Assembly: GCA_965223855.1 (NCBI GenBank)
Contig: CBDCXM010000009.1
Span: 1,568,001-1,632,000 of the forward strand
Source of the DNA: Candidatus Multivoradales bacterium
Lineage (GTDB): Bacteria > Acidobacteriota > Thermoanaerobaculia > Multivoradales > JAHEKO01
Length of the DNA stretch: 64,000 nt
Reading direction: 5' to 3'
Below the pieces are notes generated by a model. That model did not search any database. It saw nothing but the letters and a program-made list of their open reading frames with translations, and was not told the origin of the DNA. Positions 1-64,000 of this stretch are shown piece after piece (position 1 is the first letter of the stretch; the number at the start of each line of letters is the position of its first letter). Both the position numbers and the translations under genes were made by a program.

Positions 1-311
1 GGGATCACCCAGAAAAGACCCGGCCCCTTGACCCCGACGAACTTGCCGAGCCGCAGAAGCACGACCCGCTCGAACTCCGGGATGACATAAAGGGTGCGAC
101 AGACGACCAGCGCCAGGATCAGGGAAACCAGCCCCCCGACCGCCAGCGTGGCGGGGAACAAGAAGTCCGCGAAGGCGGCCAGGAGCCCGGCCACCAGCAT
201 CGTCAAGCCGAAGAACACCGCCAGTGAAACGAGGAAGATCACCAGCCTGAGGAAGGTCTGGACGGTGTTCAGTCCGCGCGTCGAACGCACTGCACTTGGA
301 GTCGTGGCCAC
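1..311 (-). CDS. SPFH/band-7 (slipin/stomatin-like) membrane protein, 5' part; runs off the window edge
   Basis: Manual minus-strand translation (not in the ORF track): GTG at 311 after GGAGGTGG RBS, two hydrophobic helices, then LYVIPEFERVVLLRLGKFVGVKGPGLFWVIP, the typical SPFH start motif. Confidence 0.85.
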   Translation of the reverse strand, partial: MATTPSAVRSTRGLNTVQTFLRLVIFLVSLAVFFGLTMLVAGLLAAFADFLFPATLAVGGLVSLILALVVCRTLYVIPEFERVVLLRLGKFVGVKGPGLFWVI

Positions 312-428
312 GATTCCACCTCCGATTGTTGGTGTTGAAGGTAGGTACGCTAGCACGCACGCCGGGATTCCCTGGGTGGGGGCGAGGTGCCGAGGGACGA
401 AGCGCCGAGGGACGAAGTGCACCGGCGG

Positions 429-467
429 TGAAGTGGCTCACGAACCGGTGGGAGCTCCGTCCGGCTC
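429..467 (+). repeat. Degenerate copy of the RAYT-element left-end motif
   Basis: TGAAGTGGCTCACGAACCGGTGGGAGCTCCGTCCGGCTC aligns gap-free with 24381-24419 (32/39 identical). Confidence 0.75.
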
Positions 468-499
468 ACACGATCTCGCACTTTCGGGCACGACGAGTG

Positions 500-549
500 C
501 CGTCCTCGAGAGGCCACCCTTCTTGCGAAGATGGCCACCTCGAGGACGG
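500..549. terminator. GC-rich hairpin, possible terminator of the 576-1577 gene
   Basis: CCGTCCTCGAG...CTCGAGGACGG inverted repeat just downstream of the minus-strand stop; no clear U-tract. Confidence 0.35.
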
Positions 550-575
550 GCGGTGCGCCAGTTGCTGCTCCGAGC

Positions 576-1577
576 CTAGGGGGTGAGCCTCCACCAGGTG
601 GCGAAACCGTCGTCACAGTCTCGGATGACCGCATGTTCCTGCGCGCTCATGCTCAGGCACTTGGCCGGAGTTCCGGCCGGTTGGGCGGTCGGGTGAATGC
701 GTCTGGTGCTGGGATCGAAGCGCCACGTGTTCTGTCCGGGGAAGTCGCTGCCGGGAGGGTTGATGTCTTCGTCGCAGGGGCGAGCTACCAGCAGGTGCTT
801 CCCGCCTCGGTGCCAGATCTCCTGAGTGTGCTCGGTGTCCTTGGCCCACGGAACCGTCACGCACTCGTCGCCGAAGACGATTCGACCGGGGCTGCGGAAC
901 GTCGGCAGCCGCGGCTCTTCGCACGGCCGAAGCTCGAATCCGCTCGGTGTCCTGGTGAGGCAGCGATCGTCGAGTCTGTCGTGCTCGCTGACCGGTCGGA
1001 TGAGTACTCCGTTCGTGGCCGGCACGACTTGAACCGGCTGCCCGCCAAGGTTGACGGTCCAGGCGGCGAGCCTGCGGTTCCCGCCGGGGAGTCTCTCGCT
1101 GTGGAGACTGGCCCAACTGAGTTCCCGGAAGCGTCCGTCGATCTCGGCGCGGACGAAGCTCCGGCCGTCCTCCGTGACGATCTCGATCGGCTGATTGCCG
1201 AGGTTGACCGTCCAGGCGGCGAGCCGTCGATCACCGGAAAGGCGATCCTTGTCGAGGCTCGCCCAGTTGAGTTCGCGCGTCTTGCCGTCGATCTCCGCTC
1301 TCAGGTACTGCTTCCCGTCCGGATCCCGGACGACGGAGACCCGCTGCATGCCGGTGTTGGTCGTGAAGGCGGCGAGCCTGCGGTCACCGGAGAGCTTGTC
1401 CCGGTCGAGACTGGCCCAGTTGAGCTCGCGCTCCGGTCCATCGTGCACCCGCAGGTAGACCTCAGATGCCGACACCGCCGTCGGCAGGAGAAGAAGTAGG
1501 ACGATTGCCCAGCGCAGGAGCCTCCGAGGTTCGGCGGCGGGCAGGGCGGCTGTGGTGTGGATGTCGGGCTTGGTCAC
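576..1577 (-). CDS. Secreted protein with three ~50-aa tandem repeats and a C-terminal ricin-B/beta-trefoil-like domain
   Basis: GTG at 1577 after GAGGAG; signal peptide (WAIVLLLLLPTAVSA); 3x REL(N/S)WASL..L.G.RRLAA; C-terminal C-L...C and W motifs resembling ricin-type lectin. Confidence 0.7.
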   Translation of the reverse strand: MTKPDIHTTAALPAAEPRRLLRWAIVLLLLLPTAVSASEVYLRVHDGPERELNWASLDRDKLSGDRRLAAFTTNTGMQRVSVVRDPDGKQYLRAEIDGKTRELNWASLDKDRLSGDRRLAAWTVNLGNQPIEIVTEDGRSFVRAEIDGRFRELSWASLHSERLPGGNRRLAAWTVNLGGQPVQVVPATNGVLIRPVSEHDRLDDRCLTRTPSGFELRPCEEPRLPTFRSPGRIVFGDECVTVPWAKDTEHTQEIWHRGGKHLLVARPCDEDINPPGSDFPGQNTWRFDPSTRRIHPTAQPAGTPAKCLSMSAQEHAVIRDCDDGFATWWRLTP

Positions 1578-1693
1578 GTCGTATCTCCTCTCGCGGGCCA
1601 ACGAGGCCGGAATTGGCCTTCTAGCTGCCCTAACGCAAGTCGGAGCGAGACGGGGCCGTGCCCTGATCTGGTGAGAGAGGTCGCTTCGTGGAT

Positions 1694-1820
1694 TGAAGTG
1701 CCGAACGCCTCGTGAGAACTGAGTGCAGCTCTCCGGCCGGTGGGGCTCGAGATGCAACGTTACCTGCCTTCAGGAATCGCAGGCACGCTTGTGCGGGGCC
1801 TTCTTGCCTTGCTGCGCCAG
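1694..1820 (+). mobile_element. Heavily deleted remnant of the RAYT-like element (left end plus transposase fragments)
   Basis: 1694-1735 matches 24381-24423 with one gap; followed by colinear fragments RYLPS, GTLVRG and LLRQ matching transposase RYLPS, GTLARG and YLLRQ. Confidence 0.65.
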
Positions 1821-2025
1821 AGGACCTGTCAGCCGGACCTCCCGGTCTCTGATCACGGAATCGGAGAGGAGTTCTGCCGTCTCCGCAGCCGCTCAGTCCG
1901 GGTGCGGGCGGTAGTTCTCGACTGGGCCTCGCCCTGCTCCGGTGCAGCGGCTTCGATGCTCACTGTCCTGGAGTCGGGGCGGGTCCGTTCACTTCCAGCA
2001 TTGACTTGCGAACTTGGAGGAAACG

Positions 2026-2481
2026 ATGTTCGAACAGCGACCCGAGTTGTACCTGATTCTCTTGACTGTGACATTGGCGATGGTGATCTCGTGCGCCGAA
2101 GATCCAAGGCCTACCCGGTCGAACCTGGACGCGGCCGACATTCGGCTTGCGCATCTCCCGACAGCCAGAGGTGTCGAGCGCTACCGATGGAATCTCGACA
2201 GCGCGCTACCTGCCGACTCGATGACAATCCGCGACCTCCAGATTGGTGAGCGGTACACAAAGGCGATCGAGCGCGACGAAGGCGGGGGTACCTGGGAGTG
2301 CTACGACTGCCCTGCGCAAAGCAGCGGGTGCACATGGATCGGGTACTGCACCGAGATCGACGAGTACGAGTCGTGGTGCACCTTCTATCCGGAGGTGGCC
2401 CTCCTCTCACCGTCGGTGACGAACTCGTCGCTTCAGACCAGTAACGGTGAAGCTACATCTTCTATGACGGTGAGAGTCTAG
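2026..2481 (+). CDS. Hypothetical Cys-rich lipoprotein
   Basis: ATG after GGAGG; hydrophobic stretch ending MVISC (lipobox-like); five further Cys. Confidence 0.6.
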   Translation: MFEQRPELYLILLTVTLAMVISCAEDPRPTRSNLDAADIRLAHLPTARGVERYRWNLDSALPADSMTIRDLQIGERYTKAIERDEGGGTWECYDCPAQSSGCTWIGYCTEIDEYESWCTFYPEVALLSPSVTNSSLQTSNGEATSSMTVRV

Positions 2482-2890
2482 CCCCGACGATCCAGAAGAC
2501 AGGATGGCTCTCCGAGCTGAAGAAGTCGAGCGACCATTCCGCAATCTGGGCTGAGCTCGACACCACGGTGAGACCGTGAAGAACTCTCCAGGAGTTGCGG
2601 TCGCCTAACGGTGGCCTTCGAGTTGCTTTGCGGGGAGTCACTCTTGATGCTTGTGCCTGTTCGAGGTCCCAGAGACGACTGTCCTCGCCCTTTGTTGAGG
2701 CAGCAACGTTGCCGATCTGGACGGCCTCAGCTCATCCCTCAACAGAGTCTCAACCTTCCGGCCCAGGCGTGCCTTCCCCAACATAGGGAACCGCCGGAGT
2801 CGAAGCAGGCTCCAGGAGGCCAAAGGACGCTCGAAGGCGAGGATGCCGGACCTAGGAGTCCCGCACGGATCCCGGGCCGGCCCGAGGGAA

Positions 2891-3142
2891 CTACCGAATC
2901 AGCTTGCGTCTAGCAGGCTTCTCCACGAACTCGACAGCAGAGTCGTCGCCCAGGGCCTTCAGGAGTTGCTTCTCAATGGACTCGTCGGAGGCCTCCACCA
3001 CATACAGTGCCGCAAGTTCCGGGTCGGTCACGTCGGCGAAGAGGCGGCGCGCTGTCAGAGCTCCACCCTCTGAGAGCTTCGTGAGCAAGTCCTCTCGAAC
3101 TTCAGGAGGTGTTTCGCTGAGGAACTTGAAGTGAACCGCCAT
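2891..3142 (-). CDS. Small protein resembling a stand-alone subtilisin propeptide / I9 inhibitor
   Basis: 83 aa, starts immediately after the S8 stop; alternating beta/alpha pattern ending AVEFVEKP, like S8 prodomain ends. Confidence 0.6.
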   Translation of the reverse strand: MAVHFKFLSETPPEVREDLLTKLSEGGALTARRLFADVTDPELAALYVVEASDESIEKQLLKALGDDSAVEFVEKPARRKLIR

Positions 3143-4477
3143 CTACTCGACGAGGCTAGCCAACGACGCCTCCAGATTCAACAGGCCATGACCGTAGCCC
3201 TCAGTCCAGGCGCCTCCCATTCCCCTCAGACGTGTGCAGGTCTCCACAAGTTGCCGCTTGACGCCGGCAGGGTCAAGGCTGGCGAACTTTGACATGACGA
3301 GGCTCGCGGCCGCCGCTACGTAGGGGGTCGCCATGGATGTGCCGCTCCATGCAGCGTAATTTGTCTCTCGCCGGTTCGCAATTCGCGACGCATAGCTGGG
3401 CAAAGTCGACAGGATGTTGGACCCTGGGGCGACCAGGTCGATGTGTTTGCCGGTGTTGGAAAAGCTCGAGCGCTGCATGGTCTCATCGATTGAGCCCACG
3501 GCGAGAACGCCATCATAGGCGGCAGGGTACTCGGTTGGGTTCCCTTCGTGGTACTCGTTTCCCATTGCTGCAACAGCGAGGATTCCCTCCTCTTCGAGCC
3601 TGCGGAAGAGCATCGCTTCTACCTGCGAATGGGATGTTCCACCGATGCTCAGGTTGACGACTCCAACATCCGCCGTTCGAGTCTCATGCAGGGCGGCGAA
3701 GTAGCGCTCAGCATCGACGTAGAACTGGCCGGACGGGTCCGGCTCGTCCTCGAAGATCTTCCAAGCTTTGATCTCGCAGCGCGCGGCACCTGAGATGCCC
3801 ACTGCATTGTTCACGTCTGCGGCCAGAATGCCTGCGACGTGGGTGCCGTGACCGATCAGATCCTCTGACCTCAGGCCTCGGTGGTGGTGCTCAGTCAGGC
3901 TCGAGAGCTCGGGGTGCTCGTCGTCGACTCCAGTATCGAGGACTGCAACGGCGCGACCTGGAGTGGCCTCCGCCTCGAAGAAGCGAATGGCTCGCAGACC
4001 CCACTGCAGATTCCGAAAGGGTTCGGGGCGAGCCCCTTGTCGAGCGCTCAGCCACCGCACGGGCAGTCTCTCGGCGAACTCGAAGGCATCGGAGCCTCTG
4101 AGCGCAGCCAGTGCTTCATCGGTGTCGGTGGCCGGATCGAGTTGGGCCACGCTGATTCCGGAAAGAGACTCGCTGTCCGAGTCGACCACGCTGGAAAGGA
4201 GATTCACGGTCTGCTCGGTGGCGTCAGCGGCTTGGAAGCGCCTTAGCCCAATCCTGCGTGCTGAGAATGGGGCGCTCATCTTGGAGAGGCCAGCGTTGGT
4301 TCTGAGATAGCGCAAGGGCTGCGCAACCTGCGCCGGCAGGCTCGCGGGCTTGATCGAGGAGAAGACCAGCGGCTTTCCGGTGAGGGCGGGCGCCACGGCA
4401 TCCGCCTTCACCTTCAAGACGATCTTTCCTCTCGAGGACTGCGGGCGGGTGCCTCTCGGTTGGGAGAAAGTCGGCAT
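3143..4477 (-). CDS. S8 family (subtilisin-like) serine peptidase, no signal peptide
   Basis: Catalytic motifs VAVLDTG, HGTHVAG, GTSMATP; oxyanion AAMGN. Confidence 0.95.
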   Translation of the reverse strand: MPTFSQPRGTRPQSSRGKIVLKVKADAVAPALTGKPLVFSSIKPASLPAQVAQPLRYLRTNAGLSKMSAPFSARRIGLRRFQAADATEQTVNLLSSVVDSDSESLSGISVAQLDPATDTDEALAALRGSDAFEFAERLPVRWLSARQGARPEPFRNLQWGLRAIRFFEAEATPGRAVAVLDTGVDDEHPELSSLTEHHHRGLRSEDLIGHGTHVAGILAADVNNAVGISGAARCEIKAWKIFEDEPDPSGQFYVDAERYFAALHETRTADVGVVNLSIGGTSHSQVEAMLFRRLEEEGILAVAAMGNEYHEGNPTEYPAAYDGVLAVGSIDETMQRSSFSNTGKHIDLVAPGSNILSTLPSYASRIANRRETNYAAWSGTSMATPYVAAAASLVMSKFASLDPAGVKRQLVETCTRLRGMGGAWTEGYGHGLLNLEASLASLVE

Positions 4478-4513
4478 TTAGAACTCCTGCGAAAATGGTT
4501 GGTCGTCCGTTCT

Positions 4514-5293
4514 CTACAGAGCTCGGGCGATGCGGATCCTGTTCCTGAGATCATCAAGTTCCAGGGATGCGTCCTTGGCGGCGGGAGCTTCCGACCCGAC
4601 ACCGGTGTGGCCGTCGTTCTGAATCGAGCCGATCACTTGTTCGACGGCGCCTAGTTGCTCGTCTTTGGACTTCTTGCGTTCCTCGTAGTCCTTCTTGATG
4701 CCGAGCGCGCCGGTGTATCCAGTCCAACCAGCACCCACGATGATGGCTTGGAGAAGGTCTCTTGCGAGAGCAGAAGCAAAGAAGGCGCCCAGAACCGCAT
4801 AGAAGAACGCGGCGACAGTGAACAAGCGCCAGCGCTCTCGATTGAGACTCTTTTCTAGCCTCGCCACCGCGGTGTTGAGCGCCTCGACCTCATCGGCGGC
4901 CGCTCCTGGCTTCGCCACAGCGAGCAGGCGCTGGTAGAGCAACTCGAGCCGCGCCCCACCGGCGTCGAGCCGAGCCTGTGCCGCGATGCCGGGAACGTTG
5001 CCGCCTATCAGCGAGAAGAGGGTGATCAGAGCACCCACCAATCCCAGTGCGGCATAGAAGCCCCCCTCGTGCCAACGAATCTCGTCGCCCTCGATCCAGT
5101 GAAAGAGAACGGTTCGGTTCTCAGAAGAGTCGGCCTTGTTGTCGTCGCTGAGTTGTTTCTCTTCCTCCGGTTCTTGCTGGGTAGTCACCAGAGGGGAGGC
5201 CTCCGGCGACGCTTCCGTCTGTGCAGTGACTTGTCCGGTTTGGGTGGCCACGAGGAAGACAACGGCCGCCAGGCATCGATACATGTTTGTCAT
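4514..5293 (-). CDS. Hypothetical membrane protein (signal peptide, 3-4 TM helices, coiled segments)
   Basis: AAGGAG RBS; hydrophobic segments FYAALGLVGALITLF and LFTVAAFFYAVLGAFFA...IIVGAGW. Confidence 0.75.
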   Translation of the reverse strand: MTNMYRCLAAVVFLVATQTGQVTAQTEASPEASPLVTTQQEPEEEKQLSDDNKADSSENRTVLFHWIEGDEIRWHEGGFYAALGLVGALITLFSLIGGNVPGIAAQARLDAGGARLELLYQRLLAVAKPGAAADEVEALNTAVARLEKSLNRERWRLFTVAAFFYAVLGAFFASALARDLLQAIIVGAGWTGYTGALGIKKDYEERKKSKDEQLGAVEQVIGSIQNDGHTGVGSEAPAAKDASLELDDLRNRIRIARAL

Positions 5294-5319
5294 CTCTCAA
5301 TCTCCTTCTTGGGGCCTGC

Positions 5320-6201
5320 CTATGGTTGGCTCGCGGCGGTGTTCCATGACTTGAGGTTCGACACGACGCGATTGTTGATGCGGACCGCTTGGTTCAAACC
5401 GCCGAGGCCCCCGGCGTGGATACCGACGACCTGCCTAGAGTTGCCGTCCTTTCTCCACAGAGGCCCGCCGCTTTGCCCCTTGTTCGTGTCCAAGGTGTAG
5501 CCCAGAGAGTTCGGCCGCAGGGTGGAGATGCGCCTCGCGTGCCACCACAACGTCCACTCGGGCTTGTCGTGGGGGTAGCCAGCCAGGTTGACGGAAGCTG
5601 ACTGGAGCTGAGCATCGGTGACTGTGCCGAACCCGAACCAGCCCAAAGAATGTCCGGGGGCCGACCCACCTGTGATGAGGATCGCTCCGTAGTCGAGTTC
5701 CGGATCTCGGTCACGCGTCCAACCCGCAACGCTTCTGAAGGTCCGTGCAGTGAGAGTCTCTTGAGCTTGACGATCTCCGCTCCGACCGGGCATGACGGCG
5801 ATACTTCTGGCCCACCCGCCATCGCGATGCGAGTAGACGCAGTGGCCAGCGGTCACGACCAGGCGTGGCCCGGCCAGCCAACCGGTGCCGATCTGGGTGG
5901 GGCCGGTCGGAAAGTCGATCTCCAGCGCGCAGATTGCTCGCCAAGGGTAGGCGCTGGTCGAACGGATCTCCTGTCGATCATCGCGGCCGAACACGGTCTT
6001 TGGCGTGATTGCTCGCGTTGAGTGGGCCAGCCGAACCCCGGCATCCAGCGCTCGACCGAGAAACTGCCGGAACTGGTCGGCCGGGCGATCGAACTCGATC
6101 ACGCTGCGATCGGCGGGCTCAATCTCGAGTCCGTTGGGTCCTGTGCTCGTATGGAGGTCTCGGCCTTGGCCGCTACTTCCGAGCCGGTAGCTGTGTTTCA
6201 C
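5320..6201 (-). CDS. V8/glutamyl-endopeptidase-like S1 serine protease
   Basis: VFGRDDR, YPWRAIC, TAGHC (His), DYG (Asp), GQSGGP (Ser); GTGA overlap with the upstream gene. Confidence 0.92.
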   Translation of the reverse strand: MKHSYRLGSSGQGRDLHTSTGPNGLEIEPADRSVIEFDRPADQFRQFLGRALDAGVRLAHSTRAITPKTVFGRDDRQEIRSTSAYPWRAICALEIDFPTGPTQIGTGWLAGPRLVVTAGHCVYSHRDGGWARSIAVMPGRSGDRQAQETLTARTFRSVAGWTRDRDPELDYGAILITGGSAPGHSLGWFGFGTVTDAQLQSASVNLAGYPHDKPEWTLWWHARRISTLRPNSLGYTLDTNKGQSGGPLWRKDGNSRQVVGIHAGGLGGLNQAVRINNRVVSNLKSWNTAASQP

Positions 6202-7403
6202 GAGGTGCTGCCCACGCTCGGGTCCTCGCAGCCGGCCTTTCCGCTCGAAGCGTCGTCGCAGGGTGACGGCTCGGTGGCAGCATCTTCGGCCTCCTCAGAG
6301 TCTTGACCGGTACTACCTTCGTTTCCTGCCTCAGAACCCTCCGTGTCGCCGTTCCCCGAGTCTGATCCGATCGTCTCGTTCTTGTCGGCAGAAGTGGATG
6401 AGGTTGAGGCCGTAGTGACCTCGGCCTTCTTGAACGGGTTGCTCGAGAAGCGGAACCCGATTCCTACAATGGCGTTGAGAGCGAAGGTCTCGTCGACGAG
6501 CTGGTCTGGAGTCAAGCTCTCCATCAGAGCCTGGCCCTCTTCGTAGATCCCCTTGAGCCGGGTCTGCTCGTGCCCGGCGGCACCCACGAAGAGGCTGACG
6601 TTGTCGCCGACGATCCACGAGAGGCCGGCGAATACGAGCCTCTTGTCGAGGTCTGCCCCGAGTCCGGCCGTGAAGTGCGGTCGCCCGGTTCGCTCGTTGA
6701 GATCTGCTGCCGAGGGAATGTAGCTGAACGCGATAGTCGGCTCGAAGTCGGCCCCTCCGCGATCCGCCTGTCGCGCGATCGTCAGGCCAGTGTCCTCGCT
6801 GCCCTTGGTGAAGTACCGCTCGTCTTCATCGGGAAGAAAGGAGAAGCCGTAGTGACTGAGCCACAGCCTGCTCTGTCCGCTCGAGAAGACGTACGTCCAG
6901 CTTCGCCCCTCCAGACCGAGACGCCGGATCTCGAGCTCGACTCGTTGCCCTTGCTCGAGACGGACCGATCCATCGAGCGCGACCTCGGTTCGAGACTTGA
7001 AGGAGTTGATCCGGGTGGTACAGCTCTCGTTCGGGCTCTGAGTGAGAGCCGTTGTCAACGCCGCACGCATCGCAGACTCTGAGTTGCCGCTGCCTGCCTT
7101 GGCAAGTGCGTCGAGAATGGACTTGCAGGCGGCGTCCAGCGTCTTGCTCTTCTTCAGTGCTGCGGTCTCGCGCTCGAAGGAGTCGAGAGAGAGCGGCCGC
7201 AAGAGACCGAACTTCTTCAGATCGAACTCGTACCGTCCGCCAGGCAGCCGGTTGGTGATCTTGAAAGTCAGTTCGCTCCCGCTGTCGACGAGGAAGGTGC
7301 GGCTGCCGTCGGCGAGATCTAGAACGTACTCCGTGGCAGCTCCCGGCGAAGCCAGTGCGGCTCCCAACACCAGGACTGCCAATCCCAATCGCTTCGTTGC
7401 CAT
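6198..7403 (-). CDS. Secreted hypothetical protein with beta-rich C-terminal half and acidic low-complexity tail
   Basis: GGAGG RBS; signal peptide (LAVLVLGAALASPGAA); 401-aa ORF. Confidence 0.75.
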   Translation of the reverse strand: MATKRLGLAVLVLGAALASPGAATEYVLDLADGSRTFLVDSGSELTFKITNRLPGGRYEFDLKKFGLLRPLSLDSFERETAALKKSKTLDAACKSILDALAKAGSGNSESAMRAALTTALTQSPNESCTTRINSFKSRTEVALDGSVRLEQGQRVELEIRRLGLEGRSWTYVFSSGQSRLWLSHYGFSFLPDEDERYFTKGSEDTGLTIARQADRGGADFEPTIAFSYIPSAADLNERTGRPHFTAGLGADLDKRLVFAGLSWIVGDNVSLFVGAAGHEQTRLKGIYEEGQALMESLTPDQLVDETFALNAIVGIGFRFSSNPFKKAEVTTASTSSTSADKNETIGSDSGNGDTEGSEAGNEGSTGQDSEEAEDAATEPSPCDDASSGKAGCEDPSVGSTS

Positions 7404-7502
7404 CTCCAGGTACCTCCGTAAGTTCCGGGCCCGCTTGGGCCCTGGGTTCGGAGGTACTGACGGACCCGGAGTGGCGCTCTACGAAGGTAGGCGCAGAATC
7501 GA

Positions 7503-8354
7503 CTAGTGGCGGTTGATCAGTTGATCAGTGGCGACGGGAGCCTCGTCATCGCTCTCGAGCGCCTCCAGAAGAACTACGAGTTCCTCAGAGTCCGTGCCGG
7601 AAAGGTCGAGAGTACTGAGGAGCTGCCGCCCAGACTTCGCAAGTCCTCTTCGTCGGCCATGGTCGGTGGAGTTGGAGAGCCGCACCGCCTCCGCCCATTT
7701 TCCGAGCGCGTAACTCCCAGGATCGAGAGTCTCTGCCATCTCGATGTCAGCGGCGACTGCGAGCTCCTGGGCCCGCGCGAGGGAGGGGTTCTCTTCGAGA
7801 CTACGACCGATCTCTCCGTACATGAGGACGAGGGCCTGCGATAGCTCAATGCCTCGCAGCATCCTCGTGATCTGGTCGAGGGTCCGCTCGGCCTCATCGA
7901 TCGCTCGGCTCTGCAGTGCCACCTCCAGGTCGAGAACCCTCACTCCTAGACGGAAGGAGAGATCCTGGAACGACCGGTTGGAGATCGAGCCCATGTTCTC
8001 CGACCAGCCCTGGTCGCTCCACTCCGGATCGGCATCCGGGGCCACTTGAATGCCCTCAGCCAGAAACGAAGCAGCGGTGGTCGGCGATGCCTTGAGCACG
8101 AGCAGCCACGCCCCGGTCGCGGCCAGCGCGGCCAGGGCAGCGGCAGCGAGCCACCTTCCTGCCGAGGACCAACCGTTCTGGCGTGCGCCCCTCGGCTCCT
8201 CCTGAAGCGATGCCATTGCTTCCACAAGAGCTTCGTATGCGGAGGGGTCGGACTCGAGCTGCTCGACGATTCGCGCACGCTCTTCCGCATCGCCGGCTCC
8301 CTCAGCGAAAGCTGCGATGTCCTGCGGGGTCAGGCCACTTGGAAAGCTGCTCAT
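7503..8354 (-). CDS. Putative membrane-anchored anti-sigma factor (zf-HC2-like N-terminus without Zn ligands)
   Basis: Likely ATG at 8354 (MSSFPSGLTPQDIAAFAEG...ERARIVEQL); TM WLAAAALAALAATGAWLLVL; directly downstream of the sigma gene. Confidence 0.75.
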   Translation of the reverse strand: MSSFPSGLTPQDIAAFAEGAGDAEERARIVEQLESDPSAYEALVEAMASLQEEPRGARQNGWSSAGRWLAAAALAALAATGAWLLVLKASPTTAASFLAEGIQVAPDADPEWSDQGWSENMGSISNRSFQDLSFRLGVRVLDLEVALQSRAIDEAERTLDQITRMLRGIELSQALVLMYGEIGRSLEENPSLARAQELAVAADIEMAETLDPGSYALGKWAEAVRLSNSTDHGRRRGLAKSGRQLLSTLDLSGTDSEELVVLLEALESDDEAPVATDQLINRH

Positions 8355-8415
8355 GGGGAAGGCTCCAGCCTGGCGGCTAGTGAGTTGACAGCCCTGTGCA
8401 CTCGATAGACGGACA

Positions 8416-9219
8416 CTATCCGGGAGTCTCCGGCGTGGGTGAGAAGAAGTCCAGCCCGGTCGTGTCGTTGTTCTCGAGAAACTCGCGGAGTTGGACCGTG
8501 CCGAGCCCCGAGGCTTCGAGCTTTCGCCGGAGCACCCGCTTGAGACGGTCCACCAGCGTGTAGACACTCCGCTGCTCGACACCGAGCATCTGGGCGATCT
8601 GCACGAGGCTGATGCCTTCCTCAAAGTGCAGCCGAAGCACCAACCTCTCCTGAGCTTGGAGCTCTGCCATCGCTTCCTGCACGGGGTTCTGGAGGCCTGA
8701 GGTGACGGCTGCCCGCCGGACTCGCTCGTCCGTCTGTGTGGGGGCGGGAACGGACTTGAGAGAGGCCTCTCCTTCCAGAACTGTTCTGGGTCTTCGAGGG
8801 AGCTCTGCCGCGAGAGCCTCCAGCTCGGCCGGACCGACCTGAGGGCACTCTCGCTTCGCGATCTCGATCGCTTCCGGCCAGGTCAGCCCGTCCCTGTTGA
8901 CGAGGCGCTCCATGACAACGGCGGCACTGCCTCGTCTGCGCGCCCTGGCAGAAGGACGCCACTTTCCCCATTTCTGGGTCCGGTAGTCCTGGAACTCCCT
9001 GTGGAAGACCACAGCGAGGAACGTGCGGAGGCTGCTCCGCTCCTCGAACTTCTCCAGGATCGCGTAGCCACTCTCCACGAGGCGAAGCATCAGCCAGGAA
9101 CGGAAGTCTTCGGCCTCGTCTTCGAGAACCCCCTTTCGCCGGCTCGTGAAGTCGATCACCTCCTGGATGAGCTCGAGGTTCTCGAGGAACATCGCCTCGA
9201 GCTTTGGGTTCGGTGCCAA
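8416..9219 (-). CDS. ECF-like sigma-70 family RNA polymerase sigma factor
   Basis: Region-2-like EAEDF...SSLRTFLAVV; region-4 HTH LHFEEGISLVQIAQMLGVEQRSVY. Confidence 0.9.
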   Translation of the reverse strand: MAPNPKLEAMFLENLELIQEVIDFTSRRKGVLEDEAEDFRSWLMLRLVESGYAILEKFEERSSLRTFLAVVFHREFQDYRTQKWGKWRPSARARRRGSAAVVMERLVNRDGLTWPEAIEIAKRECPQVGPAELEALAAELPRRPRTVLEGEASLKSVPAPTQTDERVRRAAVTSGLQNPVQEAMAELQAQERLVLRLHFEEGISLVQIAQMLGVEQRSVYTLVDRLKRVLRRKLEASGLGTVQLREFLENNDTTGLDFFSPTPETPG

Positions 9220-9330
9220 GTTGCCTCGTAGAAGTCCGGTCAGGGTCCGTCAATGGACACAGAGTGAGAAGGGCAATCGATTCGAGAGTTGCGGAATGTG
9301 CCTGAGGTCGATTTTTCCAAATAGACTACC

Positions 9331-12300
9331 GTGAAGGTGAAGGGCCTAGTAGTTGGACATGCGAGAGGCTCCAGACTCGTATCTGTACGAGTGCTGGCGG
9401 TGGCGGTTGCACTGCTTGTCTCGATGGCATCGTGCTCGCGGACTTCGCGCGACAGCGGTCTCCCGCCCGAGCTCGAAGACCTGTTGGCTGAGTACCGACC
9501 CTTCTCAGTAAGGCTTTCGCATTCGCCTTTCGTTGAGTGTCTTGGGCGGCACGATCCCATCTGCGCCGGCGGCGCTCCAGAGAGGGCGTTGCCTTCTCTG
9601 TTGCGCGCGCGGAAGGCAGTTCTCCAAACCGAGGGCGCAGCCGGCCTGTACCAACGCGCCCTTTGGGCGCTGCTGGCCTCTCGGGGACAAGAACTGGACG
9701 AAGCAGTCCAGCTCTTCCGCTCGGCCCTTCGTGGCCATCGCACTGCAGACAGGCTGACGGACCTTGCCGCTGCGATCTTCGTCAGGGCCAAGCTCAACGA
9801 GAGGCCGCACGAGCTACTCCTGGCGCTTGACTACTTGGACGAGGCTTTGGAGTTGGATCCGAGTCTCCGGGCAGCGCGACACAACCGAGTTCTGGTGCTC
9901 GACAGCCTGCGCCTGGCAACCTGGACGGGAGAAGAACGAGATCGCTACTTCGAGGTCGAAACGTCGGACGGCTGGAGAGCGGAGGTGGCGGCTCTTGATG
10001 TAGGAGTTCCGTCCGGTTACCCGCCAAGAGGTGGTCGCTTGGAGCTCGAGCGAAGAATCGGCGAATGGGCAGTTGGGGCGCGCGACGCCGGTCGAAGCGA
10101 GCTGGGCGGCGAGTTCGGGAGGCTTCTTGAGGCCGCAAGAGACCTCTATCAGGAACTCGGCGACCGGCTCTACCTCGATAGTCTTGGCGTTCTCTCTGGC
10201 GCACGGCAGGAGGAGCGAGATCGACTCGTACGGGCGCACGCGGCGTTGTTTGAGGCGCGCGGCGGTAGGGAGTACTCGAGCTGCGACCAATCGCTCGACA
10301 AGGCACGGGCCCTCTTCGCCGGAACCGGTTCTCCCTACATCTCTTGGACTGGGATCGACCTGGCGATCTGCGCGTTCTTCCGCCGAGATTTCCAGGCGGC
10401 TAGAGAAGAACTGGATCGGGTTGCGAACCTTGTTGGAGATGAGCCGCATCTTGCGTTGAAAGGACGATCGCTTTGGATCAAGGGCCTAGTTGAGACACAG
10501 GAGGGACGCTTCCACCAGTGTCGGCGCGACTACGAGCGAGCCAAGCTGGCCTTTGGGGCGCTGGGGGAGGTCGGGAGGGTCTCCTATCTAAGCTCGCTCG
10601 AAGCCGAGTGCTTGGATCTTGCCGGCGAGACTGAGAAGGCCTGGATAGCCAGGCTCAGGGCCCTTGGCGGCCTCGACGCGATCTCTAGTGCGGAGCGCAG
10701 GTTCACGGTCATCGAAGAGGCTGTAGAGGCGATGGAGCTCCAGGGAAGAAACGAGGTCGCACTGGGGTATCTCGAAGACCAGATTGCGGTAGTCGAGCAA
10801 TCTCCTCACGGGGCTCCCAGAGACCCACTGGTCTTCTCGCGCCTGGACGAAGGTCGCATCCACTGGATGGAGGGGCGCAGACTTGCAGCGCAGCGAGCCT
10901 GGCAGAAGGCCAGGGCTGCCTGGAAAGAGCTAGCCCAGACCAACGAGAACCGAAAGCGACTTGGGCTTGATCTAGCAGTGACCGAAGCGGTCCTGGGGCG
11001 TGATGCCAGCCAGTCACAGCTCTCGCCGGCGTTGGAGTTCCTCATTAAAGGCAGCAGCGATTCGGGCGATCTCGTAGAAGCCACTCGGTATCGACTTCTC
11101 TTCTCTCAAGCGAGGCTCGCCGAAGCCAACTTCGCGGAGGCTACAGTGGTCCTCTCTGCAGCGGAACAGAACCTCCGCAACAGCATTGTTGCGCCGGAGT
11201 CTGGTTCTTTCGAACTGGGAAAGCAGTACTTGGAGGTGGTTGAGCTGCTCGCTCTGGCTCATCGGTCAAGGGGCGACCTTCAACAGGCCTACTTCTGGGT
11301 GGACAGAGCCGCTAGCGTCCGCGCCGGAGATAGCGGGCCATGGAAGAGCGCTGACCATCTCTACCGAGAGTTGGCAGCGCTAGATCGAGTTTCGGTACTG
11401 CACTATGTGCAGGCGGGCACTTCAATCCAGAGGTGGCTCATTGAGACTTCAGGGACGATATCAGTGGAAACGCTCAGCCAGACCTATGGGCAGGTTGCCT
11501 CCCTGGCGGACGAACTCAGGCAAGCTGCGGCCGGCCGGGAGCGTCAACTGACTGACCTGGGGCACGTGCTCTTGCCGCGAGAGGGATGGGAAGGGAGCGA
11601 CCGAGTGCTCATTGTCGCAACCGGTCCTCTCAAGACTGTGAACTTCGGAGAGTTGCCCGCGTTTGGAGGGGATCTGCCTCTAAGCCCTACGAGTGGCTAT
11701 TCCGTCATTTCCAGTCTAAGCATCGCCCTAAGGGCGCGCCTCGCGTACCGAGATCGTCCTCAGGCGGGCGGGGATATGGTCGTTCTCGCGCCGACTGGGA
11801 CCGGTCGCCTCTTTCCTTCGCTCCCTGCTTTGACGTCGTCGTCGAACGCAGTAGAAGCCCTAATCGCATCGCTGCCGCGAGGACAAGTCCTCACTGGTCG
11901 ACGGGCGTCCAAGGAGTCAGTACTTGACGCGTTCTCTAAAGCCACTCTTGCGCATCTAGCGGTCCACACAGTTCCAGGCGGAGAGGGCAGGAGCGGAACC
12001 GCTTTGTTGCTCTCAGGCGATAGTCATGCGACCGCCCTTCTGGATGAACAGGCGCTTGGCGGCCTGGAGAAGCTGCCTGAGACTCTCGTGCTGGCCGGCT
12101 GTTCGACAGGGGCGCCCCTCGCCGAGAGCAGCAACAGCGTGGGTCTCGCGCTGGCCTTTCTCGGCGCGGGGGTACCAGAGGTGATCGCGAGCTTGGGAGA
12201 TGTGACCGAGCGCCAAAGCCACTGGTTCTTCGCGGAGGTCTTCGCGGGCCGCGGTCACGACGGAAGCCTGTTTCGAGCCTTCGGAAGGGCAGTGGCAAGA

Positions 12301-12378
12301 AGCAGGCGCGGTCCGTCGCTACTGGAGGCTGCTGCGAGCTATCAGTTCTATGGCATCCCGCGGGATTGGGTGCTGTGA
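9331..12378 (+). CDS. TPR + CHAT (caspase-like) domain protein with lipoprotein-like N-terminus
   Basis: LAVAVALLVSMASC; TPR-like helices; CHAT motifs VLIVATGPL, HLAVH, LVLAGCST, GLALAFLGAGVPEVIASL. Confidence 0.88.
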   Translation: MKVKGLVVGHARGSRLVSVRVLAVAVALLVSMASCSRTSRDSGLPPELEDLLAEYRPFSVRLSHSPFVECLGRHDPICAGGAPERALPSLLRARKAVLQTEGAAGLYQRALWALLASRGQELDEAVQLFRSALRGHRTADRLTDLAAAIFVRAKLNERPHELLLALDYLDEALELDPSLRAARHNRVLVLDSLRLATWTGEERDRYFEVETSDGWRAEVAALDVGVPSGYPPRGGRLELERRIGEWAVGARDAGRSELGGEFGRLLEAARDLYQELGDRLYLDSLGVLSGARQEERDRLVRAHAALFEARGGREYSSCDQSLDKARALFAGTGSPYISWTGIDLAICAFFRRDFQAAREELDRVANLVGDEPHLALKGRSLWIKGLVETQEGRFHQCRRDYERAKLAFGALGEVGRVSYLSSLEAECLDLAGETEKAWIARLRALGGLDAISSAERRFTVIEEAVEAMELQGRNEVALGYLEDQIAVVEQSPHGAPRDPLVFSRLDEGRIHWMEGRRLAAQRAWQKARAAWKELAQTNENRKRLGLDLAVTEAVLGRDASQSQLSPALEFLIKGSSDSGDLVEATRYRLLFSQARLAEANFAEATVVLSAAEQNLRNSIVAPESGSFELGKQYLEVVELLALAHRSRGDLQQAYFWVDRAASVRAGDSGPWKSADHLYRELAALDRVSVLHYVQAGTSIQRWLIETSGTISVETLSQTYGQVASLADELRQAAAGRERQLTDLGHVLLPREGWEGSDRVLIVATGPLKTVNFGELPAFGGDLPLSPTSGYSVISSLSIALRARLAYRDRPQAGGDMVVLAPTGTGRLFPSLPALTSSSNAVEALIASLPRGQVLTGRRASKESVLDAFSKATLAHLAVHTVPGGEGRSGTALLLSGDSHATALLDEQALGGLEKLPETLVLAGCSTGAPLAESSNSVGLALAFLGAGVPEVIASLGDVTERQSHWFFAEVFAGRGHDGSLFRAFGRAVARSRRGPSLLEAAASYQFYGIPRDWVL

Positions 12379-12458
12379 TGGGTGCAATCGGTAAGTGCAG
12401 GCTGCTCGGGTCTCTGCAGGCACGGTCAACAATAGATGAAGTTAGAAGCTAGAAAGGA

Positions 12459-13463
12459 GTGGTAATGCGGGCGTTGCTAACAGCTCTACTAGTCGCTTTT
12501 CTCGGGCACGAGGTGGCCTTCTCTCAGACGCCGAAGGCCGCTACGGGTGTCTTTGACATCAGTCTGTCTGGGCTGATGGCATTCGTTCAGAACAACCGGA
12601 CCGCGACAAGCTCGGTTTGGGCCCTGCTCCCTAGGGCAGACCCCTCCGCCGAGTTGCCACCGGTTTACTTTCCGCCAGCTAGCGAGTACCCAATCCACTA
12701 CCCGGTCATTCGTGTAGAGAACGCTCTGGTGAACGGTAAGCAGAAGGTCGACAGCCTGATAATACCGATTGGGGGTATGGACGTGAGCTTCTCTGCCGAT
12801 TCTTCAAAAAAGGGCGACGTAGAGATACCGAAGAAGCCTAGGTTGCTGAGCGATGAGGTTTTCAGGGATCTCAGGCCCGACCCGTCACCGACCGTCGAAG
12901 GCAAGTATTCCGAGTATGCACGTGCCGTATCCTACAGAACGCATAGCTCGCAGTTCGAAGTCGACGAAGGCCTTCTTGGTGTGCTGCCTTTGGCAAGTGC
13001 TAAGCGACTCGTTGCGCGAGTCCTAATGGACAGCGGGAGTTTGAGCTTCTCGCAATCGGGTGCGCCGATGTATGCATACGTAAAAGGTGACAAGACAGGG
13101 GCTGTCACTGAGAGAGAGCACCTCGCTGACCTGGCGAGCCTGAAACTCAAGGGGAGCGTACTCACGATTACACTTACCTCTTTGGTGGAGGCTTCGCCAA
13201 GAACATGGGAGTTCACCGTTGAGGCGATCCCCAATCAGCCCGCGCCTGGCATCGAGCTTCTTCATCAGGTGGGGCCAGGGCTCACCAAGGTCCTAAAGCC
13301 TAGACCAGCCAGGGAGCACTTCAGGGACCTTCTCTGGGCTTACTGGCTGTCGCACGACGCGGATTCCAGCAAACCGAACTGGCATATCTACAACGTGTAC
13401 GCGTCCGACGGTACAACTGGTGGCAGCCGGTGCCCATTCCTGAGGTTTCAGGATCTGAACTAG
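12459..13463 (+). CDS. Secreted hypothetical protein downstream of the CHAT gene
   Basis: AAGGAG RBS; signal peptide; beta-rich; C-terminal CP motif. Confidence 0.75.
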   Translation: MVMRALLTALLVAFLGHEVAFSQTPKAATGVFDISLSGLMAFVQNNRTATSSVWALLPRADPSAELPPVYFPPASEYPIHYPVIRVENALVNGKQKVDSLIIPIGGMDVSFSADSSKKGDVEIPKKPRLLSDEVFRDLRPDPSPTVEGKYSEYARAVSYRTHSSQFEVDEGLLGVLPLASAKRLVARVLMDSGSLSFSQSGAPMYAYVKGDKTGAVTEREHLADLASLKLKGSVLTITLTSLVEASPRTWEFTVEAIPNQPAPGIELLHQVGPGLTKVLKPRPAREHFRDLLWAYWLSHDADSSKPNWHIYNVYASDGTTGGSRCPFLRFQDLN

Positions 13464-15202
13464 TGAGGAAGCTCCTCGCGCCCCTTGTGGCCCTGAGTGC
13501 TCTCCTAGCGGGAGCTCTATGGTTCTCCGGGTGGACAAGCCGGTCGGTTTCGGTAGCACTCTCAACTGATGGCGTACCGCCACATGGGGAGCACCGTGAG
13601 ACTCTCCGGAGGCGGATGGGCTCCACGTTCCTTAGCCGGGACCTTCCAGATGATCTGCGAGTCGTTCGGGGAAGGAGAATCGATCTTCATCTGCCGCACG
13701 TAGGGCTTTGGGATGCCCGAGAGTACTTTCGTCAGGGTGGGGCTGAAGGAGAGAGGGATGCTGTGGAGATTCGCGGTGTCGAGAACTACTCGGTGCTGGT
13801 TCATGTGGCGCACGGTTTGGCGGGCGAGAGCCCAGGTGAGGAAGAACTCTACGCGAGGAGAGAACTCCCGGTCGGTCTGAGTGAGGTATCCCTAGGCGAC
13901 TTCTCGACTCGATATGCCTTTCTGCTGGCATGTGAGGTCCTAGCTCACGGCCCGGATGAAAACAGCCGCTCACCTCCAGCGAGCTACTCACGGCCCGGGG
14001 GCTTCTGCGCTGGGGCACAGTGTTCGGGCCACCGGAGCGCTTTCGACACTTGGCTCCGGTCAGGGCAAGGTGGGTTTCGCAGCTTTGGCCCCCACCTGCG
14101 ACTGGTGTGCGGAGGTTCGTCAAAGATCGCTGTTACCGAGGCCAAGGTGATGGAATTCGCTGACGCTATCTCTAGCGCACGCCGGACCATGGCAGATGCG
14201 TTTATTCTGGCATTCTCAGAGCGAGGAGGGAACCTACCGTTGGTACCAGCGTGTCTTGCTTTCGGAGGGGCATCAGTACGGGGTAGCGCTCTCTTTGATG
14301 TCGTTCCCCGGTTGGGGCGGCGCCGTATTGAGCCGGCCTCAAGGCGAGCTGCCTACTTGGAGTACCCGGTCTTCGTGGGAGGGGAGGAAGTAAACAGTTG
14401 TTCGCCTGTGGGGGGGTATCCGGTTCTAGAAGTAGGCGCAGCTCGACCCGCAGCCGGCCTTGTCGATGAGATGCCGCAACGTCTCCAACGGAGACTCAGA
14501 AAGCCCGTCGCCGGAGTTCTTGACGAGGTGGCGGAAGGGCTGCGACTGGAGTTTGAGAGTAGGACTGGGTTCGTTCGATTGAGTTCAGATCGGTGGAGTC
14601 CCAATGGCACTGGCGCCAGTCAGGCAAGTGCCGGACCTTCTGATTGGCATTTTCTTGACTCAGTTGAGATTCCGGGCCGATCGTCAAAGAACGAAGGAAG
14701 AACGGAGCTTTGGATCCAAGCTGCCTCGATTGGCGCGCATGGAGAAGTTGAGAGCGTAAGTCATTGGAGAAAGGGTTCTAGGTTCGAGAGGCGCTTCTTC
14801 GTGGAGGTACCCGGAGAAGATTGCTTGGTGCCAGTGATAGGGCCAGGTGGCAAGGCCGAGTTGTTCGCGAGAGAGTCCGGGGGGCTGTTCGACTATCAGC
14901 TTGTCGCACGAGAGGTGAAGGGGGAACTGGATGAGACTGTGGTGCTTAGTGCCCCGCCCCTGGTTGCTGCCCAAGAGGAGCTTCGCAGGCGAGGTAAAGC
15001 AGCGGCTGTTCACCACGAGTCTGAGTGGGGGTACTACGAGTTCGGGGCCGGTTGCGACCAGAGCGAGATGAGAATTGGGTATCGGTTCAAGTTCTGGCTT
15101 GAAGACCCAGGCGCTCCAGTAGAGATAGTAGATCTAGTCTGTAGGTCAGACGGCGACGTGGGAGCGGGCGCAATATGCGAGCCGCCTACATGCGAAGAGT
15201 GA
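13463..15202 (+). CDS. Secreted hypothetical protein, DUF6345-like central domain
   Basis: GTG overlapping the upstream TAG; signal/TM; motifs HVAHG, YAFLLACEVL, LRLVCGGS recall DUF6345 (from memory, unverified). Confidence 0.6.
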   Translation: MRKLLAPLVALSALLAGALWFSGWTSRSVSVALSTDGVPPHGEHRETLRRRMGSTFLSRDLPDDLRVVRGRRIDLHLPHVGLWDAREYFRQGGAEGERDAVEIRGVENYSVLVHVAHGLAGESPGEEELYARRELPVGLSEVSLGDFSTRYAFLLACEVLAHGPDENSRSPPASYSRPGGFCAGAQCSGHRSAFDTWLRSGQGGFRSFGPHLRLVCGGSSKIAVTEAKVMEFADAISSARRTMADAFILAFSERGGNLPLVPACLAFGGASVRGSALFDVVPRLGRRRIEPASRRAAYLEYPVFVGGEEVNSCSPVGGYPVLEVGAARPAAGLVDEMPQRLQRRLRKPVAGVLDEVAEGLRLEFESRTGFVRLSSDRWSPNGTGASQASAGPSDWHFLDSVEIPGRSSKNEGRTELWIQAASIGAHGEVESVSHWRKGSRFERRFFVEVPGEDCLVPVIGPGGKAELFARESGGLFDYQLVAREVKGELDETVVLSAPPLVAAQEELRRRGKAAAVHHESEWGYYEFGAGCDQSEMRIGYRFKFWLEDPGAPVEIVDLVCRSDGDVGAGAICEPPTCEE

Positions 15203-15277
15203 GCCCTCCTTTCTTGGGGTGTCACCTGTGTCGAAGGGTCCTCTTCCGTCTCTCTGTCAAGAGAGGTGTGGGCTGAG

Positions 15278-15440
15278 ATGTCCGACTGCTATGACGAAGA
15301 AGAGCTGGAACGGAGAGTTCAACAGGAGGTCGACGCCTTGACGGACGCTGAGATCCGGACGTTCCGTGCTAGTCGGAACAGCATGGAGCACTGGATGTAT
15401 CGAACCTCGGGAGCGATTGGAAGAGTAATCTCGCCCCACA
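15278..15440 (+). pseudogene. Short ORF whose reading frame runs into an element end motif (probably truncated)
   Basis: GAGG RBS, protein-like MSDCYDEEELERRVQQEVDAL...; at 15441 it becomes the element motif. Confidence 0.45.
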
Positions 15441-15871
15441 TGAAGTGCCACACGAATCCGTGCGGAATCCCAATGGTTGTCTGCAGGCGACTGCCGCGCC
15501 TTCTTCGGGATCGCGTTGGTCGACTGACTGCGCGGGATGAAGTGGGATGAAGTGCCCGCCGGATGAAGTGCGCCCGGATGAAGCGGGGGAGGGTCGCTGA
15601 GTTCCCCGCGGGGTGCGTCCGGCCCGGACTGGGCTTCGTGCCGCTCAGGGCCTAGGAACAGTCGACTCTGCGACTCAAGGCGCCGGCGAGAGCCGGTCGG
15701 AGTCGCTGCGCCCGTTTCTCGCCAGGATCGCCCTGGCCGGCCGGAACTGCTCTCAGGAGGTACCCAAGGAGCCCCTGAACGAGCTTCGGGTGGCGCGTCT
15801 CAGCGAGGAGTCACCAAAGCGCTCGCTGCCTCCGGAAGTGCCACACGAATCCGCGAGCCAATCCGCGAGCC
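15441..15871 (+). mobile_element. Non-autonomous internally deleted copy of the RAYT-like element
   Basis: 15441-15462 is identical to 24381-24402; 15583-15656 matches transposase 3' end 25265-25338 (72/74); downstream homology continues to ~15825; second left-type motif at 15835-15853. Confidence 0.9.
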
Positions 15872-15947
15872 CACTCGGCCAGCACACCTCCATCCCGTGA
15901 CATCGCGGGATTCATCTACGCCCCATGATCCCTGGGGACGAGACAGG

Positions 15948-17957
15948 CTACGACCCAGTCAGCGCTGTAGCCGCGGCGGCTGCCAGCAAACCGAGCAGGG
16001 GCAGCCAGAAGGCCACTTGATGCAGGCTCATCCGGCCTGGTTTGCGCTGATTGAAGAGGGTGTCCGTTTCGCGTTTCGTCCATGTGGCCCACACGGCCAG
16101 CAGGGCGAGGTAGGTCAGCCACGTCGACAAGAGGATCACTGCGACGGCGACCGCGGCCGAGGCGCCCGCCAGGTCGCGGGCGCGGTCCGTAGTCTCGATT
16201 CCGGGGAGAGCTGAGACGCTCGCGATCGCAACGTCCAGGAGCCAGAGTCCCGGGGTGACGGTCCACTGCAGGGAGTCTCGTACTGCCGCGGAAGAGAAGG
16301 TCGCCCAGGAGGCAAGGCCGGCGAACACGAGGAGCAGCAGGCGAGCGAGCCTCAGCTGGGACACTCTTCGCGCCCGCTTCTCCACGGCGACTTCCACGCG
16401 GCTTCTGTCGTCGGCCGAGATCTCGACCCCGGCTGCCGTCGCGAGTTCGTGGACGACTAGCCCGACGAATCCGTCCAGGTTGTCCCAGTAGCTCGTGTGG
16501 TCGTTCAGGAGGCTGCCTCGATTGTGCACGACTCTCGAGGCAACACCGACCTCCTGGTAAGGCTCGTCCCCGGTCGGTTCCTGGACGGGCTTGCCATCCG
16601 ACTTGCCGGAACTCCGGTACTGGCGCACCCACTCCCGACGGCGAGACCAGGTTTCAGCGGTGAGAAGGTCTCCGTTCGATACGGGATCCTCGGGAGTGTA
16701 GAAGTCGACCCACCGCACGGGGCGATCGAGTCTCAGGTCCTCGATGCGAGGTCTCAGTCGGCCCGTACTCGCCTTTGCGCCCAGCGAGACGAGGGCGACT
16801 CCGAGGAATGCCATGTACAGGCCCACCACGTGTCCCCACTCCCTCCAGCCGATCCAGGTCATGTAGGACAACGTCAGCAAACCGACACCTGCCAGTGCCG
16901 TCAGTGGTGCAAGCTTCTCGACCAAGGAGTCGCTGCCGCCACCGGGCCTTCGACGACCGGCCTGACTCAGGCGCCTGACTTGAGCGAGCTTGCCCAGACC
17001 AGAGCCCAGGGTCAGGAACCGGTGGAGATTCTCTGGAACATCCTCCCGCAGCACCTCGTGAGCGATTGCCGCGCCCTGCGAGTGCGCTACGACGACGACG
17101 CGCTGACAGCGCGTGGCCAGCCAGTCGAGGTCCCGGCGGAACTTCGCGAGGATCGACGCCCGTTGAATCCTGCTGCTGAGGAGCACGAAGCTGTCACCGA
17201 TGGAGGCTGCCAGCACTCGCTGGCTCCACGTAACGAACGACCGAATCTTCGGAACCGGGAGCATCCTCAGCGCCAGCAAGACGATCATGGCGAGCATCGT
17301 CAGTGGGACAAGCGCGACGCCGAGAATCATCACGAGGACGCTCCAGACTCTCTTGGCCGTGAGGTCGACCCGTCCAAGAAGCATCAGGCCCGCCTTCAAC
17401 CTCTCGACCAGGCGACGGGGTGAGAGTGCGTCCGAGAGTTCAGTGGGAGGCGGTAGGCCTTCCTTCTTCCGGCCGGGCGCTACGGTGCTCAGCACCTTCT
17501 TCAGCTCGAGGTATCTCTTGCCGAAGTGGGAGACGATCGTCCAGGGCAGGATGAGCAGGGTCCACCGAGCCAGGTCGCTGAACCGAGGCTGAAGGAAGGC
17601 GTTGCTCCACCAGGACTCGGCGAGGAGCCACTGACTCTTCCGCGAGGCGCTTGCGACAGGAGGGAGCTCGAGGTCGAGGAGAACATGCCTCGGCGAATCG
17701 TCCTCCTGTGCACTGCCTTGGGCACTTCCATACGAAAGGCGCAGAGGCTCCTCAGCCCCTGCCTGCCGGTTGGGCGCACCGCCGGCCCATCGGTCGAGCC
17801 ACTCGCAGACGGGATCCCCGAAGTGCGCCAGAGTCTCGCCTTCGGACTGTGATCCGATCCCGTGAACGAAGAGAACCCCCAGCCTGGGGGCGGCCTGAGA
17901 AGACGTCGCCGAGCGTTCTCGTGTCTGGCCGGTCTCCTGCGACTCTTCTGCAGTCAA
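15948..17957 (-). CDS. Membrane-associated alpha/beta-hydrolase-fold protein
   Basis: LFVHGIG, VAHSQG nucleophile elbow, LTLGS, DFYTPEDPV, HTSYW; several TM helices. Confidence 0.8.
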   Translation of the reverse strand: MTAEESQETGQTRERSATSSQAAPRLGVLFVHGIGSQSEGETLAHFGDPVCEWLDRWAGGAPNRQAGAEEPLRLSYGSAQGSAQEDDSPRHVLLDLELPPVASASRKSQWLLAESWWSNAFLQPRFSDLARWTLLILPWTIVSHFGKRYLELKKVLSTVAPGRKKEGLPPPTELSDALSPRRLVERLKAGLMLLGRVDLTAKRVWSVLVMILGVALVPLTMLAMIVLLALRMLPVPKIRSFVTWSQRVLAASIGDSFVLLSSRIQRASILAKFRRDLDWLATRCQRVVVVAHSQGAAIAHEVLREDVPENLHRFLTLGSGLGKLAQVRRLSQAGRRRPGGGSDSLVEKLAPLTALAGVGLLTLSYMTWIGWREWGHVVGLYMAFLGVALVSLGAKASTGRLRPRIEDLRLDRPVRWVDFYTPEDPVSNGDLLTAETWSRRREWVRQYRSSGKSDGKPVQEPTGDEPYQEVGVASRVVHNRGSLLNDHTSYWDNLDGFVGLVVHELATAAGVEISADDRSRVEVAVEKRARRVSQLRLARLLLLVFAGLASWATFSSAAVRDSLQWTVTPGLWLLDVAIASVSALPGIETTDRARDLAGASAAVAVAVILLSTWLTYLALLAVWATWTKRETDTLFNQRKPGRMSLHQVAFWLPLLGLLAAAAATALTGS

Positions 17958-17981
17958 GCACCCTCCCGGCCAAGGGTGCCC

Positions 17982-18884
17982 TCAGGCACCCTGCTGGTCG
18001 CTCCCCTCGAGTGCCCGGTGGGTGGTCCAATCGAGCGAGGACGGTGTTTTGCAAAGCCCGTTCAGCAACTCGAGTTTCGGCGGGTGCAGGACGGAGCGAA
18101 ACTTCATCTGAAGGTCCGTGTGCTCACGGCTCTCGAGCCGATACCAGCGCGGGCGCGACTCACAGTAGTCCTTCACCGGCGTCTTCATCACGACATTTCT
18201 GGACACCTGGAAGACATCCTGGGCGGTGCGAGTTGCTTGCGAGGATGTGCTGCACAGTCTGTCCAGAAAGACCAGGTCCGGTGGGTCGGTCACAGCCGCG
18301 AACTGGGACTGGATGGTGTTGTGGGATTCGCTTTCCCACCTGTACCAGCGTGGACGAGAAGCACAGTAGTCTTCGATCGAAGTCCCCATCGCGGCAGCAC
18401 GAATCTTCAGGAGTCGCGAAGCGATGGCTTTCCACGTCCCCTTGTCTTCGAGCGACGTCTTCATCGCCTCGGTGCCGCAGTCGGGATCGCCGTCGTTGGC
18501 AAGGTGGTAGCCGGCAATGAACCCCCCGGCCACCACGACGGTGGAGATGACGAGGATGACGGTGCTGTCGTCGCCGCTGAACAGGAGCAAGAGGGGCGCC
18601 GGGAGGCCGTACAGGAGATTGCCTCTCGGCCGATACGGGTCGAGCTCGTAGTTCGGGTCGGCCTTCTCGACTCCTATCGAGTCGTGTTCCGAGGTGTAGG
18701 TATAGAGCTGAGGCCCACACATGGCCCGAAGGACGACATCGTTGCGAAAACCGAACTCGGGGACCGTGGTTTCTTCGAGAAACCGGTCGGCGGTGTGCGA
18801 GTCATTCCAGTCAGGCGACAAGAACCAGCCGAGTCCTGCCCCCGCGGCGAAGGTCAGGGCCAGGTAGAGAAGAACGTATCTCAC
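17982..18884 (-). CDS. Hypothetical membrane/secreted protein with a duplicated Cys-bounded C-terminal domain
   Basis: N-terminal hydrophobic helix, central TM, two DYC.SRPRWYR.ES..H...C repeats. Confidence 0.65.
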   Translation of the reverse strand: MRYVLLYLALTFAAGAGLGWFLSPDWNDSHTADRFLEETTVPEFGFRNDVVLRAMCGPQLYTYTSEHDSIGVEKADPNYELDPYRPRGNLLYGLPAPLLLLFSGDDSTVILVISTVVVAGGFIAGYHLANDGDPDCGTEAMKTSLEDKGTWKAIASRLLKIRAAAMGTSIEDYCASRPRWYRWESESHNTIQSQFAAVTDPPDLVFLDRLCSTSSQATRTAQDVFQVSRNVVMKTPVKDYCESRPRWYRLESREHTDLQMKFRSVLHPPKLELLNGLCKTPSSLDWTTHRALEGSDQQGA

Positions 18885-19258
18885 GCGATCTCACGGCGCA
18901 CAAAGAGGCGCCGCCTCGCTTTCCTGATCATGTGTTTCGAGTCTACCCGACAGCCAGCCAGGCTGACGCCCTCAACCTGAATCGGGTCGTCCCGGTGCGT
19001 TTCGGGCAGGCCCTTCGAACAGAACTATGAGATTCCGGACTCGGGTTGGACGAACCCTTCGCCCCCTCGATCGACGAGGTGAAGGCCAAGGTCCTGTGCT
19101 ACTGCAGGGGCTTGCTGGACAAGGCCGACGACTGGTCCGAGCTTGGCGGTGCTCCGAGGCCGAGGAAGGTGCCCTCCTGGTACTCGTGTGGGCTCCTCCA
19201 TGTGGGAAATCTGCGGCGCGAGTCCGTCTAGTGGATTGGCCCACGAAAGGAGAGTTCT

Positions 19259-19630
19259 ATGTCCGAAGAACAGACGATCGATTGCAACGAGACGGAACCC
19301 GTCCCCTGCGAAGACCACCAGACCCGTGGCTGGTACGCATGGAACAACCGGATGCCGGGAGGCCCCGGTGGATTCCACGTGGTCGGCGAAGTTGAGGTGG
19401 GCAATCCCGGAATCATCGCCATCCTCACGCCGAAGGTCCCACAGGGAATCAACCCCCAGATCCTGCTCCTCGACCTGCATCTCCGCCAGCGGCCCGGAGT
19501 CTGGCCGCGGGTCGTGACCTGGGCAGGGGCGCGATTCGACTCGGCCATTCCTCATCCGCCCTACACGCAGGTCGTCGTCTTCTGCGGCGACAAGGAGATC
19601 GCCCACATTCCGGTCGAAGACGTTCACTGA
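19259..19630 (+). CDS. Hypothetical protein (WYAWNNRMPGGP...PQGINPQILLLDL)
   Basis: AAGGAG RBS; high-GC3 codon usage; globular beta-rich sequence. Confidence 0.8.
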   Translation: MSEEQTIDCNETEPVPCEDHQTRGWYAWNNRMPGGPGGFHVVGEVEVGNPGIIAILTPKVPQGINPQILLLDLHLRQRPGVWPRVVTWAGARFDSAIPHPPYTQVVVFCGDKEIAHIPVEDVH

Positions 19631-20012
19631 GCTCGGATCGTGACGAGGCACTGGTGAGCCTGAGTCCCTGGAATGGGGCCCGGGAGCGCGGGCCTCTCTA
19701 GATCTCGGCTCGACTTTCGAGTCCACCGGCGGCTTGCCGCCGGTGAGCCTCGAGGGGCCTCTCGCCATCGGGGCCGGTCCGTTACTCCGGCAGGTCTCGT
19801 CGGACCAGCCTAAGGCTGGCGCCGGCCCTCGCAGGACGAGTTGCACCCCAAGGGAACCCAACCGCCTCAGGGGTTCCCCTGCCCGGAAGTCGCAGGGCGC
19901 CTCCATGCCTGGGAATCGCGCCTGGGAATCGCAGGTCACCTCCACGCGCCATCGGCCCCTGCGAACCCTCTGGTTGGACGGCTCCAGCCCTTGCCGTGTA
20001 GCGTTCAGGTCC

Positions 20013-21107
20013 ATGGAAGCTGAGACGCCCGGGTCGGGCGAACCTGCTGTCGTGGAGGAGGGAGAGTCCAACGGGCGACGCCATGTTGTTCTGCTACTCC
20101 ACGGGATCCGAACGACTGCGGCATGGCAGGAGCGGGTCCGTGCCGGTCTGGAGCACGAGGGCAACCTCGAGGTCCTGACGGTTCGTTACGGAGTGTTCGA
20201 TCTCGTTCGGTTCCTCGCGCCGGAGCTGCTGGGCCTCAGGAGGCAACCTGTCGAGCGGATGGCTCGAGAGCTCAGGGCAGCCAGGACGCAGTATCCGAAC
20301 GCGAGGCTCTCGGTGATCGCCCACAGCTTCGGAACCTGGATCATGGGGGAGGTCCTGGAGGACAACCCGGACATTCGACTGGACCGGCTCGTGCTCTGCG
20401 GCTCGGTCCTCGAGCGAGGGTATCGCTGGGACAAGCTGAGCGCTCAGCTCGCTCACACGGTCAGCAACGATGTGGGAACCCGTGACCCGTGGCCCCTCGT
20501 GGCCGAGAAACTGGGGTGGGGCTACGGCGCGACCGGTCTGACAGGTTTCGGTGCAGTGGGTGTGAGAGACCGCTTCCACCGGTTCGGGCACAGCGAGTTT
20601 CTGACGACGGAGTTTGCCCGGACCTACTGGCGCCCCTGGCTTGTCGACGGCGATTGGACCGCCTCCGCATGGGACGTGGAGCGGCCCGCGGCGCCCTGGT
20701 GGTTCAGCGCGATCGCGGCGGCCCCGATCAAGCTTCTGGCCGTGGCGTTGCTGGCGTTGGCGCTTCTCGTCGGAGTGAGAGAGACGTTCCTCGAGGCCGG
20801 CGCCAGGCCCGACACGAGGCCCGACACCAGGGGCGGTTTCGAACTCCCACCGGAGAAGCCGGCTGCTGAGCGGACCATCACGGGAGTCGTCACGGCACCC
20901 GCCGGCGTGGATCGATCGACTCTCACCGTCGAGATCAACTACGGCCAGCTCGTGGAGCGGGTGGGTGATGACGGTCGATTCGTGATCGAACTCGATGCGG
21001 GAATGGAGTCCTCAGTGACGGTCCGAGTTCTGGATGCGGACGGAAACGCTCTCTACGACAACTTCCACTCGACACGTCACGATGGCTGGGAGCTGGTTCT
21101 TCGGTGA
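20013..21107 (+). CDS. Alpha/beta-hydrolase-fold protein with C-terminal TM and Ig/carboxypeptidase-regulatory-like domain
   Basis: Likely ATG at 20013; LLHGIRT, IAHSFG, LCGS, DPWP, GHSEF; TM LLAVALLALALLVGV. Confidence 0.8.
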   Translation: MEAETPGSGEPAVVEEGESNGRRHVVLLLHGIRTTAAWQERVRAGLEHEGNLEVLTVRYGVFDLVRFLAPELLGLRRQPVERMARELRAARTQYPNARLSVIAHSFGTWIMGEVLEDNPDIRLDRLVLCGSVLERGYRWDKLSAQLAHTVSNDVGTRDPWPLVAEKLGWGYGATGLTGFGAVGVRDRFHRFGHSEFLTTEFARTYWRPWLVDGDWTASAWDVERPAAPWWFSAIAAAPIKLLAVALLALALLVGVRETFLEAGARPDTRPDTRGGFELPPEKPAAERTITGVVTAPAGVDRSTLTVEINYGQLVERVGDDGRFVIELDAGMESSVTVRVLDADGNALYDNFHSTRHDGWELVLR

Positions 21108-22175
21108 CTAGGTGCTGGGCGGCACTGGTGCAACAGCCGGAGCCGCGCCCCGCTCCAGAGCCTCGAGGAACTCGTCTACCTCCGTGCGAAGGCGTTGGCC
21201 CTCTCCAACCAAAGAGGCGTCGAGTTCTTCGGCTGTTCTCTCGATCGCCTCGCGTCTCGCCTTCCGCTCGGAGCGCTTGGGCGGCGAGAGGCACCAGTCT
21301 GCAAGGCTGTTCTTGAGCTCGTTGGCGCTCGCAGCTTCCGATTCCCCCAGCAGGTAGGGGTTGTGGAAGGCACGAACGGACGCTTTGAGTCCGAGGAGCG
21401 CTCCCTCGAGACTTGAGCCGTCGAGCCCCTTGAGCTCAGGAGCGATGGTGTCGGCGCTTGTCTCCCAGGAACCCAGCGCATCGTTGTAGTCGACGATCGG
21501 CTCTTCGAAGTTGGGCAGGTAGGCACAGTTCTCGAGGACCTTGGGTGCGTTGCGGCGAAACGCGACCTCCAGCTCCTTGACCGCAAACAGGTACTCGGAC
21601 AGGAGCGCGCGGAGCTCGCGATGGAACTCGAGCTGGGTCTGCCTCTCCTCGAAGATCTGTCGCAAGAGCTCTGCCTGTACGGCGCTGTCCCGGCCGTTCC
21701 TCAGCTCCTGGAGGAGAGTCGCGAGGAGCTCTCCTTGTTTGGCCGAGTCCTGTTCGAGCACGGCTCGAAGGACTCCGACCTCGTTGACCAGCTCCTCCGC
21801 AGTCAGTGCCTGGCGGGCCTGAGGGTTGCTCGCGGCCAGGACTATGTTCGTCGCGTCGGCCCGGGGGATCACCGCGCGGAGGTTGAGAGGCCAAGCCACG
21901 ACACAGCGGGCTTCGACACCCTGAACCTGCAGTCCGACCACCTCTCCCGGGTCGTATCGCTTCGGATCTTGTCCGGGGAGTGGCTCGAGCCTCAGAACGT
22001 ACTGACCGCCCTGCTTCGTCGAGGTCGTGTCCCCGCCGCCCGAGATGGTGAGTCCCGAGACACCGCAGCCGTCCTTGCTCAGTACCGTGCCGGTCAGGAC
22101 GGTCGCCGGGGCTGGAGCGAGGGCCGCCAAGCCGACCAAGCATGCGACTCCGAAGACTCTTCTGGTCTCCATCAA
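21108..22175 (-). CDS. Secreted protein with N-terminal carboxypeptidase-regulatory-like beta domain and helical C-terminus
   Basis: Signal peptide; LTGTVLSKDG..VSGLTIS...GGQYVL; coiled-coil-rich remainder. Confidence 0.7.
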   Translation of the reverse strand: MMETRRVFGVACLVGLAALAPAPATVLTGTVLSKDGCGVSGLTISGGGDTTSTKQGGQYVLRLEPLPGQDPKRYDPGEVVGLQVQGVEARCVVAWPLNLRAVIPRADATNIVLAASNPQARQALTAEELVNEVGVLRAVLEQDSAKQGELLATLLQELRNGRDSAVQAELLRQIFEERQTQLEFHRELRALLSEYLFAVKELEVAFRRNAPKVLENCAYLPNFEEPIVDYNDALGSWETSADTIAPELKGLDGSSLEGALLGLKASVRAFHNPYLLGESEAASANELKNSLADWCLSPPKRSERKARREAIERTAEELDASLVGEGQRLRTEVDEFLEALERGAAPAVAPVPPST

Positions 22176-22180
22176 CTCAA

Positions 22181-22594
22181 CTACCCGTCGTCGCGGAGCA
22201 GCACCAGGCTCTCGGAAGTCGAAGTCGACTGCAGTTCGATTCGAGCCCGGTCCGGAAAGAAGATGCCCGTGTAGGTCTCGTCGCCGCCGGCCCTTTGGAC
22301 GGTCATCCGGATCTGGAGGTTGTTGACCGTACCGTCGACGGGTGATTCGGTTACGTTGCCGTTGCCGTCGTTGACGAATTCATTGCCGAAGATCGGGTAG
22401 GTCACGGCCGGACAATCGTCGCAAGCCAGGTCGAAGCCTCGCAGCGGATTCCCTTCGACCAACCAGCTGTTGTTGATGTCCGACGGAACCTGAGGTGGAG
22501 TCGTCGGTGTCGGGTTGGTGTCGTCGCAGTTGCCAGCATAGACAACCAGGAGCAGGGGGAGCACTACGAGACATCGTGTGAGCGGTCGAGTCAA
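22181..22594 (-). CDS. Hypothetical lipoprotein
   Basis: GGAGG RBS; LLLVVYAGNC lipobox-like; P/T linker; beta-rich domain. Confidence 0.7.
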   Translation of the reverse strand: MTRPLTRCLVVLPLLLVVYAGNCDDTNPTPTTPPQVPSDINNSWLVEGNPLRGFDLACDDCPAVTYPIFGNEFVNDGNGNVTESPVDGTVNNLQIRMTVQRAGGDETYTGIFFPDRARIELQSTSTSESLVLLRDDG

Positions 22595-22624
22595 GACAGC
22601 ACCTCCGTTGCGGGTAGATATTTG

Positions 22625-23188
22625 AAAACGCTAGCACATGGGTTCGGCGAGGGGGCTGGGGGCTTCCCTCCGGGAGCTCTGGACATCCAAGGGGCGCCTC
22701 CCCTTCACCCTCTCCGGAGCCCGAGAGCGAGTGGCGCTCGCACGTGCGACGGATGGGGGGGTCGTCGACGAGGCTCCGAAGGAGGTCCTCGCAAGGGGAG
22801 CCATCCTCCGGCAGCATTCCGGCGCGCCGGTAGAAGCCGGCTACGCTCCTCGTGATTGCCTACCACAAAGCTAGGGAGGATCTGAGGCGGGGGAGGGTAG
22901 CCGACTTCTCGGCGGGGTGCGTTGGGCCTGGGTTCGGGTTCGTGCTCCCAGAGGAACGGCGACTTCTGGAGTTCGGAGAATAGGTCTCCGGCACGGGCCG
23001 GACGGCGGAGCTCGTCCGGGACCGGGCAAGAGGACTGCCTTGCCTGAGAGGCAAAGTCCAGAGAGCCGCGGCGCCGGCCCCAAGATGGTACGGAGTGGGG
23101 GGCGGCCGCTGTCGAGGGAACTGGCAGGTCGCGAAGTACCGTCCTAGTCGCTGCTGGAGTGCCTTCTCAGGAACCCTGTGGCACTTCA
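22625..23188 (+). mobile_element. Decayed remnant of the RAYT-like element (3' half of the transposase, downstream segment, right end)
   Basis: Fragments LAHG.GEG, RERVAL, DEAPKEVLARGAILRQH and EAGYA; GAGGATCTGAGGCGGGGGAGGG matches ~25254-25275; ends CCTTCTCAGGAACCCTGTGGCACTTCA like 25541-25568. Confidence 0.8.
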
Positions 23189-23261
23189 ATGTGAGGGTCG
23201 TGCGGCAGTTCCAGGTGGGCCGCCGTGCGCCATGTATGGCCCATCCATAGGCTGCGCAAGT

Positions 23262-23549
23262 TCATGGCCCTGACGTCACGCCCTTGTAGCGAAGATAGCG
23301 TGAGCAAACGAGCAGAAGTGTGCCGATGAGATAGCTGAGACCCCTCACGATTGTCGTGAACTCTACTTGCGACTCGAGACTCTCCAAGCCGTCACCAGCC
23401 CACAGGCGTCTGCTGTTCGCGTCTCTGAAGGTCATTGCGGTCCCCGACCGATCGGGAGCTTCTCCTACTTGATCTTGGAGAGCTCCGATCTGAAGCCAAG
23501 CGTCGTCGAGCTTGGACTCTACGCGATAGAAGCCGTCCTTGAGTTGCAT
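23262..23549 (-). pseudogene. Probable 3' fragment of a membrane-protein gene
   Basis: Ends in TM-like IVRGLSYLIGTLLLVCSRY; overlapped by read-through of the upstream ORF. Confidence 0.3.
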
Positions 23550-24300
23550 ATCCCTCAGAGAGCCCTCGACAAAGATCTGCCAACCAGCCGCGCCAAGCAG
23601 AAGACTCGGTCCCGAGAAGCTCGAGCAGCAACCGGGTGCGCTCCTGGCGCTTGTCTTCCTCGAGCGGTGGCTGGGCGTCGCTTGCGATCGGGGGCGCCGC
23701 CTTATCGCGATAAGAGTCGCCTTTCTTCTTGAGGGCCACCCATCTGGAGCGAATGGCCCTTTCAGAGCTGAACCACCCTCGAAAGCCCATACCGCCTACG
23801 AGCACTAGGTAGATCACCCCGAGGGCAAGAACAGCGAGGACGCCGGGTAGCGGTTCTAGAACGAACGGGAAGACGAGCGGAAGCAAAAGGGGGATGGAGG
23901 TGGTGAATACTCCAAGTGCCAGGAACACGATGCTCTGAGGCTTGGTGTAGCCCATGTAGGGGGACGTTCGGTAACGACACCAGTCGCGCTCCCAGTTGGA
24001 CTTCTTGGTTACCTCCAGATAGGTCGTGAGAATCCTTAGCATTTTTGAGAGGTTGTGACCCAGAAGAAAGATGAGAAAGAGGGTCACTTGAAGAAGGGCT
24101 GTGAGTGACAGCCTGTATGCCCCTATTGGCGAACCTGAGGTCTTGACGTCGTTGACACTGGGTTCAGGGAGGGTCCATGCAACCATCACTCCGAAGATGG
24201 TGACTGCCAAAGTGGTGAGCAGGAACCTCTGGTTGACCAGCTGGTTGACTTCGAGGTGCAGCTTTGCCTTGTCGGCTTTGTTGGGTCCCTTGAGCTTCAT
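23392..24300 (-). CDS. 4-TM hypothetical membrane protein (C-terminal ~100 aa possibly read-through)
   Basis: ATG at 24300 after GGAGGTGCCA; EVNQLVNQRFLLTTLAVTIFG; four TM helices; more AT-rich than the core. Confidence 0.7.
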   Translation of the reverse strand: MKLKGPNKADKAKLHLEVNQLVNQRFLLTTLAVTIFGVMVAWTLPEPSVNDVKTSGSPIGAYRLSLTALLQVTLFLIFLLGHNLSKMLRILTTYLEVTKKSNWERDWCRYRTSPYMGYTKPQSIVFLALGVFTTSIPLLLPLVFPFVLEPLPGVLAVLALGVIYLVLVGGMGFRGWFSSERAIRSRWVALKKKGDSYRDKAAPPIASDAQPPLEEDKRQERTRLLLELLGTESSAWRGWLADLCRGLSEGYATQGRLLSRRVQARRRLASDRSSPRSSRRSSRSVGDRNDLQRREQQTPVGW

Positions 24301-24380
24301 TGGCACCTCCATGTCCGGAGTCGTGAGGCCCCTCATTGTGTCGCATCCCCACGATCACTCAAGCTGCTCCGAGGACTTCC

Positions 24381-25655
24381 TGAAGTGCCACACGAATCCG
24401 TGAGAACTCCGTGCGGCTCTCCGTCTAGGAGGGCATGGGACGCAAGCTTCGCTACCTGCCCTCGCAAGCCCTCGTAGAAGTCACCTGCCGCGTGATCCAG
24501 CGGCGCTTTCTGCTCCGGCCGTCTCCGGTACTCAACGAGATCATCGTCGGCACCCTGGCCCGCGGGCAGAGGCGCTACGGGATGAGGCTGTGCGGGTTCG
24601 TCTACCTGTCGAACCATTGTCACCTGCTGCTCTATCCAACGGACGCCAAGCAGCTCTCCGACTTCATGCGCTACATCAACTCCAAGATCGCGCGCGAGGT
24701 CGGGCGGCTCCACGACTGGAGAGAGAAGGTCTGGGGGCGGCGCTACGTGGACATTGAAGTCTCCCAGGAACCCGAGGCCCAGATCCGCCGTCTTCGCTAT
24801 CTCCTTCGACAGGGCGTCAAGGAAGGCCTCGTCGCGTCGCCGAAGCACTGGCCGGGAGCCTCTTCGACCAAGGCGCTGCTCCAGGGTGAAGAGCTAGAAG
24901 GCGTTTGGATCGACCGCACGGAGCAGTTCAAGGCCTATGAGCGAGGAGAAGCGAATCCGGATGCGCTCTTCACTTCTCGAGAACGAGTCAGGCTGTCCCC
25001 GTTGCCTTGCTGGGAGCACGAACCCGAGGGCTACTGGCGTTCGGAAGTCCGACGCATGGTGAAGGAGATCGAGGAAGAGGCTCCCAAGAACGTTCTCGGC
25101 AGGGAGGCCATCCTTGCCCAACACCCGCACGATCGGCCCAGCACGCCCGCGAACCGCAGCCCAGCGCCACGCTTCCACGCGATCGAAGGAAGCGTGCGCC
25201 GGGCGCTAGAGGTGGGCTATGCCCTCATCGTCCTCGCCTACCGGCAGGCGAGCGAGGATCAGAGGCGGGGGAGGGCCGCTGAGTTCCCCGCGGGGTGCTT
25301 CCGGCCCGGACTGGGCTTCGTGCCGCTCAGGGCCTAGGCGCGGCTGAAATCCGGACCCGGGTTGTCGGCGAGAGCCGGATGGCGAAGCTGTGCCCGGCGG
25401 TCTCCAGAATGACTCCGGCCGGCGGAAACTGCGCTCAGAAGGTCCCTGAGGACTGTCTGAACGCGCCCCTGCCGGCGCTTCTCAGGGGGGAACTACCAAA
25501 TCGCTCCCAGCGAGCGCCTCTCTTGGGCTGTCGTTAGAACCCTTCTCAGGAAGCGTGTGGCACCTCCATGCGGGGGGTCTCCATGCGGGCCGGGGGGGGG
25601 CGGCGACCGATTCATCTCATCTGGCGCTTCTCATGAGGATTCGTGTGGCACCTCC
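24381..25655 (+). mobile_element. Intact RAYT-like HUH element bounded by inverted ~27-bp end motifs
   Basis: Left TGAAGTGCCACACGAATCCGTGAGAA (24381); inverted copies at 25541-25570 and 25627-25655 (CTTCTCATGAGGATTCGTGTGGCACCTCC). Confidence 0.85.
24435..25337 (+). CDS. Y1 HUH transposase, REP-associated tyrosine transposase (RAYT/TnpA-REP)-like
   Basis: AGGAGG RBS; VEVTCR, FVYLSNHCHLLL (HUH), VWGRRY, LRYLLRQGVKEGLVASPKHWPG (catalytic Tyr helix). Confidence 0.92.
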   Translation: MGRKLRYLPSQALVEVTCRVIQRRFLLRPSPVLNEIIVGTLARGQRRYGMRLCGFVYLSNHCHLLLYPTDAKQLSDFMRYINSKIAREVGRLHDWREKVWGRRYVDIEVSQEPEAQIRRLRYLLRQGVKEGLVASPKHWPGASSTKALLQGEELEGVWIDRTEQFKAYERGEANPDALFTSRERVRLSPLPCWEHEPEGYWRSEVRRMVKEIEEEAPKNVLGREAILAQHPHDRPSTPANRSPAPRFHAIEGSVRRALEVGYALIVLAYRQASEDQRRGRAAEFPAGCFRPGLGFVPLRA

Positions 25656-25759
25656 TGTCTGGGGGCACCGCAGCCTAACAACGCGACGCCTGTTCCTATC
25701 CCCGACACTGCTAGCATCCGGTCTGGTTCAAACTGGGAAGGCCAGAGGGGATGAGTGAG

Positions 25760-28700
25760 CGGTCAGTGGGTGATCTTGAAGCAGTCTAGGACGCGATGCC
25801 CTGAGGAGGTCCAGATTGACTCGAATCGAGTTTGCGTAGGTGGGCTGTGAACGAGCGTCTGGCGAGGGGGGCGCAACCCTGTATCGACTGGGAAGACCAA
25901 GAAACTCGACTCGCCTTTGAACTCGGGAGGCACGCAGAAGCGATCAACTTGGATCCGGCGTTCATCGACGGCAAGGTTCCTTCGCGGAGTCCTTGGCGAT
26001 TGAGGGCCTGGGCGGCGTGGATGTGGATGAAAGCCAAGAGTGACGAGCTCTTGCCGCAGGCACCAGACTGTCAGGTCGAGGTAGGGGCTGTGAGAGTAAT
26101 CGGGGGCATTCGCCTGCTCACAATGCCTTTGATGCTGGCTTACCGTCCTGGATGGACCTCGTGTTGTATTCGACACGCAAGTCCTTCGAACGATCCGGAA
26201 GAGTTGTGGGCAAGAACTGGCAGAACAGCGTTCAACTACGTGGTGGGCACTGAGGCTGCGACGGCAACAAGAAAGTGTATCCATACGCACTTCCTGATCG
26301 GTTTGTCGTTGCAGATGGTATTCCTGAAGTCCAGCCTGCCAGCTCGGAGGATCAAGCAGTCTCGAGATCTCGTTTGCGCACGTTAGAGAGACTGTGGTCT
26401 TCAGGTCGCAAGGACGTGCTCGAGCCAAGCGCATTTGGCGGAAGCAATCTCACTCGTGGTTTGGGATCCCGACCACGATGCGTTGGTAGCCCGGAGCTTC
26501 GCTGCATCCAATGAGTTCACGGACTGAGAATCGAAGGGTCCACTCCAGACTGAGGCTTTTCTCCACACTAGGTCGAACGATACAAGGGGCTACCACCTCA
26601 CGATTCGAGTAGGCTCCGGCTGCCTGCAGGCGTTAGCTGGCATAGTTCAGCGGTCGGCGAAGTTCGCCGGCCGCGAGCCAGCCGACTGAGATATCGTCCG
26701 GTGCTGAGCGCCGCCAAATCGATCGTGGAGTGCAGCCACCGGACAAGCTCAGGTTGACTTCGCCAGGACCTTCTGACTCGACTAGGTCCAGAGCGCCCTA
26801 AGGTCGCCTTCGTCGATTTCAGCCCGGTCTACGGCATCGACAGGTACCGCTACCATTGAGTCGTCGAAGGCGGATCAGTTTCCGGAAGTGCACGGGAGAG
26901 CGCTTGGCCTTCCTCGAGTAGTCTGGCTCAGAGCTCGAGCATCGCTCAGCCCCGTAGCTGACTTCCTCATGACCTCGGAGAACGCTGGAAGGTCGCGGAG
27001 TTGAGAATTGCCGCGGCTGAGGACTCTTGCCCGACGTCCCGTCACCATACGGGCCCGGTGAATGGTGTCACGTCGAGGTTGCGTTCGTGGAGTTGGCTAT
27101 CAAGCGTGGGTGGTCGTAGATCTCGCCGCGGAGCAAGGAAGCCGTCATGCGGGGGACGAGGTGAACTTCCAAACCGTGACGTAGGCCGACTTCCCACCAC
27201 TTTCTGCGGATAGCTGCCAGAGCACTTGTATCCCTGATGGACGCCTCGTCTTCCCCCAACTTGATGTAGGCTGAGAGGCCAATCGGCGAGAGGCGTCGTG
27301 CTGTCGGAAAACGATCTTGAGACAGGGTGTAGCCGCACACCGTGCGTTGGCGCTAGCTGCAAAGCCGCCAGGTCTTCCTGGCCAAAGTCGATACCAGTCA
27401 GCTGGGCAGACCGTCCTTGACTAGCGGACGGCTTGACGTGTTGGAGCTCGCGACCTTATGCCGCTGGCCACCGAGTCCGTCTTCAGGGGTGAGCCCGAAG
27501 AACTGGTTCACGATTTCCGGGCGACGATGCCGTCATCGATCTCTGCCAGCGTCCTTCAGCTTCGGAGAGTCGGCAGGCGCTCGCGAGAATCTCACGAAGT
27601 GCTTCGATGTCGGACTGTCGTCAAGAAGATACTTGGTCCGACTTCTCGGAATCATGCCTTAGAGCTGGTAAAGCGTGGGGCATACGAGACAATCCGTAGC
27701 CCTCAGGTGCTGGAAGCTCCGCTACATCCTCGACCTCAGCGATGCCATCTGGGCTGGATCATTCTCCAGCAGTCCGCTCGCACTCCCAAGAGTACGATCA
27801 CTTCGCTGGAGCGAACTCACCGTCGAACTCAAGCTTCTTGAGGCAGAGACCGTAGATCTCGCTAAAGTTGTCCACCAAGCGTTCCGAACTCTGACTTCGA
27901 TTGCGGCGTAGGCGACCTGAGGAGTTCAGCGGGATTGCTCAGGATCCTGGGGCACTAGCGGCCGAGTCCTGCCGTTCTCTCGCAGTGCCAAAGTGCTGGC
28001 GACTCCAAGAACTGGTCACCCAAGCGTTGGTGAGCTTGGTTCTGGACGTGCAGGCCGTGGTGTCGCATCAGCTCGAGAGCAAGGTCTCGTAGGCTCGAGA
28101 TTGCTCGTCGCTGCCGAATCGAATGAAGCTTGGTGGATTCCCAGCGACGCCCGACCAATGTCCGATCTGCCCGTCGTCGAACCACTCAATGAAGTCATCC
28201 ACGTCTTCACGATGGCCGACGAGGACCAGGCGCGCTGAGCTTTAGTGGCTTCGGCCGCATCGAACTCGACCCCTAGGACCTTGCTTGACTCTTGGGCGAG
28301 CGGCCGGAGAATCGCTAAGTAGCCATCGTGTCGCAACTTTGGCTCAAGTAAGGTGGCGACCCGCTTCACCAACCCAATTTGCGATGAACTCGGCGAGGCT
28401 CGGGATGGGGTGTAGAAACCGCCTCTGGAGTGGCTTCTGTGAGTTCCGCTAGACCCCAGCTCCGACGAGGCGGTGATCAGCTTGGACCTCGGGGAGCTGC
28501 TGGCTATCCGCTGCTCACGGTTGGAGTACAGCTCCTCCTTCTTCGGTTGCCAAGGCTTGAGGGGCACTATCTCTGATCGCTGCAAGACCTCTCAAGGAGC
28601 TCGTCATTCTGCGATCTCGGTGATGACTAGGCTCGACGTCGAATCAGGTGCCCGACCAGCTCTTGAGCGTTCACGCCCAGCTCTCGCCTTGGTACTCCAA
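25760..28700. pseudogene. Decayed foreign coding DNA, no intact gene
   Basis: About 3 kb with only short ORFs; protein-like stretches switch frame (e.g. SDIEALREILASAC, ALAAIRRKWWEVGL). Confidence 0.45.
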
Positions 28701-28860
28701 GCAGGAATCGAGCTCGCGATTCAGAGTTGAGTTCTGGATCGAAGCTCGACTCGACTCGACCGCTGGCATCCCCTACGCCATGTGCCGATGTTCACATCAC
28801 ATGGAGCGTTGTGGCCTACCGCTACTGGAAGGGCCCGAGGTCGAGGCTCGTGCCCGGTAC

Positions 28861-29856
28861 TCAATCCCACGACAACGAAGCCCCCACCTGATACTCCGTA
28901 ACCCGAGTCTCAAAGAAGTTCTTCTCCTTGGCCAGATCCGTAGCCTGACTCATCCAAGGAAACGGATTCTCCCGCCCATAGATCTTGGGCAAGTCCAACC
29001 TCGCCAACCGCCGATCCGCCACATACTCCACATACTGAGAAAACTGCTCAGCATTAATCCCCAACAACCCCTCCGGACAAGCATCCCGCGCATACTCCTG
29101 CTCATGCCCCACCGCCACCCGCACCATCTCCACGATCTCGTCCTGGAACTCCTCCGTCCAGATCTGCGGATTCTCCGTCCGGATCGTCTTGATGAGATCG
29201 CACCCGAACGCCAGATGTAGCGACTCGTCGCGCATGATGTATTCGAACTGCTCGCCGATGCCGATCATCTTCCCCTGGCGCTTGAGAGCCAGCATCATCG
29301 CGAAGCCGGCGTAGAAGAAGATCCCCTCCATGATCACGTAGTAGCCGACGAGGTCGTGGACGAACTTCCGGATGTTCTCGTCGCCCTCGGTGGTGAAGGT
29401 GGGGTCGAAGACGGACTTGGTGAGCTCGACGACGTAGTTGTCCTTGGCCTCGATCGACGGGATGGTGAGGTACATGTTGTAGATCTCGTCCGGGTCGAGG
29501 CCGAGGGTGTCGCAGCAGTAGATGAAGGTGTCGGTGTGGATCGCCTCTTCGTAGGCCTGGCGCAGCAGGTACTGGCGCGCCTCGGGGTTGGTGATGTGCT
29601 GGTAGACGGCCAGCACGATGTTGTTGGCGGTGAGGCTCTCGGCGGTGGAGAAGAAGCCGAGGTTCCAGAGGATGAGGCGGCGCTCGGTCTCCGAGAGGTC
29701 GGTCTTGGACTTCCAGTTCTCGACGTCTTTCTGCATCGAGACTTCTTCGGGGGTCCAGTTGTTGGCGACGCCGGCCTTGTAGTACTCCCGCGCCCAGTTG
29801 TAGGTCATGGGGAGGATCTTGTTGGGGTCGGTCTTGGAGGAGTTGATGATCGGCAT
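28861..29856 (-). CDS. nrdB: Ribonucleotide reductase beta subunit, class Ic (R2c) signature
   Basis: LGFFSTAES, EEAIHTDTF, MEGIFFY, RDESLH, NFFETRVTEY. Confidence 0.95.
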   Translation of the reverse strand: MPIINSSKTDPNKILPMTYNWAREYYKAGVANNWTPEEVSMQKDVENWKSKTDLSETERRLILWNLGFFSTAESLTANNIVLAVYQHITNPEARQYLLRQAYEEAIHTDTFIYCCDTLGLDPDEIYNMYLTIPSIEAKDNYVVELTKSVFDPTFTTEGDENIRKFVHDLVGYYVIMEGIFFYAGFAMMLALKRQGKMIGIGEQFEYIMRDESLHLAFGCDLIKTIRTENPQIWTEEFQDEIVEMVRVAVGHEQEYARDACPEGLLGINAEQFSQYVEYVADRRLARLDLPKIYGRENPFPWMSQATDLAKEKNFFETRVTEYQVGASLSWD

Positions 29857-29904
29857 GGGGAGTCCTCGGGGAGGGGGGAAGGAGAGGGCAGCCAGGCGAG
29901 ACCC

Positions 29905-32781
29905 TTACTGGCAGCTCTCGCAGTCGGGGTCGTCGATGCGGCAGAGGCCTTCGGGGACGGCGGTGGCCGGGGGTTCTGTCGCGGCCTCCGGCACGGGGGC
30001 GGCGGAGGCTTCGCCGCCGTTGCCCTCGGCCACCGTGCCCACGGCCGCCACCGCGGGCTCGTTCTCCCGCTTCTGGGTGTAGCCGTACTTCGACGCCTCG
30101 ACGGTCGACTTCTCGATCTGGGAGACGGCGAGGCTCCGGAGGTAGTAGGTGGTCTTCAACCCCTTCTTCCACGCGGTGGTGTAGATCTCGTGGAGCAGCT
30201 TGCCGCTCGAGCCCTTGAGGAAGACGTTGTGGCTCTGCGACTGGTCGATCCACTTGGCGCGGGCTGCGGTCAGCTCCAGGCACCAGAGCGGATCGATGTC
30301 GAACGCCTCGCGGTACTTCTTCTTGAGGGAAAGCGGGATCTCCTCGATCCGGTCGAGGCTGCCGTCGTAGGCCTTGAGGCTCTCGAGCATCTCGGGGCTC
30401 CACAGGCCGAGCTTCTTCAGGTCCTCGATCAGGTAGGCGTTGGTGACGGTGAACTCACCGCTGATGTTCGCCTTGACGTAGAGGTTCTTGTAGATCGGCT
30501 CGATGCACGGGAAGGCGCCGGCGATGTTGCCGATGGTGGCGGTGGGAGCGATCGCCATGGTGTTGGAGTTGCGCATCCCGTGCTCGGCGATGTGCTCTCG
30601 CAGCTCATCCCAGTCGAGCCGCGACTTGCGCGAGACTTCCACCGGCACGCCGCGCTGGCTTTCGAGCAGATCCAGCGTGTCGAGCGGCAGGAGGCCGCGG
30701 TCCCATTTGGAACCCTCGAAACTCGGGTAGGCGCCGCGCTCGGCGGCGAGCTCGGAGGAGGCCTGGATCGCGTGGTAGGCGATCCACTCCATCGTCGCGT
30801 CGACGAACTCGAGCGTCTCCGGCGATTCGAAGGTGTAGTTCTGGAGGAAGAGCGCGTCCTGGAGGCCCATCAGCCCGAGGCCGATCGGGCGGTGCTGGAG
30901 GTTCGAGTTCTTCGCCTCGTCGGTGGGGTAGAAGTTGAGGTCGATGACGTTGTCGAGCATGCGGATCGCGGTCGTGACCGAGGCCGCCAGCCGCTCGCCG
31001 TCGAGCTGGTAGCGGCCTTCCTCGACCTCCACCATGTGGCGGGCGAGGTTGACGGAGCCGAGGTTGCACACCGCGGTCTCGTCTGCCGAGGTGTTGAGCG
31101 TGATCTCGGTGCACAGGTTCGAGCTGTGGACGACGCCGACGTGATCCTGCGGTGAGCGGATGTTGCAGGCGTCCTTGAAGGTGATCCACGGGTGGCCGGT
31201 CTCGAACAGCATGGTGAGCATCTTGCGCCAGAGTTGCACCGCCGGGATCTTCTTGAACAGGCGCACCTCGCCGCGCTCGGCCATCCGCTCGTACTCCTCG
31301 TAGCGCTCCTCGAAGGCGCGGCCGTAGAGGTCGTGGAGGTCGGGCGTCTCATCCGAAGAGAACAGCGTCCACTCCTCTTCGGCGAGCACCCGCTTCATGA
31401 ACAGGTCCGGAATCCAGTTCGCGGTGTTCATGTCGTGGGTGCGGCGGCGCTCGTCGCCGGTGTTGCGGCGCAAGTCGAGGAAGTCCTCGATGTCGTAGTG
31501 CCAGGTCTCCAGGTAAGCACAGGTCGCGCCGCGGCGCTTGCCGCTCCTGTTGATCGCCATCGTCACGTCGTTGGCGATCTTCAGGAACGGGATCACCCCC
31601 TGGCTGTCGACCTGGGTCGACTCGATCCGCGAACCGGTGCCGCGGATGTTGGTCCAGTCGTTGCCGATGCCGCCCGACCACTTCGAGAGCTGGGCGTTGT
31701 CGCCGAGGCACTTGAAGATGTGGGAGAGGTCGTCGTCGACCGTGGTCAGGTAGCACGACGAGAGCTGCGGGTGCCCGGTGCCGGCGTGGAAGAGGGTCGG
31801 CGTCGACGGGATGAAACGCAGCTGGCTGATGAGGTCGTAGAACTCGAGCGCCCGCGCCTCGCGGTTTTCTTCCTCCTCGCCCAGGGCCAGGCCCATCGCC
31901 ACGCGCATCCAGAAGAACTGCGGCAACTCGAGCGGCACGTCTTCGCCGGCGTCGTTCTGGGTGCGCAGGAAGTAGCGGTCATAGAGCGTCTGGATGCCGA
32001 GGTACTGGAAGAGCTGGTCGCGGCTCGGATCGAGGTGCGAGGCGAGCGTCTCGAGGTCGTAGTCGCCCATCCGCCGGTCGAGCAGGCCGGCTTCGACGGA
32101 CCCGGCGATCGCCGCCTGGAAGGTGGTGCGGTAGCTCTCGTTCCGCTCCTCGTCGTCGATCGTCCAGCCGCCGAGCACTTCGTAGTGGAGCTTCCTCAGC
32201 AGCAGCCGCGCGGCGAGGTAGCTGTACGCCGGGTCGTACTCGATGAAGGCGGTCGCCGCCAGCACGAAGGCGCGCGACAGGTGATCGGGCGAGACGCCGT
32301 CGTAGACGTTCTTCACGACCTCGCCGACGAGGAGCTGCATGTCGATGTCGCCGGCGAGATCCTCGCCCGCCGCCTGCTCGATCGTCTCGGTGATCTGCTT
32401 GGCTGAGAGGAGCTCGACCCGGCCGTCGGACTTGGTGACGGTCAGCTTGCCGAGCTTGGCGTGCTCGATCGCCCGCTCGTGCGCCTCGTGGCGCACCCGG
32501 CGGCGCTCGCTGCGGTAGAGGATGTAGGCCTTGGCGATCTCGTAGTGGCCGGCGAGCACCAGGTGCTTCTCGACGATGTCCTGGATGTTCTCGACGTTCG
32601 GGTAGAACTCACCGAAGCGGCTGTCGATGTCGGCGGAGACCGCCTCGACGAGCTTCTCGAGATCGTCGCCGGCAATCTCGCGACGGGTGGCGTGCACCGC
32701 TTTCAGGATGGCGTTGCGAATCCGCTCGGCGTCGAAATCGACGACGTCGCCCGAGCGCTTGACGACACGTGTGGCCAGCAT
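29905..32781 (-). CDS. nrdA: Ribonucleotide reductase alpha subunit with two N-terminal ATP cones
   Basis: Likely ATG at 32781 (MLATRVVKRSG); STPTLF, SSCY, SNLCTE, IAPTAT, TTYYLR, C-terminal CESCQ. Confidence 0.96.
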   Translation of the reverse strand: MLATRVVKRSGDVVDFDAERIRNAILKAVHATRREIAGDDLEKLVEAVSADIDSRFGEFYPNVENIQDIVEKHLVLAGHYEIAKAYILYRSERRRVRHEAHERAIEHAKLGKLTVTKSDGRVELLSAKQITETIEQAAGEDLAGDIDMQLLVGEVVKNVYDGVSPDHLSRAFVLAATAFIEYDPAYSYLAARLLLRKLHYEVLGGWTIDDEERNESYRTTFQAAIAGSVEAGLLDRRMGDYDLETLASHLDPSRDQLFQYLGIQTLYDRYFLRTQNDAGEDVPLELPQFFWMRVAMGLALGEEEENREARALEFYDLISQLRFIPSTPTLFHAGTGHPQLSSCYLTTVDDDLSHIFKCLGDNAQLSKWSGGIGNDWTNIRGTGSRIESTQVDSQGVIPFLKIANDVTMAINRSGKRRGATCAYLETWHYDIEDFLDLRRNTGDERRRTHDMNTANWIPDLFMKRVLAEEEWTLFSSDETPDLHDLYGRAFEERYEEYERMAERGEVRLFKKIPAVQLWRKMLTMLFETGHPWITFKDACNIRSPQDHVGVVHSSNLCTEITLNTSADETAVCNLGSVNLARHMVEVEEGRYQLDGERLAASVTTAIRMLDNVIDLNFYPTDEAKNSNLQHRPIGLGLMGLQDALFLQNYTFESPETLEFVDATMEWIAYHAIQASSELAAERGAYPSFEGSKWDRGLLPLDTLDLLESQRGVPVEVSRKSRLDWDELREHIAEHGMRNSNTMAIAPTATIGNIAGAFPCIEPIYKNLYVKANISGEFTVTNAYLIEDLKKLGLWSPEMLESLKAYDGSLDRIEEIPLSLKKKYREAFDIDPLWCLELTAARAKWIDQSQSHNVFLKGSSGKLLHEIYTTAWKKGLKTTYYLRSLAVSQIEKSTVEASKYGYTQKRENEPAVAAVGTVAEGNGGEASAAPVPEAATEPPATAVPEGLCRIDDPDCESCQ

Positions 32782-33013
32782 TCCGTTGTTCCCCCAGGTC
32801 TTTCTTCGGTCCGTCCCGAGCCGCTCTGCTCTCCTGCTTCCGCGCCCGGCTCGTAGGCGCACCTCTCCCGTGGCGTGGCAGAAACCACGCTGCGATGCGC
32901 CGCCGATCTGCTCCCGCACCACCCCGACCGTGAAGCTGCCTTTTTTCGGGCCGTCCGAGGGCCTCGATGGATCTCTCGGCGGCCGCTCGGTTCGTTTGAG
33001 GCCGAAAGAGAAT

Positions 33014-33061
33014 AGACGAGGGGTTGTGGTGTCGTCAAGCTCTAGCCACAAGATCTTGTGG
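33014..33061. promoter_or_regulatory. Tandem NrdR boxes upstream of nrdA
   Basis: Palindrome CCACAAGATCTTGTGG (33046-33061) fits acaCwAtATaTwGtgt; degenerate box AGACGAGGGGTTGTGG offset by 32 bp (33014-33029). Confidence 0.8.
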
Positions 33062-33268
33062 TTTTCTCGGATCGGCCGACTCTCCTTTGTTGATCGCAGG
33101 TTACGTCGAGCCCGAAAGAGGCCGCGAGACGGGCTGGCGAGATGGCCAAGTAGAGTAAGAGCCGATGAAAACGGGGTTTTCGGGCGGCCTGCCCGGGGAG
33201 TTGTGACGATTCTGAGGTTTGCAGCAGCGGGCTCTGGCGAAGACGAGCTCCTTGGAGCGACCGCCGGC

Positions 33269-34156
33269 TTGCTAGAGAAGCGGCGAGGAACTCGCGCGAG
33301 ACGCTGGCGCTTCGTGCTTCTGCTGGGCGCGGGAGTCGCCGCCTTCCTCAGTCTGTGGGCGTTCTGGTGGGAGCCGTCTCGACTGACCGACCGGGAGACG
33401 ACGCTCGCCCTGCCCGGCTGGCCTTCGGTGTGCTCCGGGCTGAGCGTGGCCGTGCTGGCCGACCTGCACGTCGGCTCGCCGTACCACGGTCTCGGGATGC
33501 TCCAGCGGGTGGTCGAGAAGACCTTGCGGGCCGACCCCGATCTCATCCTCCTCGCGGGCGACTACGTGATCCATGGCGTAGTGGGCGGCGACTTCGTCGA
33601 GCCGGAACCGGCTGCGGCGGTGCTCGAGCGGCTCGCCGCTCCAGCCGGCGTGGTGGCGGTGCTCGGCAACCACGACCTGTGGCTCGACGGGCCGCGGGTG
33701 GCTGCGGCCCTCGAGGCGAGGTCGATCCCGGTGCTCGAGAACGAGGCGATCGAGACGGCGGTCGGCAAATGCCGCTTCTGGGTTGCCGGCGTCGGCGACT
33801 ACTGGGAGCGAGCGCACGATGTCGAGGCAGCGCTCTCCGCCGTGCCGGAGGGGGAGCCGGTGCTCGTCCTGACCCACAACCCCGACCTCTTCCCGACGGT
33901 GCCCGGGAGAGTCGCCTTGACGGTGGCCGGCCACACCCACGGCGGGCAGGTGTACTTGCCGGGAATCGGCCGGCCGATCGTGCCGTCGCAGTTCGGCGAG
34001 CGCTTCGCGATCGGCCACGTCGAGGAAGAGGGGCGCCACCTCTTCGTCAGCTCGGGTACAGGAACCAGCATTCTGCCTGTCCGCTTCCTGGTGCCGCCCG
34101 AGATCTCGCTGCTGGTGCTGGAGTCGGCAACGCCGTACAGATCGCCAGCGGACTAG
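33269..34156 (+). CDS. Metallophosphoesterase (YkuE-like), start approximate
   Basis: DLH, GDY, GNHD, HNPD, GHTHGGQ motifs; N-terminal TM. Confidence 0.92.
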   Translation: MLEKRRGTRARRWRFVLLLGAGVAAFLSLWAFWWEPSRLTDRETTLALPGWPSVCSGLSVAVLADLHVGSPYHGLGMLQRVVEKTLRADPDLILLAGDYVIHGVVGGDFVEPEPAAAVLERLAAPAGVVAVLGNHDLWLDGPRVAAALEARSIPVLENEAIETAVGKCRFWVAGVGDYWERAHDVEAALSAVPEGEPVLVLTHNPDLFPTVPGRVALTVAGHTHGGQVYLPGIGRPIVPSQFGERFAIGHVEEEGRHLFVSSGTGTSILPVRFLVPPEISLLVLESATPYRSPAD

Positions 34157-35157
34157 AGCTCGAGCGTCGCCTGAGCCGGCGCTTCGCCGTCCTCGTTGCC
34201 GCCCTCGCCTTCGGGCAGCAGCACGTAGCGCCCGAGGCCGCGGAGGAACTGCAGGCCGTCGCCCCCTTCGGCCGCTTCCCAGAGCTGGGCGAGCTTGGAG
34301 TCGAGGTTGTCGATGAAGGACAGCGCGAGTGCCTCTGCGGTCATCGGCTGCACCGGGGAGCCGAACTCGAGCTCGCCGTGGTGGGAGAGGACGAGGTGCT
34401 CGAGGTGGAGGCGCAGATCCTCCGGGAAGCCCTCGATGGCGGCGCAGCGCTCTCGTAGCAGGTCGCGGCCGATCACGATGTGGCCGATCATCCGCCCCTC
34501 GCGGCTGTACTCGTTGGCGGGCATGGCGCCGAGCTCGACGAGCTTGCCGAGGTCGTGGAAGAGGACGCCCAGGAGCAGCAGGTCGCCGTCGAGGCGCGGG
34601 TAGTGCTCGGCGACCCGGAGCGCCAGGCCGGCCATCGACACTGTGTGTTCCAGCAGGCCGCCGCGGTAGGCGTGGTGGATCGCCTTCGCTGCCGGGTGCT
34701 CCTTGAGCGCCTTGCCGTGGGTGGCGAGGGTCTCGCGGCCGAGGCGGCGCAGTTGGGGGTGGCGGATCCTCTCTTCGATCATCGCCTCTAGGCGCTGGTA
34801 GAGCTCGCCGATGTCCTCGCGCGTGGTGGGGACGAGGAGTGCCGGGTCGAAGCCCTCCCCCTTGTCCTCGTCGACGACGCGGCGGCAGCGCTGCACGCTC
34901 ATCTGCAGGCGACCGCGGTAGTCCTTGACGAAGCCGCGCACCTTGACGAAGTCGTGCGCCGCGTAGTCCCCCTCGAGCGCCGGGCTGTCGGACCACACCT
35001 TGCCGCTCATCGAGCCGGTGGCGTCGGTGAGGTCGAGGTCGAGGAAGGTGTTGCCGTTGCGGTCCTGGCGGCTCTCCTTGCGGGCGAGGAGGACGAACGC
35101 CTCCACGGCGTCGCCGTCGCGCCATTCGGCAATCGGGATTCCCGTCTTGGGGGCCAT
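34153..35157 (-). CDS. yhaM: OB-fold + HD domain 3'-5' exoribonuclease, YhaM-like
   Basis: LDLTDATG OB-fold; HHAYRGGLLEH, HDLGK, GHI, SHHG, DNLD. Confidence 0.88.
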   Translation of the reverse strand: MAPKTGIPIAEWRDGDAVEAFVLLARKESRQDRNGNTFLDLDLTDATGSMSGKVWSDSPALEGDYAAHDFVKVRGFVKDYRGRLQMSVQRCRRVVDEDKGEGFDPALLVPTTREDIGELYQRLEAMIEERIRHPQLRRLGRETLATHGKALKEHPAAKAIHHAYRGGLLEHTVSMAGLALRVAEHYPRLDGDLLLLGVLFHDLGKLVELGAMPANEYSREGRMIGHIVIGRDLLRERCAAIEGFPEDLRLHLEHLVLSHHGELEFGSPVQPMTAEALALSFIDNLDSKLAQLWEAAEGGDGLQFLRGLGRYVLLPEGEGGNEDGEAPAQATLEL

Positions 35158-35297
35158 CGCTGTCGTCTCGCTTCTCTGGAGGGTTCGGGGGCGTCTGGGT
35201 GGATTCTCGCCCCGGACGGGGCGGGCGTACTCTACCGTGCAACATGAGAACAACGGCCTCGATACCGATGGCAGCTGGATTGCAAACTGGAGCGCCT

Positions 35298-37859
35298 ATG
35301 CCGCGCACTACCGCTTCGTCCCGGTCCACCTCCCCCTCGCCTTCCCCGTCTCCCTTCACCCGTCGCCGCAGGCCCGCCAGGGCAGGAACCGTCTGGCTTC
35401 TGGCGCTACTTGCCGTGGTGAGCGGCGGCGTAGCTGCGGCCGCCGACGACCCCGTCCTCTGGCCGGAACACCAGCGGGCCTTCCTGCAGGACGGTGGAGC
35501 GCTCCTGTGGGACGAAGGCGAGCGGCGGGCGTTCCTCGCCGAGAACGAGGAGGCGCGCGAGGCGCGGCTGGCGGCGTTCCTCGCCGACCCGCTGCCGGAG
35601 ACGGAAGAGAACGAGCTGGTGCTCGGCATCGAGCGCCGCCGGGCGCTGGTGGCTTCCGAGTATCCGTCGCCGCTCGACGCGCGGGCGCGGATCGCCTTCC
35701 TCCACGGGCTGCCGAACGCCAGGCAGGTGGTCGACTGCGGCGCGGTCGTGGTGCCGATCGAGTTGTGGCGCGTGGCCGGCGCCGGCGACGTCACGCTCGT
35801 CTTCTACCGCCCGCGCGGCAGCCTCCACTATGAGCTGTGGCGGCCGGGGCTCGGCAAGCGGGTGCTCTACAGCTCGCTGATGCGCGGCTGGTTCCACGAG
35901 CTCGAGGACTTTGGCCGCGGGCAGACGCGGCTCGACATCCGCAACTGCCAGGCGGTGGCGGCGGTCGATGCGGCGACCCGCACGGTCGGCCTGGTGGACG
36001 AGGATCCCGATCCGGCGCTCGGCCGGGCGATCGACACCCTCGCGGCGCCGCCGGCCGACCTCGCCGCCTGGGCGCGCCGGGCCGCGAGCACCGAGACGCC
36101 CGAGCGCCCGGCCGAGCTCGCCGTGGCGCCGGTCGAGGTCGACTTCCCGTATCGCACCGGCCAGCGCATCGCGACGCGCTTCTTCGTCCGGGTCGATCCG
36201 GGGGTGCTGGCGGTCGAACAGCAGGGAGAAGAGGAGCCGCGGGTGCGGGTCGAGGTCGAGGGGCTGCTCGAGCAGAGCGGCAACGTGTTCGAGGAGTTCA
36301 AGTTCCGCTTCGACCGCGAGCCGTCGGACGAAGAGCCGGTGCTGCTGGTGTTCGAGCGGCGGCTGCGGCCGGGGCGCAACTTCCTCTCGCGGCTGGTGGT
36401 CCGCGACCCTGTGAGCGGCGCCGAGCGGCGGCTGATTCACCCGGTGGCGGTGCCGCGGGAGGTCGAGCGGGTGGTGGAGGCGGCCTCGGCCAGCCCGGCC
36501 GAGGCGGTGGCGGCGACGCGGCTCGCCGGCGAGGATTCGCTGCATCTCATCCCGCCGGTGACGGACGGCCTGAGCAAGACGTGGCGCACCGAGGCGGTGG
36601 TCTCCGGTGAGGCGATCCGCAAGGTCGAGTTCGCGGTCGACGAGGAGGTGCAGCTCACCAGGAACCGCCCGCCGTTCACGGCCGACCTGCGACTGACCGA
36701 CGTGCCGACCGAGCAGGTGGTGACGGCGCGCGGGCTCGACGCCGCCGGAGAGTTGGTGGCGGAGGACCGGATCCTCCTCAACCAGGCGCGCGGCGCTTTC
36801 GCGGTGAAGATCCTCTCGCCGACGGTCGGCGCGCCGAGCGGCGAGGCGATCGCCCGTGCCGAGGTCAGCGTGCCGGAGGGCGGGCGGCTCGAGTCGGTCG
36901 AGTTCCTGATCGACGAGCAGCCGGTGGTAGCGCTCGACCGGCCGCCGTTCGAGGTGCCGATCGAGTGGCAGGAGTCGGACTCGGTGTCGTACCTGACGGT
37001 CGTCGCGCGGCTCGCCGACGGGCGGCGCGAGGAGGATGTCTTCTTCCTCAACACGCCGGAGAACTACGCGCAGGTCGACGTCGGACTGGTGGAGCTCTTC
37101 GCCACCGTCTCCGACGGCTCGGGGCGGCTGGTCGACGATCTGTCGAGCGAAGATTTCCGGGTCACCGAGCGGGGCGAGGAGCGGCCGATCGAGCAGTTCG
37201 ACCTGGTGCACAACCTGCCGCTGGTGATCGGCTTCGCGCTCGACAGCTCGACCTCGATGGCCGACCACATGGCGACCGCGCGCGAGGCGGCGGTCGGCTT
37301 CCTGCAGTCGCTGATGGAGCCGGGCGACCGGGCGTTCGCCGTCGCCTTCAGCACGGCGCCGCGGCTGGTGGCGGCGCCGACCGACGACCCGCGGGCGGTC
37401 GAGGCGGCGCTCCTCGGAGTCAACTCCGAGGGGTGGACGACGCTCTACGACGCGGTGGTGAAGAGCCTCTTCTACTTCCGCGGCTTCGGCGGCCGCAGGG
37501 CTCTGATCCTGCTCTCCGACGGGGAAGACACCTCGAGCGCCACGTCGTTCGGCGAGGCGCTACGCTACGCGCGCGAGAGTGGCGCGGTGGTGTACTCGGT
37601 CGGCCTCGGCGCCAGTGTCGGCCTCGGCTGGCGGCGCAAGCTCGAGCGGCTGGCGGAGGAGACCGGCGGCCGCTTCTTCCGCGCGGCGAAGGCCGAGGAC
37701 CTCTCCGCCGTCTACGCCGACATCGAGGCGGAGCTGCGCAGTCAGTACTTTCTCACCTTCGAGCCGCAGCGCGCCGCGGAAACCTCGCTCGACGACGTCG
37801 AGGTGGAGGTGCGCGGTGGCGGCTTGAAGGTGCGGGCGACGCGCGGATACGCTCCCTGA
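35298..37859 (+). CDS. Secreted VWA-domain protein (GWxTD-like N-terminus, Ig-like domains, acidobacterial-type VWA); start uncertain
   Basis: DARARIAFLHGLP; PPF Ig-like repeats; MIDAS DSSTSM, TTLYDA, LSDGED. Confidence 0.88.
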   Translation: MPRTTASSRSTSPSPSPSPFTRRRRPARAGTVWLLALLAVVSGGVAAAADDPVLWPEHQRAFLQDGGALLWDEGERRAFLAENEEAREARLAAFLADPLPETEENELVLGIERRRALVASEYPSPLDARARIAFLHGLPNARQVVDCGAVVVPIELWRVAGAGDVTLVFYRPRGSLHYELWRPGLGKRVLYSSLMRGWFHELEDFGRGQTRLDIRNCQAVAAVDAATRTVGLVDEDPDPALGRAIDTLAAPPADLAAWARRAASTETPERPAELAVAPVEVDFPYRTGQRIATRFFVRVDPGVLAVEQQGEEEPRVRVEVEGLLEQSGNVFEEFKFRFDREPSDEEPVLLVFERRLRPGRNFLSRLVVRDPVSGAERRLIHPVAVPREVERVVEAASASPAEAVAATRLAGEDSLHLIPPVTDGLSKTWRTEAVVSGEAIRKVEFAVDEEVQLTRNRPPFTADLRLTDVPTEQVVTARGLDAAGELVAEDRILLNQARGAFAVKILSPTVGAPSGEAIARAEVSVPEGGRLESVEFLIDEQPVVALDRPPFEVPIEWQESDSVSYLTVVARLADGRREEDVFFLNTPENYAQVDVGLVELFATVSDGSGRLVDDLSSEDFRVTERGEERPIEQFDLVHNLPLVIGFALDSSTSMADHMATAREAAVGFLQSLMEPGDRAFAVAFSTAPRLVAAPTDDPRAVEAALLGVNSEGWTTLYDAVVKSLFYFRGFGGRRALILLSDGEDTSSATSFGEALRYARESGAVVYSVGLGASVGLGWRRKLERLAEETGGRFFRAAKAEDLSAVYADIEAELRSQYFLTFEPQRAAETSLDDVEVEVRGGGLKVRATRGYAP

Positions 37860-37862
37860 ACC

Positions 37863-38492
37863 GTGACCGCTCGCCGATGGATTGCCGCCGTCGCCCTCTT
37901 CGCCGCGCTGCCGTTGCTGGCTCTCGGCGGCGAGATCTCGTTCCCGCGTTTCAACGGCACCTACGAGAACCTGACGCCGGACCTCATGCCGGTGTCGACC
38001 GCCGGGATGACGATCGAGCTCAGCTCGCCGTCCAACTCGCTGACGATCGACGGCCATCGGATCGAGGTCGAGCCGCTCGGGGACGGCGTCTTCCGGTTCC
38101 GCGGATCGGTCGACTTCTCCGGCCGCGGCGAGCTGATCGCCCGGCTCGGCGGCACGGTGCCGGCGCAGCTCCAGGACGTCGTCGAGCTGCCCAGCCAGAC
38201 CTTCGCGCTCGAAGGGGAGGTCGGCATCGTGCGCGACGACACCGGCTACGACCTCACGACGGTGTCTCTGCCCGCGGAGGCGTCGATCGAGATGAAGAGT
38301 CAGCTCGCCGCGTCGCTCGTCGGCATGTGCGAGCTGATGCTGATGCTCGCCGGCGGCGACTGCTCGGCGGTCGATGCGGCGCTCGGCAAGGTGACCTTCC
38401 CGCTGCCGGAGCCGGGCGAGACGTACCGCATCGACGGTGAGACGTTCACCGCCGAAGAGCGGGCGGCGATCGACGCGCTGCTTTTCGAGTAA
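37863..38492 (+). CDS. Secreted hypothetical protein
   Basis: Signal peptide; core-like codon usage; follows the VWA gene. Confidence 0.8.
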   Translation: MTARRWIAAVALFAALPLLALGGEISFPRFNGTYENLTPDLMPVSTAGMTIELSSPSNSLTIDGHRIEVEPLGDGVFRFRGSVDFSGRGELIARLGGTVPAQLQDVVELPSQTFALEGEVGIVRDDTGYDLTTVSLPAEASIEMKSQLAASLVGMCELMLMLAGGDCSAVDAALGKVTFPLPEPGETYRIDGETFTAEERAAIDALLFE

Positions 38493-38532
38493 CCGGGTCC
38501 TCGAGTAACCGGGTCTTCGAGTAGCCGGGCCT
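38485..38532 (+). repeat. 3 x 16-bp tandem repeat over a stop codon
   Basis: TCGAGTAACCGGGTCC / TCGAGTAACCGGGTCT / TCGAGTAGCCGGGCCT. Confidence 0.85.
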
Positions 38533-38562
38533 TCTCGCCCGCGTCTTCTCCCCCGGGCCGGC

Positions 38563-41500
38563 CTAGTTGTCCGAGCCGATCGGCGGGGCTTCGAGCCCCT
38601 CGCGGGTCGCCTGCTCGACGATCGCCCGGTTGTCGGCGACCTCGAACAGGTAGTGGTGGCGCTGCTCCGGGTCGAGCGGGAACGCCTTGCGCAGCACCTC
38701 GGCGTAAGCCTGCTCGAGGAACTTGCGCGGATCCTCGACCTTGGCGTCATGGAGTCGCAGCCACGAGAGCCCCTCGTACATCCGGTAGTTGAGGGATTCG
38801 ATCTCGCTCGAATGGTGGAGGTCGGGGAGCAGCTCCTCGAGCTCGGCGGTGTGCTGGCGCAGCATCGAGCCGTCTTCGGTGGCGATGCCGAGGCCGATCG
38901 CCAGGGCGTGATCGACGGCGGCGCCGCGGGAGTTGCCCGCCTCGCGGTGCTGGGCGAGCGCCCGTTCGAGGTACTCGCCGGCGTCGTCGTAGCGCCGCCG
39001 GCTGATCTCGATGCGGGCGACGAGCTGCTCGGCGTCGGCGAGCTCTGCCGACATCGACAGCAGATCCATCTCGAACTGCACCTGACGCGCTTGGGCGAGC
39101 GCCTTGTCGTACTGCTCGAGATCGGCGTGGGTGCGCGCGAGCGCCAGCCTGGCGGAGGCGACGGCGACGGCATCCTCGCGCGCCTCGTGGATCTTGAGCG
39201 CACGCCGGCTCAGCGCCGCCGCGTGGGTGTAGTCGCCGAGGCGGCGCAGCACGGTGGCGGTGCCCAGCAGCACCCGGGCGCACTCTTCGCTGGTGCGGTC
39301 GGTGACGCTCTGGAGCGCCTCCTCGAAGTAGTCGAGAGCCTGCGGGTAGTTGCCCGCGGCGTGCGACACCCTGCCGAGCGCGGTGAGCGACGCCGTCAGC
39401 GATTGCTTGCCGAGCTTCTTGCGGGTCTCGTAGGCGGAGCGGTGGTGGGTGATCGCCTCTTCGAGGCGGTTGAGACGCAGGGCGATCTCGCCGAGGGTGA
39501 AGTGGCACGACGCGGCCAGCTCGTGGTGCTTCTGCCGCTCGAGCGCCGGGTAGAGATCCTCGAGCAGCCGGCTCGCCTCCGACAGCCGGCCGGCGCGCTC
39601 GTAGACCGCGCCGAGCTGCAGGGCGAGGCGGGCGCGGCGCTGCGGCTGATCACCGAGGCTGGTCTCCTCGAGCGCCGTGAGCAGCATCTTCTCGGCGCGT
39701 CGGTAGTTGCCGCTCTCCTCGTACGCCGCAGCCATCAGGCTCGACAGGGCGAGCGCCTTGTCGGAGTCGGCGCTCGCCAGCTCGAGGCCGCGTTCGAGAT
39801 CGGGGATCAGGTGGCGCAGCTTGCCGAGGCGCCGGGCGACGCCGAGGAGCCGCCAGATAAGGAGCAGCTCGGTCTCGTCGTCACCGTCGCGCTCGCGGTG
39901 CAGGGCGAGCTCGCTGGTCAGCGCCTCGTAGAGCGTCTCACCGGCGAGTTCGCGGGCATAGGGCGAGCGCGCGGTGCGCAGCAGCGGCGGCACGCCGTCC
40001 TTGGTCCCTTCGAGCAGCCGGTAGGTGTACCAGAGCTGCTCTCCCTCGTTGCTGACCGCCTGAAGCGCCCGGCCGAGACGACCGCGCAGCGTCTCCCGCG
40101 TCTCGTCCGGCGCCGAGAGCGCCAGCGCGCGGGCGTAGGCGGGGCAGGTGAATTCGAGACCGACACCCCAGGGCGAGGGGACCCGCCGGAGCATTCCCGC
40201 CTCGAGTGCTGCGGTAGCCCACGATTCGTTGGAGTCCGGTTCGACACGGCCGGAGGCGACGGTCAGCACCGACGACGGAACCGGCGTGTCGGCGAGCGAG
40301 AGCAGGATCAGCCGATCGCTGGCGCCGAGACGGCCCGCCTCGGCCTGCAGGTGGCAGACCAGTCGCGCCGACGGCTGGAAGTCCGTCGACTCGCTGCCGA
40401 CGAAGAAGTAGTTGCCGTAGATCGAGCGCATCACCTTGGAGCGCACGAGGGCGACGAGCCCCTCCTCGAGCGCGAACGGATGCCCGCCGGTCGCCTTCAC
40501 CAGCGAGGCGCTCAGGTCCTCGGGCAGCGACAGGCCGCTCAGCAGGCGGTCGGTCAGCGCCACCGTCTCCTCACCCTCGAAGGCGGGGACGCGTAGCGAG
40601 AAGGTGCCCTCGAAGCCCGAGCGGCCGGTAACGCCGCCGCGGCCGACGAGGACGAGATGGAGCCGCCGCCCCGGCAGCCGGGCGTTCGACAGCCGGAGCA
40701 GGAGCTCGAGATCCTCTTCCTGGATCTGCTCGAAGTCGTCGCACACCAGGTAGAGCGGCCGGTCCGCCGGTTCGCAGGCGGCGAGCATCGAGAGCACCGA
40801 GTCGCGCTGGTTCTCTGCCGGGCCGTCGCGCTCCTGGAGGGCGCGCCGCCGCTCGGGGTCGAGCACCGGGCGGTGCGGGTCTTCGGCGTGATGGGGGTCG
40901 AGCAGCTCGTCGACGACCTGCTGCGAAAGCGACAGACCGCCGCGACGCTCGGGCTGCGCCTGGAGCCACAGGAAGATCGCCCCGGAGCGCTCGAGCGTCT
41001 CCCACACGAGACGGGTCTTGCCGCAGCCGGCCGGCCCGGTGACGCGGATGACCGGGTCGTGGAGATGCTCGGCGAGGACCGCCTCGAGCTCGGGGCGAGG
41101 GGTCGATTCGACCTCGCGACCGAGGATCTCGGGATTGCGCCACGGCGCCCGCGAGCGCACCCGCGCCATCGCCCGCACCAGCGGGAACTCGCGTCCCGAC
41201 GGCCCGCGGTACGAACCGCTCGCCTGGAGATCCCACGAAGTCTCGAGCGTCTGTGCCGCCCAGGTGGTGAGGTAGATGTCGTTCGACTTGAGGGTCGGCG
41301 CGCGACGACCGACCTCATCAGCGATCTCGTCGTGCACTCCCAGCACTTCACGGCCCCGCAGCAGCACCTCGGCGGGCGAGATCAGCACGCGTGGGCCGTC
41401 GGGCGAGACCTCGAGCTGCGAGAGCACGCGCCGCGACCAGTGGAGCCCGGCGTCGAACACTCCCGGATCGCCGGGCTCGGGAACGATCGCCAGCGCGTCG

Positions 41501-41721
41501 GGGCCGACCTCGACCGCCTGGCAGCCGCCGAGCACCGCTTCGCGGACCTGGTCGCGCGCCCCGTCCGCGCCCCAGACACGGAGCACCGAGGTCGGATGGC
41601 GTACGGCTAGCGGGGAGTCTGCCACGGGCGCTTCGAGGGGGATGGGTGCTTCGCGGGTTCGAGAGGGGACGTCCGGTCTGCCGGGCGAGCCACCGGCAAT
41701 CATAGCAAGGGAATCCGTCAC
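38563..41721 (-). CDS. P-loop ATPase + TPR protein (STAND-like); real start may be GTG 41625
   Basis: Walker A GPAGCGKT, Walker B LVCDDFE, GGHPFAL, C-terminal TPRs. Confidence 0.85.
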   Translation of the reverse strand: MTDSLAMIAGGSPGRPDVPSRTREAPIPLEAPVADSPLAVRHPTSVLRVWGADGARDQVREAVLGGCQAVEVGPDALAIVPEPGDPGVFDAGLHWSRRVLSQLEVSPDGPRVLISPAEVLLRGREVLGVHDEIADEVGRRAPTLKSNDIYLTTWAAQTLETSWDLQASGSYRGPSGREFPLVRAMARVRSRAPWRNPEILGREVESTPRPELEAVLAEHLHDPVIRVTGPAGCGKTRLVWETLERSGAIFLWLQAQPERRGGLSLSQQVVDELLDPHHAEDPHRPVLDPERRRALQERDGPAENQRDSVLSMLAACEPADRPLYLVCDDFEQIQEEDLELLLRLSNARLPGRRLHLVLVGRGGVTGRSGFEGTFSLRVPAFEGEETVALTDRLLSGLSLPEDLSASLVKATGGHPFALEEGLVALVRSKVMRSIYGNYFFVGSESTDFQPSARLVCHLQAEAGRLGASDRLILLSLADTPVPSSVLTVASGRVEPDSNESWATAALEAGMLRRVPSPWGVGLEFTCPAYARALALSAPDETRETLRGRLGRALQAVSNEGEQLWYTYRLLEGTKDGVPPLLRTARSPYARELAGETLYEALTSELALHRERDGDDETELLLIWRLLGVARRLGKLRHLIPDLERGLELASADSDKALALSSLMAAAYEESGNYRRAEKMLLTALEETSLGDQPQRRARLALQLGAVYERAGRLSEASRLLEDLYPALERQKHHELAASCHFTLGEIALRLNRLEEAITHHRSAYETRKKLGKQSLTASLTALGRVSHAAGNYPQALDYFEEALQSVTDRTSEECARVLLGTATVLRRLGDYTHAAALSRRALKIHEAREDAVAVASARLALARTHADLEQYDKALAQARQVQFEMDLLSMSAELADAEQLVARIEISRRRYDDAGEYLERALAQHREAGNSRGAAVDHALAIGLGIATEDGSMLRQHTAELEELLPDLHHSSEIESLNYRMYEGLSWLRLHDAKVEDPRKFLEQAYAEVLRKAFPLDPEQRHHYLFEVADNRAIVEQATREGLEAPPIGSDN

Positions 41722-41897
41722 ACCGTTCCGGTGCCGCGACGCCCCCTCGTGCTCGCGGCGGTTGTGACGACCGGGTGAAGCGATACAATCGCGCGGTCGC
41801 GGCCGGTCCGACTCGCAATCGCGCCCGCCCGATCCACCTGCAACTGAGCGCCGCCACCTTTCCGACCTCTCCGGCGGCGTCTACCTGGAGTTCCCCG

Positions 41898-42446
41898 ATG
41901 TCCAATCGACGCCTGATGACCCGCCTGTACTACTTCACCATCGAAGACGAGAGCATGCTCGCCGAGGCCTTCCCCCAGTTCGAGGAGGAGGGGATCGCGA
42001 TCACCTACAAGGTGGTCGATACCGAGGACGTCTTCGTCACCACCGCCGACACCCGCGAGGCGATGGACCGCCACGACGTGCCCTACAACCTTCTCGCCGA
42101 GGAGGAGTCGGAGCGGATCGCGATCTACCACACGCCGCTGTCGCGCGAGGAGCTCGGCGAGCACGAGGATCCGCTGCGCGCCCTGGCGCTGGCGCATCGG
42201 GCGATCGGCATGGCGTGCGTCGGCGTCAACGGCGAGGCCGACCTCGGCTTCGACCTCTCGGACGGCACCGACGGCTACACCTACTTCACCGCGCCCGCCG
42301 GCCACACCTTCATCTGGCGCGTCTTCCGCACCCGCGAAGAGGCGGAGGACTTCCTCACCAAGCTCACCGGCGAGGACAAGGAGGCGATCGCGTGGGTGAA
42401 GAACATGCCGCTCTCGAACAGCGAAGAACTGGCCGGCTATCACTGA
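41898..42446 (+). CDS. Hypothetical acidic protein
   Basis: ATG after GGAG; strong GC3 bias. Confidence 0.8.
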   Translation: MSNRRLMTRLYYFTIEDESMLAEAFPQFEEEGIAITYKVVDTEDVFVTTADTREAMDRHDVPYNLLAEEESERIAIYHTPLSREELGEHEDPLRALALAHRAIGMACVGVNGEADLGFDLSDGTDGYTYFTAPAGHTFIWRVFRTREEAEDFLTKLTGEDKEAIAWVKNMPLSNSEELAGYH

Positions 42447-42452
42447 TCACCC

Positions 42453-43826
42453 TTGAGTAGCGGCACGCCCGTCACGGTCTCCGTCAGCGCCCTGTGCGCC
42501 GACGTCAAGGGGTTGTTGCGCGAGGCCTACGACTCGTTGTGGGTGTCGGGGGAGGTGCAGCGGCTGCGGCCGAACCGCAACGGGCACCTGTTCTTCGAGC
42601 TGGTGGAGAAGGGAGCGGGCGACGAGGTGGTCGCCAAGCTCGAGGCGGTGATCTGGCGGCGCGACTGGGAGCGGGTGCGGCGGGAGCTCGAGAGGGCGGG
42701 GAGCGAGATCGTCGACGGGGGTGAGATCCGGTGTCTCGCCGGGCTCGACCTCTATGCGCCGTTCGGGCGCATGCAGCTCACGGTGCGCGAGGTCGATCCG
42801 CTCTTCGCCCTCGGCAAGCTCGAGGCGCGGCGACGGCAGGTGCTGGCCGAGCTCGAGAGGTCGGGGCTGCTCGAGAAGAACGGCGGCCTGGAGCTCTCCC
42901 CCGTGCCGCTCGACCTGGCACTGGTGACGTCGCGCGAGAGTGCGGCGTACCACGACTTCCTGGCCACGCTCGGCGAGAGCGGCTACGGCTTCCGCGTGAC
43001 GCTGCTGGATGCAGCGATGCAGGGTCGGGCTGCGGAGGGGGCGGTGGCGAGTGCGCTGGCGGCGGCTTCGCGGCTGCCGATCGACGCCTGCGTGCTGATC
43101 CGCGGCGGCGGCTCGCGCACCGACCTGGCGGCGTTCGACAGCCTGCGGGTGTCGCGGGCGGTCGCCGAGTGCGGTGTGCCCGTGGTGACCGGTCTCGGCC
43201 ACCAGATCGACCGCGCGATCGCCGATCTCGCCGCCCACACGGCGGTGAAGACGCCGACCCAAGCGGCGGCGTTCCTGATCGACCGGGTGGCGGGCGCCGA
43301 TCGGGCGCAGGCCGAGATCGGCTCGCGACTGTCGGTCGCGGCGGGAAGGACCGTCGAACGCGGCCGGCATCGGGCGGCACAGGCCGAGGCGCGATTCGCT
43401 CAGCCGCGCCTGAGACTGGCGGCGACCGGGGCGAAGCTCGACGGCGTGGCCGCGGCTCTGGCGCGTGCCGCCGCAAGGGTGCCGCGCGAGGGGCGGCGGC
43501 GACTCGAACGGACCGCGGCCGGCCTCGGTGCGCGCGCGCCGCGAGTAGTGGCTGCTGCGGGCGCCACCTGGCGCACTGCCGGCGAGCGTCTCGCCCGCTC
43601 GGCGCGCGGCCGGCTCCAGACGGTCGCCGCACGCCTCGACGGCTTCGAGCGGGTGGCACACGGACTGGCCCCCGAGCGGGTGCTGGCGCGCGGCTTCAGC
43701 GTCACCCGCGACGCCTCGGGGCGCGCCATGAGGAGCGCCGATCAGATCGGGTATGGTGATCTGGTGACGACCCGGCTGGCCGATGGGAGCTTCCGCAGCC
43801 GGGTCGAAGCCGGGGATGGCGAGTGA
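42453..43826 (+). CDS. xseA: Exodeoxyribonuclease VII large subunit
   Basis: WVSGEV, GHLFFEL, RGGGS, GLGHQID, TPTQAA, LARGFSV. Confidence 0.95.
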   Translation: MSSGTPVTVSVSALCADVKGLLREAYDSLWVSGEVQRLRPNRNGHLFFELVEKGAGDEVVAKLEAVIWRRDWERVRRELERAGSEIVDGGEIRCLAGLDLYAPFGRMQLTVREVDPLFALGKLEARRRQVLAELERSGLLEKNGGLELSPVPLDLALVTSRESAAYHDFLATLGESGYGFRVTLLDAAMQGRAAEGAVASALAAASRLPIDACVLIRGGGSRTDLAAFDSLRVSRAVAECGVPVVTGLGHQIDRAIADLAAHTAVKTPTQAAAFLIDRVAGADRAQAEIGSRLSVAAGRTVERGRHRAAQAEARFAQPRLRLAATGAKLDGVAAALARAAARVPREGRRRLERTAAGLGARAPRVVAAAGATWRTAGERLARSARGRLQTVAARLDGFERVAHGLAPERVLARGFSVTRDASGRAMRSADQIGYGDLVTTRLADGSFRSRVEAGDGE

Positions 43827-43851
43827 CGGGGACCGACACGGAGTGACTGGA

Positions 43852-44157
43852 ATGGCCGAAGACGATCTGTCCAAACTGGGGTTCAGCGCCGCGATGGACG
43901 AGCTGGAGGGGATCCTGCGGCGCATCGAGGGCGAGCAGGTCGACATCGACGAGCTGGCCGTAGAGCTCGAACGGGCGGCCAAACTGCTCGACGTCTGCCG
44001 CACCAAGATCCGGCGTGCCGAGGTCGAGGTGAGCCAGATCGTCCAGACTCTCGATCCGGAGAAGGCTGAGGAGTCGGAGCCGGAGGAAGGGTCGCAGGCC
44101 GACGGCGACGAGAGCGAAGGCGGCGAGACCGCCAGCCTGTTCCCGGACGAGGAATGA
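43852..44157 (+). CDS. xseB: Exodeoxyribonuclease VII small subunit
   Basis: FSAAMDELEGILRRIE...CRTKIRRAE; follows xseA. Confidence 0.92.
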   Translation: MAEDDLSKLGFSAAMDELEGILRRIEGEQVDIDELAVELERAAKLLDVCRTKIRRAEVEVSQIVQTLDPEKAEESEPEEGSQADGDESEGGETASLFPDEE

Positions 44158-44176
44158 GGCGCCGGAGCTGACGGGG

Positions 44177-45031
44177 ATGTTCGAGCGGCAGACCAGCGGC
44201 GCCGTCGTCTGCCCGACATGCGGCAAGCTGGTCGGGGTCAACGACGCGCAGTGTCCGTTCTGCGGCCGCGCCAATCCGGGGATGTTCGGCTTCGCCCGCG
44301 CCCTCGGCCGGATCGCCGACGGCGACGGCTTCGTCAAGGTGGTGATCGGCGCCTGTGTCGTGCTCTACGCGCTGACGCTGCTGGTCAGCGGGCGCGACAT
44401 CGGCTTCGGCGGCACCCTCGGCTTCCTCGAGCCGAACGAGCTGTCGCTGAGGATGTTCGGCGCCTCCGGCGCGAGCCCGATCTTCGGCTTCGGCATGTGG
44501 TGGACGGTGCTCTCCGCCTCGTGGCTCCACGGCAGCCTGCTCCACATCGTCTTCAACATGATGTGGATCCGCAACCTCGCGCCGCCGCTGGCGCAGTTCG
44601 TCGGCCCGGGGCGGATGATCCTCATCTATCTCGTCTCCGGGGTGGTCGGCTTCGCGGCGACGAGCGCGGCGCGCTACGTCTTCCCCTACGGCCTGCCGGT
44701 GCTCGGCGGGGCGTTTCTCACCGTCGGCGCTTCGGCGTCGATCTTCGGCCTCCTCGGCGGGCTGGTGCAGTACGGGCGGCGGACCGGCAGCACGGCGCTG
44801 AGCCGTCAGGTGTGGACCTGGGCGCTGGTGCTCTTCGTCTTCGGCATCCTGATGCCGCGGGTCGACAACATCGCCCACCTCGGCGGCTTCGTCGGCGGCT
44901 ATGTTGCCGCGGGGATGCTCAAGCTCGGCGAGCCGGAGAAGCCCGAGCACCTGATCGGCGCCCTGGTCGGCCTCGCGCTCTCCCTGGTGGCGGTGGCGCT
45001 GTCGGTGCTCAGGATCTGGAGCCTGACCTGA
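44177..45031 (+). CDS. Rhomboid intramembrane serine protease with N-terminal Zn ribbon
   Basis: CPTC..CPFC; WLHGSLLHIVFNM; GASAS; AHLGG. Confidence 0.92.
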   Translation: MFERQTSGAVVCPTCGKLVGVNDAQCPFCGRANPGMFGFARALGRIADGDGFVKVVIGACVVLYALTLLVSGRDIGFGGTLGFLEPNELSLRMFGASGASPIFGFGMWWTVLSASWLHGSLLHIVFNMMWIRNLAPPLAQFVGPGRMILIYLVSGVVGFAATSAARYVFPYGLPVLGGAFLTVGASASIFGLLGGLVQYGRRTGSTALSRQVWTWALVLFVFGILMPRVDNIAHLGGFVGGYVAAGMLKLGEPEKPEHLIGALVGLALSLVAVALSVLRIWSLT

Positions 45032-45033
45032 CG

Positions 45034-46200
45034 GTGGCGCTGACGGCGGCCGAGACAGAGCGCTACGGGCGGCATCTGGTGATGCCGGAGGTCGGCGTCG
45101 AAGGGCAGGAGCGGCTCCGCGCGGCGCGGGTGCTGCTGGTCGGAGCCGGCGGCCTCGGCTCGCCGGCGGCGCTCTATCTCGCCGCGGCAGGGGTCGGGAC
45201 GCTCGGCCTGGTCGAGTTCGACCGCGTCGAGACGACCAATCTGCAACGTCAGATCCTCTACGGAGCCGGAGACGTCGGGCGGGCGAAGACAGAGGTCGCC
45301 GCCGAGCGGCTCGCCGCCGTCAACCCGCACGTCACCCTCGAGGTTCACGACGAGCGGCTGACCGCGGCCAACGCGCTCGAGCTGGTCGGCGCCTACGACC
45401 TGGTGATCGACGGCTCCGACAACTTCCCGACCCGCTACCTGGTGAACGACGCCTGCGTCCTGACCGGCACACCGAACGTCTATGGCTCGGTGCTGCGGTT
45501 CGAGGGGCAGGTGAGCGTCTTCGCCACTGCGGGGGGGCCGTGCTACCGCTGCCTGTTCCCGGAGCCGCCGCCGCCCGGCTCGGTGCCGTCGTGCGCCGAG
45601 GCGGGGGTGCTCGGGGTGCTGCCGGGGATCATCGGCTCGCTCCAGGCGCTCGAGGCGATCAAGTGGATCCTCGGTCTGGGCGATGCGCTGGTCGGGCGGT
45701 TCCTGGTGTTCGACGGGGTGAGCCTGCGCTTTCGCGAGGTGACGTTGCCGCGCTCCGAGGAGTGCCCGGTGTGCTCGGCGGAGGCGCCGCAGCGCGAGCT
45801 GATCGAGTACGACGACGCCTGCGAGGTTGCGCAGGCTCGTGAAACTTCGGAGGGATCTTCGATGACCGGAGGAGAAAGCGTGCTGTTCGACATCAGCGTG
45901 GCGGAGCTCGACGAGCTGCGGCGCGCCGGCTCCGACCTGCAGCTGATCGACGTCCGCACGCCGCGCGAGTACGAGATCGCGCGGATCGACGGAGCGACGC
46001 TGGTGCCGATGAACGAGCTCCCGGGCCGGCTCGAGGAGCTCGACCGCGAGCGCCCGCTGGTGGTGCACTGCCATCACGGCCCGCGCTCGACGCAGACGGT
46101 CGCGTGGCTGCGGCAGCAGGGGTTCTCGCGCGCCCGCAATCTCGCAGGGGGGATCGACGCCTGGAGCCGCGAGGTCGATCCTTCCGTGCCGCTCTACTGA
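45034..46200 (+). CDS. moeB: Molybdopterin-synthase adenylyltransferase MoeB with C-terminal rhodanese domain
   Basis: RYGRHL, GAGGLGSP, NLQRQ, CYRC, PSCAEAGVLG; rhodanese CHHG. Confidence 0.95.
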   Translation: MALTAAETERYGRHLVMPEVGVEGQERLRAARVLLVGAGGLGSPAALYLAAAGVGTLGLVEFDRVETTNLQRQILYGAGDVGRAKTEVAAERLAAVNPHVTLEVHDERLTAANALELVGAYDLVIDGSDNFPTRYLVNDACVLTGTPNVYGSVLRFEGQVSVFATAGGPCYRCLFPEPPPPGSVPSCAEAGVLGVLPGIIGSLQALEAIKWILGLGDALVGRFLVFDGVSLRFREVTLPRSEECPVCSAEAPQRELIEYDDACEVAQARETSEGSSMTGGESVLFDISVAELDELRRAGSDLQLIDVRTPREYEIARIDGATLVPMNELPGRLEELDRERPLVVHCHHGPRSTQTVAWLRQQGFSRARNLAGGIDAWSREVDPSVPLY

Positions 46201-46233
46201 CACGGAACTTCCGGACGACGACCCGTTCGACCG

Positions 46234-47559
46234 ATGGCGCGTCGAGGCAACGGCTGCGGCCCCGTCCTGCTGATCCTGCTGCTGGCGGCGTTGGCCGCCG
46301 TGGCGCTGGCGACGCAGTTTCCGGACGCCGAGCTGATCCGACGCGCGACCGGGTGGCCGGTGCTCGGTCCGTGGGTCGAGCGCTTCCGGGCGCTCTACGT
46401 TCCTGCCGAGGGAGAAGCGGCCGAAGGCGAAGCGGCCTCGACCGGGGCGACCTCGACCGGGGTGGCGGCCTCGGCCGGAGCGGCGCCGGAGGTCGACTTC
46501 GTCATCGAGTACGTCGAGCCCGAGTACACCGCCCTGCCGAAGCTGTGGCTCGAGCCGGAGACCGAGCTCCACGCCGAGCCGTCGACGTCGAGCGCCGTCA
46601 CCGCTCGGGTGCACGCGCTGTCGAACTTCGGCTGGATCGAGCGCCGTGGCGACTGGTTCCTGGTGCGCCGCGGGGAGGCGGGCGGAGTCGTGGTCGAGGG
46701 GTGGGTGAGGGTCGAGGACCTCGACGCCGCCCGCCCGCAGCTCGCGCCCGGAATCGAGCCGGCGACACCGCTCGCCGCGGTGGAACTGGCAGCGCGCCAT
46801 CGCCGGTCGGCGGACACGATCATGACCTCGCCGCGCGAGGGCAGATGCGGCGCCTATCGCCTGCTGAGCGACGTCGAGAGCGGCACGCTCGGGACGTTCT
46901 GCGCCGGGGTCGTGTCGCGGCTCGACGCCGCCTATGAGGAGACGTTCGGGCGCCCTCCGCTCGGCGTGGCGGCGGAGACGATCCTGGTCTTCCGCGACAA
47001 GCCGGACTTCCGGGTCTTCGCCGCCACCGGTTCGCGCTGGCGGGTCGAGGCAAGCGGTCGCGCCAGCGCCGCCGACGGCTACGCGGCGCTCGCCTGGGAC
47101 GAGAGCGAGGCCGAAGCGCGGTCGGCGACGTTGATCCACGAGCTGACCCACCTCGTCAACCGCCGCGCGCTGGGCCCGGCGCTGCCGGCCTGGCTGGCCG
47201 AGGGCCTGGCCGACACTCTTGCCGAGAGGTTGGTCGGCGGCAAGGCGGAGGCGGCCCGCTGGCGGGTCGGGATGGACCTCGCAGCCGGTGAGCTGCCGCC
47301 GATCGCCGAACTGCTCGGCCTTTCGTCGCGCGAGTTCTACGAGGGGGGCGGGTTCTCGAACTACGCGCGGGCGCACCTGTGGGTGGAGTTCCTCTCGAGC
47401 CATGCCGTCCTGGGTGAGCGCTTCGAGTCGTTCCTCGATGCCGTCGCCGAGGGCGACGCGGGGACCGCCGAGACCCTCGAGTCCCATCTCGCTCGCCCCC
47501 TCGGGGCTGTCGAGGAGGAGTGGCGGGCGTGGGTGCGCGCGGCGCCCGGTCGTGGCTGA
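46234..47559 (+). CDS. Membrane-anchored SH3-like + zincin (HEXXH) peptidase
   Basis: HELTH...WLAEGLA; GDWFLV..EGWV SH3-like segment. Confidence 0.8.
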   Translation: MARRGNGCGPVLLILLLAALAAVALATQFPDAELIRRATGWPVLGPWVERFRALYVPAEGEAAEGEAASTGATSTGVAASAGAAPEVDFVIEYVEPEYTALPKLWLEPETELHAEPSTSSAVTARVHALSNFGWIERRGDWFLVRRGEAGGVVVEGWVRVEDLDAARPQLAPGIEPATPLAAVELAARHRRSADTIMTSPREGRCGAYRLLSDVESGTLGTFCAGVVSRLDAAYEETFGRPPLGVAAETILVFRDKPDFRVFAATGSRWRVEASGRASAADGYAALAWDESEAEARSATLIHELTHLVNRRALGPALPAWLAEGLADTLAERLVGGKAEAARWRVGMDLAAGELPPIAELLGLSSREFYEGGGFSNYARAHLWVEFLSSHAVLGERFESFLDAVAEGDAGTAETLESHLARPLGAVEEEWRAWVRAAPGRG

Positions 47560-47649
47560 AGAAGACGGTAGCGAGGGGCGGCGGGCTCGTGAGGAATCCG
47601 CGGCGGTCGCCGTGTAGACTCGTCGGCCAATTCCACTGGAGGGGTTCCC

Positions 47650-49317
47650 ATGCGCCATCGCTGGATCTTCTGTCTCGCCATCCTCGCCCTCGCAGCGGCT
47701 CCCGGATCGGGTGCCGAGCGGATCTCGAACGCCGAGCCGTACGTCAGCGAGGTCGTCGTGCCGCACGTCTTCAACGGCGACCTGCGGAGCTTCGACACCG
47801 TGGCGTCGTGGAACCCAGGCGACCCGATCGAGGTGGTGCCCGAAGGTCTCTTTGCCGAAGAGGGCTCCGAGGGAGATCCGAGCTGGGTCGATCCGGTGCG
47901 GCAGGATGCCCCGGTGGGAGGCGACTCGCTCTTCGCCGGCGAGGTGGTGACCGACTTCCAGGCGATGAACTTCACCGGCGCGCTGCCGCCGGACGTCGTC
48001 GGCGACGTCGGTCCCGACCACTACATCGCGATGGCCAACGCGTCGCGCTTCTCGATCTTCGACAAGGACGGCAACGTGCTCGCCGGGCCGCTGGCGCTCA
48101 ACACGCTCTGGACCGGCGGCTCGTCGCCTTGCACCGACGGCGACGGCGATCCGATCGTCCGCTACGACGGGCTGGCGGACCGGTGGTTCATGACCGAGTT
48201 CGACCTCACCGGCAACACCTTCTGCTGGTACGTCTCCCAGGGCCCCAACCCGGTGACCGACGGCTGGTTCGTCTACGACTTCTCGGCGCCGTCGTTCCCC
48301 GACTATCCGCAGTACGGGGTGTGGCCGGGGGCGTACTTCGTCACCACCTTCGAGAGCCCGTCGCTCGGCCTCTACGCCTTCGACCGCAACCAGATGCTCA
48401 ACGGCGATCCGGCGACCTACCAGCGCTTCACGGTGCCGCAGCTCGTCGGCTCGTCACCCCGCGTGACTCGTATGCTGCCCGCCGACGTCGACGGCACGAC
48501 GGCCCCTCTGGACGGCGACGAGGGCCTCTTCGCCCGCACCGTCGACGCGACTCAGGACAACACCGATCCGACCGATCGGATCGAGATGTTCGCGTTCTTC
48601 GTCGACTTCGTCACGCCTGCGAACTCCTCGCTTTCCCAGATGAACGACGTGATTCCGGAGTCGTTCACCCTGCTGCCGTGTTCGCCGACGGTGCGGGACT
48701 GCGTGCCGCAACCCGGCACCTCGCGACGGCTCGATGCGCTCTTCAACCGCTCGCTACGCCGTCTGCAGTTCCGGCGTTTCGGTGACGAGGACAGGCTCGT
48801 GACGACCCAGGTGGTCGATGCGGGCGGCGGCATCGCCGGCAAGCGCTGGTACGAGCTTCGTCGGACCATCACCGGCGACTTCCCGGAGGGCTCGGCTCCC
48901 TTCTCGATCCATCAGCAGGGCACCTACTCGCCGGACAGCGTCGAGCGGTTCATGGGCTCGATCGCCCAGAACGGGCGCGGCGACATCGCGCTCGGCTATT
49001 CCGTCAGCGACGCCACTTCGACCCTGCCGGGCATCCGCGTCACGGCGCGCAGGTCGGGGGATCCTCTCGGCGAGATGACGATGGAGGAGCTCGAGATCAA
49101 GGCCGGCGAGGGAGTCCAGACCTCGACGCAGCGCTGGGGCGACTACACGTCGATGAACGTCGATCCGGCGGATGACGACACCTTCTGGTACGTCAATCAG
49201 TTCGTGCGGACGAACGGCACGTGGGCGACCTATGTCGGCGCCATCCGCCTGACCGGCCTGATCGAGGACGGCTTCGAAAGCGGCGACACCTCGGCGTGGT
49301 CCGACACCGTTCCCTGA
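47650..49317 (+). CDS. Secreted beta-rich protein with C-terminal DGFESGD tail
   Basis: Signal peptide; PPD..GDVGPDHY, GDP..YD..ADRW, FPDYP, RWGDY; ends IEDGFESGDTSAWSDTVP. Confidence 0.85.
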   Translation: MRHRWIFCLAILALAAAPGSGAERISNAEPYVSEVVVPHVFNGDLRSFDTVASWNPGDPIEVVPEGLFAEEGSEGDPSWVDPVRQDAPVGGDSLFAGEVVTDFQAMNFTGALPPDVVGDVGPDHYIAMANASRFSIFDKDGNVLAGPLALNTLWTGGSSPCTDGDGDPIVRYDGLADRWFMTEFDLTGNTFCWYVSQGPNPVTDGWFVYDFSAPSFPDYPQYGVWPGAYFVTTFESPSLGLYAFDRNQMLNGDPATYQRFTVPQLVGSSPRVTRMLPADVDGTTAPLDGDEGLFARTVDATQDNTDPTDRIEMFAFFVDFVTPANSSLSQMNDVIPESFTLLPCSPTVRDCVPQPGTSRRLDALFNRSLRRLQFRRFGDEDRLVTTQVVDAGGGIAGKRWYELRRTITGDFPEGSAPFSIHQQGTYSPDSVERFMGSIAQNGRGDIALGYSVSDATSTLPGIRVTARRSGDPLGEMTMEELEIKAGEGVQTSTQRWGDYTSMNVDPADDDTFWYVNQFVRTNGTWATYVGAIRLTGLIEDGFESGDTSAWSDTVP

Positions 49318-49352
49318 TCCGGAGACCATGGCCGGCCGGCATCGCCCTCGCC

Positions 49353-50156
49353 ATGGCGATGCCGGTCGCCGTCGCCGCGGCAGTCCAGGAGCCAGCCCAG
49401 GAGCCGGTCGAGGAAGCGGTCGAGCCGGCGTGGTCGCTGGTGCATCGCACGTGGTCCCGGTCGACAGCCGACGTCGAGCGCCTGCGGATCGAGAACCGCT
49501 GGGGGGACATCCGGCTTCGTGGCGGTGAGGGAGACCGGGTCGAGCTGGCGGCCGCCGTGCAGCAGATCGAGGGTGACGGAGCTCGCTTCGAGGTCCGCAA
49601 CGAGCTGCGTGGAGGGGAACTCCTCGTCTGGGTGGAGTTCGAGGGCGGTGACGCGGTCGCTTCGGAAGGGGAAGAGGCGGACCGGCGGCGGATCGACGTC
49701 GCCGTCGCGCTTCCGGTCCAGCTGGCGCTCAACGCTCTCGCCACCGGCGGGCTCGTCGAGCTGACCGATCTCAGCTCGCCCGTCACCGTGACCACCACGT
49801 CGGGACCGATCGTCTTCGTCGGCACGGCGCCGCTCGAGGCGATCAGCGAGTCGGGAGCCGTGCGGGCGCAGTTCCGGGGCAGCGCCTCCCAGGACTCCGG
49901 CTCGACGATCACGACCGTGCGCGGCTCGATCGACGTCGAGCTGCTGGCCGACGGCGCGGCGACCTTCGAGGTCACCACACGCGGTTCGATCACCACCGAT
50001 TACTCGATCGAGATCGAGCGCGATCCGAAGGGGACCGCCAAGCGGGGGGTGGCCCGGGTCGGTGAGGGCGGGGCGACGATCCGGATCGATTCGCGGCGCG
50101 GCGACGTGCGCCTGCGAGCGCTGGTGGCTCCCGAGGCGGCGCGCGAGGACGGCTGA
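49353..50156 (+). CDS. DUF4097/adhesin-like beta-repeat protein (start uncertain)
   Basis: Repeated T.SG.I / T.RGSI / SRRGDV motifs. Confidence 0.7.
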   Translation: MAMPVAVAAAVQEPAQEPVEEAVEPAWSLVHRTWSRSTADVERLRIENRWGDIRLRGGEGDRVELAAAVQQIEGDGARFEVRNELRGGELLVWVEFEGGDAVASEGEEADRRRIDVAVALPVQLALNALATGGLVELTDLSSPVTVTTTSGPIVFVGTAPLEAISESGAVRAQFRGSASQDSGSTITTVRGSIDVELLADGAATFEVTTRGSITTDYSIEIERDPKGTAKRGVARVGEGGATIRIDSRRGDVRLRALVAPEAAREDG

Positions 50157-50181
50157 TCTTCCAGCCGGGCGTCAGCCGGCG

Positions 50182-50616
50182 TCAGTCGGCGAGCGTCTCC
50201 TCTTCGCGCCATACCGCACTGCCGTCGGCGTAGTGCTCCTGCTTCCAGATCGGCACTTCGCACTTGAGCCGTTCGAGCGTCATCCGGCTGGCGGTGTAGG
50301 CGGCGTCGCGGTGGGGGGCAGCGGCGGCGATGACGACGCTGGGCTCGCCGGCGGCAACCTCGCCGAGCCGGTGATGGATCGCCAGTGCGAGGTCGGTCGC
50401 CTCGGCGACGAGCTCGGCGACGATGCGCTCCAGCCGCTCGAGCGCCATCGGCTGATAGGCGTCGTAGGTCAGGCTGGTGACCCGGCGGCCGTGATGGTGG
50501 TTGCGCACCGTCCCGACGAAGAGCGCCACGGCGCCGCGGCTCGGCGAGCGCACCAGCGCCGCCGCCGGTTCCACTTCGAGCGGCCCCTCGACCAGCCGCA
50601 CGGCGTCGCCGCCCAC
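50182..50616 (-). CDS. moaE: Molybdopterin synthase catalytic subunit
   Basis: FVGTVR, HRLG, APHR, LKCEVPIWKQE. Confidence 0.95.
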   Translation of the reverse strand: MGGDAVRLVEGPLEVEPAAALVRSPSRGAVALFVGTVRNHHHGRRVTSLTYDAYQPMALERLERIVAELVAEATDLALAIHHRLGEVAAGEPSVVIAAAAPHRDAAYTASRMTLERLKCEVPIWKQEHYADGSAVWREEETLAD

Positions 50617-50617
50617 C

Positions 50618-50863
50618 TCAGCCCCCGGAGACCGGCGGCAGCAGGGCGATTTCCTGCCCGGCGGTGAGGGTCGGGTTGCCGCGCTCGATGTGGCCGTCGA
50701 TCGCGATGGCGATGCGCTCCCACTGGCCGACGAGCGACGGATGGACCGACGACAGCGCCCGTTGCAGGGTGTCGAGGTCGGCGCCGTCCTCCAGCGGGAA
50801 CTCGAACTCGGCGAGGCCGATCGACTCCCGGGCCGAGGCGAAGGCGAGGATGCGAACTTCCAT
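50618..50863 (-). CDS. moaD: Molybdopterin synthase sulfur carrier subunit
   Basis: FASARE; C-terminal PPVSGG. Confidence 0.95.
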   Translation of the reverse strand: MEVRILAFASARESIGLAEFEFPLEDGADLDTLQRALSSVHPSLVGQWERIAIAIDGHIERGNPTLTAGQEIALLPPVSGG

Positions 50864-51016
50864 GGAGCGTCGAGTTTACGCTCTGCGCACCGATGCGCCG
50901 AGCCGTCGAGGGTGGACGTCGCCCGCTTGTAGAATGCCGCCGCTCCCGACCGACCGGGGACGTCGCCGGCAACGGCCGATCCTCACGACCCGCTCGGGGC
51001 GCGAAGAGGGGACGTG

Positions 51017-52681
51017 ATGGCGAAACTCGAGACGACACTGAAACGCGACGCGACCTTCGCCCAGCGCGCGGCGCACTGGCGGGCGAAGCTCGACGCGATC
51101 GAGGAGGGGGCGGCGCGGATCCGCCAGGGCGGCGGCGAGGCGCGGATGGCGAAGCATCGCGCCAAGGGGAAGATGACCGCTCGTGAACGGATAGAGGCGC
51201 TGTGCGATCCGGGGAGCGACTTCCTGGAGCTCGGCCTGTGGGTCGCCCACGGCTTCTACGAGGAGCACGGCGGGGCGCCGGCCGCCGGCGTCGTCACCGG
51301 GCTGGGGAAGATCCACGACCGCGACGTGGTGGTGGTGGCCAACGACGCCACCGTCAAGGCGGGCGCCTGGTTCCCGCTGACCTGCAAGAAGGTGCTGCGG
51401 GCGCAGGAGATCGCGCTCGAGAACCGGTTGCCGATGGTCTATCTGGTCGACTCGGCGGGGGTGTTCCTGCCGCTCCAGGACGAGATCTTCCCCGACAAGG
51501 AGCACTTCGGCCGCGCCTTCTACAACAACGCCCGGCTCTCTGCCGAGGGGGTGTTCCAGATGGCGGCGATCATGGGGCCGTGCGTCGCCGGCGGTGCCTA
51601 CCTGCCGATCATGAGCGACGAGGCGCACATCGTCGAAGGGACCGGGTCGATCTTCCTCGCCGGCTCTCACCTGGTGAAGGCGGCGATCGGGGAGTCGATC
51701 GACAACGAGGAGCTGGGCGGGGCGATGGTGCAGTGCGACGTCTCCGGGGTCGTCGATCATCGGCATCCCGACGACGCGAGCTGTCTCGCCAAGATCCGCG
51801 CGCAGTTCCGCCAGCTCGGCGAGGCCGGCCGGGCGCCGTTCGCCCGTCAGGCGGCGGTCGAGCCGGAGTACGAGGGGGAGGAGCTCTTCGGCGTGCTGCC
51901 GGTCGATCGTTCGCGCCCGTACGACATGCGCGAGCTGCTCTCGAGGCTCGTCGACGGCAGCGAGCTCGAGGAGTACAAGGCGACCTACGGCCAGACGCTC
52001 GTGTGCGGTACCGGCTGGATCGAGGGGTGGGCGGTCGGCATCGTCGCCAACCAGCGCTCGATCGTCGATCGGCGCACCGGTACCGGCGAGCGCGACAAGG
52101 AGATCCAGATCGGCGGCGTCGTCTACTCGGAGGCGGCCGACAAGGGGGCGCGCTTCGTCGAGCTGTGCAACCAGAAGCGGATCCCGCTGCTGTTCGTCCA
52201 GGACGTCACCGGCTTCATGGTCGGCTCGCGCGCCGAGCGCGGCGGCATCATCAAGGACGGCGCCAAGATGGTAAATGCGGTCGCCAACTCGGTGGTGCCG
52301 AAGATCACGCTGTTCGTCGGCAACTCCTACGGCGCCGGCAACTATGCGATGTGCGGCAAGGCGTACGGGGCGCGCTTCCTCTACGCCTGGCCGTCGGCCT
52401 CGATCGCCGTGATGGGCGGCTCCCAGGCGTCGAAGACGCTGCTGGGCATCCAGCTCAAGAACCGCGGCGCCGACGTGAGCGACGAGGAGAAGCAGGAGCT
52501 GCTGGCGCGGATCGAGAAGCACTACGACGACGCGATGGATCCGCGCTACGCCGCCGCGCGCCTGTGGGTCGACGCGATCATCGATCCGTCCGAGACCCGC
52601 GCCGTGCTGGGCCGCTCGCTGGCGGCGGTCGCCTGCAACCCCGACGTGCCGGAGTTCAAGACCGGCGTGCTGCAGACGTGA
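51017..52681 (+). CDS. Acyl-CoA carboxylase carboxyltransferase subunit (methylcrotonyl-CoA carboxylase beta-like)
   Basis: KMTARERI, ANDATVKAG, DSAGVFLP, GNSYGAGNYAMCG. Confidence 0.93.
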   Translation: MAKLETTLKRDATFAQRAAHWRAKLDAIEEGAARIRQGGGEARMAKHRAKGKMTARERIEALCDPGSDFLELGLWVAHGFYEEHGGAPAAGVVTGLGKIHDRDVVVVANDATVKAGAWFPLTCKKVLRAQEIALENRLPMVYLVDSAGVFLPLQDEIFPDKEHFGRAFYNNARLSAEGVFQMAAIMGPCVAGGAYLPIMSDEAHIVEGTGSIFLAGSHLVKAAIGESIDNEELGGAMVQCDVSGVVDHRHPDDASCLAKIRAQFRQLGEAGRAPFARQAAVEPEYEGEELFGVLPVDRSRPYDMRELLSRLVDGSELEEYKATYGQTLVCGTGWIEGWAVGIVANQRSIVDRRTGTGERDKEIQIGGVVYSEAADKGARFVELCNQKRIPLLFVQDVTGFMVGSRAERGGIIKDGAKMVNAVANSVVPKITLFVGNSYGAGNYAMCGKAYGARFLYAWPSASIAVMGGSQASKTLLGIQLKNRGADVSDEEKQELLARIEKHYDDAMDPRYAAARLWVDAIIDPSETRAVLGRSLAAVACNPDVPEFKTGVLQT

Positions 52682-52689
52682 CCGCCACG

Positions 52690-53301
52690 ATGGCGCTGGC
52701 ACAGAGAGTTGTCGGCCAGGAGGCGGGTCAGGAGGCGCTGGCGCAGGTCGGGGAGCTCGCCGACCGGATCGGCGGTTCGGTCGGCACGGTCGCCGCCGTC
52801 GTCATCGGCGCCCTGCTGATCCTCTTCGGTCGCAAGCTCTACTGGCTGGCGGCCGGCGTCGTCGGCTTCGGCGCCGTCTTCATGCTCACCCGTCGTCTGG
52901 TGCCCGAGCTCTCCCCGGAGGCGCTCCTCATCACCGCGGTCGTCGCCGGCATCGTCGGCGCGGCGCTGGCAATCTTCGCCCACAAGGTGCTGCTGGGGCT
53001 CGTGGGCGGCGCCGGCGGCGCGCTGATCGGCCTGTGGCAGGCCCAGGCGTGGGGCGTCGAGCAGGGGGTCGGCTGGCTGGTCGCGGCCGTCGTCGGCGGC
53101 CTGCTGGGAGCGTGGCTGGTGGCGAAGCTCTTCGAGTTCGCGCTGGTGCTCCTGAGCTCGCTCCTCGGCGCGCAGCTGGTGGTCGACGGGCTGACGCCGC
53201 CGTCGAAGTGGGTGTTGCCGGTCTTCGTGGTGCTGGTGGCGGTTGGATTGCTCGCGCAGCTTCGCGGCAGGAGACGCAGGAAGAGGTCGGACTCGAGCTG
53301 A
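52690..53301 (+). CDS. Multi-pass membrane protein (DUF4203-like)
   Basis: 3' part of the 51202-53301 frame; LFGRKLY, six Gly-rich TM helices. Confidence 0.8.
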   Translation: MALAQRVVGQEAGQEALAQVGELADRIGGSVGTVAAVVIGALLILFGRKLYWLAAGVVGFGAVFMLTRRLVPELSPEALLITAVVAGIVGAALAIFAHKVLLGLVGGAGGALIGLWQAQAWGVEQGVGWLVAAVVGGLLGAWLVAKLFEFALVLLSSLLGAQLVVDGLTPPSKWVLPVFVVLVAVGLLAQLRGRRRRKRSDSS

Positions 53302-53400
53302 CATGGGCAGATCTGGAATCTGCATGCGGCGTGGGGTGGGTGCGGCTCTATGTCATGATCGAGATAAGGTTCTGATTCTTCGTGTCGAGAGGAGTTCGTG

Positions 53401-56046
53401 ATGCGAGTCTGGTCACGTTGTCTTGTTTGCTCGTTCCTTGGTTTCGTTCCCGCTGCCATCTCGGAACCAGAGCCGGTCGTGGATCGGGAAGTAGTGCGAG
53501 GGGAGGCGGACACTCTCCTGCTGGGGGAGATGTGGAACGTCGTGGACGAGCATCGGAACTGGCAAAGGCGTGCAGCCCGAGCCGCGGAGCTCGGTGTCTC
53601 GCTAGCCGGAGGCAAGCGTTCTTCCGAGGAGTCCCTCAGCCGACTCGACCGACTGACGGCTTATCTCCCTCGAGAGAGTGGCCGCCGGCGAGTACTCGAA
53701 CGTAAGTGGCGGCGGCTGCGGAGGGAATTGCTCGAGGGCAGGGCCTCGGCAGCGCCGGAAGGCCTGGCGCTGGAGTTCGAAGCTCGGCCGGTACGGCCCG
53801 CGAGCGATTGCGGCGAAGCTGGGGCGGCTCCGCTAAAGGTTGGCGAGGGGCCGGTGAGCTGGGTGGCGGCGGAGTCGGACGAATCGTGGTTCCTGCTCGA
53901 GGGGGTGCCTCTCGAGCCCGCACTTCTGATGACAGTGGGTTCGGCGGCAGACACGCACCTGACGGTCTACGAGGCCTGCAATGGCAAGGTTGTGGCTTCC
54001 AACGACGACGGCTCGGGACTGTGGTCGATGGTCACGGCAGCACTGCCCTTCACCGGCTCGGCGTGGGTGCGAATCACGCGCCTTGCAGGTCGCGCTGGAG
54101 CGCCGATGCGCCTTGTGGCAGAGGGTGGCGACTCAGGAGTCCTCACGGGGAGCGTCGTCGAGGAAGGCTCGGGAGCTCCTCTCCCGTTCGTCAGTGTGGT
54201 GGCCTTGACTTCCCTGGGCTTCTTTGCCGGGTCCGACTGGACCGATTCAGCCGGAATCTACGAGATCGAGGGCCTCGAGGACGGCAGCTACTACCTCCTG
54301 ACGGAGTTTACGGACGAATACGTCGATGAGCTATGGGACGACCATCCGTGCGACCCGATTTGCGACCCTCTCACGGGCGACCTGGTGGCGGTCACGCAGA
54401 CGATTCCCGGAGTGGCGAACTTCGAGCTCTCGCCCGGGGGGATGGCGAGCGGAGTGATCCTCGAAACTGGAGGGGGGCCGCTGGCATCGGATGTCCGGCT
54501 GGAGGATGCTGACGGCTTCATCTCCGAGTTCGCCTCTACTGACGCGGCGGGTCGCTTCACCTTCACCGGGCTGCCGACGGGAACCTACTTCGTCTACACG
54601 AGGAGCTTCGAAGGCTTCAGGGACGAGGTCTTCGACGACATTCCGTGTGTCGATTTCTGCGATCCTCAGAGCGGAACTCCGATTGCCGTGACCCAGGGAG
54701 TCGAGACGACCGGGATCGACTTTTCTCTGGATCGCCTAGGTACGCTCGCAGGGAGAGTGGTGCAGTCATCGACTGGACAACCGATCCCGTTCGCGAACCT
54801 GCGGGTGGTGTCTGCCGCAGACGGCGGATCGTCCGACTTCCCGGATGCTGACGTGGGCGGCTACTGGCGCAGCCGCGGTCTCGAACCCGGCACGTACTTC
54901 GTCGCGACGAGCGAGTCGGACGTCTATCGCAACGAGGTGTTCGACGGCGTTCCGTGCGGCACGAGCTGCGATCCCCAGAGCGGCACCCCTATCTCTCTAG
55001 GGATCGATGAAGAGGTGGGGGGTATCGATTTCGCTCTCGAGCGTTTGGGCTGGCTGTCCGGCAGGGTCAGTGACGCAGCTTCCGGAGCGGCGGTGCTCGA
55101 TATCGATGTTGAGCTATGGCTGGATGACTCCACCTTTGTGGATTGGACGCAGCCATTCTCCTCGGGGTACTTCGAGGTTACCGATCTCCACCCGGACTCC
55201 TACCTGGTGGTGACAGCAGAGAGTGAAACGCACATCGACGAGGCTTGGGACGGTGTCCCGTGTCCCTTCGGGCCCTTCGACGGTTGCCTTCCCTCTGACG
55301 GAAGCCCGGTTGCGGTGGCGTTGGCGGCTGGCACGGGGGGCATCGACTTCGAGCTCGACCTGGGAGGTTCGGTGACGGGAAGGGTTTCCGACGAGTTCCT
55401 CGGCGAGGGGCTCGAGGGCGTGGGAGCTGCTCTCACCGACTCCGCAGGAGTCCAGCGCCGGTATTCCGATCTGAGCGATGGAAGAATCGGTTTTTTCGGC
55501 CTCCCGGCTGGCGACTATCGCGTCTTCAGCGACACGTTCACCCACCTCAACGAGGTCTGGGACGACATTCCCTGTGGCTCGATCTGCGACCCGCTGGCGG
55601 GGGATCCGATCGCGGTTTCGCTTGGGGAGGAAACGGCGGGCATCGACCTCGCGCTCGCCCTTGAGGGAGGTCTTCGCGGCACCATTACCAACGCTCTCGG
55701 TGAACCGGTGGAAGGTGTCATCCTGCATGTCTGGACCGACGACGGCCAGATCGTGGCGGCCGGTGCCAGCGACGAGAACGGGCGCTACCAGGTCGATCTC
55801 GAATCGGGCGTCTACTACGTCTCGACCGAGAACTCGCTCGGCGTGCCGGAGGAGCTGTGGGACGACATTCCCTGCCCCGGCGGACCCGCCAGCCAGGGGG
55901 GGTGCGACCCGACCACCGGCGATCCGGTTACCGTCGTCGGTGCCCAGGCAGCGGTCGCCGGCATCGACTTCGAGCTCGGCTCGACGATCTTCGCCGACGG
56001 CTTCGAGTCCGGCGACACCTCGGCCTGGTCGGTGACGGTGCCTTAG
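53401..56046 (+). CDS. Large secreted protein with six carboxypeptidase-regulatory-like repeats and DGFESGD tail
   Basis: GAGGAG RBS; 6x E.(W/F)D..PC...C.P..G....V....(GID/VAN)(F/L).L; ends IFADGFESGDTSAWSVTVP. Confidence 0.85.
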   Translation: MRVWSRCLVCSFLGFVPAAISEPEPVVDREVVRGEADTLLLGEMWNVVDEHRNWQRRAARAAELGVSLAGGKRSSEESLSRLDRLTAYLPRESGRRRVLERKWRRLRRELLEGRASAAPEGLALEFEARPVRPASDCGEAGAAPLKVGEGPVSWVAAESDESWFLLEGVPLEPALLMTVGSAADTHLTVYEACNGKVVASNDDGSGLWSMVTAALPFTGSAWVRITRLAGRAGAPMRLVAEGGDSGVLTGSVVEEGSGAPLPFVSVVALTSLGFFAGSDWTDSAGIYEIEGLEDGSYYLLTEFTDEYVDELWDDHPCDPICDPLTGDLVAVTQTIPGVANFELSPGGMASGVILETGGGPLASDVRLEDADGFISEFASTDAAGRFTFTGLPTGTYFVYTRSFEGFRDEVFDDIPCVDFCDPQSGTPIAVTQGVETTGIDFSLDRLGTLAGRVVQSSTGQPIPFANLRVVSAADGGSSDFPDADVGGYWRSRGLEPGTYFVATSESDVYRNEVFDGVPCGTSCDPQSGTPISLGIDEEVGGIDFALERLGWLSGRVSDAASGAAVLDIDVELWLDDSTFVDWTQPFSSGYFEVTDLHPDSYLVVTAESETHIDEAWDGVPCPFGPFDGCLPSDGSPVAVALAAGTGGIDFELDLGGSVTGRVSDEFLGEGLEGVGAALTDSAGVQRRYSDLSDGRIGFFGLPAGDYRVFSDTFTHLNEVWDDIPCGSICDPLAGDPIAVSLGEETAGIDLALALEGGLRGTITNALGEPVEGVILHVWTDDGQIVAAGASDENGRYQVDLESGVYYVSTENSLGVPEELWDDIPCPGGPASQGGCDPTTGDPVTVVGAQAAVAGIDFELGSTIFADGFESGDTSAWSVTVP

Positions 56047-56052
56047 GGCCTT

Positions 56053-57360
56053 CTAGCCTTCTTCGCCCTCGCGACTGCGATCGAGCTCGGCCGCCTGCGC
56101 GAGCCACTCGTCCCGCTCGATGCGATCGGGGAAGGTGCCGAGGTGGGAAGCGACCCAGTCGATGTTGGAGGGACTCCAAGAGGCGATCTGGCGGTAGTGG
56201 TAGACGCCGAGCTCGTTGAGCGTCGCCTCCAGGACCTGGCCGATGCCGCGGATCTTCTTGAGGTCGTCCCGCTCTCCCTCGGGGGCTTCGAGCAGCTCGG
56301 GGCCCTCTCCGGGGACCGGCTGCTCGGCCTTTGAAGTCGCAGGGGTGCCGTCGATGTCGACGAGCCTTGCTTCGAGGAGCGCCTCGAGCTCGCCCCGGGC
56401 CTGTTCGCGAGCCGTCTCGGCGCGCTCGGCGCGTTGGATCGCCTCGCGCAGCTGCTCTTCGAGCTCGCGGCTCTGCTCGCCTCCGGACTCCGCCGCCGAA
56501 CGCAACTGTTCGACCTCCTCTTCGAGGCCGGCGCGACTGGCGATGTGCGCCTCGAGATCGGCGATGCGGGCGCTGCGCCGGGAGAGCTCCTCGCGCAGGC
56601 TCTCGGTCTCTTCGGACGGGGCCGCGTCCGCGCCGGCGAGCCGACTCCTCAGGTGCCCGATCTCCTCGGCGACGGCGTCGCGCTCGGTCGTGGCGCGCTC
56701 GAGCTGGTGCCGCAGGTGGCGGGCCTCCTCCTCGCGCTTCGCTTCACCGAGCATCCACTCCTGAAACTCCGCCTTGACCTTGCGCAGCCGGTCGAGCTCG
56801 AGCCTGAGCGGCCCGAGGTCGGCGTCCGGGGTGCGGGAACGCTCGAACTCGGCGATCTGGTGGCGACCGCGGGCGACGGCCGCCTCGAGCTCGGCGATCC
56901 GCTCCCGGGAGCGGGCGAGTTCGTCGCTGAGCCGATCCAGATCCTCGTCGGTCTGGCGGCGCGCGGCGTCGAGATCCGCGCGCTCGCGGCGCCAGCGCTC
57001 GATCTCTCCCCGCAGCGCGCCGATCTCGGCGTCGCGCTCTTCGACCTCGCGCTCCCCCTGCTGGCGCTCCTCCGCCAGCAGGCGCTCGGATTCGCTCAGG
57101 TTGACGGCGACTTTGGCGGCACGCTGGTTGGCACGCTCGAGGTCGCCGCGGGCGGTGGCGAGTTCGTTGTCGAGCTCTTCCTCACGCGCCTGGAGGCCGC
57201 GGTTCTCGTCCTCGATCGCCAGCAGGCGCCGCTCCCACCCCTCCTCGGCGTCCGCGAGCCGGGCGCCGGCGCTGCTGCGCCCCAGCCACCAGCCGAGGAG
57301 CAGGCCGAGGAGGCCCGTCGCCAGCAAGCACAACGCGATCTGACCAACGAGGAAAGCCAT
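56053..57360 (-). CDS. Membrane-anchored coiled-coil protein with C-terminal HhH-like domain
   Basis: N-terminal TM; heptad-rich; DDLKKIRGIG...QIASW...RIERDEW. Confidence 0.85.
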   Translation of the reverse strand: MAFLVGQIALCLLATGLLGLLLGWWLGRSSAGARLADAEEGWERRLLAIEDENRGLQAREEELDNELATARGDLERANQRAAKVAVNLSESERLLAEERQQGEREVEERDAEIGALRGEIERWRRERADLDAARRQTDEDLDRLSDELARSRERIAELEAAVARGRHQIAEFERSRTPDADLGPLRLELDRLRKVKAEFQEWMLGEAKREEEARHLRHQLERATTERDAVAEEIGHLRSRLAGADAAPSEETESLREELSRRSARIADLEAHIASRAGLEEEVEQLRSAAESGGEQSRELEEQLREAIQRAERAETAREQARGELEALLEARLVDIDGTPATSKAEQPVPGEGPELLEAPEGERDDLKKIRGIGQVLEATLNELGVYHYRQIASWSPSNIDWVASHLGTFPDRIERDEWLAQAAELDRSREGEEG

Positions 57361-57473
57361 GGTTCCCGCCTCCGGTGAGAGGCTCGTGTCGGGGAAAGGC
57401 TCCAGGAGCCGACCCGCCCTGTCCGTGAACGGCGCAGGCTACCACGGCGTGGCGGTCGCCTCTGCGCGGCGGA

Positions 57474-58373
57474 TCAGCCGTAGCTTTCGTGGTGAATCCG
57501 GGCCGCCGGAACGCCGAGATCGTCGAGTGCCGTGAGCACACTCTCGAGGAAACGCGGCTTCGGCTCCTCCCCGGCGTCGCGTGCCGCTTTGCGGTCCCAC
57601 TTGCTGATCCCGGGGCCGCAGGCGAACACCTCGACGGCCCCCGGATCGGTGACGCATTCGGCGAGAAGCGCGGCGTCGATACGCCCCTTCCGGTACTCGG
57701 GACCGTGACGCTCCGGATCGTCCTCACGACTCAGCGCATGGACCACCCGCAGGCGGTCGGGGTAGTCGCGTGCGAGGCGGTCGAGGTCGCGACGGAAGAT
57801 GACCGATTCGCGCTCGCGGTTGCCGTAGACGAAGGTGTGCCGCAGCGCCAGGTCGTTCGCCAGCGCGTGCTTGAGGATGCTGAAGTTGGGGACGACGCCG
57901 GAGCCGGCGCAGACGTGCAGCAGGTGGTCGGTGCGCTCTTCGATGTCCGCCGGCAGCACGTAGGGGCCGCTGAAGCCTGTGACGGTCATCCGCGTGCCGC
58001 GCGGAGTGCGGTGGACCAGCAGCGGCGAGAGCAGCGGCGGGAACTCGGTCACGCCGCTGGTGTAGGCCTCCTCCTTCACCGTGATCGCCAGGTAGTCCTC
58101 ATGGGGCGCGGAGGAGAGCGAGTAGGCGCGCTGCGGCTCCCGCTTGCCCTTGATGTCCTCGAGGTAGGCGATGAAGCGCTCGAGGGCGGGGAACTGGTGC
58201 GGGTCGATGGTGAGGAAGTGCCCCGCCTCGTACTCGAGCTTGTCGTTGCCGGTGAAGAGCAGCAGGGTCGCCGCATCTGGAGTCTCGACGATGACATCGG
58301 CGACCATCACCTCGAGCCTCTTGATCTTCTTGCGTGGCCGTGCCGGCGCGGTCGTTTCCTCGGTTGCGATCAT
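57474..58373 (-). CDS. FAD/NAD(P)-binding ferredoxin-reductase-like oxidoreductase
   Basis: RAYSLSS, AGSGVVP, FACGP, HESYG. Confidence 0.9.
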   Translation of the reverse strand: MIATEETTAPARPRKKIKRLEVMVADVIVETPDAATLLLFTGNDKLEYEAGHFLTIDPHQFPALERFIAYLEDIKGKREPQRAYSLSSAPHEDYLAITVKEEAYTSGVTEFPPLLSPLLVHRTPRGTRMTVTGFSGPYVLPADIEERTDHLLHVCAGSGVVPNFSILKHALANDLALRHTFVYGNRERESVIFRRDLDRLARDYPDRLRVVHALSREDDPERHGPEYRKGRIDAALLAECVTDPGAVEVFACGPGISKWDRKAARDAGEEPKPRFLESVLTALDDLGVPAARIHHESYG

Positions 58374-58556
58374 CGGGTCCTGCCTCCTTCTTCACCTCGG
58401 GCGAGAGGGCACCGCTCAGTCGGTGTGGGACGAGGTTGGCGAAAGCGGGGTTACAGGAGGTTTACGGTGCGGGCGCGAGGTCCGGACTCGCCGGCACCGC
58501 ACGGGCCGCTCGGGGATCGAGCGGGGTGCTATCTTCCGGGCCATGAGGCGGGCGGC

Positions 58557-59924
58557 ATGAAGACGGTTCGAATCGGCAACGGCCAGGGGTTCTGGGGCGA
58601 CAGCGTCGACGCCCCGGTGGAGCTGCTGCGAGGCGGCGAGATCGACTACATCGGCATGGACTATCTGGCCGAGGTGACGCTGTCGATCATGATGCGGCAG
58701 AAGCTCAAGAACCCCGAGATGGGGTACGCCACCGACTTCATCGGCTTCGTCGAGCGAGTGCTGCCGGAGCTGGTGGAGAGGAACGTCCGCATCCTCTGCA
58801 ACGCCGGTGGGCTCAACCCGCACGGTGCCCGCGCGAAGATCTTCGAGGTGGCGAAGAAGCTCGGGGTGAGCGGCTTCAAGGTCGGGGTGGTCGAGGGGGA
58901 CGACATCCTGCCGCGGCTGCCGGAGCTGATCGCGGCAGGCCACGACCTCGCCGACATGGAGAGCGGCGAGCCGATGTCGACCGTCGTCGAGCGGGTGACG
59001 AGCGCCAACGCCTACCTCGGCGCCCGGCCGGTGGTCGAGGCGCTCGACCAGGGCGCGCTGATCGTGCTGTGCGGGCGGGTCACCGACACCGCGCTCGCGC
59101 TCGCGCCGATGGCGCACGAGTTCGGCTGGAGCTTCGACGACTGGGATCTGATGGCGGCGGGCACGGTCGCCGGTCACATCATCGAGTGCGGCGCCCAGTG
59201 CACCGGCGGCAACTTCTCGCGCTGGTGGGAGGTCGAGGACCTGTGGAACGTCGGCTACCCGGTGGTCGAGGCGCACGAGGACGGCACCTTCGTCGTCACC
59301 AAGCACGAGGGGACGGGCGGCATGGTGACCGTCGAGACGGTCTCCGAGCAGCTGCTCTACGAGATGGGGAACCCGGAGGCCTACATCGGCCCCGACTGCG
59401 TCGCCGACTTCACGTCGATCCGCCTCGAGCAGCAGGGCGAAGACCGTGTGCATGTCTCCGGAGTTCGCGGAGCGCCGCGCACGGAGACGCTCAAGATCTC
59501 GGCGTCGTACCTCGAGGGATACAAGGCGAGCGGGCAGCTGACCGTCTCGGGCCCGCGGGCGGTCGAGAAGGCCGAGCTCGCCGCCGAGACGGTGTGGAAG
59601 CGGCTCGAGCGTGCCGGCGTCTCCTTCGAGGAGGCGCAGAAGACGGTCGAGCTGGTCGGCATCGGCGCCTGCCTGCCGGGAATCACGCCGGCGCCCGACG
59701 ATCCGCCGGAAGTGGTGCTGCGGCTCGGGGTCCACGACGGCGACCGGGGGAAGGTCGAGCGCTTCGGCAAGGAGATCGCACCACTCGTGACCAGCGGCCC
59801 GCCCGGCGTCACCGGTTTCGCCGGCGGGCGGCCGAAGCCGCAGCAGGTGGTCGCCTACTGGCCGGCGCTGCTGGCGCGCGACGAGGTCGAACGGCACGTG
59901 ACCGTGGACGTGGAGGAAGCATGA
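58557..59924 (+). CDS. AtuA-family (DUF1446) protein, N-terminal part
   Basis: IGNGQGFWGD, DYLAEVTLSI, NAGG, NAYLG, GRVTD, GHIIECGAQ, EQLLYE. Confidence 0.92.
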   Translation: MKTVRIGNGQGFWGDSVDAPVELLRGGEIDYIGMDYLAEVTLSIMMRQKLKNPEMGYATDFIGFVERVLPELVERNVRILCNAGGLNPHGARAKIFEVAKKLGVSGFKVGVVEGDDILPRLPELIAAGHDLADMESGEPMSTVVERVTSANAYLGARPVVEALDQGALIVLCGRVTDTALALAPMAHEFGWSFDDWDLMAAGTVAGHIIECGAQCTGGNFSRWWEVEDLWNVGYPVVEAHEDGTFVVTKHEGTGGMVTVETVSEQLLYEMGNPEAYIGPDCVADFTSIRLEQQGEDRVHVSGVRGAPRTETLKISASYLEGYKASGQLTVSGPRAVEKAELAAETVWKRLERAGVSFEEAQKTVELVGIGACLPGITPAPDDPPEVVLRLGVHDGDRGKVERFGKEIAPLVTSGPPGVTGFAGGRPKPQQVVAYWPALLARDEVERHVTVDVEEA

Positions 59925-60256
59925 AGGTCCCTCTCTATCGCGTCGCCCACGCCCGCTCGGGCGACAAGGGCGACGGCTCGAACGTCGGTTTGATCGCCGA
60001 CTCGGCCGAGCTCTTCGAGGCGATCGCGCCGCAGTTGACGGCCGAAGCGGTCAAGGAGCACTTCCGCGAGGTGTGCAAGGGGGAGGTCGAGCGCTTCGAG
60101 GTGCCGAACCTCCATGCGCTCAACTTCCTGCTCCACGACTCGCTCGGCGGCGGCGGCACCGAGAGCCAGAAGACCGACGCCCAGGGCAAGACCCACGGGC
60201 AGGGGCTGTTGACGATGCTGGTCGAGGTGCCGGACCACCTCGTGCCTTCCCGCTGA
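59921..60256 (+). CDS. AtuA C-terminal-domain-like protein
   Basis: ATGA overlap; HARSGDKG..NVG, LGGGG...DAQGK. Confidence 0.9.
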   Translation: MKVPLYRVAHARSGDKGDGSNVGLIADSAELFEAIAPQLTAEAVKEHFREVCKGEVERFEVPNLHALNFLLHDSLGGGGTESQKTDAQGKTHGQGLLTMLVEVPDHLVPSR

Positions 60257-60292
60257 GCACCCACCTGATGAGCACCCACCCGATGAGCACCG
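60254..60292 (+). repeat. 15-bp tandem repeats spanning a stop/start junction
   Basis: TGAGCACCCACCTGA TGAGCACCCACCCGA TGAGCACC. Confidence 0.85.
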
Positions 60293-61074
60293 AGCTGTTG
60301 CTCCAGGAGCGGCGCGGCGACCTGCTGTGGCTGACGCTGAACGACCCGCAGCGGGCGAATGCGCTGCGCCCCGAGCTGACGGCGGCGCTGACCGAGTGTT
60401 ACTCGAAGGACTGGCGCGCCGAAGGGGTGAGAGGAGTCGTCCTCACCGCGGCGGGGAAGAACTTCTCGGCCGGCGCCGACCTCGAGAACCTGCGCAAGAT
60501 CGCCGACAGCGACCTCGAGGCGAACAGGCGGGACTCGGCGGCGCTGCGAGGCCTCTTCGAGTCGATCCTGCGCCAGGAAGCGCTGACGGTGGCGCTGGTG
60601 CAAGGCGCCTGCGTCGCCGGCGGCTGCGGCCTGGCGACGGCGTGCGACTTCGTGATCGCCGGCGAGGGGGCGCGGTTCCTCTACAGCGAGGTCAAGATCG
60701 GCTTCGTCGCGGCGCTGGTGGCGACCTACCTGCCGCTCCGGGTACGGGGCTCCGACCTGCGCGAGCTGCTGCTGGCGCCGGAGTTCGTCGGTGCTGAGCG
60801 AGGCCGGGAGCTAGGGGTGGTGAACCGCGTCGTGGCGGACGACGCGTTGGCCGAAGAAGGGCAGGCGTTTGCGGAGAAGGTGCTGCGAAACGCCAGCTCG
60901 GAGTCGATCGCGCGCACCAAGCGGCTGATCCTCGACATGGTCGGCAGGCCGCTCTCCGAGCGTCTCGACATGGCGGCGGAGGTCAATGCGCAGTCGCGGC
61001 TGACGGCGGACTGCCGGCGGGGGGTGGAGACGTTCCTCTCCGAGAAGCGGACTCCGGACTGGAGCGACTCGTAG
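60283..61074 (+). CDS. Enoyl-CoA hydratase/isomerase (methylglutaconyl-CoA hydratase-like)
   Basis: FSAGADL, AGGCGLATACD, SEVKIG. Confidence 0.93.
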   Translation: MSTELLLQERRGDLLWLTLNDPQRANALRPELTAALTECYSKDWRAEGVRGVVLTAAGKNFSAGADLENLRKIADSDLEANRRDSAALRGLFESILRQEALTVALVQGACVAGGCGLATACDFVIAGEGARFLYSEVKIGFVAALVATYLPLRVRGSDLRELLLAPEFVGAERGRELGVVNRVVADDALAEEGQAFAEKVLRNASSESIARTKRLILDMVGRPLSERLDMAAEVNAQSRLTADCRRGVETFLSEKRTPDWSDS

Positions 61075-61310
61075 TCAGTACCGGCTCAGGTCGGGCGGGT
61101 TAGGTAGGACCCGGCCCGCAACTCGAGCCACCGACGGCGCCAAGGGGGACGTCGCGCGTACTCGGTCATTGTGTGGTCAGCGCGCGCTCGCACGGCGTCG
61201 CCATGGACAGCCGAGGTGATGGGAGGGTGTCGACGGCTCGCCGTGAGCCCCCTTGGTCGCCGTCGGTGGCTCGAGCAGCGGGCCTGGCGGGCGCTGCCTC
61301 GCTGAGAGTT

Positions 61311-61336
61311 TGAACCCGCGTCGGACATCGACGACT
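61311..61336 (+). promoter_or_regulatory. Possible autoregulatory ECF promoter
   Basis: TGAACC-N15-CGACT just upstream of the ECF gene. Confidence 0.35.
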
Positions 61337-61351
61337 GTAGAAGGTAGAGAC

Positions 61352-61915
61352 ATGACGACTCGATCGGACAGGGTTCTCGAGGAGCTGCTGGTTCTTCGCT
61401 CTCAAAGCGGCGATCGCGCCGCGTTCGATCGGCTCGTCGAGCTCTGGCATCCACGGCTCCTGCGGCTCGCTCGGCGGTTGACGCGGAGCGACGCCGCCGA
61501 CGGGGTCGTGCAGGAGGCGTGGCTCGCGATCGTCCGGGGGTTGTCGAAGCTGAAGGACCCCGCTCTGTTCGGCCCGTGGGCGTTGCGCATCGTCTCGTTC
61601 AAGAGCGCCGACTGGGTGCGCGGACGCCAGCGCGGCCGGAAGCTGCGCGCGGAGGTGGCCGCGGAGCCGAGCGCGGAAGCCGTGGAAGCCGACCCGGACG
61701 ACGAGGCTTCCGAGCCCGCCGACGATCTTGCCAGACTGCGAGGGCGGCTCGGGAAGCTGCCGGCGCGCCAGCGTGTGGTGCTCGAGATGCACTACCTCGA
61801 GGAGCTGCCGGTCGCTCGGATCGCCGCCGTCCTCGGCATCCCGGCGGGAACGGTCAAGTCCCGCCTGTTCCACGCCCGCAAGCAGTTGCGGGCCTCTCTG
61901 GAGGAAGCGAAATGA
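61352..61915 (+). CDS. ECF sigma factor
   Basis: GDRAAFDRL, VQEAW, region-4 IAAVLGIPAGTVKSRL. Confidence 0.93.
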   Translation: MTTRSDRVLEELLVLRSQSGDRAAFDRLVELWHPRLLRLARRLTRSDAADGVVQEAWLAIVRGLSKLKDPALFGPWALRIVSFKSADWVRGRQRGRKLRAEVAAEPSAEAVEADPDDEASEPADDLARLRGRLGKLPARQRVVLEMHYLEELPVARIAAVLGIPAGTVKSRLFHARKQLRASLEEAK

Positions 61916-62295
61916 AGAAGCAAAAGATTGACTCTCTGATCCGCGAAGCGCTGGGACAGGAGCACCAGGAGTTCCTCGATTCACTCGACGAGCCCGGACT
62001 GTCCGAGCAGGTCACCTCACTCTTCAGAGGGCGGTGGCGCTTTCTGAATGCGATCAGCATGGTCTGCATGCTGGCGCTCTTCATTGGCGCGGTCTTCTGC
62101 CTGACCCGGTTCCTGGGGACCGACTCCGTGCCGGAGATGCTGCGCTGGGGCGCCGCGATGGCCGCCTGCTGGTTCGGCGTCGGCTTCCTGAAGCTGTGGG
62201 CGTGGCTCGAGCTGGAGCGTCACGCGGTGACGCGAGAGATCAAGCGCCTGGAGCTCCAGATCGTTCATCTCGGGTCGCGGTTGGAGCGGAGCTGA
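61912..62295 (+). CDS. 2-TM putative anti-sigma partner (DUF6768-like)
   Basis: ATGA overlap with sigma; IDSLIREAL, KLWAW, REIKRLELQI. Confidence 0.8.
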   Translation: MKKQKIDSLIREALGQEHQEFLDSLDEPGLSEQVTSLFRGRWRFLNAISMVCMLALFIGAVFCLTRFLGTDSVPEMLRWGAAMAACWFGVGFLKLWAWLELERHAVTREIKRLELQIVHLGSRLERS

Positions 62296-62346
62296 GGAGG
62301 AGGTGAGGAGAGCTGAGGAGGGAAGTCTCGAGATGGAGGTCGGAGG

Positions 62347-64000
62347 TCAGACGACCCGCTCGAGCCTCGCCGGCACGTGCTTGTGCCAGGGCGTGCCGGC
62401 GAGGAAGTCGCGGCTGGCGGCGTCGGTGAACTCGTTCGGGGGTACGCCGCGCCGCGCGGTCTTTCCCTGGGCGTCGGTGTAGTCGACCCCCGTGCCGTTG
62501 GGGAGCGAGATGTGCCCGGGCGCCATGCGGTCGCTGACTTCGACGGTGACCTCGGAGCTGGCGCGGCTCGTGACGAGACGCAGCACGTCGCCGGTGTCGC
62601 AGCCGATCGCGGCGGCGTCCTGGGGGCTGATCCTCAAGCCGGCGTAGAGGCCGTCGCGGTGCCAGGCGGTGTCGCGCACCGCGGTGTTGGCGGTGTCGCT
62701 TCGGCGCTCGCCGGCGGAGAGCACCAGCGGGAACTCGTCGCTGCGGCCGGGCGGTTCGCTCAGTGCCGCGGCGAGACCGTCGAGCAGCTCGGGGATCGCC
62801 AGTTGGATGCGGTGGTCCGGGTGGCGGATCGCCGTGCGGCTTTCGTCGTAGGTGCTCTTCGAGTAGATGACACCGGAAGGATTGTCGAGGAGCGCACGGA
62901 ACAGGCGGTTGGCGGCCACCGGCCTCGGGCCGCCGAAGCCGGCGCGCTTCGCCTGGCGTGGAAAGCTGCGGACGTAGTTGAGGCAGAAGCCCCAGACGAC
63001 CGCGGCCATCTCCATCCCCGGCGGGAGGCTCGGCCCGAGGGTTCGGTAGAGGAGCGGGCCGGCGTAGCGCATCAGAGAGGGGCGGCGGGCGAGCTTCGCG
63101 GCGAAGACGGCGGTGAAGGGGGTGAGCCCGAGCCGGGCGGCACGTCGCAGGGCGCGGTAGTCGCGCTCGCCGAGCTCGCCCATCGCCTCGAGGAGCCGGC
63201 AGACGATCTCCCCTTCGTCGAGGGTGCCTTCGAGCGGCGCGAAGACGGGCGGGCGCAGGTGGAACGCGTTGTCGGGGTGCTCGAGGTTGAAGAAGGTCGC
63301 CTCCGCCTTCTCGTACTGGCTCGACGACGGCAGGACATAGTCGGCCTGGCGTGCGGTCTCGGTCATCGCGACGTCGATCACGACCGAGAACTCCAGCGCG
63401 CGCATCGCCTCGCGCATCCGCTGGCTGTCGGCGAGCGAGTGCACCGGGTTGCCGCTCTGGACGATCATCGCCCGGTAGCGGTCGGGGTGATCGGTGAGGA
63501 TCTCCTCCGGGATGACGTTGCACGGGATGAGGCCGATGATGATCTTCGCCTCCGCCACCGGGCTGGTGCCGGGCGTCGGCTTGCGCTTGCCGGTGTGGCC
63601 CCGGCTCGCCTTGCCGAGAGAGAAGAACGGCACGAAGGCGTTGCTGGTGCCCTTGCGACCGTAGTGGCCGGTGAGCAACCACACGAGGCGTTGGAGGTAG
63701 CTGACGAGAGTCGAGTGAACCGACATCTGGATGCCGAGGTCCTCGGCGAACGAGACGCTGCCCGCGTGAGCGATGCGCCCGGTCACTTCGCGGATCAGCG
63801 CCTCGTCGACGCCGCAGATCTCGGCACATTCGGCCACAGAGACCCCCGAGAGCGCTGCGCGAACCTCCTCGAAACCGGTCGTGTGCTCGGCGAGCCAGTC
63901 CTGCTTCACCCAACCCTCTTCCAGGATCGTGGCGATCATCGCCGCGATCAGCCAGGCGTCGGTGCCCGGCCTTACCGCCAGGTGATAGTCGGCCCGCTCG
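62347..64000 (-). CDS. Molybdopterin-dependent oxidoreductase, 3' part; starts beyond the window
   Basis: GNPVHSL, DVAMTETARQADYVLP, LSAGERR, TPWHKHVP. Confidence 0.9.
   Translation of the reverse strand, partial: ERADYHLAVRPGTDAWLIAAMIATILEEGWVKQDWLAEHTTGFEEVRAALSGVSVAECAEICGVDEALIREVTGRIAHAGSVSFAEDLGIQMSVHSTLVSYLQRLVWLLTGHYGRKGTSNAFVPFFSLGKASRGHTGKRKPTPGTSPVAEAKIIIGLIPCNVIPEEILTDHPDRYRAMIVQSGNPVHSLADSQRMREAMRALEFSVVIDVAMTETARQADYVLPSSSQYEKAEATFFNLEHPDNAFHLRPPVFAPLEGTLDEGEIVCRLLEAMGELGERDYRALRRAARLGLTPFTAVFAAKLARRPSLMRYAGPLLYRTLGPSLPPGMEMAAVVWGFCLNYVRSFPRQAKRAGFGGPRPVAANRLFRALLDNPSGVIYSKSTYDESRTAIRHPDHRIQLAIPELLDGLAAALSEPPGRSDEFPLVLSAGERRSDTANTAVRDTAWHRDGLYAGLRISPQDAAAIGCDTGDVLRLVTSRASSEVTVEVSDRMAPGHISLPNGTGVDYTDAQGKTARRGVPPNEFTDAASRDFLAGTPWHKHVPARLERVV

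Follow-up and report, generated by a model that had tools for sequence, protein, structure and literature searches.

A window of 64,000 nucleotides from the genome of a Candidatus Multivoradales bacterium (contig CBDCXM010000009.1, positions 1,568,001 to 1,632,000) contains a gene for an HUH transposase, a short motif that recurs around it in both orientations, and unrelated genes between the motif copies. This locus raises the question of whether the enzyme gathers genes at its motif, as an earlier note on this DNA had proposed, or whether insertion and decay of the transposase-bearing element can account for the array.

The transposase and its end motif

The open reading frame at 24435..25337 (+) encodes a protein of 300 amino acids that matches Pfam Y1_Tnp (PF01797; E 5.7e-7, 30.1 bits against a cut-off of 23). 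Across 38 aligned homologues, the histidines of the H61-x-H63 motif and Y122 are invariant and Q126 is nearly so; the catalytic tyrosine lies in the motif RYLLxQGxKE. An AlphaFold model of the protein (pLDDT 86) found its best structural match in TnpA-REP (4ER8; Z 15.0, rmsd 2.4, 150 aligned residues), followed by IS608 TnpA (Z 9.2), and ISDra2 TnpA also ranked behind 4ER8; Foldseek gave an E value of 4e-6. Thus, the predicted fold is RAYT-like, closest to that of E. coli TnpA-REP, and the RAYT-like designation given earlier holds at this level. The results of the fold searches mainly reflect the N-terminal domain. The C-terminal half is conserved as well, and Pfam detected only Y1_Tnp and no HTH in the whole protein.

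As described earlier, the intact gene lies between inverted copies of the end motif (TIR). The left TIR is found at 24381..24410 (+; 26.1 bits with the TIR profile), where homology among six clade-A copies of the element starts. This homology ends at the inner right TIR (25540..25568, -; 22.6 bits), and an outer, second right TIR follows at 25627..25656 (-; 24.3 bits), where GC content changes (25600-25750). The element, ~1.2-1.3 kb long, consists of a TIR, a leader of ~35 nt, the gene for the 300-aa Y1/HUH transposase, a 3' region of ~200 nt, and one or two inverted TIRs. The TIR measures ~17-30 bp and has the consensus AGGTGCC-R-NNN-GAAT; its outer edge is the point at which homology among the six copies starts or stops.

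When up to two mismatches were allowed, the 15-nt core GTGCCACACGAATCC was found five times in the window (15445+, 15838+, 24385+, 25549-, and 25637-), against an expectation of 0.14, and none of 100 shuffles reached five. An nhmmer profile of the TIR scored 21.6-26.1 bits at 24381-24410+, 15440-15470+, 25656-25627-, 25568-25540-, and 15834-15862+, while the best scores of 20 shuffles ranged from 3.3 to 9.9. By core count and profile, these five previously listed copies are strong. No hit of at least 14 bits was detected between 30 and 64 kb of the window, which confirms the reported absence of the motif from the 35-kb core half. Two other proposed copies were indistinguishable from chance: the partial inverted copy at 24301 (3.0 bits; 11 nt overlapping the RBS and start of a membrane protein gene) and the weak copy at 19885-19945 (score 32 against a null maximum of 30). 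Folding of eight end sequences as single-stranded DNA gave no hairpin signal relative to shuffles (z from -0.76 to +1.42).

A tblastn search of the source genome (G000) with the transposase returned 20 full-length hits. Because one pair among them represents a duplicated contig, the genome carries 19 distinct full paralogues, and not the lone RAYT-like gene accompanied by scattered end motifs that had been assumed. The paralogues are 55-90% identical at the protein level. They form three well-supported clades, each with its own TIR core, and clades and core types are congruent. This congruence, together with the arrest of inter-copy homology at the outer motif edge, bears out the pairing of enzyme and motif, and it suggests that enzyme and TIR core diverged in concert within each clade. 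The genome-wide profile scan proposed as a check in the earlier note yielded 28 hits of at least 20 bits, as compared to 1.3 in the null. Fifteen of these flank clade-A genes; solo motifs are few, and no dispersed REP-like population was seen. The motif occurs in few copies, which are associated with the transposase gene.

Beyond the source genome, matches were found in 13 of 121 genomes of the Thermoanaerobaculia (Acidobacteriota), 12 of which had more than one and up to 19. At 12 of 31 scorable loci in relatives, a TIR of the AGGTGCC/AGGTGTC type was the best inverted match, in most cases 50-135 nt upstream of the ATG and approximately 210-280 nt downstream of the stop codon. More distant family members in the genome G116, whose copies are 85-97% identical in DNA, have sharp TIRs of ~40 nt and unrelated flanks. 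We conclude that the motif is very probably the TIR of a multi-copy, TIR-bounded family of Y1 insertion elements.

A domesticated RAYT/REP-type system, in which the enzyme serves the host by maintaining dispersed short repeats that have a function in the cell, would agree with a fold closest to TnpA-REP, with the name RayT that JGI gives to relatives, and with three tandem solo TIRs in the apbE-nqrF spacer of a core operon, which are missing in three congeners. It is largely refuted by the copy number (19 paralogues instead of one) and by the absent dispersed repeat population (only 13 non-seed motif hits of at least 20 bits in 4.5 Mb). In addition, the ends lack palindromes, the NCBIfam model REP_Tyr_transpos (NF047646) scored 53.2 bits, under its cut-off of 80, the tyrosine motif is YLLxQ and not the Y...NP listed in Table 1 of PMC6006769, and the family is patchy in the class. 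We therefore consider such a system highly improbable.

Decayed copies within an accessory region

Apart from the intact copy, the window contains five wrecks. Two are left ends and one is a right half; the others are a solo TIR and a copy with an internal deletion. The first left end (429..467, +) comprises a degenerate left TIR and leader without a transposase remnant, and is identical to 24381-24419 at 33 of 39 positions (score 43). Immediately outside it, at 380..428 (+), the sequence reads as a tandem stutter of partial copies of the flank and the outer TIR half (CCGAGGGACGAAG[C/T]G units); stutters of this kind are also present at other element copies. The second left end (1694..1771, +) retains the left TIR, the leader, and approximately the first 10 transposase codons (aligned with 24381-24463, score 48), and adjoins a GC change-point at ~1600. 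Both of these copies, proposed earlier as instances of the motif, stayed under threshold in the two motif scans and are recovered only as degenerate left ends, by alignments that exceed the maxima of 27-30 reached by similar alignments to shuffled sequence.

In the internally deleted copy, a left TIR with the exact 15-nt core (15441..15470, +; 24.8 bits) is followed by a stutter of GGATGAAGTG(C) units (15528..15582, +), which connects the left-end region with transposase codon ~268. From 15580 onward the sequence is again homologous to the intact copy, through the transposase C terminus (aa 268-300; 15554-15652 by tblastn) and the 3' untranslated region to 15824 (+; aligned with 25262-25506, score 196), but the right TIR is missing. 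About where it would be expected lies the solo TIR, which is of the left type (15834..15862, +; 21.6 bits) and whose leader homology ends at 23 nt. The right half carries C-terminal transposase fragments at 22761..22944 (+; tblastn 22761-22817 for aa 212-230 and 22846-22944 for aa 264-296), with 22824-22945 aligning to 25196-25323. Its right TIR (23164..23188, -) corresponds to an inverted copy previously placed at 23162-23188. With the profile it reached 8.4 bits, inside the shuffle range; its main support is that 36 nt align with the right terminus of the intact copy at a score of 42, where the null did not exceed 27.

The three deleted transposase relics reported earlier were thus recovered, with remnants at 1694, 15580, and 22761, by alignment to the intact copy and by tblastn. 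Since transposase coding sequence persists as remnants in three of the five non-intact pieces, we interpret these pieces as wrecks of whole elements and not as cassette sites. All six pieces share one orientation, and repeated activity of the element at one locus, as proposed, is well supported.

By synteny, the pieces belong to an accessory region spanning at least 47 kb and common to no searched congener. DNA without synteny to four congeners extends at least 18.5 kb further upstream and down to 28856, and the first gene shared with a congener (28857..29856, -) forms the right edge. Thus, the first motif copy does not mark the island edge, as had been supposed; the GC change-point at ~1600 lies next to the second copy.

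Two intervals between consecutive pieces hold single genes. The first encodes a putative secreted protein of 333 amino acids (576..1577, -) with a signal-like N terminus and three repeats of ~51 amino acids (153 nt); it has no Pfam match, and the only homologue found was the protein itself. The second encodes a membrane protein of 302 amino acids (23392..24300, -) with approximately four hydrophobic segments by hydropathy and no Pfam match. At an E value of 0.001 or lower, 13 proteins were retrieved, one of them its own copy; the remaining 12 are 188-211 amino acids long and cover ~60%. An orphan and a member of a rare family, each alone between two pieces, are what would be expected if the HUH enzyme recombined single genes into an integron-like array with one motif per cassette. 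The remaining features argue against this. The two intervals end differently (left-left for 576-1577, right-left for 23392-24300), and others span 13.7 kb and 7 kb with many genes; overall, the distance between motif copies varies from 0.4 to 13.7 kb, and the genes lie on both strands. Neither an integrase nor an attI-like organization was found: of the five PF00589 matches in the genome, the nearest lies at C9:1292735, ~275 kb from the window start, and no tyrosine-recombinase gene is present within this distance. With the motif unfolded and transposase remnants in the pieces, an array of this type built by HUH chemistry is very unlikely. We somewhat favor the view that the intervening genes are island genes lying between separate insertions and were not each captured at a motif.

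Shared orientation and GC seams

Coherent orientation is not limited to the window. In the genomes of the survey with matches, 16 of 17 adjacent element pairs up to 10 kb apart were co-oriented, and GC skew revealed no replichore-wide strand bias of the elements (6 loci versus 5). Thus, the shared orientation is not what independent random insertions predict, and GC skew does not explain it. In the congener G002, a Y1 element of the same orientation lies ~146 nt from the stop codon of the conserved gene corresponding to 28857..29856, that is, at the same chromosomal junction. G116 contains two arrays of elements interleaved with unique DNA, and the two arrays have in common, at 94%, a unit in which two elements enclose 1.3 kb of unique DNA.

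Inside the accessory region, the three GC change-points, at 1550-1600, 15400-15600, and 25600-25750 and stable at five bin sizes, coincide with the second left end, the internally deleted copy, and the right end of the intact copy; two of the three persist when element DNA is masked. Genome-wide, the flank GC difference of elements has a median of 0.029 as compared to 0.014 at random sites (p 5e-5), and 8 of 23 elements exceed the 95th percentile of the null. Since the three seams coincide with element pieces, the elements may have helped to join DNA blocks, and the orientation, the seams, the flank GC difference, and the G116 unit fit such an active role.

Stepwise element-mediated accretion is therefore possible, with the copies acting as joints that stitch successive foreign blocks head to tail. 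A resident copy could recombine with a copy on incoming circular DNA, either homologously or by transposase catalysis, as in IS26 translocatable units, or composites of left end, cargo, and right end could be mobilized; either route would result in copies of direct orientation that separate unrelated blocks. The orientation data, the seams, the elements with an extreme flank GC difference, the G002 junction, and the G116 arrays would all follow. Against this, neither junctions nor circles, excision products, or empty sites were observed, and the sharp boundaries and unrelated flanks of the G116 elements are those left by ordinary insertion. The flanks of clade-A elements in G000 have no second copy elsewhere; repeated flank DNA outside the elements was detected only near the clade-C cluster. 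The seam coincidence weakens when the null is limited to low-GC sites (p 0.04), and the orientation coherence could be survivorship, because close inverted copies would be unstable. On balance, we regard stitching as possible but doubtful. A specific form of it, in which the elements are accretion modules whose ends serve as conservative strand-specific recombination sites, nicked at GGTGCC/core, and assemble foreign blocks head to tail at a chromosomal hotspot, is offered tentatively and seems rather unlikely. If true, it would represent an HUH equivalent of IS26 translocatable-unit arrays, with same-orientation copies and stuttered ends at every seam.

We lean toward an explanation in which the enzyme need not move cargo for the array to form. 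The transposase would nick and rejoin one strand at the outer TIR boundary, between ...GGTGCC and the core. Misfiring of this reaction could produce tandem stutters of the flank and the outer TIR half, as well as deletions with endpoints at similar sites within the gene. Repeated insertion of whole elements into a permissive mosaic region, followed by decay, would then account for the pile-up.

Comparison with known systems

Integrons and ISCR/IS91 elements build up unrelated genes at one locus, the latter by rolling-circle capture with HUH chemistry. The locus shares this accumulation, and HUH chemistry with ISCR/IS91. In contrast to integrons, it has no IntI, attI, or attC and its cargo intervals are irregular; in contrast to ISCR/IS91, the enzyme is Y1 and not Y2, and ori/ter asymmetry is lacking. 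No tested feature points to integron-style gene collection by the element.

IS200/IS605 elements (IS608 and ISDra2) are single-strand "peel and paste" Y1 transposons with subterminal hairpins, no TIRs, and transposases of ~130-150 amino acids. The elements described here resemble them in the HUH and Tyr...Q active-site motifs and as small multi-copy mobile units, and the putative strand-specific nick at a fixed site beside the end follows their model. They differ in having TIRs without a fold signal and no detected orientation bias relative to replication. Near-identical copies within a genome are an IS200/IS605 trait; copy identity here is 85-97% in DNA in G116 and at most 90% in protein among the G000 paralogues.

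In arrays of IS26 translocatable units (Harmer, Moran & Hall 2014, PMC4196232), copies in direct orientation alternate with unrelated DNA segments. The window and G116 show the same arrangement, which may serve as a functional analogy for accretion only. IS26 belongs to the IS6 family and has a DDE transposase, whereas the enzyme here is Y1/HUH, and we know of no Y1 enzyme for which an IS26-type reaction has been shown.

As in the account of REPtrons in PMC5581495 (RAYT/TnpA-REP with REP/BIME; 4ER8), the gene is bracketed by inverted cognate repeats that are multiplied at the ends. Unlike REPtrons, which typically have one gene copy per genome and a large dispersed repeat population, the family has many gene copies, few repeats, no hairpins, and no GTAG foot.

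By published description, the closest likeness is to TIRtrons, whose TIR-associated tyrosine transposases (TIRYTs; Di Nocera, De Gregorio & Rocco 2013, PMC3733652) are treated as TnpAY1 subclass 2.1 by Quentin et al. 2018 (PMC6006769). Both TIRtrons and the element described here have TIRs, and not palindromes, on either side of a RAYT-like Y1 gene. According to the descriptions of the class in these two papers, TIRs are also found as solo copies, dimers, or clusters, Acidobacteria are among the hosts, many but not all TIRYTs have a GGGGWSAS motif in the TIR, and subclass 2.1 features a C-terminal HTH-like domain. In contrast, the TIR here (AGGTGCC-R-NNN-GAAT) lacks GGGGWSAS, the tyrosine motif departs from the Y...NP of class 2, the conserved C-terminal half of the 300-aa protein has no HTH detected by Pfam, and up to 19 diverged paralogues per genome have clade-specific TIR cores and form same-orientation arrays. 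Together, these comparisons identify the element as a TIRtron/TIRYT-like insertion family that is multi-copy in several Thermoanaerobaculia genomes; same-orientation copies and wrecks of this small, little-studied mobile element lie where the blocks of a foreign-DNA patchwork meet.

The intact element and its ends

The intact transposase reported earlier at 24435-25337 (+) was confirmed by a Y1_Tnp match (30.1 bits against a cut-off of 23). Among 38 homologues, H61-x-H63 and Y122 (with Q126) are invariant or nearly so, and conservation spans all 300 residues. The predicted structure (pLDDT 86.4) best matched E. coli TnpA-REP (4ER8; Z 15.0, rmsd 2.4, 150 residues), followed by IS608 TnpA (Z 9.2), and a Foldseek search gave E 4e-6. 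The NCBIfam REP-associated transposase model scored 53.2, below its cut-off of 80.

Because DNA homology among the six closest paralogues starts and stops at the motif, at (A/G)(A/G)GTGCCAC... on the left and ...GTGGCACCT on the right, the motif is, judged from these alignments, the true terminal inverted repeat (TIR) of a 1.2-1.3 kb unit. Eight end sequences folded as single-stranded DNA formed no hairpins (z -0.76 to +1.42); thus, the ends are not REP-type palindromes.

Just before the start codon, at 24415-24434 in the window and at the same place in other copies, lies a short stem-loop whose loop contains CGTCT. Its stem varies by clade (CTCC/GGAG, CGTCT/AGACG, or CCCT/AGGG). In IS200, a hairpin at the ribosome-binding site regulates translation, and by analogy the stem-loop may do the same.

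Copies and relics in the accessory region

With up to two mismatches allowed, the window contains the 15-nt motif core five times, compared with 0.14 expected. The TIR profile recovered copies at 24381+, 15440+, 15834+, 25568-, and 25656- (21.6-26.1 bits). The copy at 23188- reached 8.4 bits, the best scores of 20 shuffles being 3.3-9.9; its support comes from 36 nt that align with the intact element's right end (score 42, compared with a null maximum of 27). Motif scans missed the copies at 429 and 1694; alignment showed that 429-467 is identical at 33 of 39 positions to the left end and leader of the intact copy, and that 1694-1771 corresponds to the same end and leader. Two further copies listed in the earlier note did not hold: the partial one at 24301 (3.0 bits) is an 11-nt match overlapping the neighboring membrane gene's ribosome-binding site, and the weak one at 19885-19945 was no better than shuffles. 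The reported absence of copies from the core half was borne out, with zero hits in window 30-64 kb.

The three deleted transposase relics were also found, with coding remnants at 1694-1771 (~10 codons), 15554-15652 (amino acids 268-300), and 22761-22944 (amino acids 212-296); the 3' region at 15580-15824 matches 25262-25506 of the intact copy. The possibility that the relic at 1694 is a ~100-bp miniature element was rejected, as the candidate right-type TIR just downstream scored 3.3 bits, within noise.

The assembly (4.52 Mb, nine contigs) has 68% G+C, and the window has 59-66% in its first 30 kb and ~70% in the remainder. DNA of four congeners gave no match to window 1-20000 except one 161-nt hit. 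Compared with 30 relatives, all of other species than the source, window 22000-27500 matched exclusively in its transposase part. For the 18.5 kb that precede the window, the four congeners yielded nothing collinear (longest single hit, 753 nt), and synteny with the congener G002 sets in at position 28857, where a conserved gene has its stop codon. Because DNA lacking synteny extends upstream of the window and on to 28856, the island edge does not lie at the first motif copy, where the earlier note had placed it.

Pfam families were assigned to 3 of the 21 island ORFs (subtilase, trypsin-like, and CHAT-TPR). One block, 3143-12378, carries the subtilase, the trypsin-like protease, and the 1015-amino acid TPR-CHAT protein among Pfam-less ORFs. 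PADLOC returned generic protease hits and no defence system in the island, which also contains no tRNA genes or Rfam families. We conclude that this mosaic accessory region is one where element copies piled up and decayed.

The earlier note had proposed an integron-like array with unrelated single genes between copies. Such genes are present, but their bounding ends differ: the orphan repeat-protein gene (576-1577) is flanked by two left ends, and the membrane-protein gene (23392-24300) by one right and one left end. The nearest of five phage-integrase-type genes in the genome lies ~275 kb from the window's start, the motif copies are separated by irregular intervals (1.3, 13.7, 0.4, 7.3, and 1.2 kb) in which both strands carry genes, and three of the five non-intact pieces retain transposase remnants. 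The integron analogy is therefore not supported.

A family of paralogues with cognate ends

A tblastn search detected 20 full-length transposase copies in the genome, at 55-90% identity, together with fragments. Contig C4 repeats, at 93-97% identity, ~7 kb of contig C9 (C9:88151-94932, within 88-95 kb) that include a transposase copy. This represents either assembly redundancy or a strain variant; therefore, the distinct full copies number 19. Instead of the lone RAYT with dispersed motifs described earlier, the genome holds a multi-copy family with non-palindromic ends. Upstream of each copy lies a motif version of its own, which recurs inverted downstream. The maximum-likelihood tree of the transposases resolved three well-supported clades, with TIR cores that are ACACGAATCC-like, GGGTGAATAG-like (with AGGYGAATGG relatives), and ACAGGAATAC-like, respectively. 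Because each transposase clade has its own core, enzyme and end have, on this correspondence, diverged together. The 19 paralogues, in three clades with a cognate end apiece, make the genome a natural series for studying such transposases.

The genome-wide motif profile proposed earlier gave 28 hits of at least 20 bits for clade A, to which the intact copy belongs, compared with 1.3 in shuffles, and 15 of these are the seeds flanking clade-A genes. One motif seed, inside the coding end of an ABC ATPase, is probably a look-alike.

Matches were found in 13 of the 121 genomes of a class survey, with more than one match in 12 and up to 19. In a separate sample, transposase DNA was matched in 20 of 31 relatives, the source genome included; the survey and the sample each contain one genome flagged as unpublished. 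A TIR of the AGGTGCC/AGGTGTC type was the best inverted match, at conserved distances, in 12 of 31 scorable loci of other genomes. A large protein collection held 1243 homologues, many named RayT by JGI, and the named records with transposase relatives are Thermoanaerobaculia/Acidobacteriota MAGs. Other transposase types were represented genome-wide by two rve-type matches and zero DDE_Tnp_1; as far as sampled, the Y1 family dominates the mobilome. The family tends to occupy mobile or accessory regions. At C9:2336435, C9:532309, and C9:998834, element copies lie ~2-6 kb from a phage-integrase-type or rve-type gene.

Solo TIRs also occur in a core operon. The apbE gene of the nqr operon carries an exact in-frame TIR core with an AGGTGCC edge (L014:1175-1195, C2:169674), where three congeners have 16 other bases of equal length. 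The apbE-nqrF spacer contains three tandem solo TIRs (L014:1757-1880) that are absent from those congeners, and no transposase remnant was found near these solo TIRs. A different repeat, a 60-nt stretch at L013:14536-14596, has dozens of matches at 80-90% in all four congeners; similar stretches at window 49264-49311 and 55993-56040 encode (E/A)DGFESGDTSAWS, apparently a short conserved peptide tag common to many genes of the genus.

Outside many TIRs, we found tandem 10-18 nt copies comprising local flank and the outer TIR half. The final copy of such a stutter terminates in ...GGTGCC (or GGTGTC, GGCCTC), directly preceding the clade-specific core. The window contains stutters at 380-428 and 15528-15582, and another immediately beyond the intact element's inner right TIR (25540-25568). 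A script detected a recurring suffix of at least 10 nt at 4 of the 12 left ends truly located by its pattern and at the right ends of four distinct elements, and two more stuttered left ends (C8:737563 and C9:3183558) are plain by eye. In the relic at 15441-15824, the stutter runs straight into transposase codon ~268, at a site resembling a TIR edge. The congener G002 shows partial left ends in tandem, made up of TIR, leader, and ~19 codons, with the joint following GAGGTCACC within the gene. This G002 contig (C138:11500-14034) terminates within the duplications, which number at least two units, and the full transposase gene downstream has no right TIR before the conserved neighboring gene. 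The deletion and stutter junctions of the relics point to one nick site. The enzyme would nick at the boundary between the GGTGCC-type edge and the clade-specific core, and misjoined nicks could give rise to both stutters and deletions.

Possible block joining and the closest described systems

A live minority reading is that the elements play an IS26-like role in joining foreign DNA blocks. All six window pieces share one orientation (chance 0.03 if independent), and binary G+C segmentation from -20 to +50 kb placed change-points at ~1600, 15500, and 25600, which fall on the relics at 1694 and 15441 and on the intact copy's right end. Two further change-points fell at ~29900 and 33300, and all five were stable at bins of 50-300 nt. 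With element DNA masked, the first two stayed, while the third shifted to ~22300, adjoining the relic at 22761-23188. The G+C difference between 3-kb flanks had a median of 0.029 across 23 elements and relics compared with 0.014 at random sites (p 5e-5), exceeding the 95th percentile in 8 of the 23; however, against low-GC sites only, p rose to 0.04.

Other genomes provided similar arrangements. In G002, a same-orientation element lies ~146 nt from the conserved gene at which synteny with the window begins. G116, another genome of the class, carries two arrays, one all + and the other all -, in which two Y1 element types (85-97% identity) are set among unique DNA with orphans and an SbcCD-like pair; both arrays share, at 94%, one unit in which 1.3 kb lies between two elements. 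The arrays (C2:4459500-4490000 and C1:2124000-2143999) span ~20-30 kb each, one at a contig end, and the element types have ~40-nt TIRs. Across the genomes of the class survey, adjacent pairs at most 10 kb apart had the same orientation in 16 of 17 cases, many of them non-independent. On the other hand, the copies in G116 end sharply at their TIRs amid unrelated flanks, and flanks adjoining clade-A elements in the source genome have no duplicate elsewhere.

Transduced flanks were sought around the 20 paralogues and rejected: once the duplicated contig and the element copies themselves were set aside, only a 610-nt (93%) and a 1.1-kb (76%) repeat near the clade-C cluster were seen, plus a few matches that were short or of low identity (65-85%), none adjoining a clade-A element. 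Replication-strand bias was likewise dismissed, for this genome, as the source of the common orientation, since on contig C9 six loci run with the leading strand and five oppose it, and no replichore-wide bias was found there. The junction or circle reads anticipated earlier did not appear: among the low-depth Logan contigs from four runs in a single study, none links the two sides of the intact element, and neither excision nor an empty site was detected. Two joints at depth 2, one from 22677 to 24381 with 22-nt sides and one that "goes back 45" at the right end, were too weak for use, and 25621-28024, with contig coverage absent in all four runs, was uninformative. The listed holders of the stretch include no RNA datasets.

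If the enzyme moves only itself, this is an ordinary though neglected insertion-element family. If it joins blocks as well, IS26-like island building would have a second route, chemically unrelated to the first and found in an environmental phylum. In two genomes that belong to different families within one order, arrays with a common orientation lie at compositional seams. To our knowledge, TIR-associated Y1 transposases have been named without bench study to date.

Together, these data identify the intact element in the window as a TIR-bounded, RAYT-fold Y1 insertion element, a variant of a known but unstudied kind. Its Tyr motif is YLLxQ, in contrast to the Y...NP given for class-2 RAYTs in Table 1 of PMC6006769. 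In the parts of the literature consulted, the closest described kind, with subclass placement by motif only, is the TIRtron/TIRYT (Di Nocera et al. 2013, PMC3733652), which is also discussed by Quentin et al. 2018 (PMC6006769).
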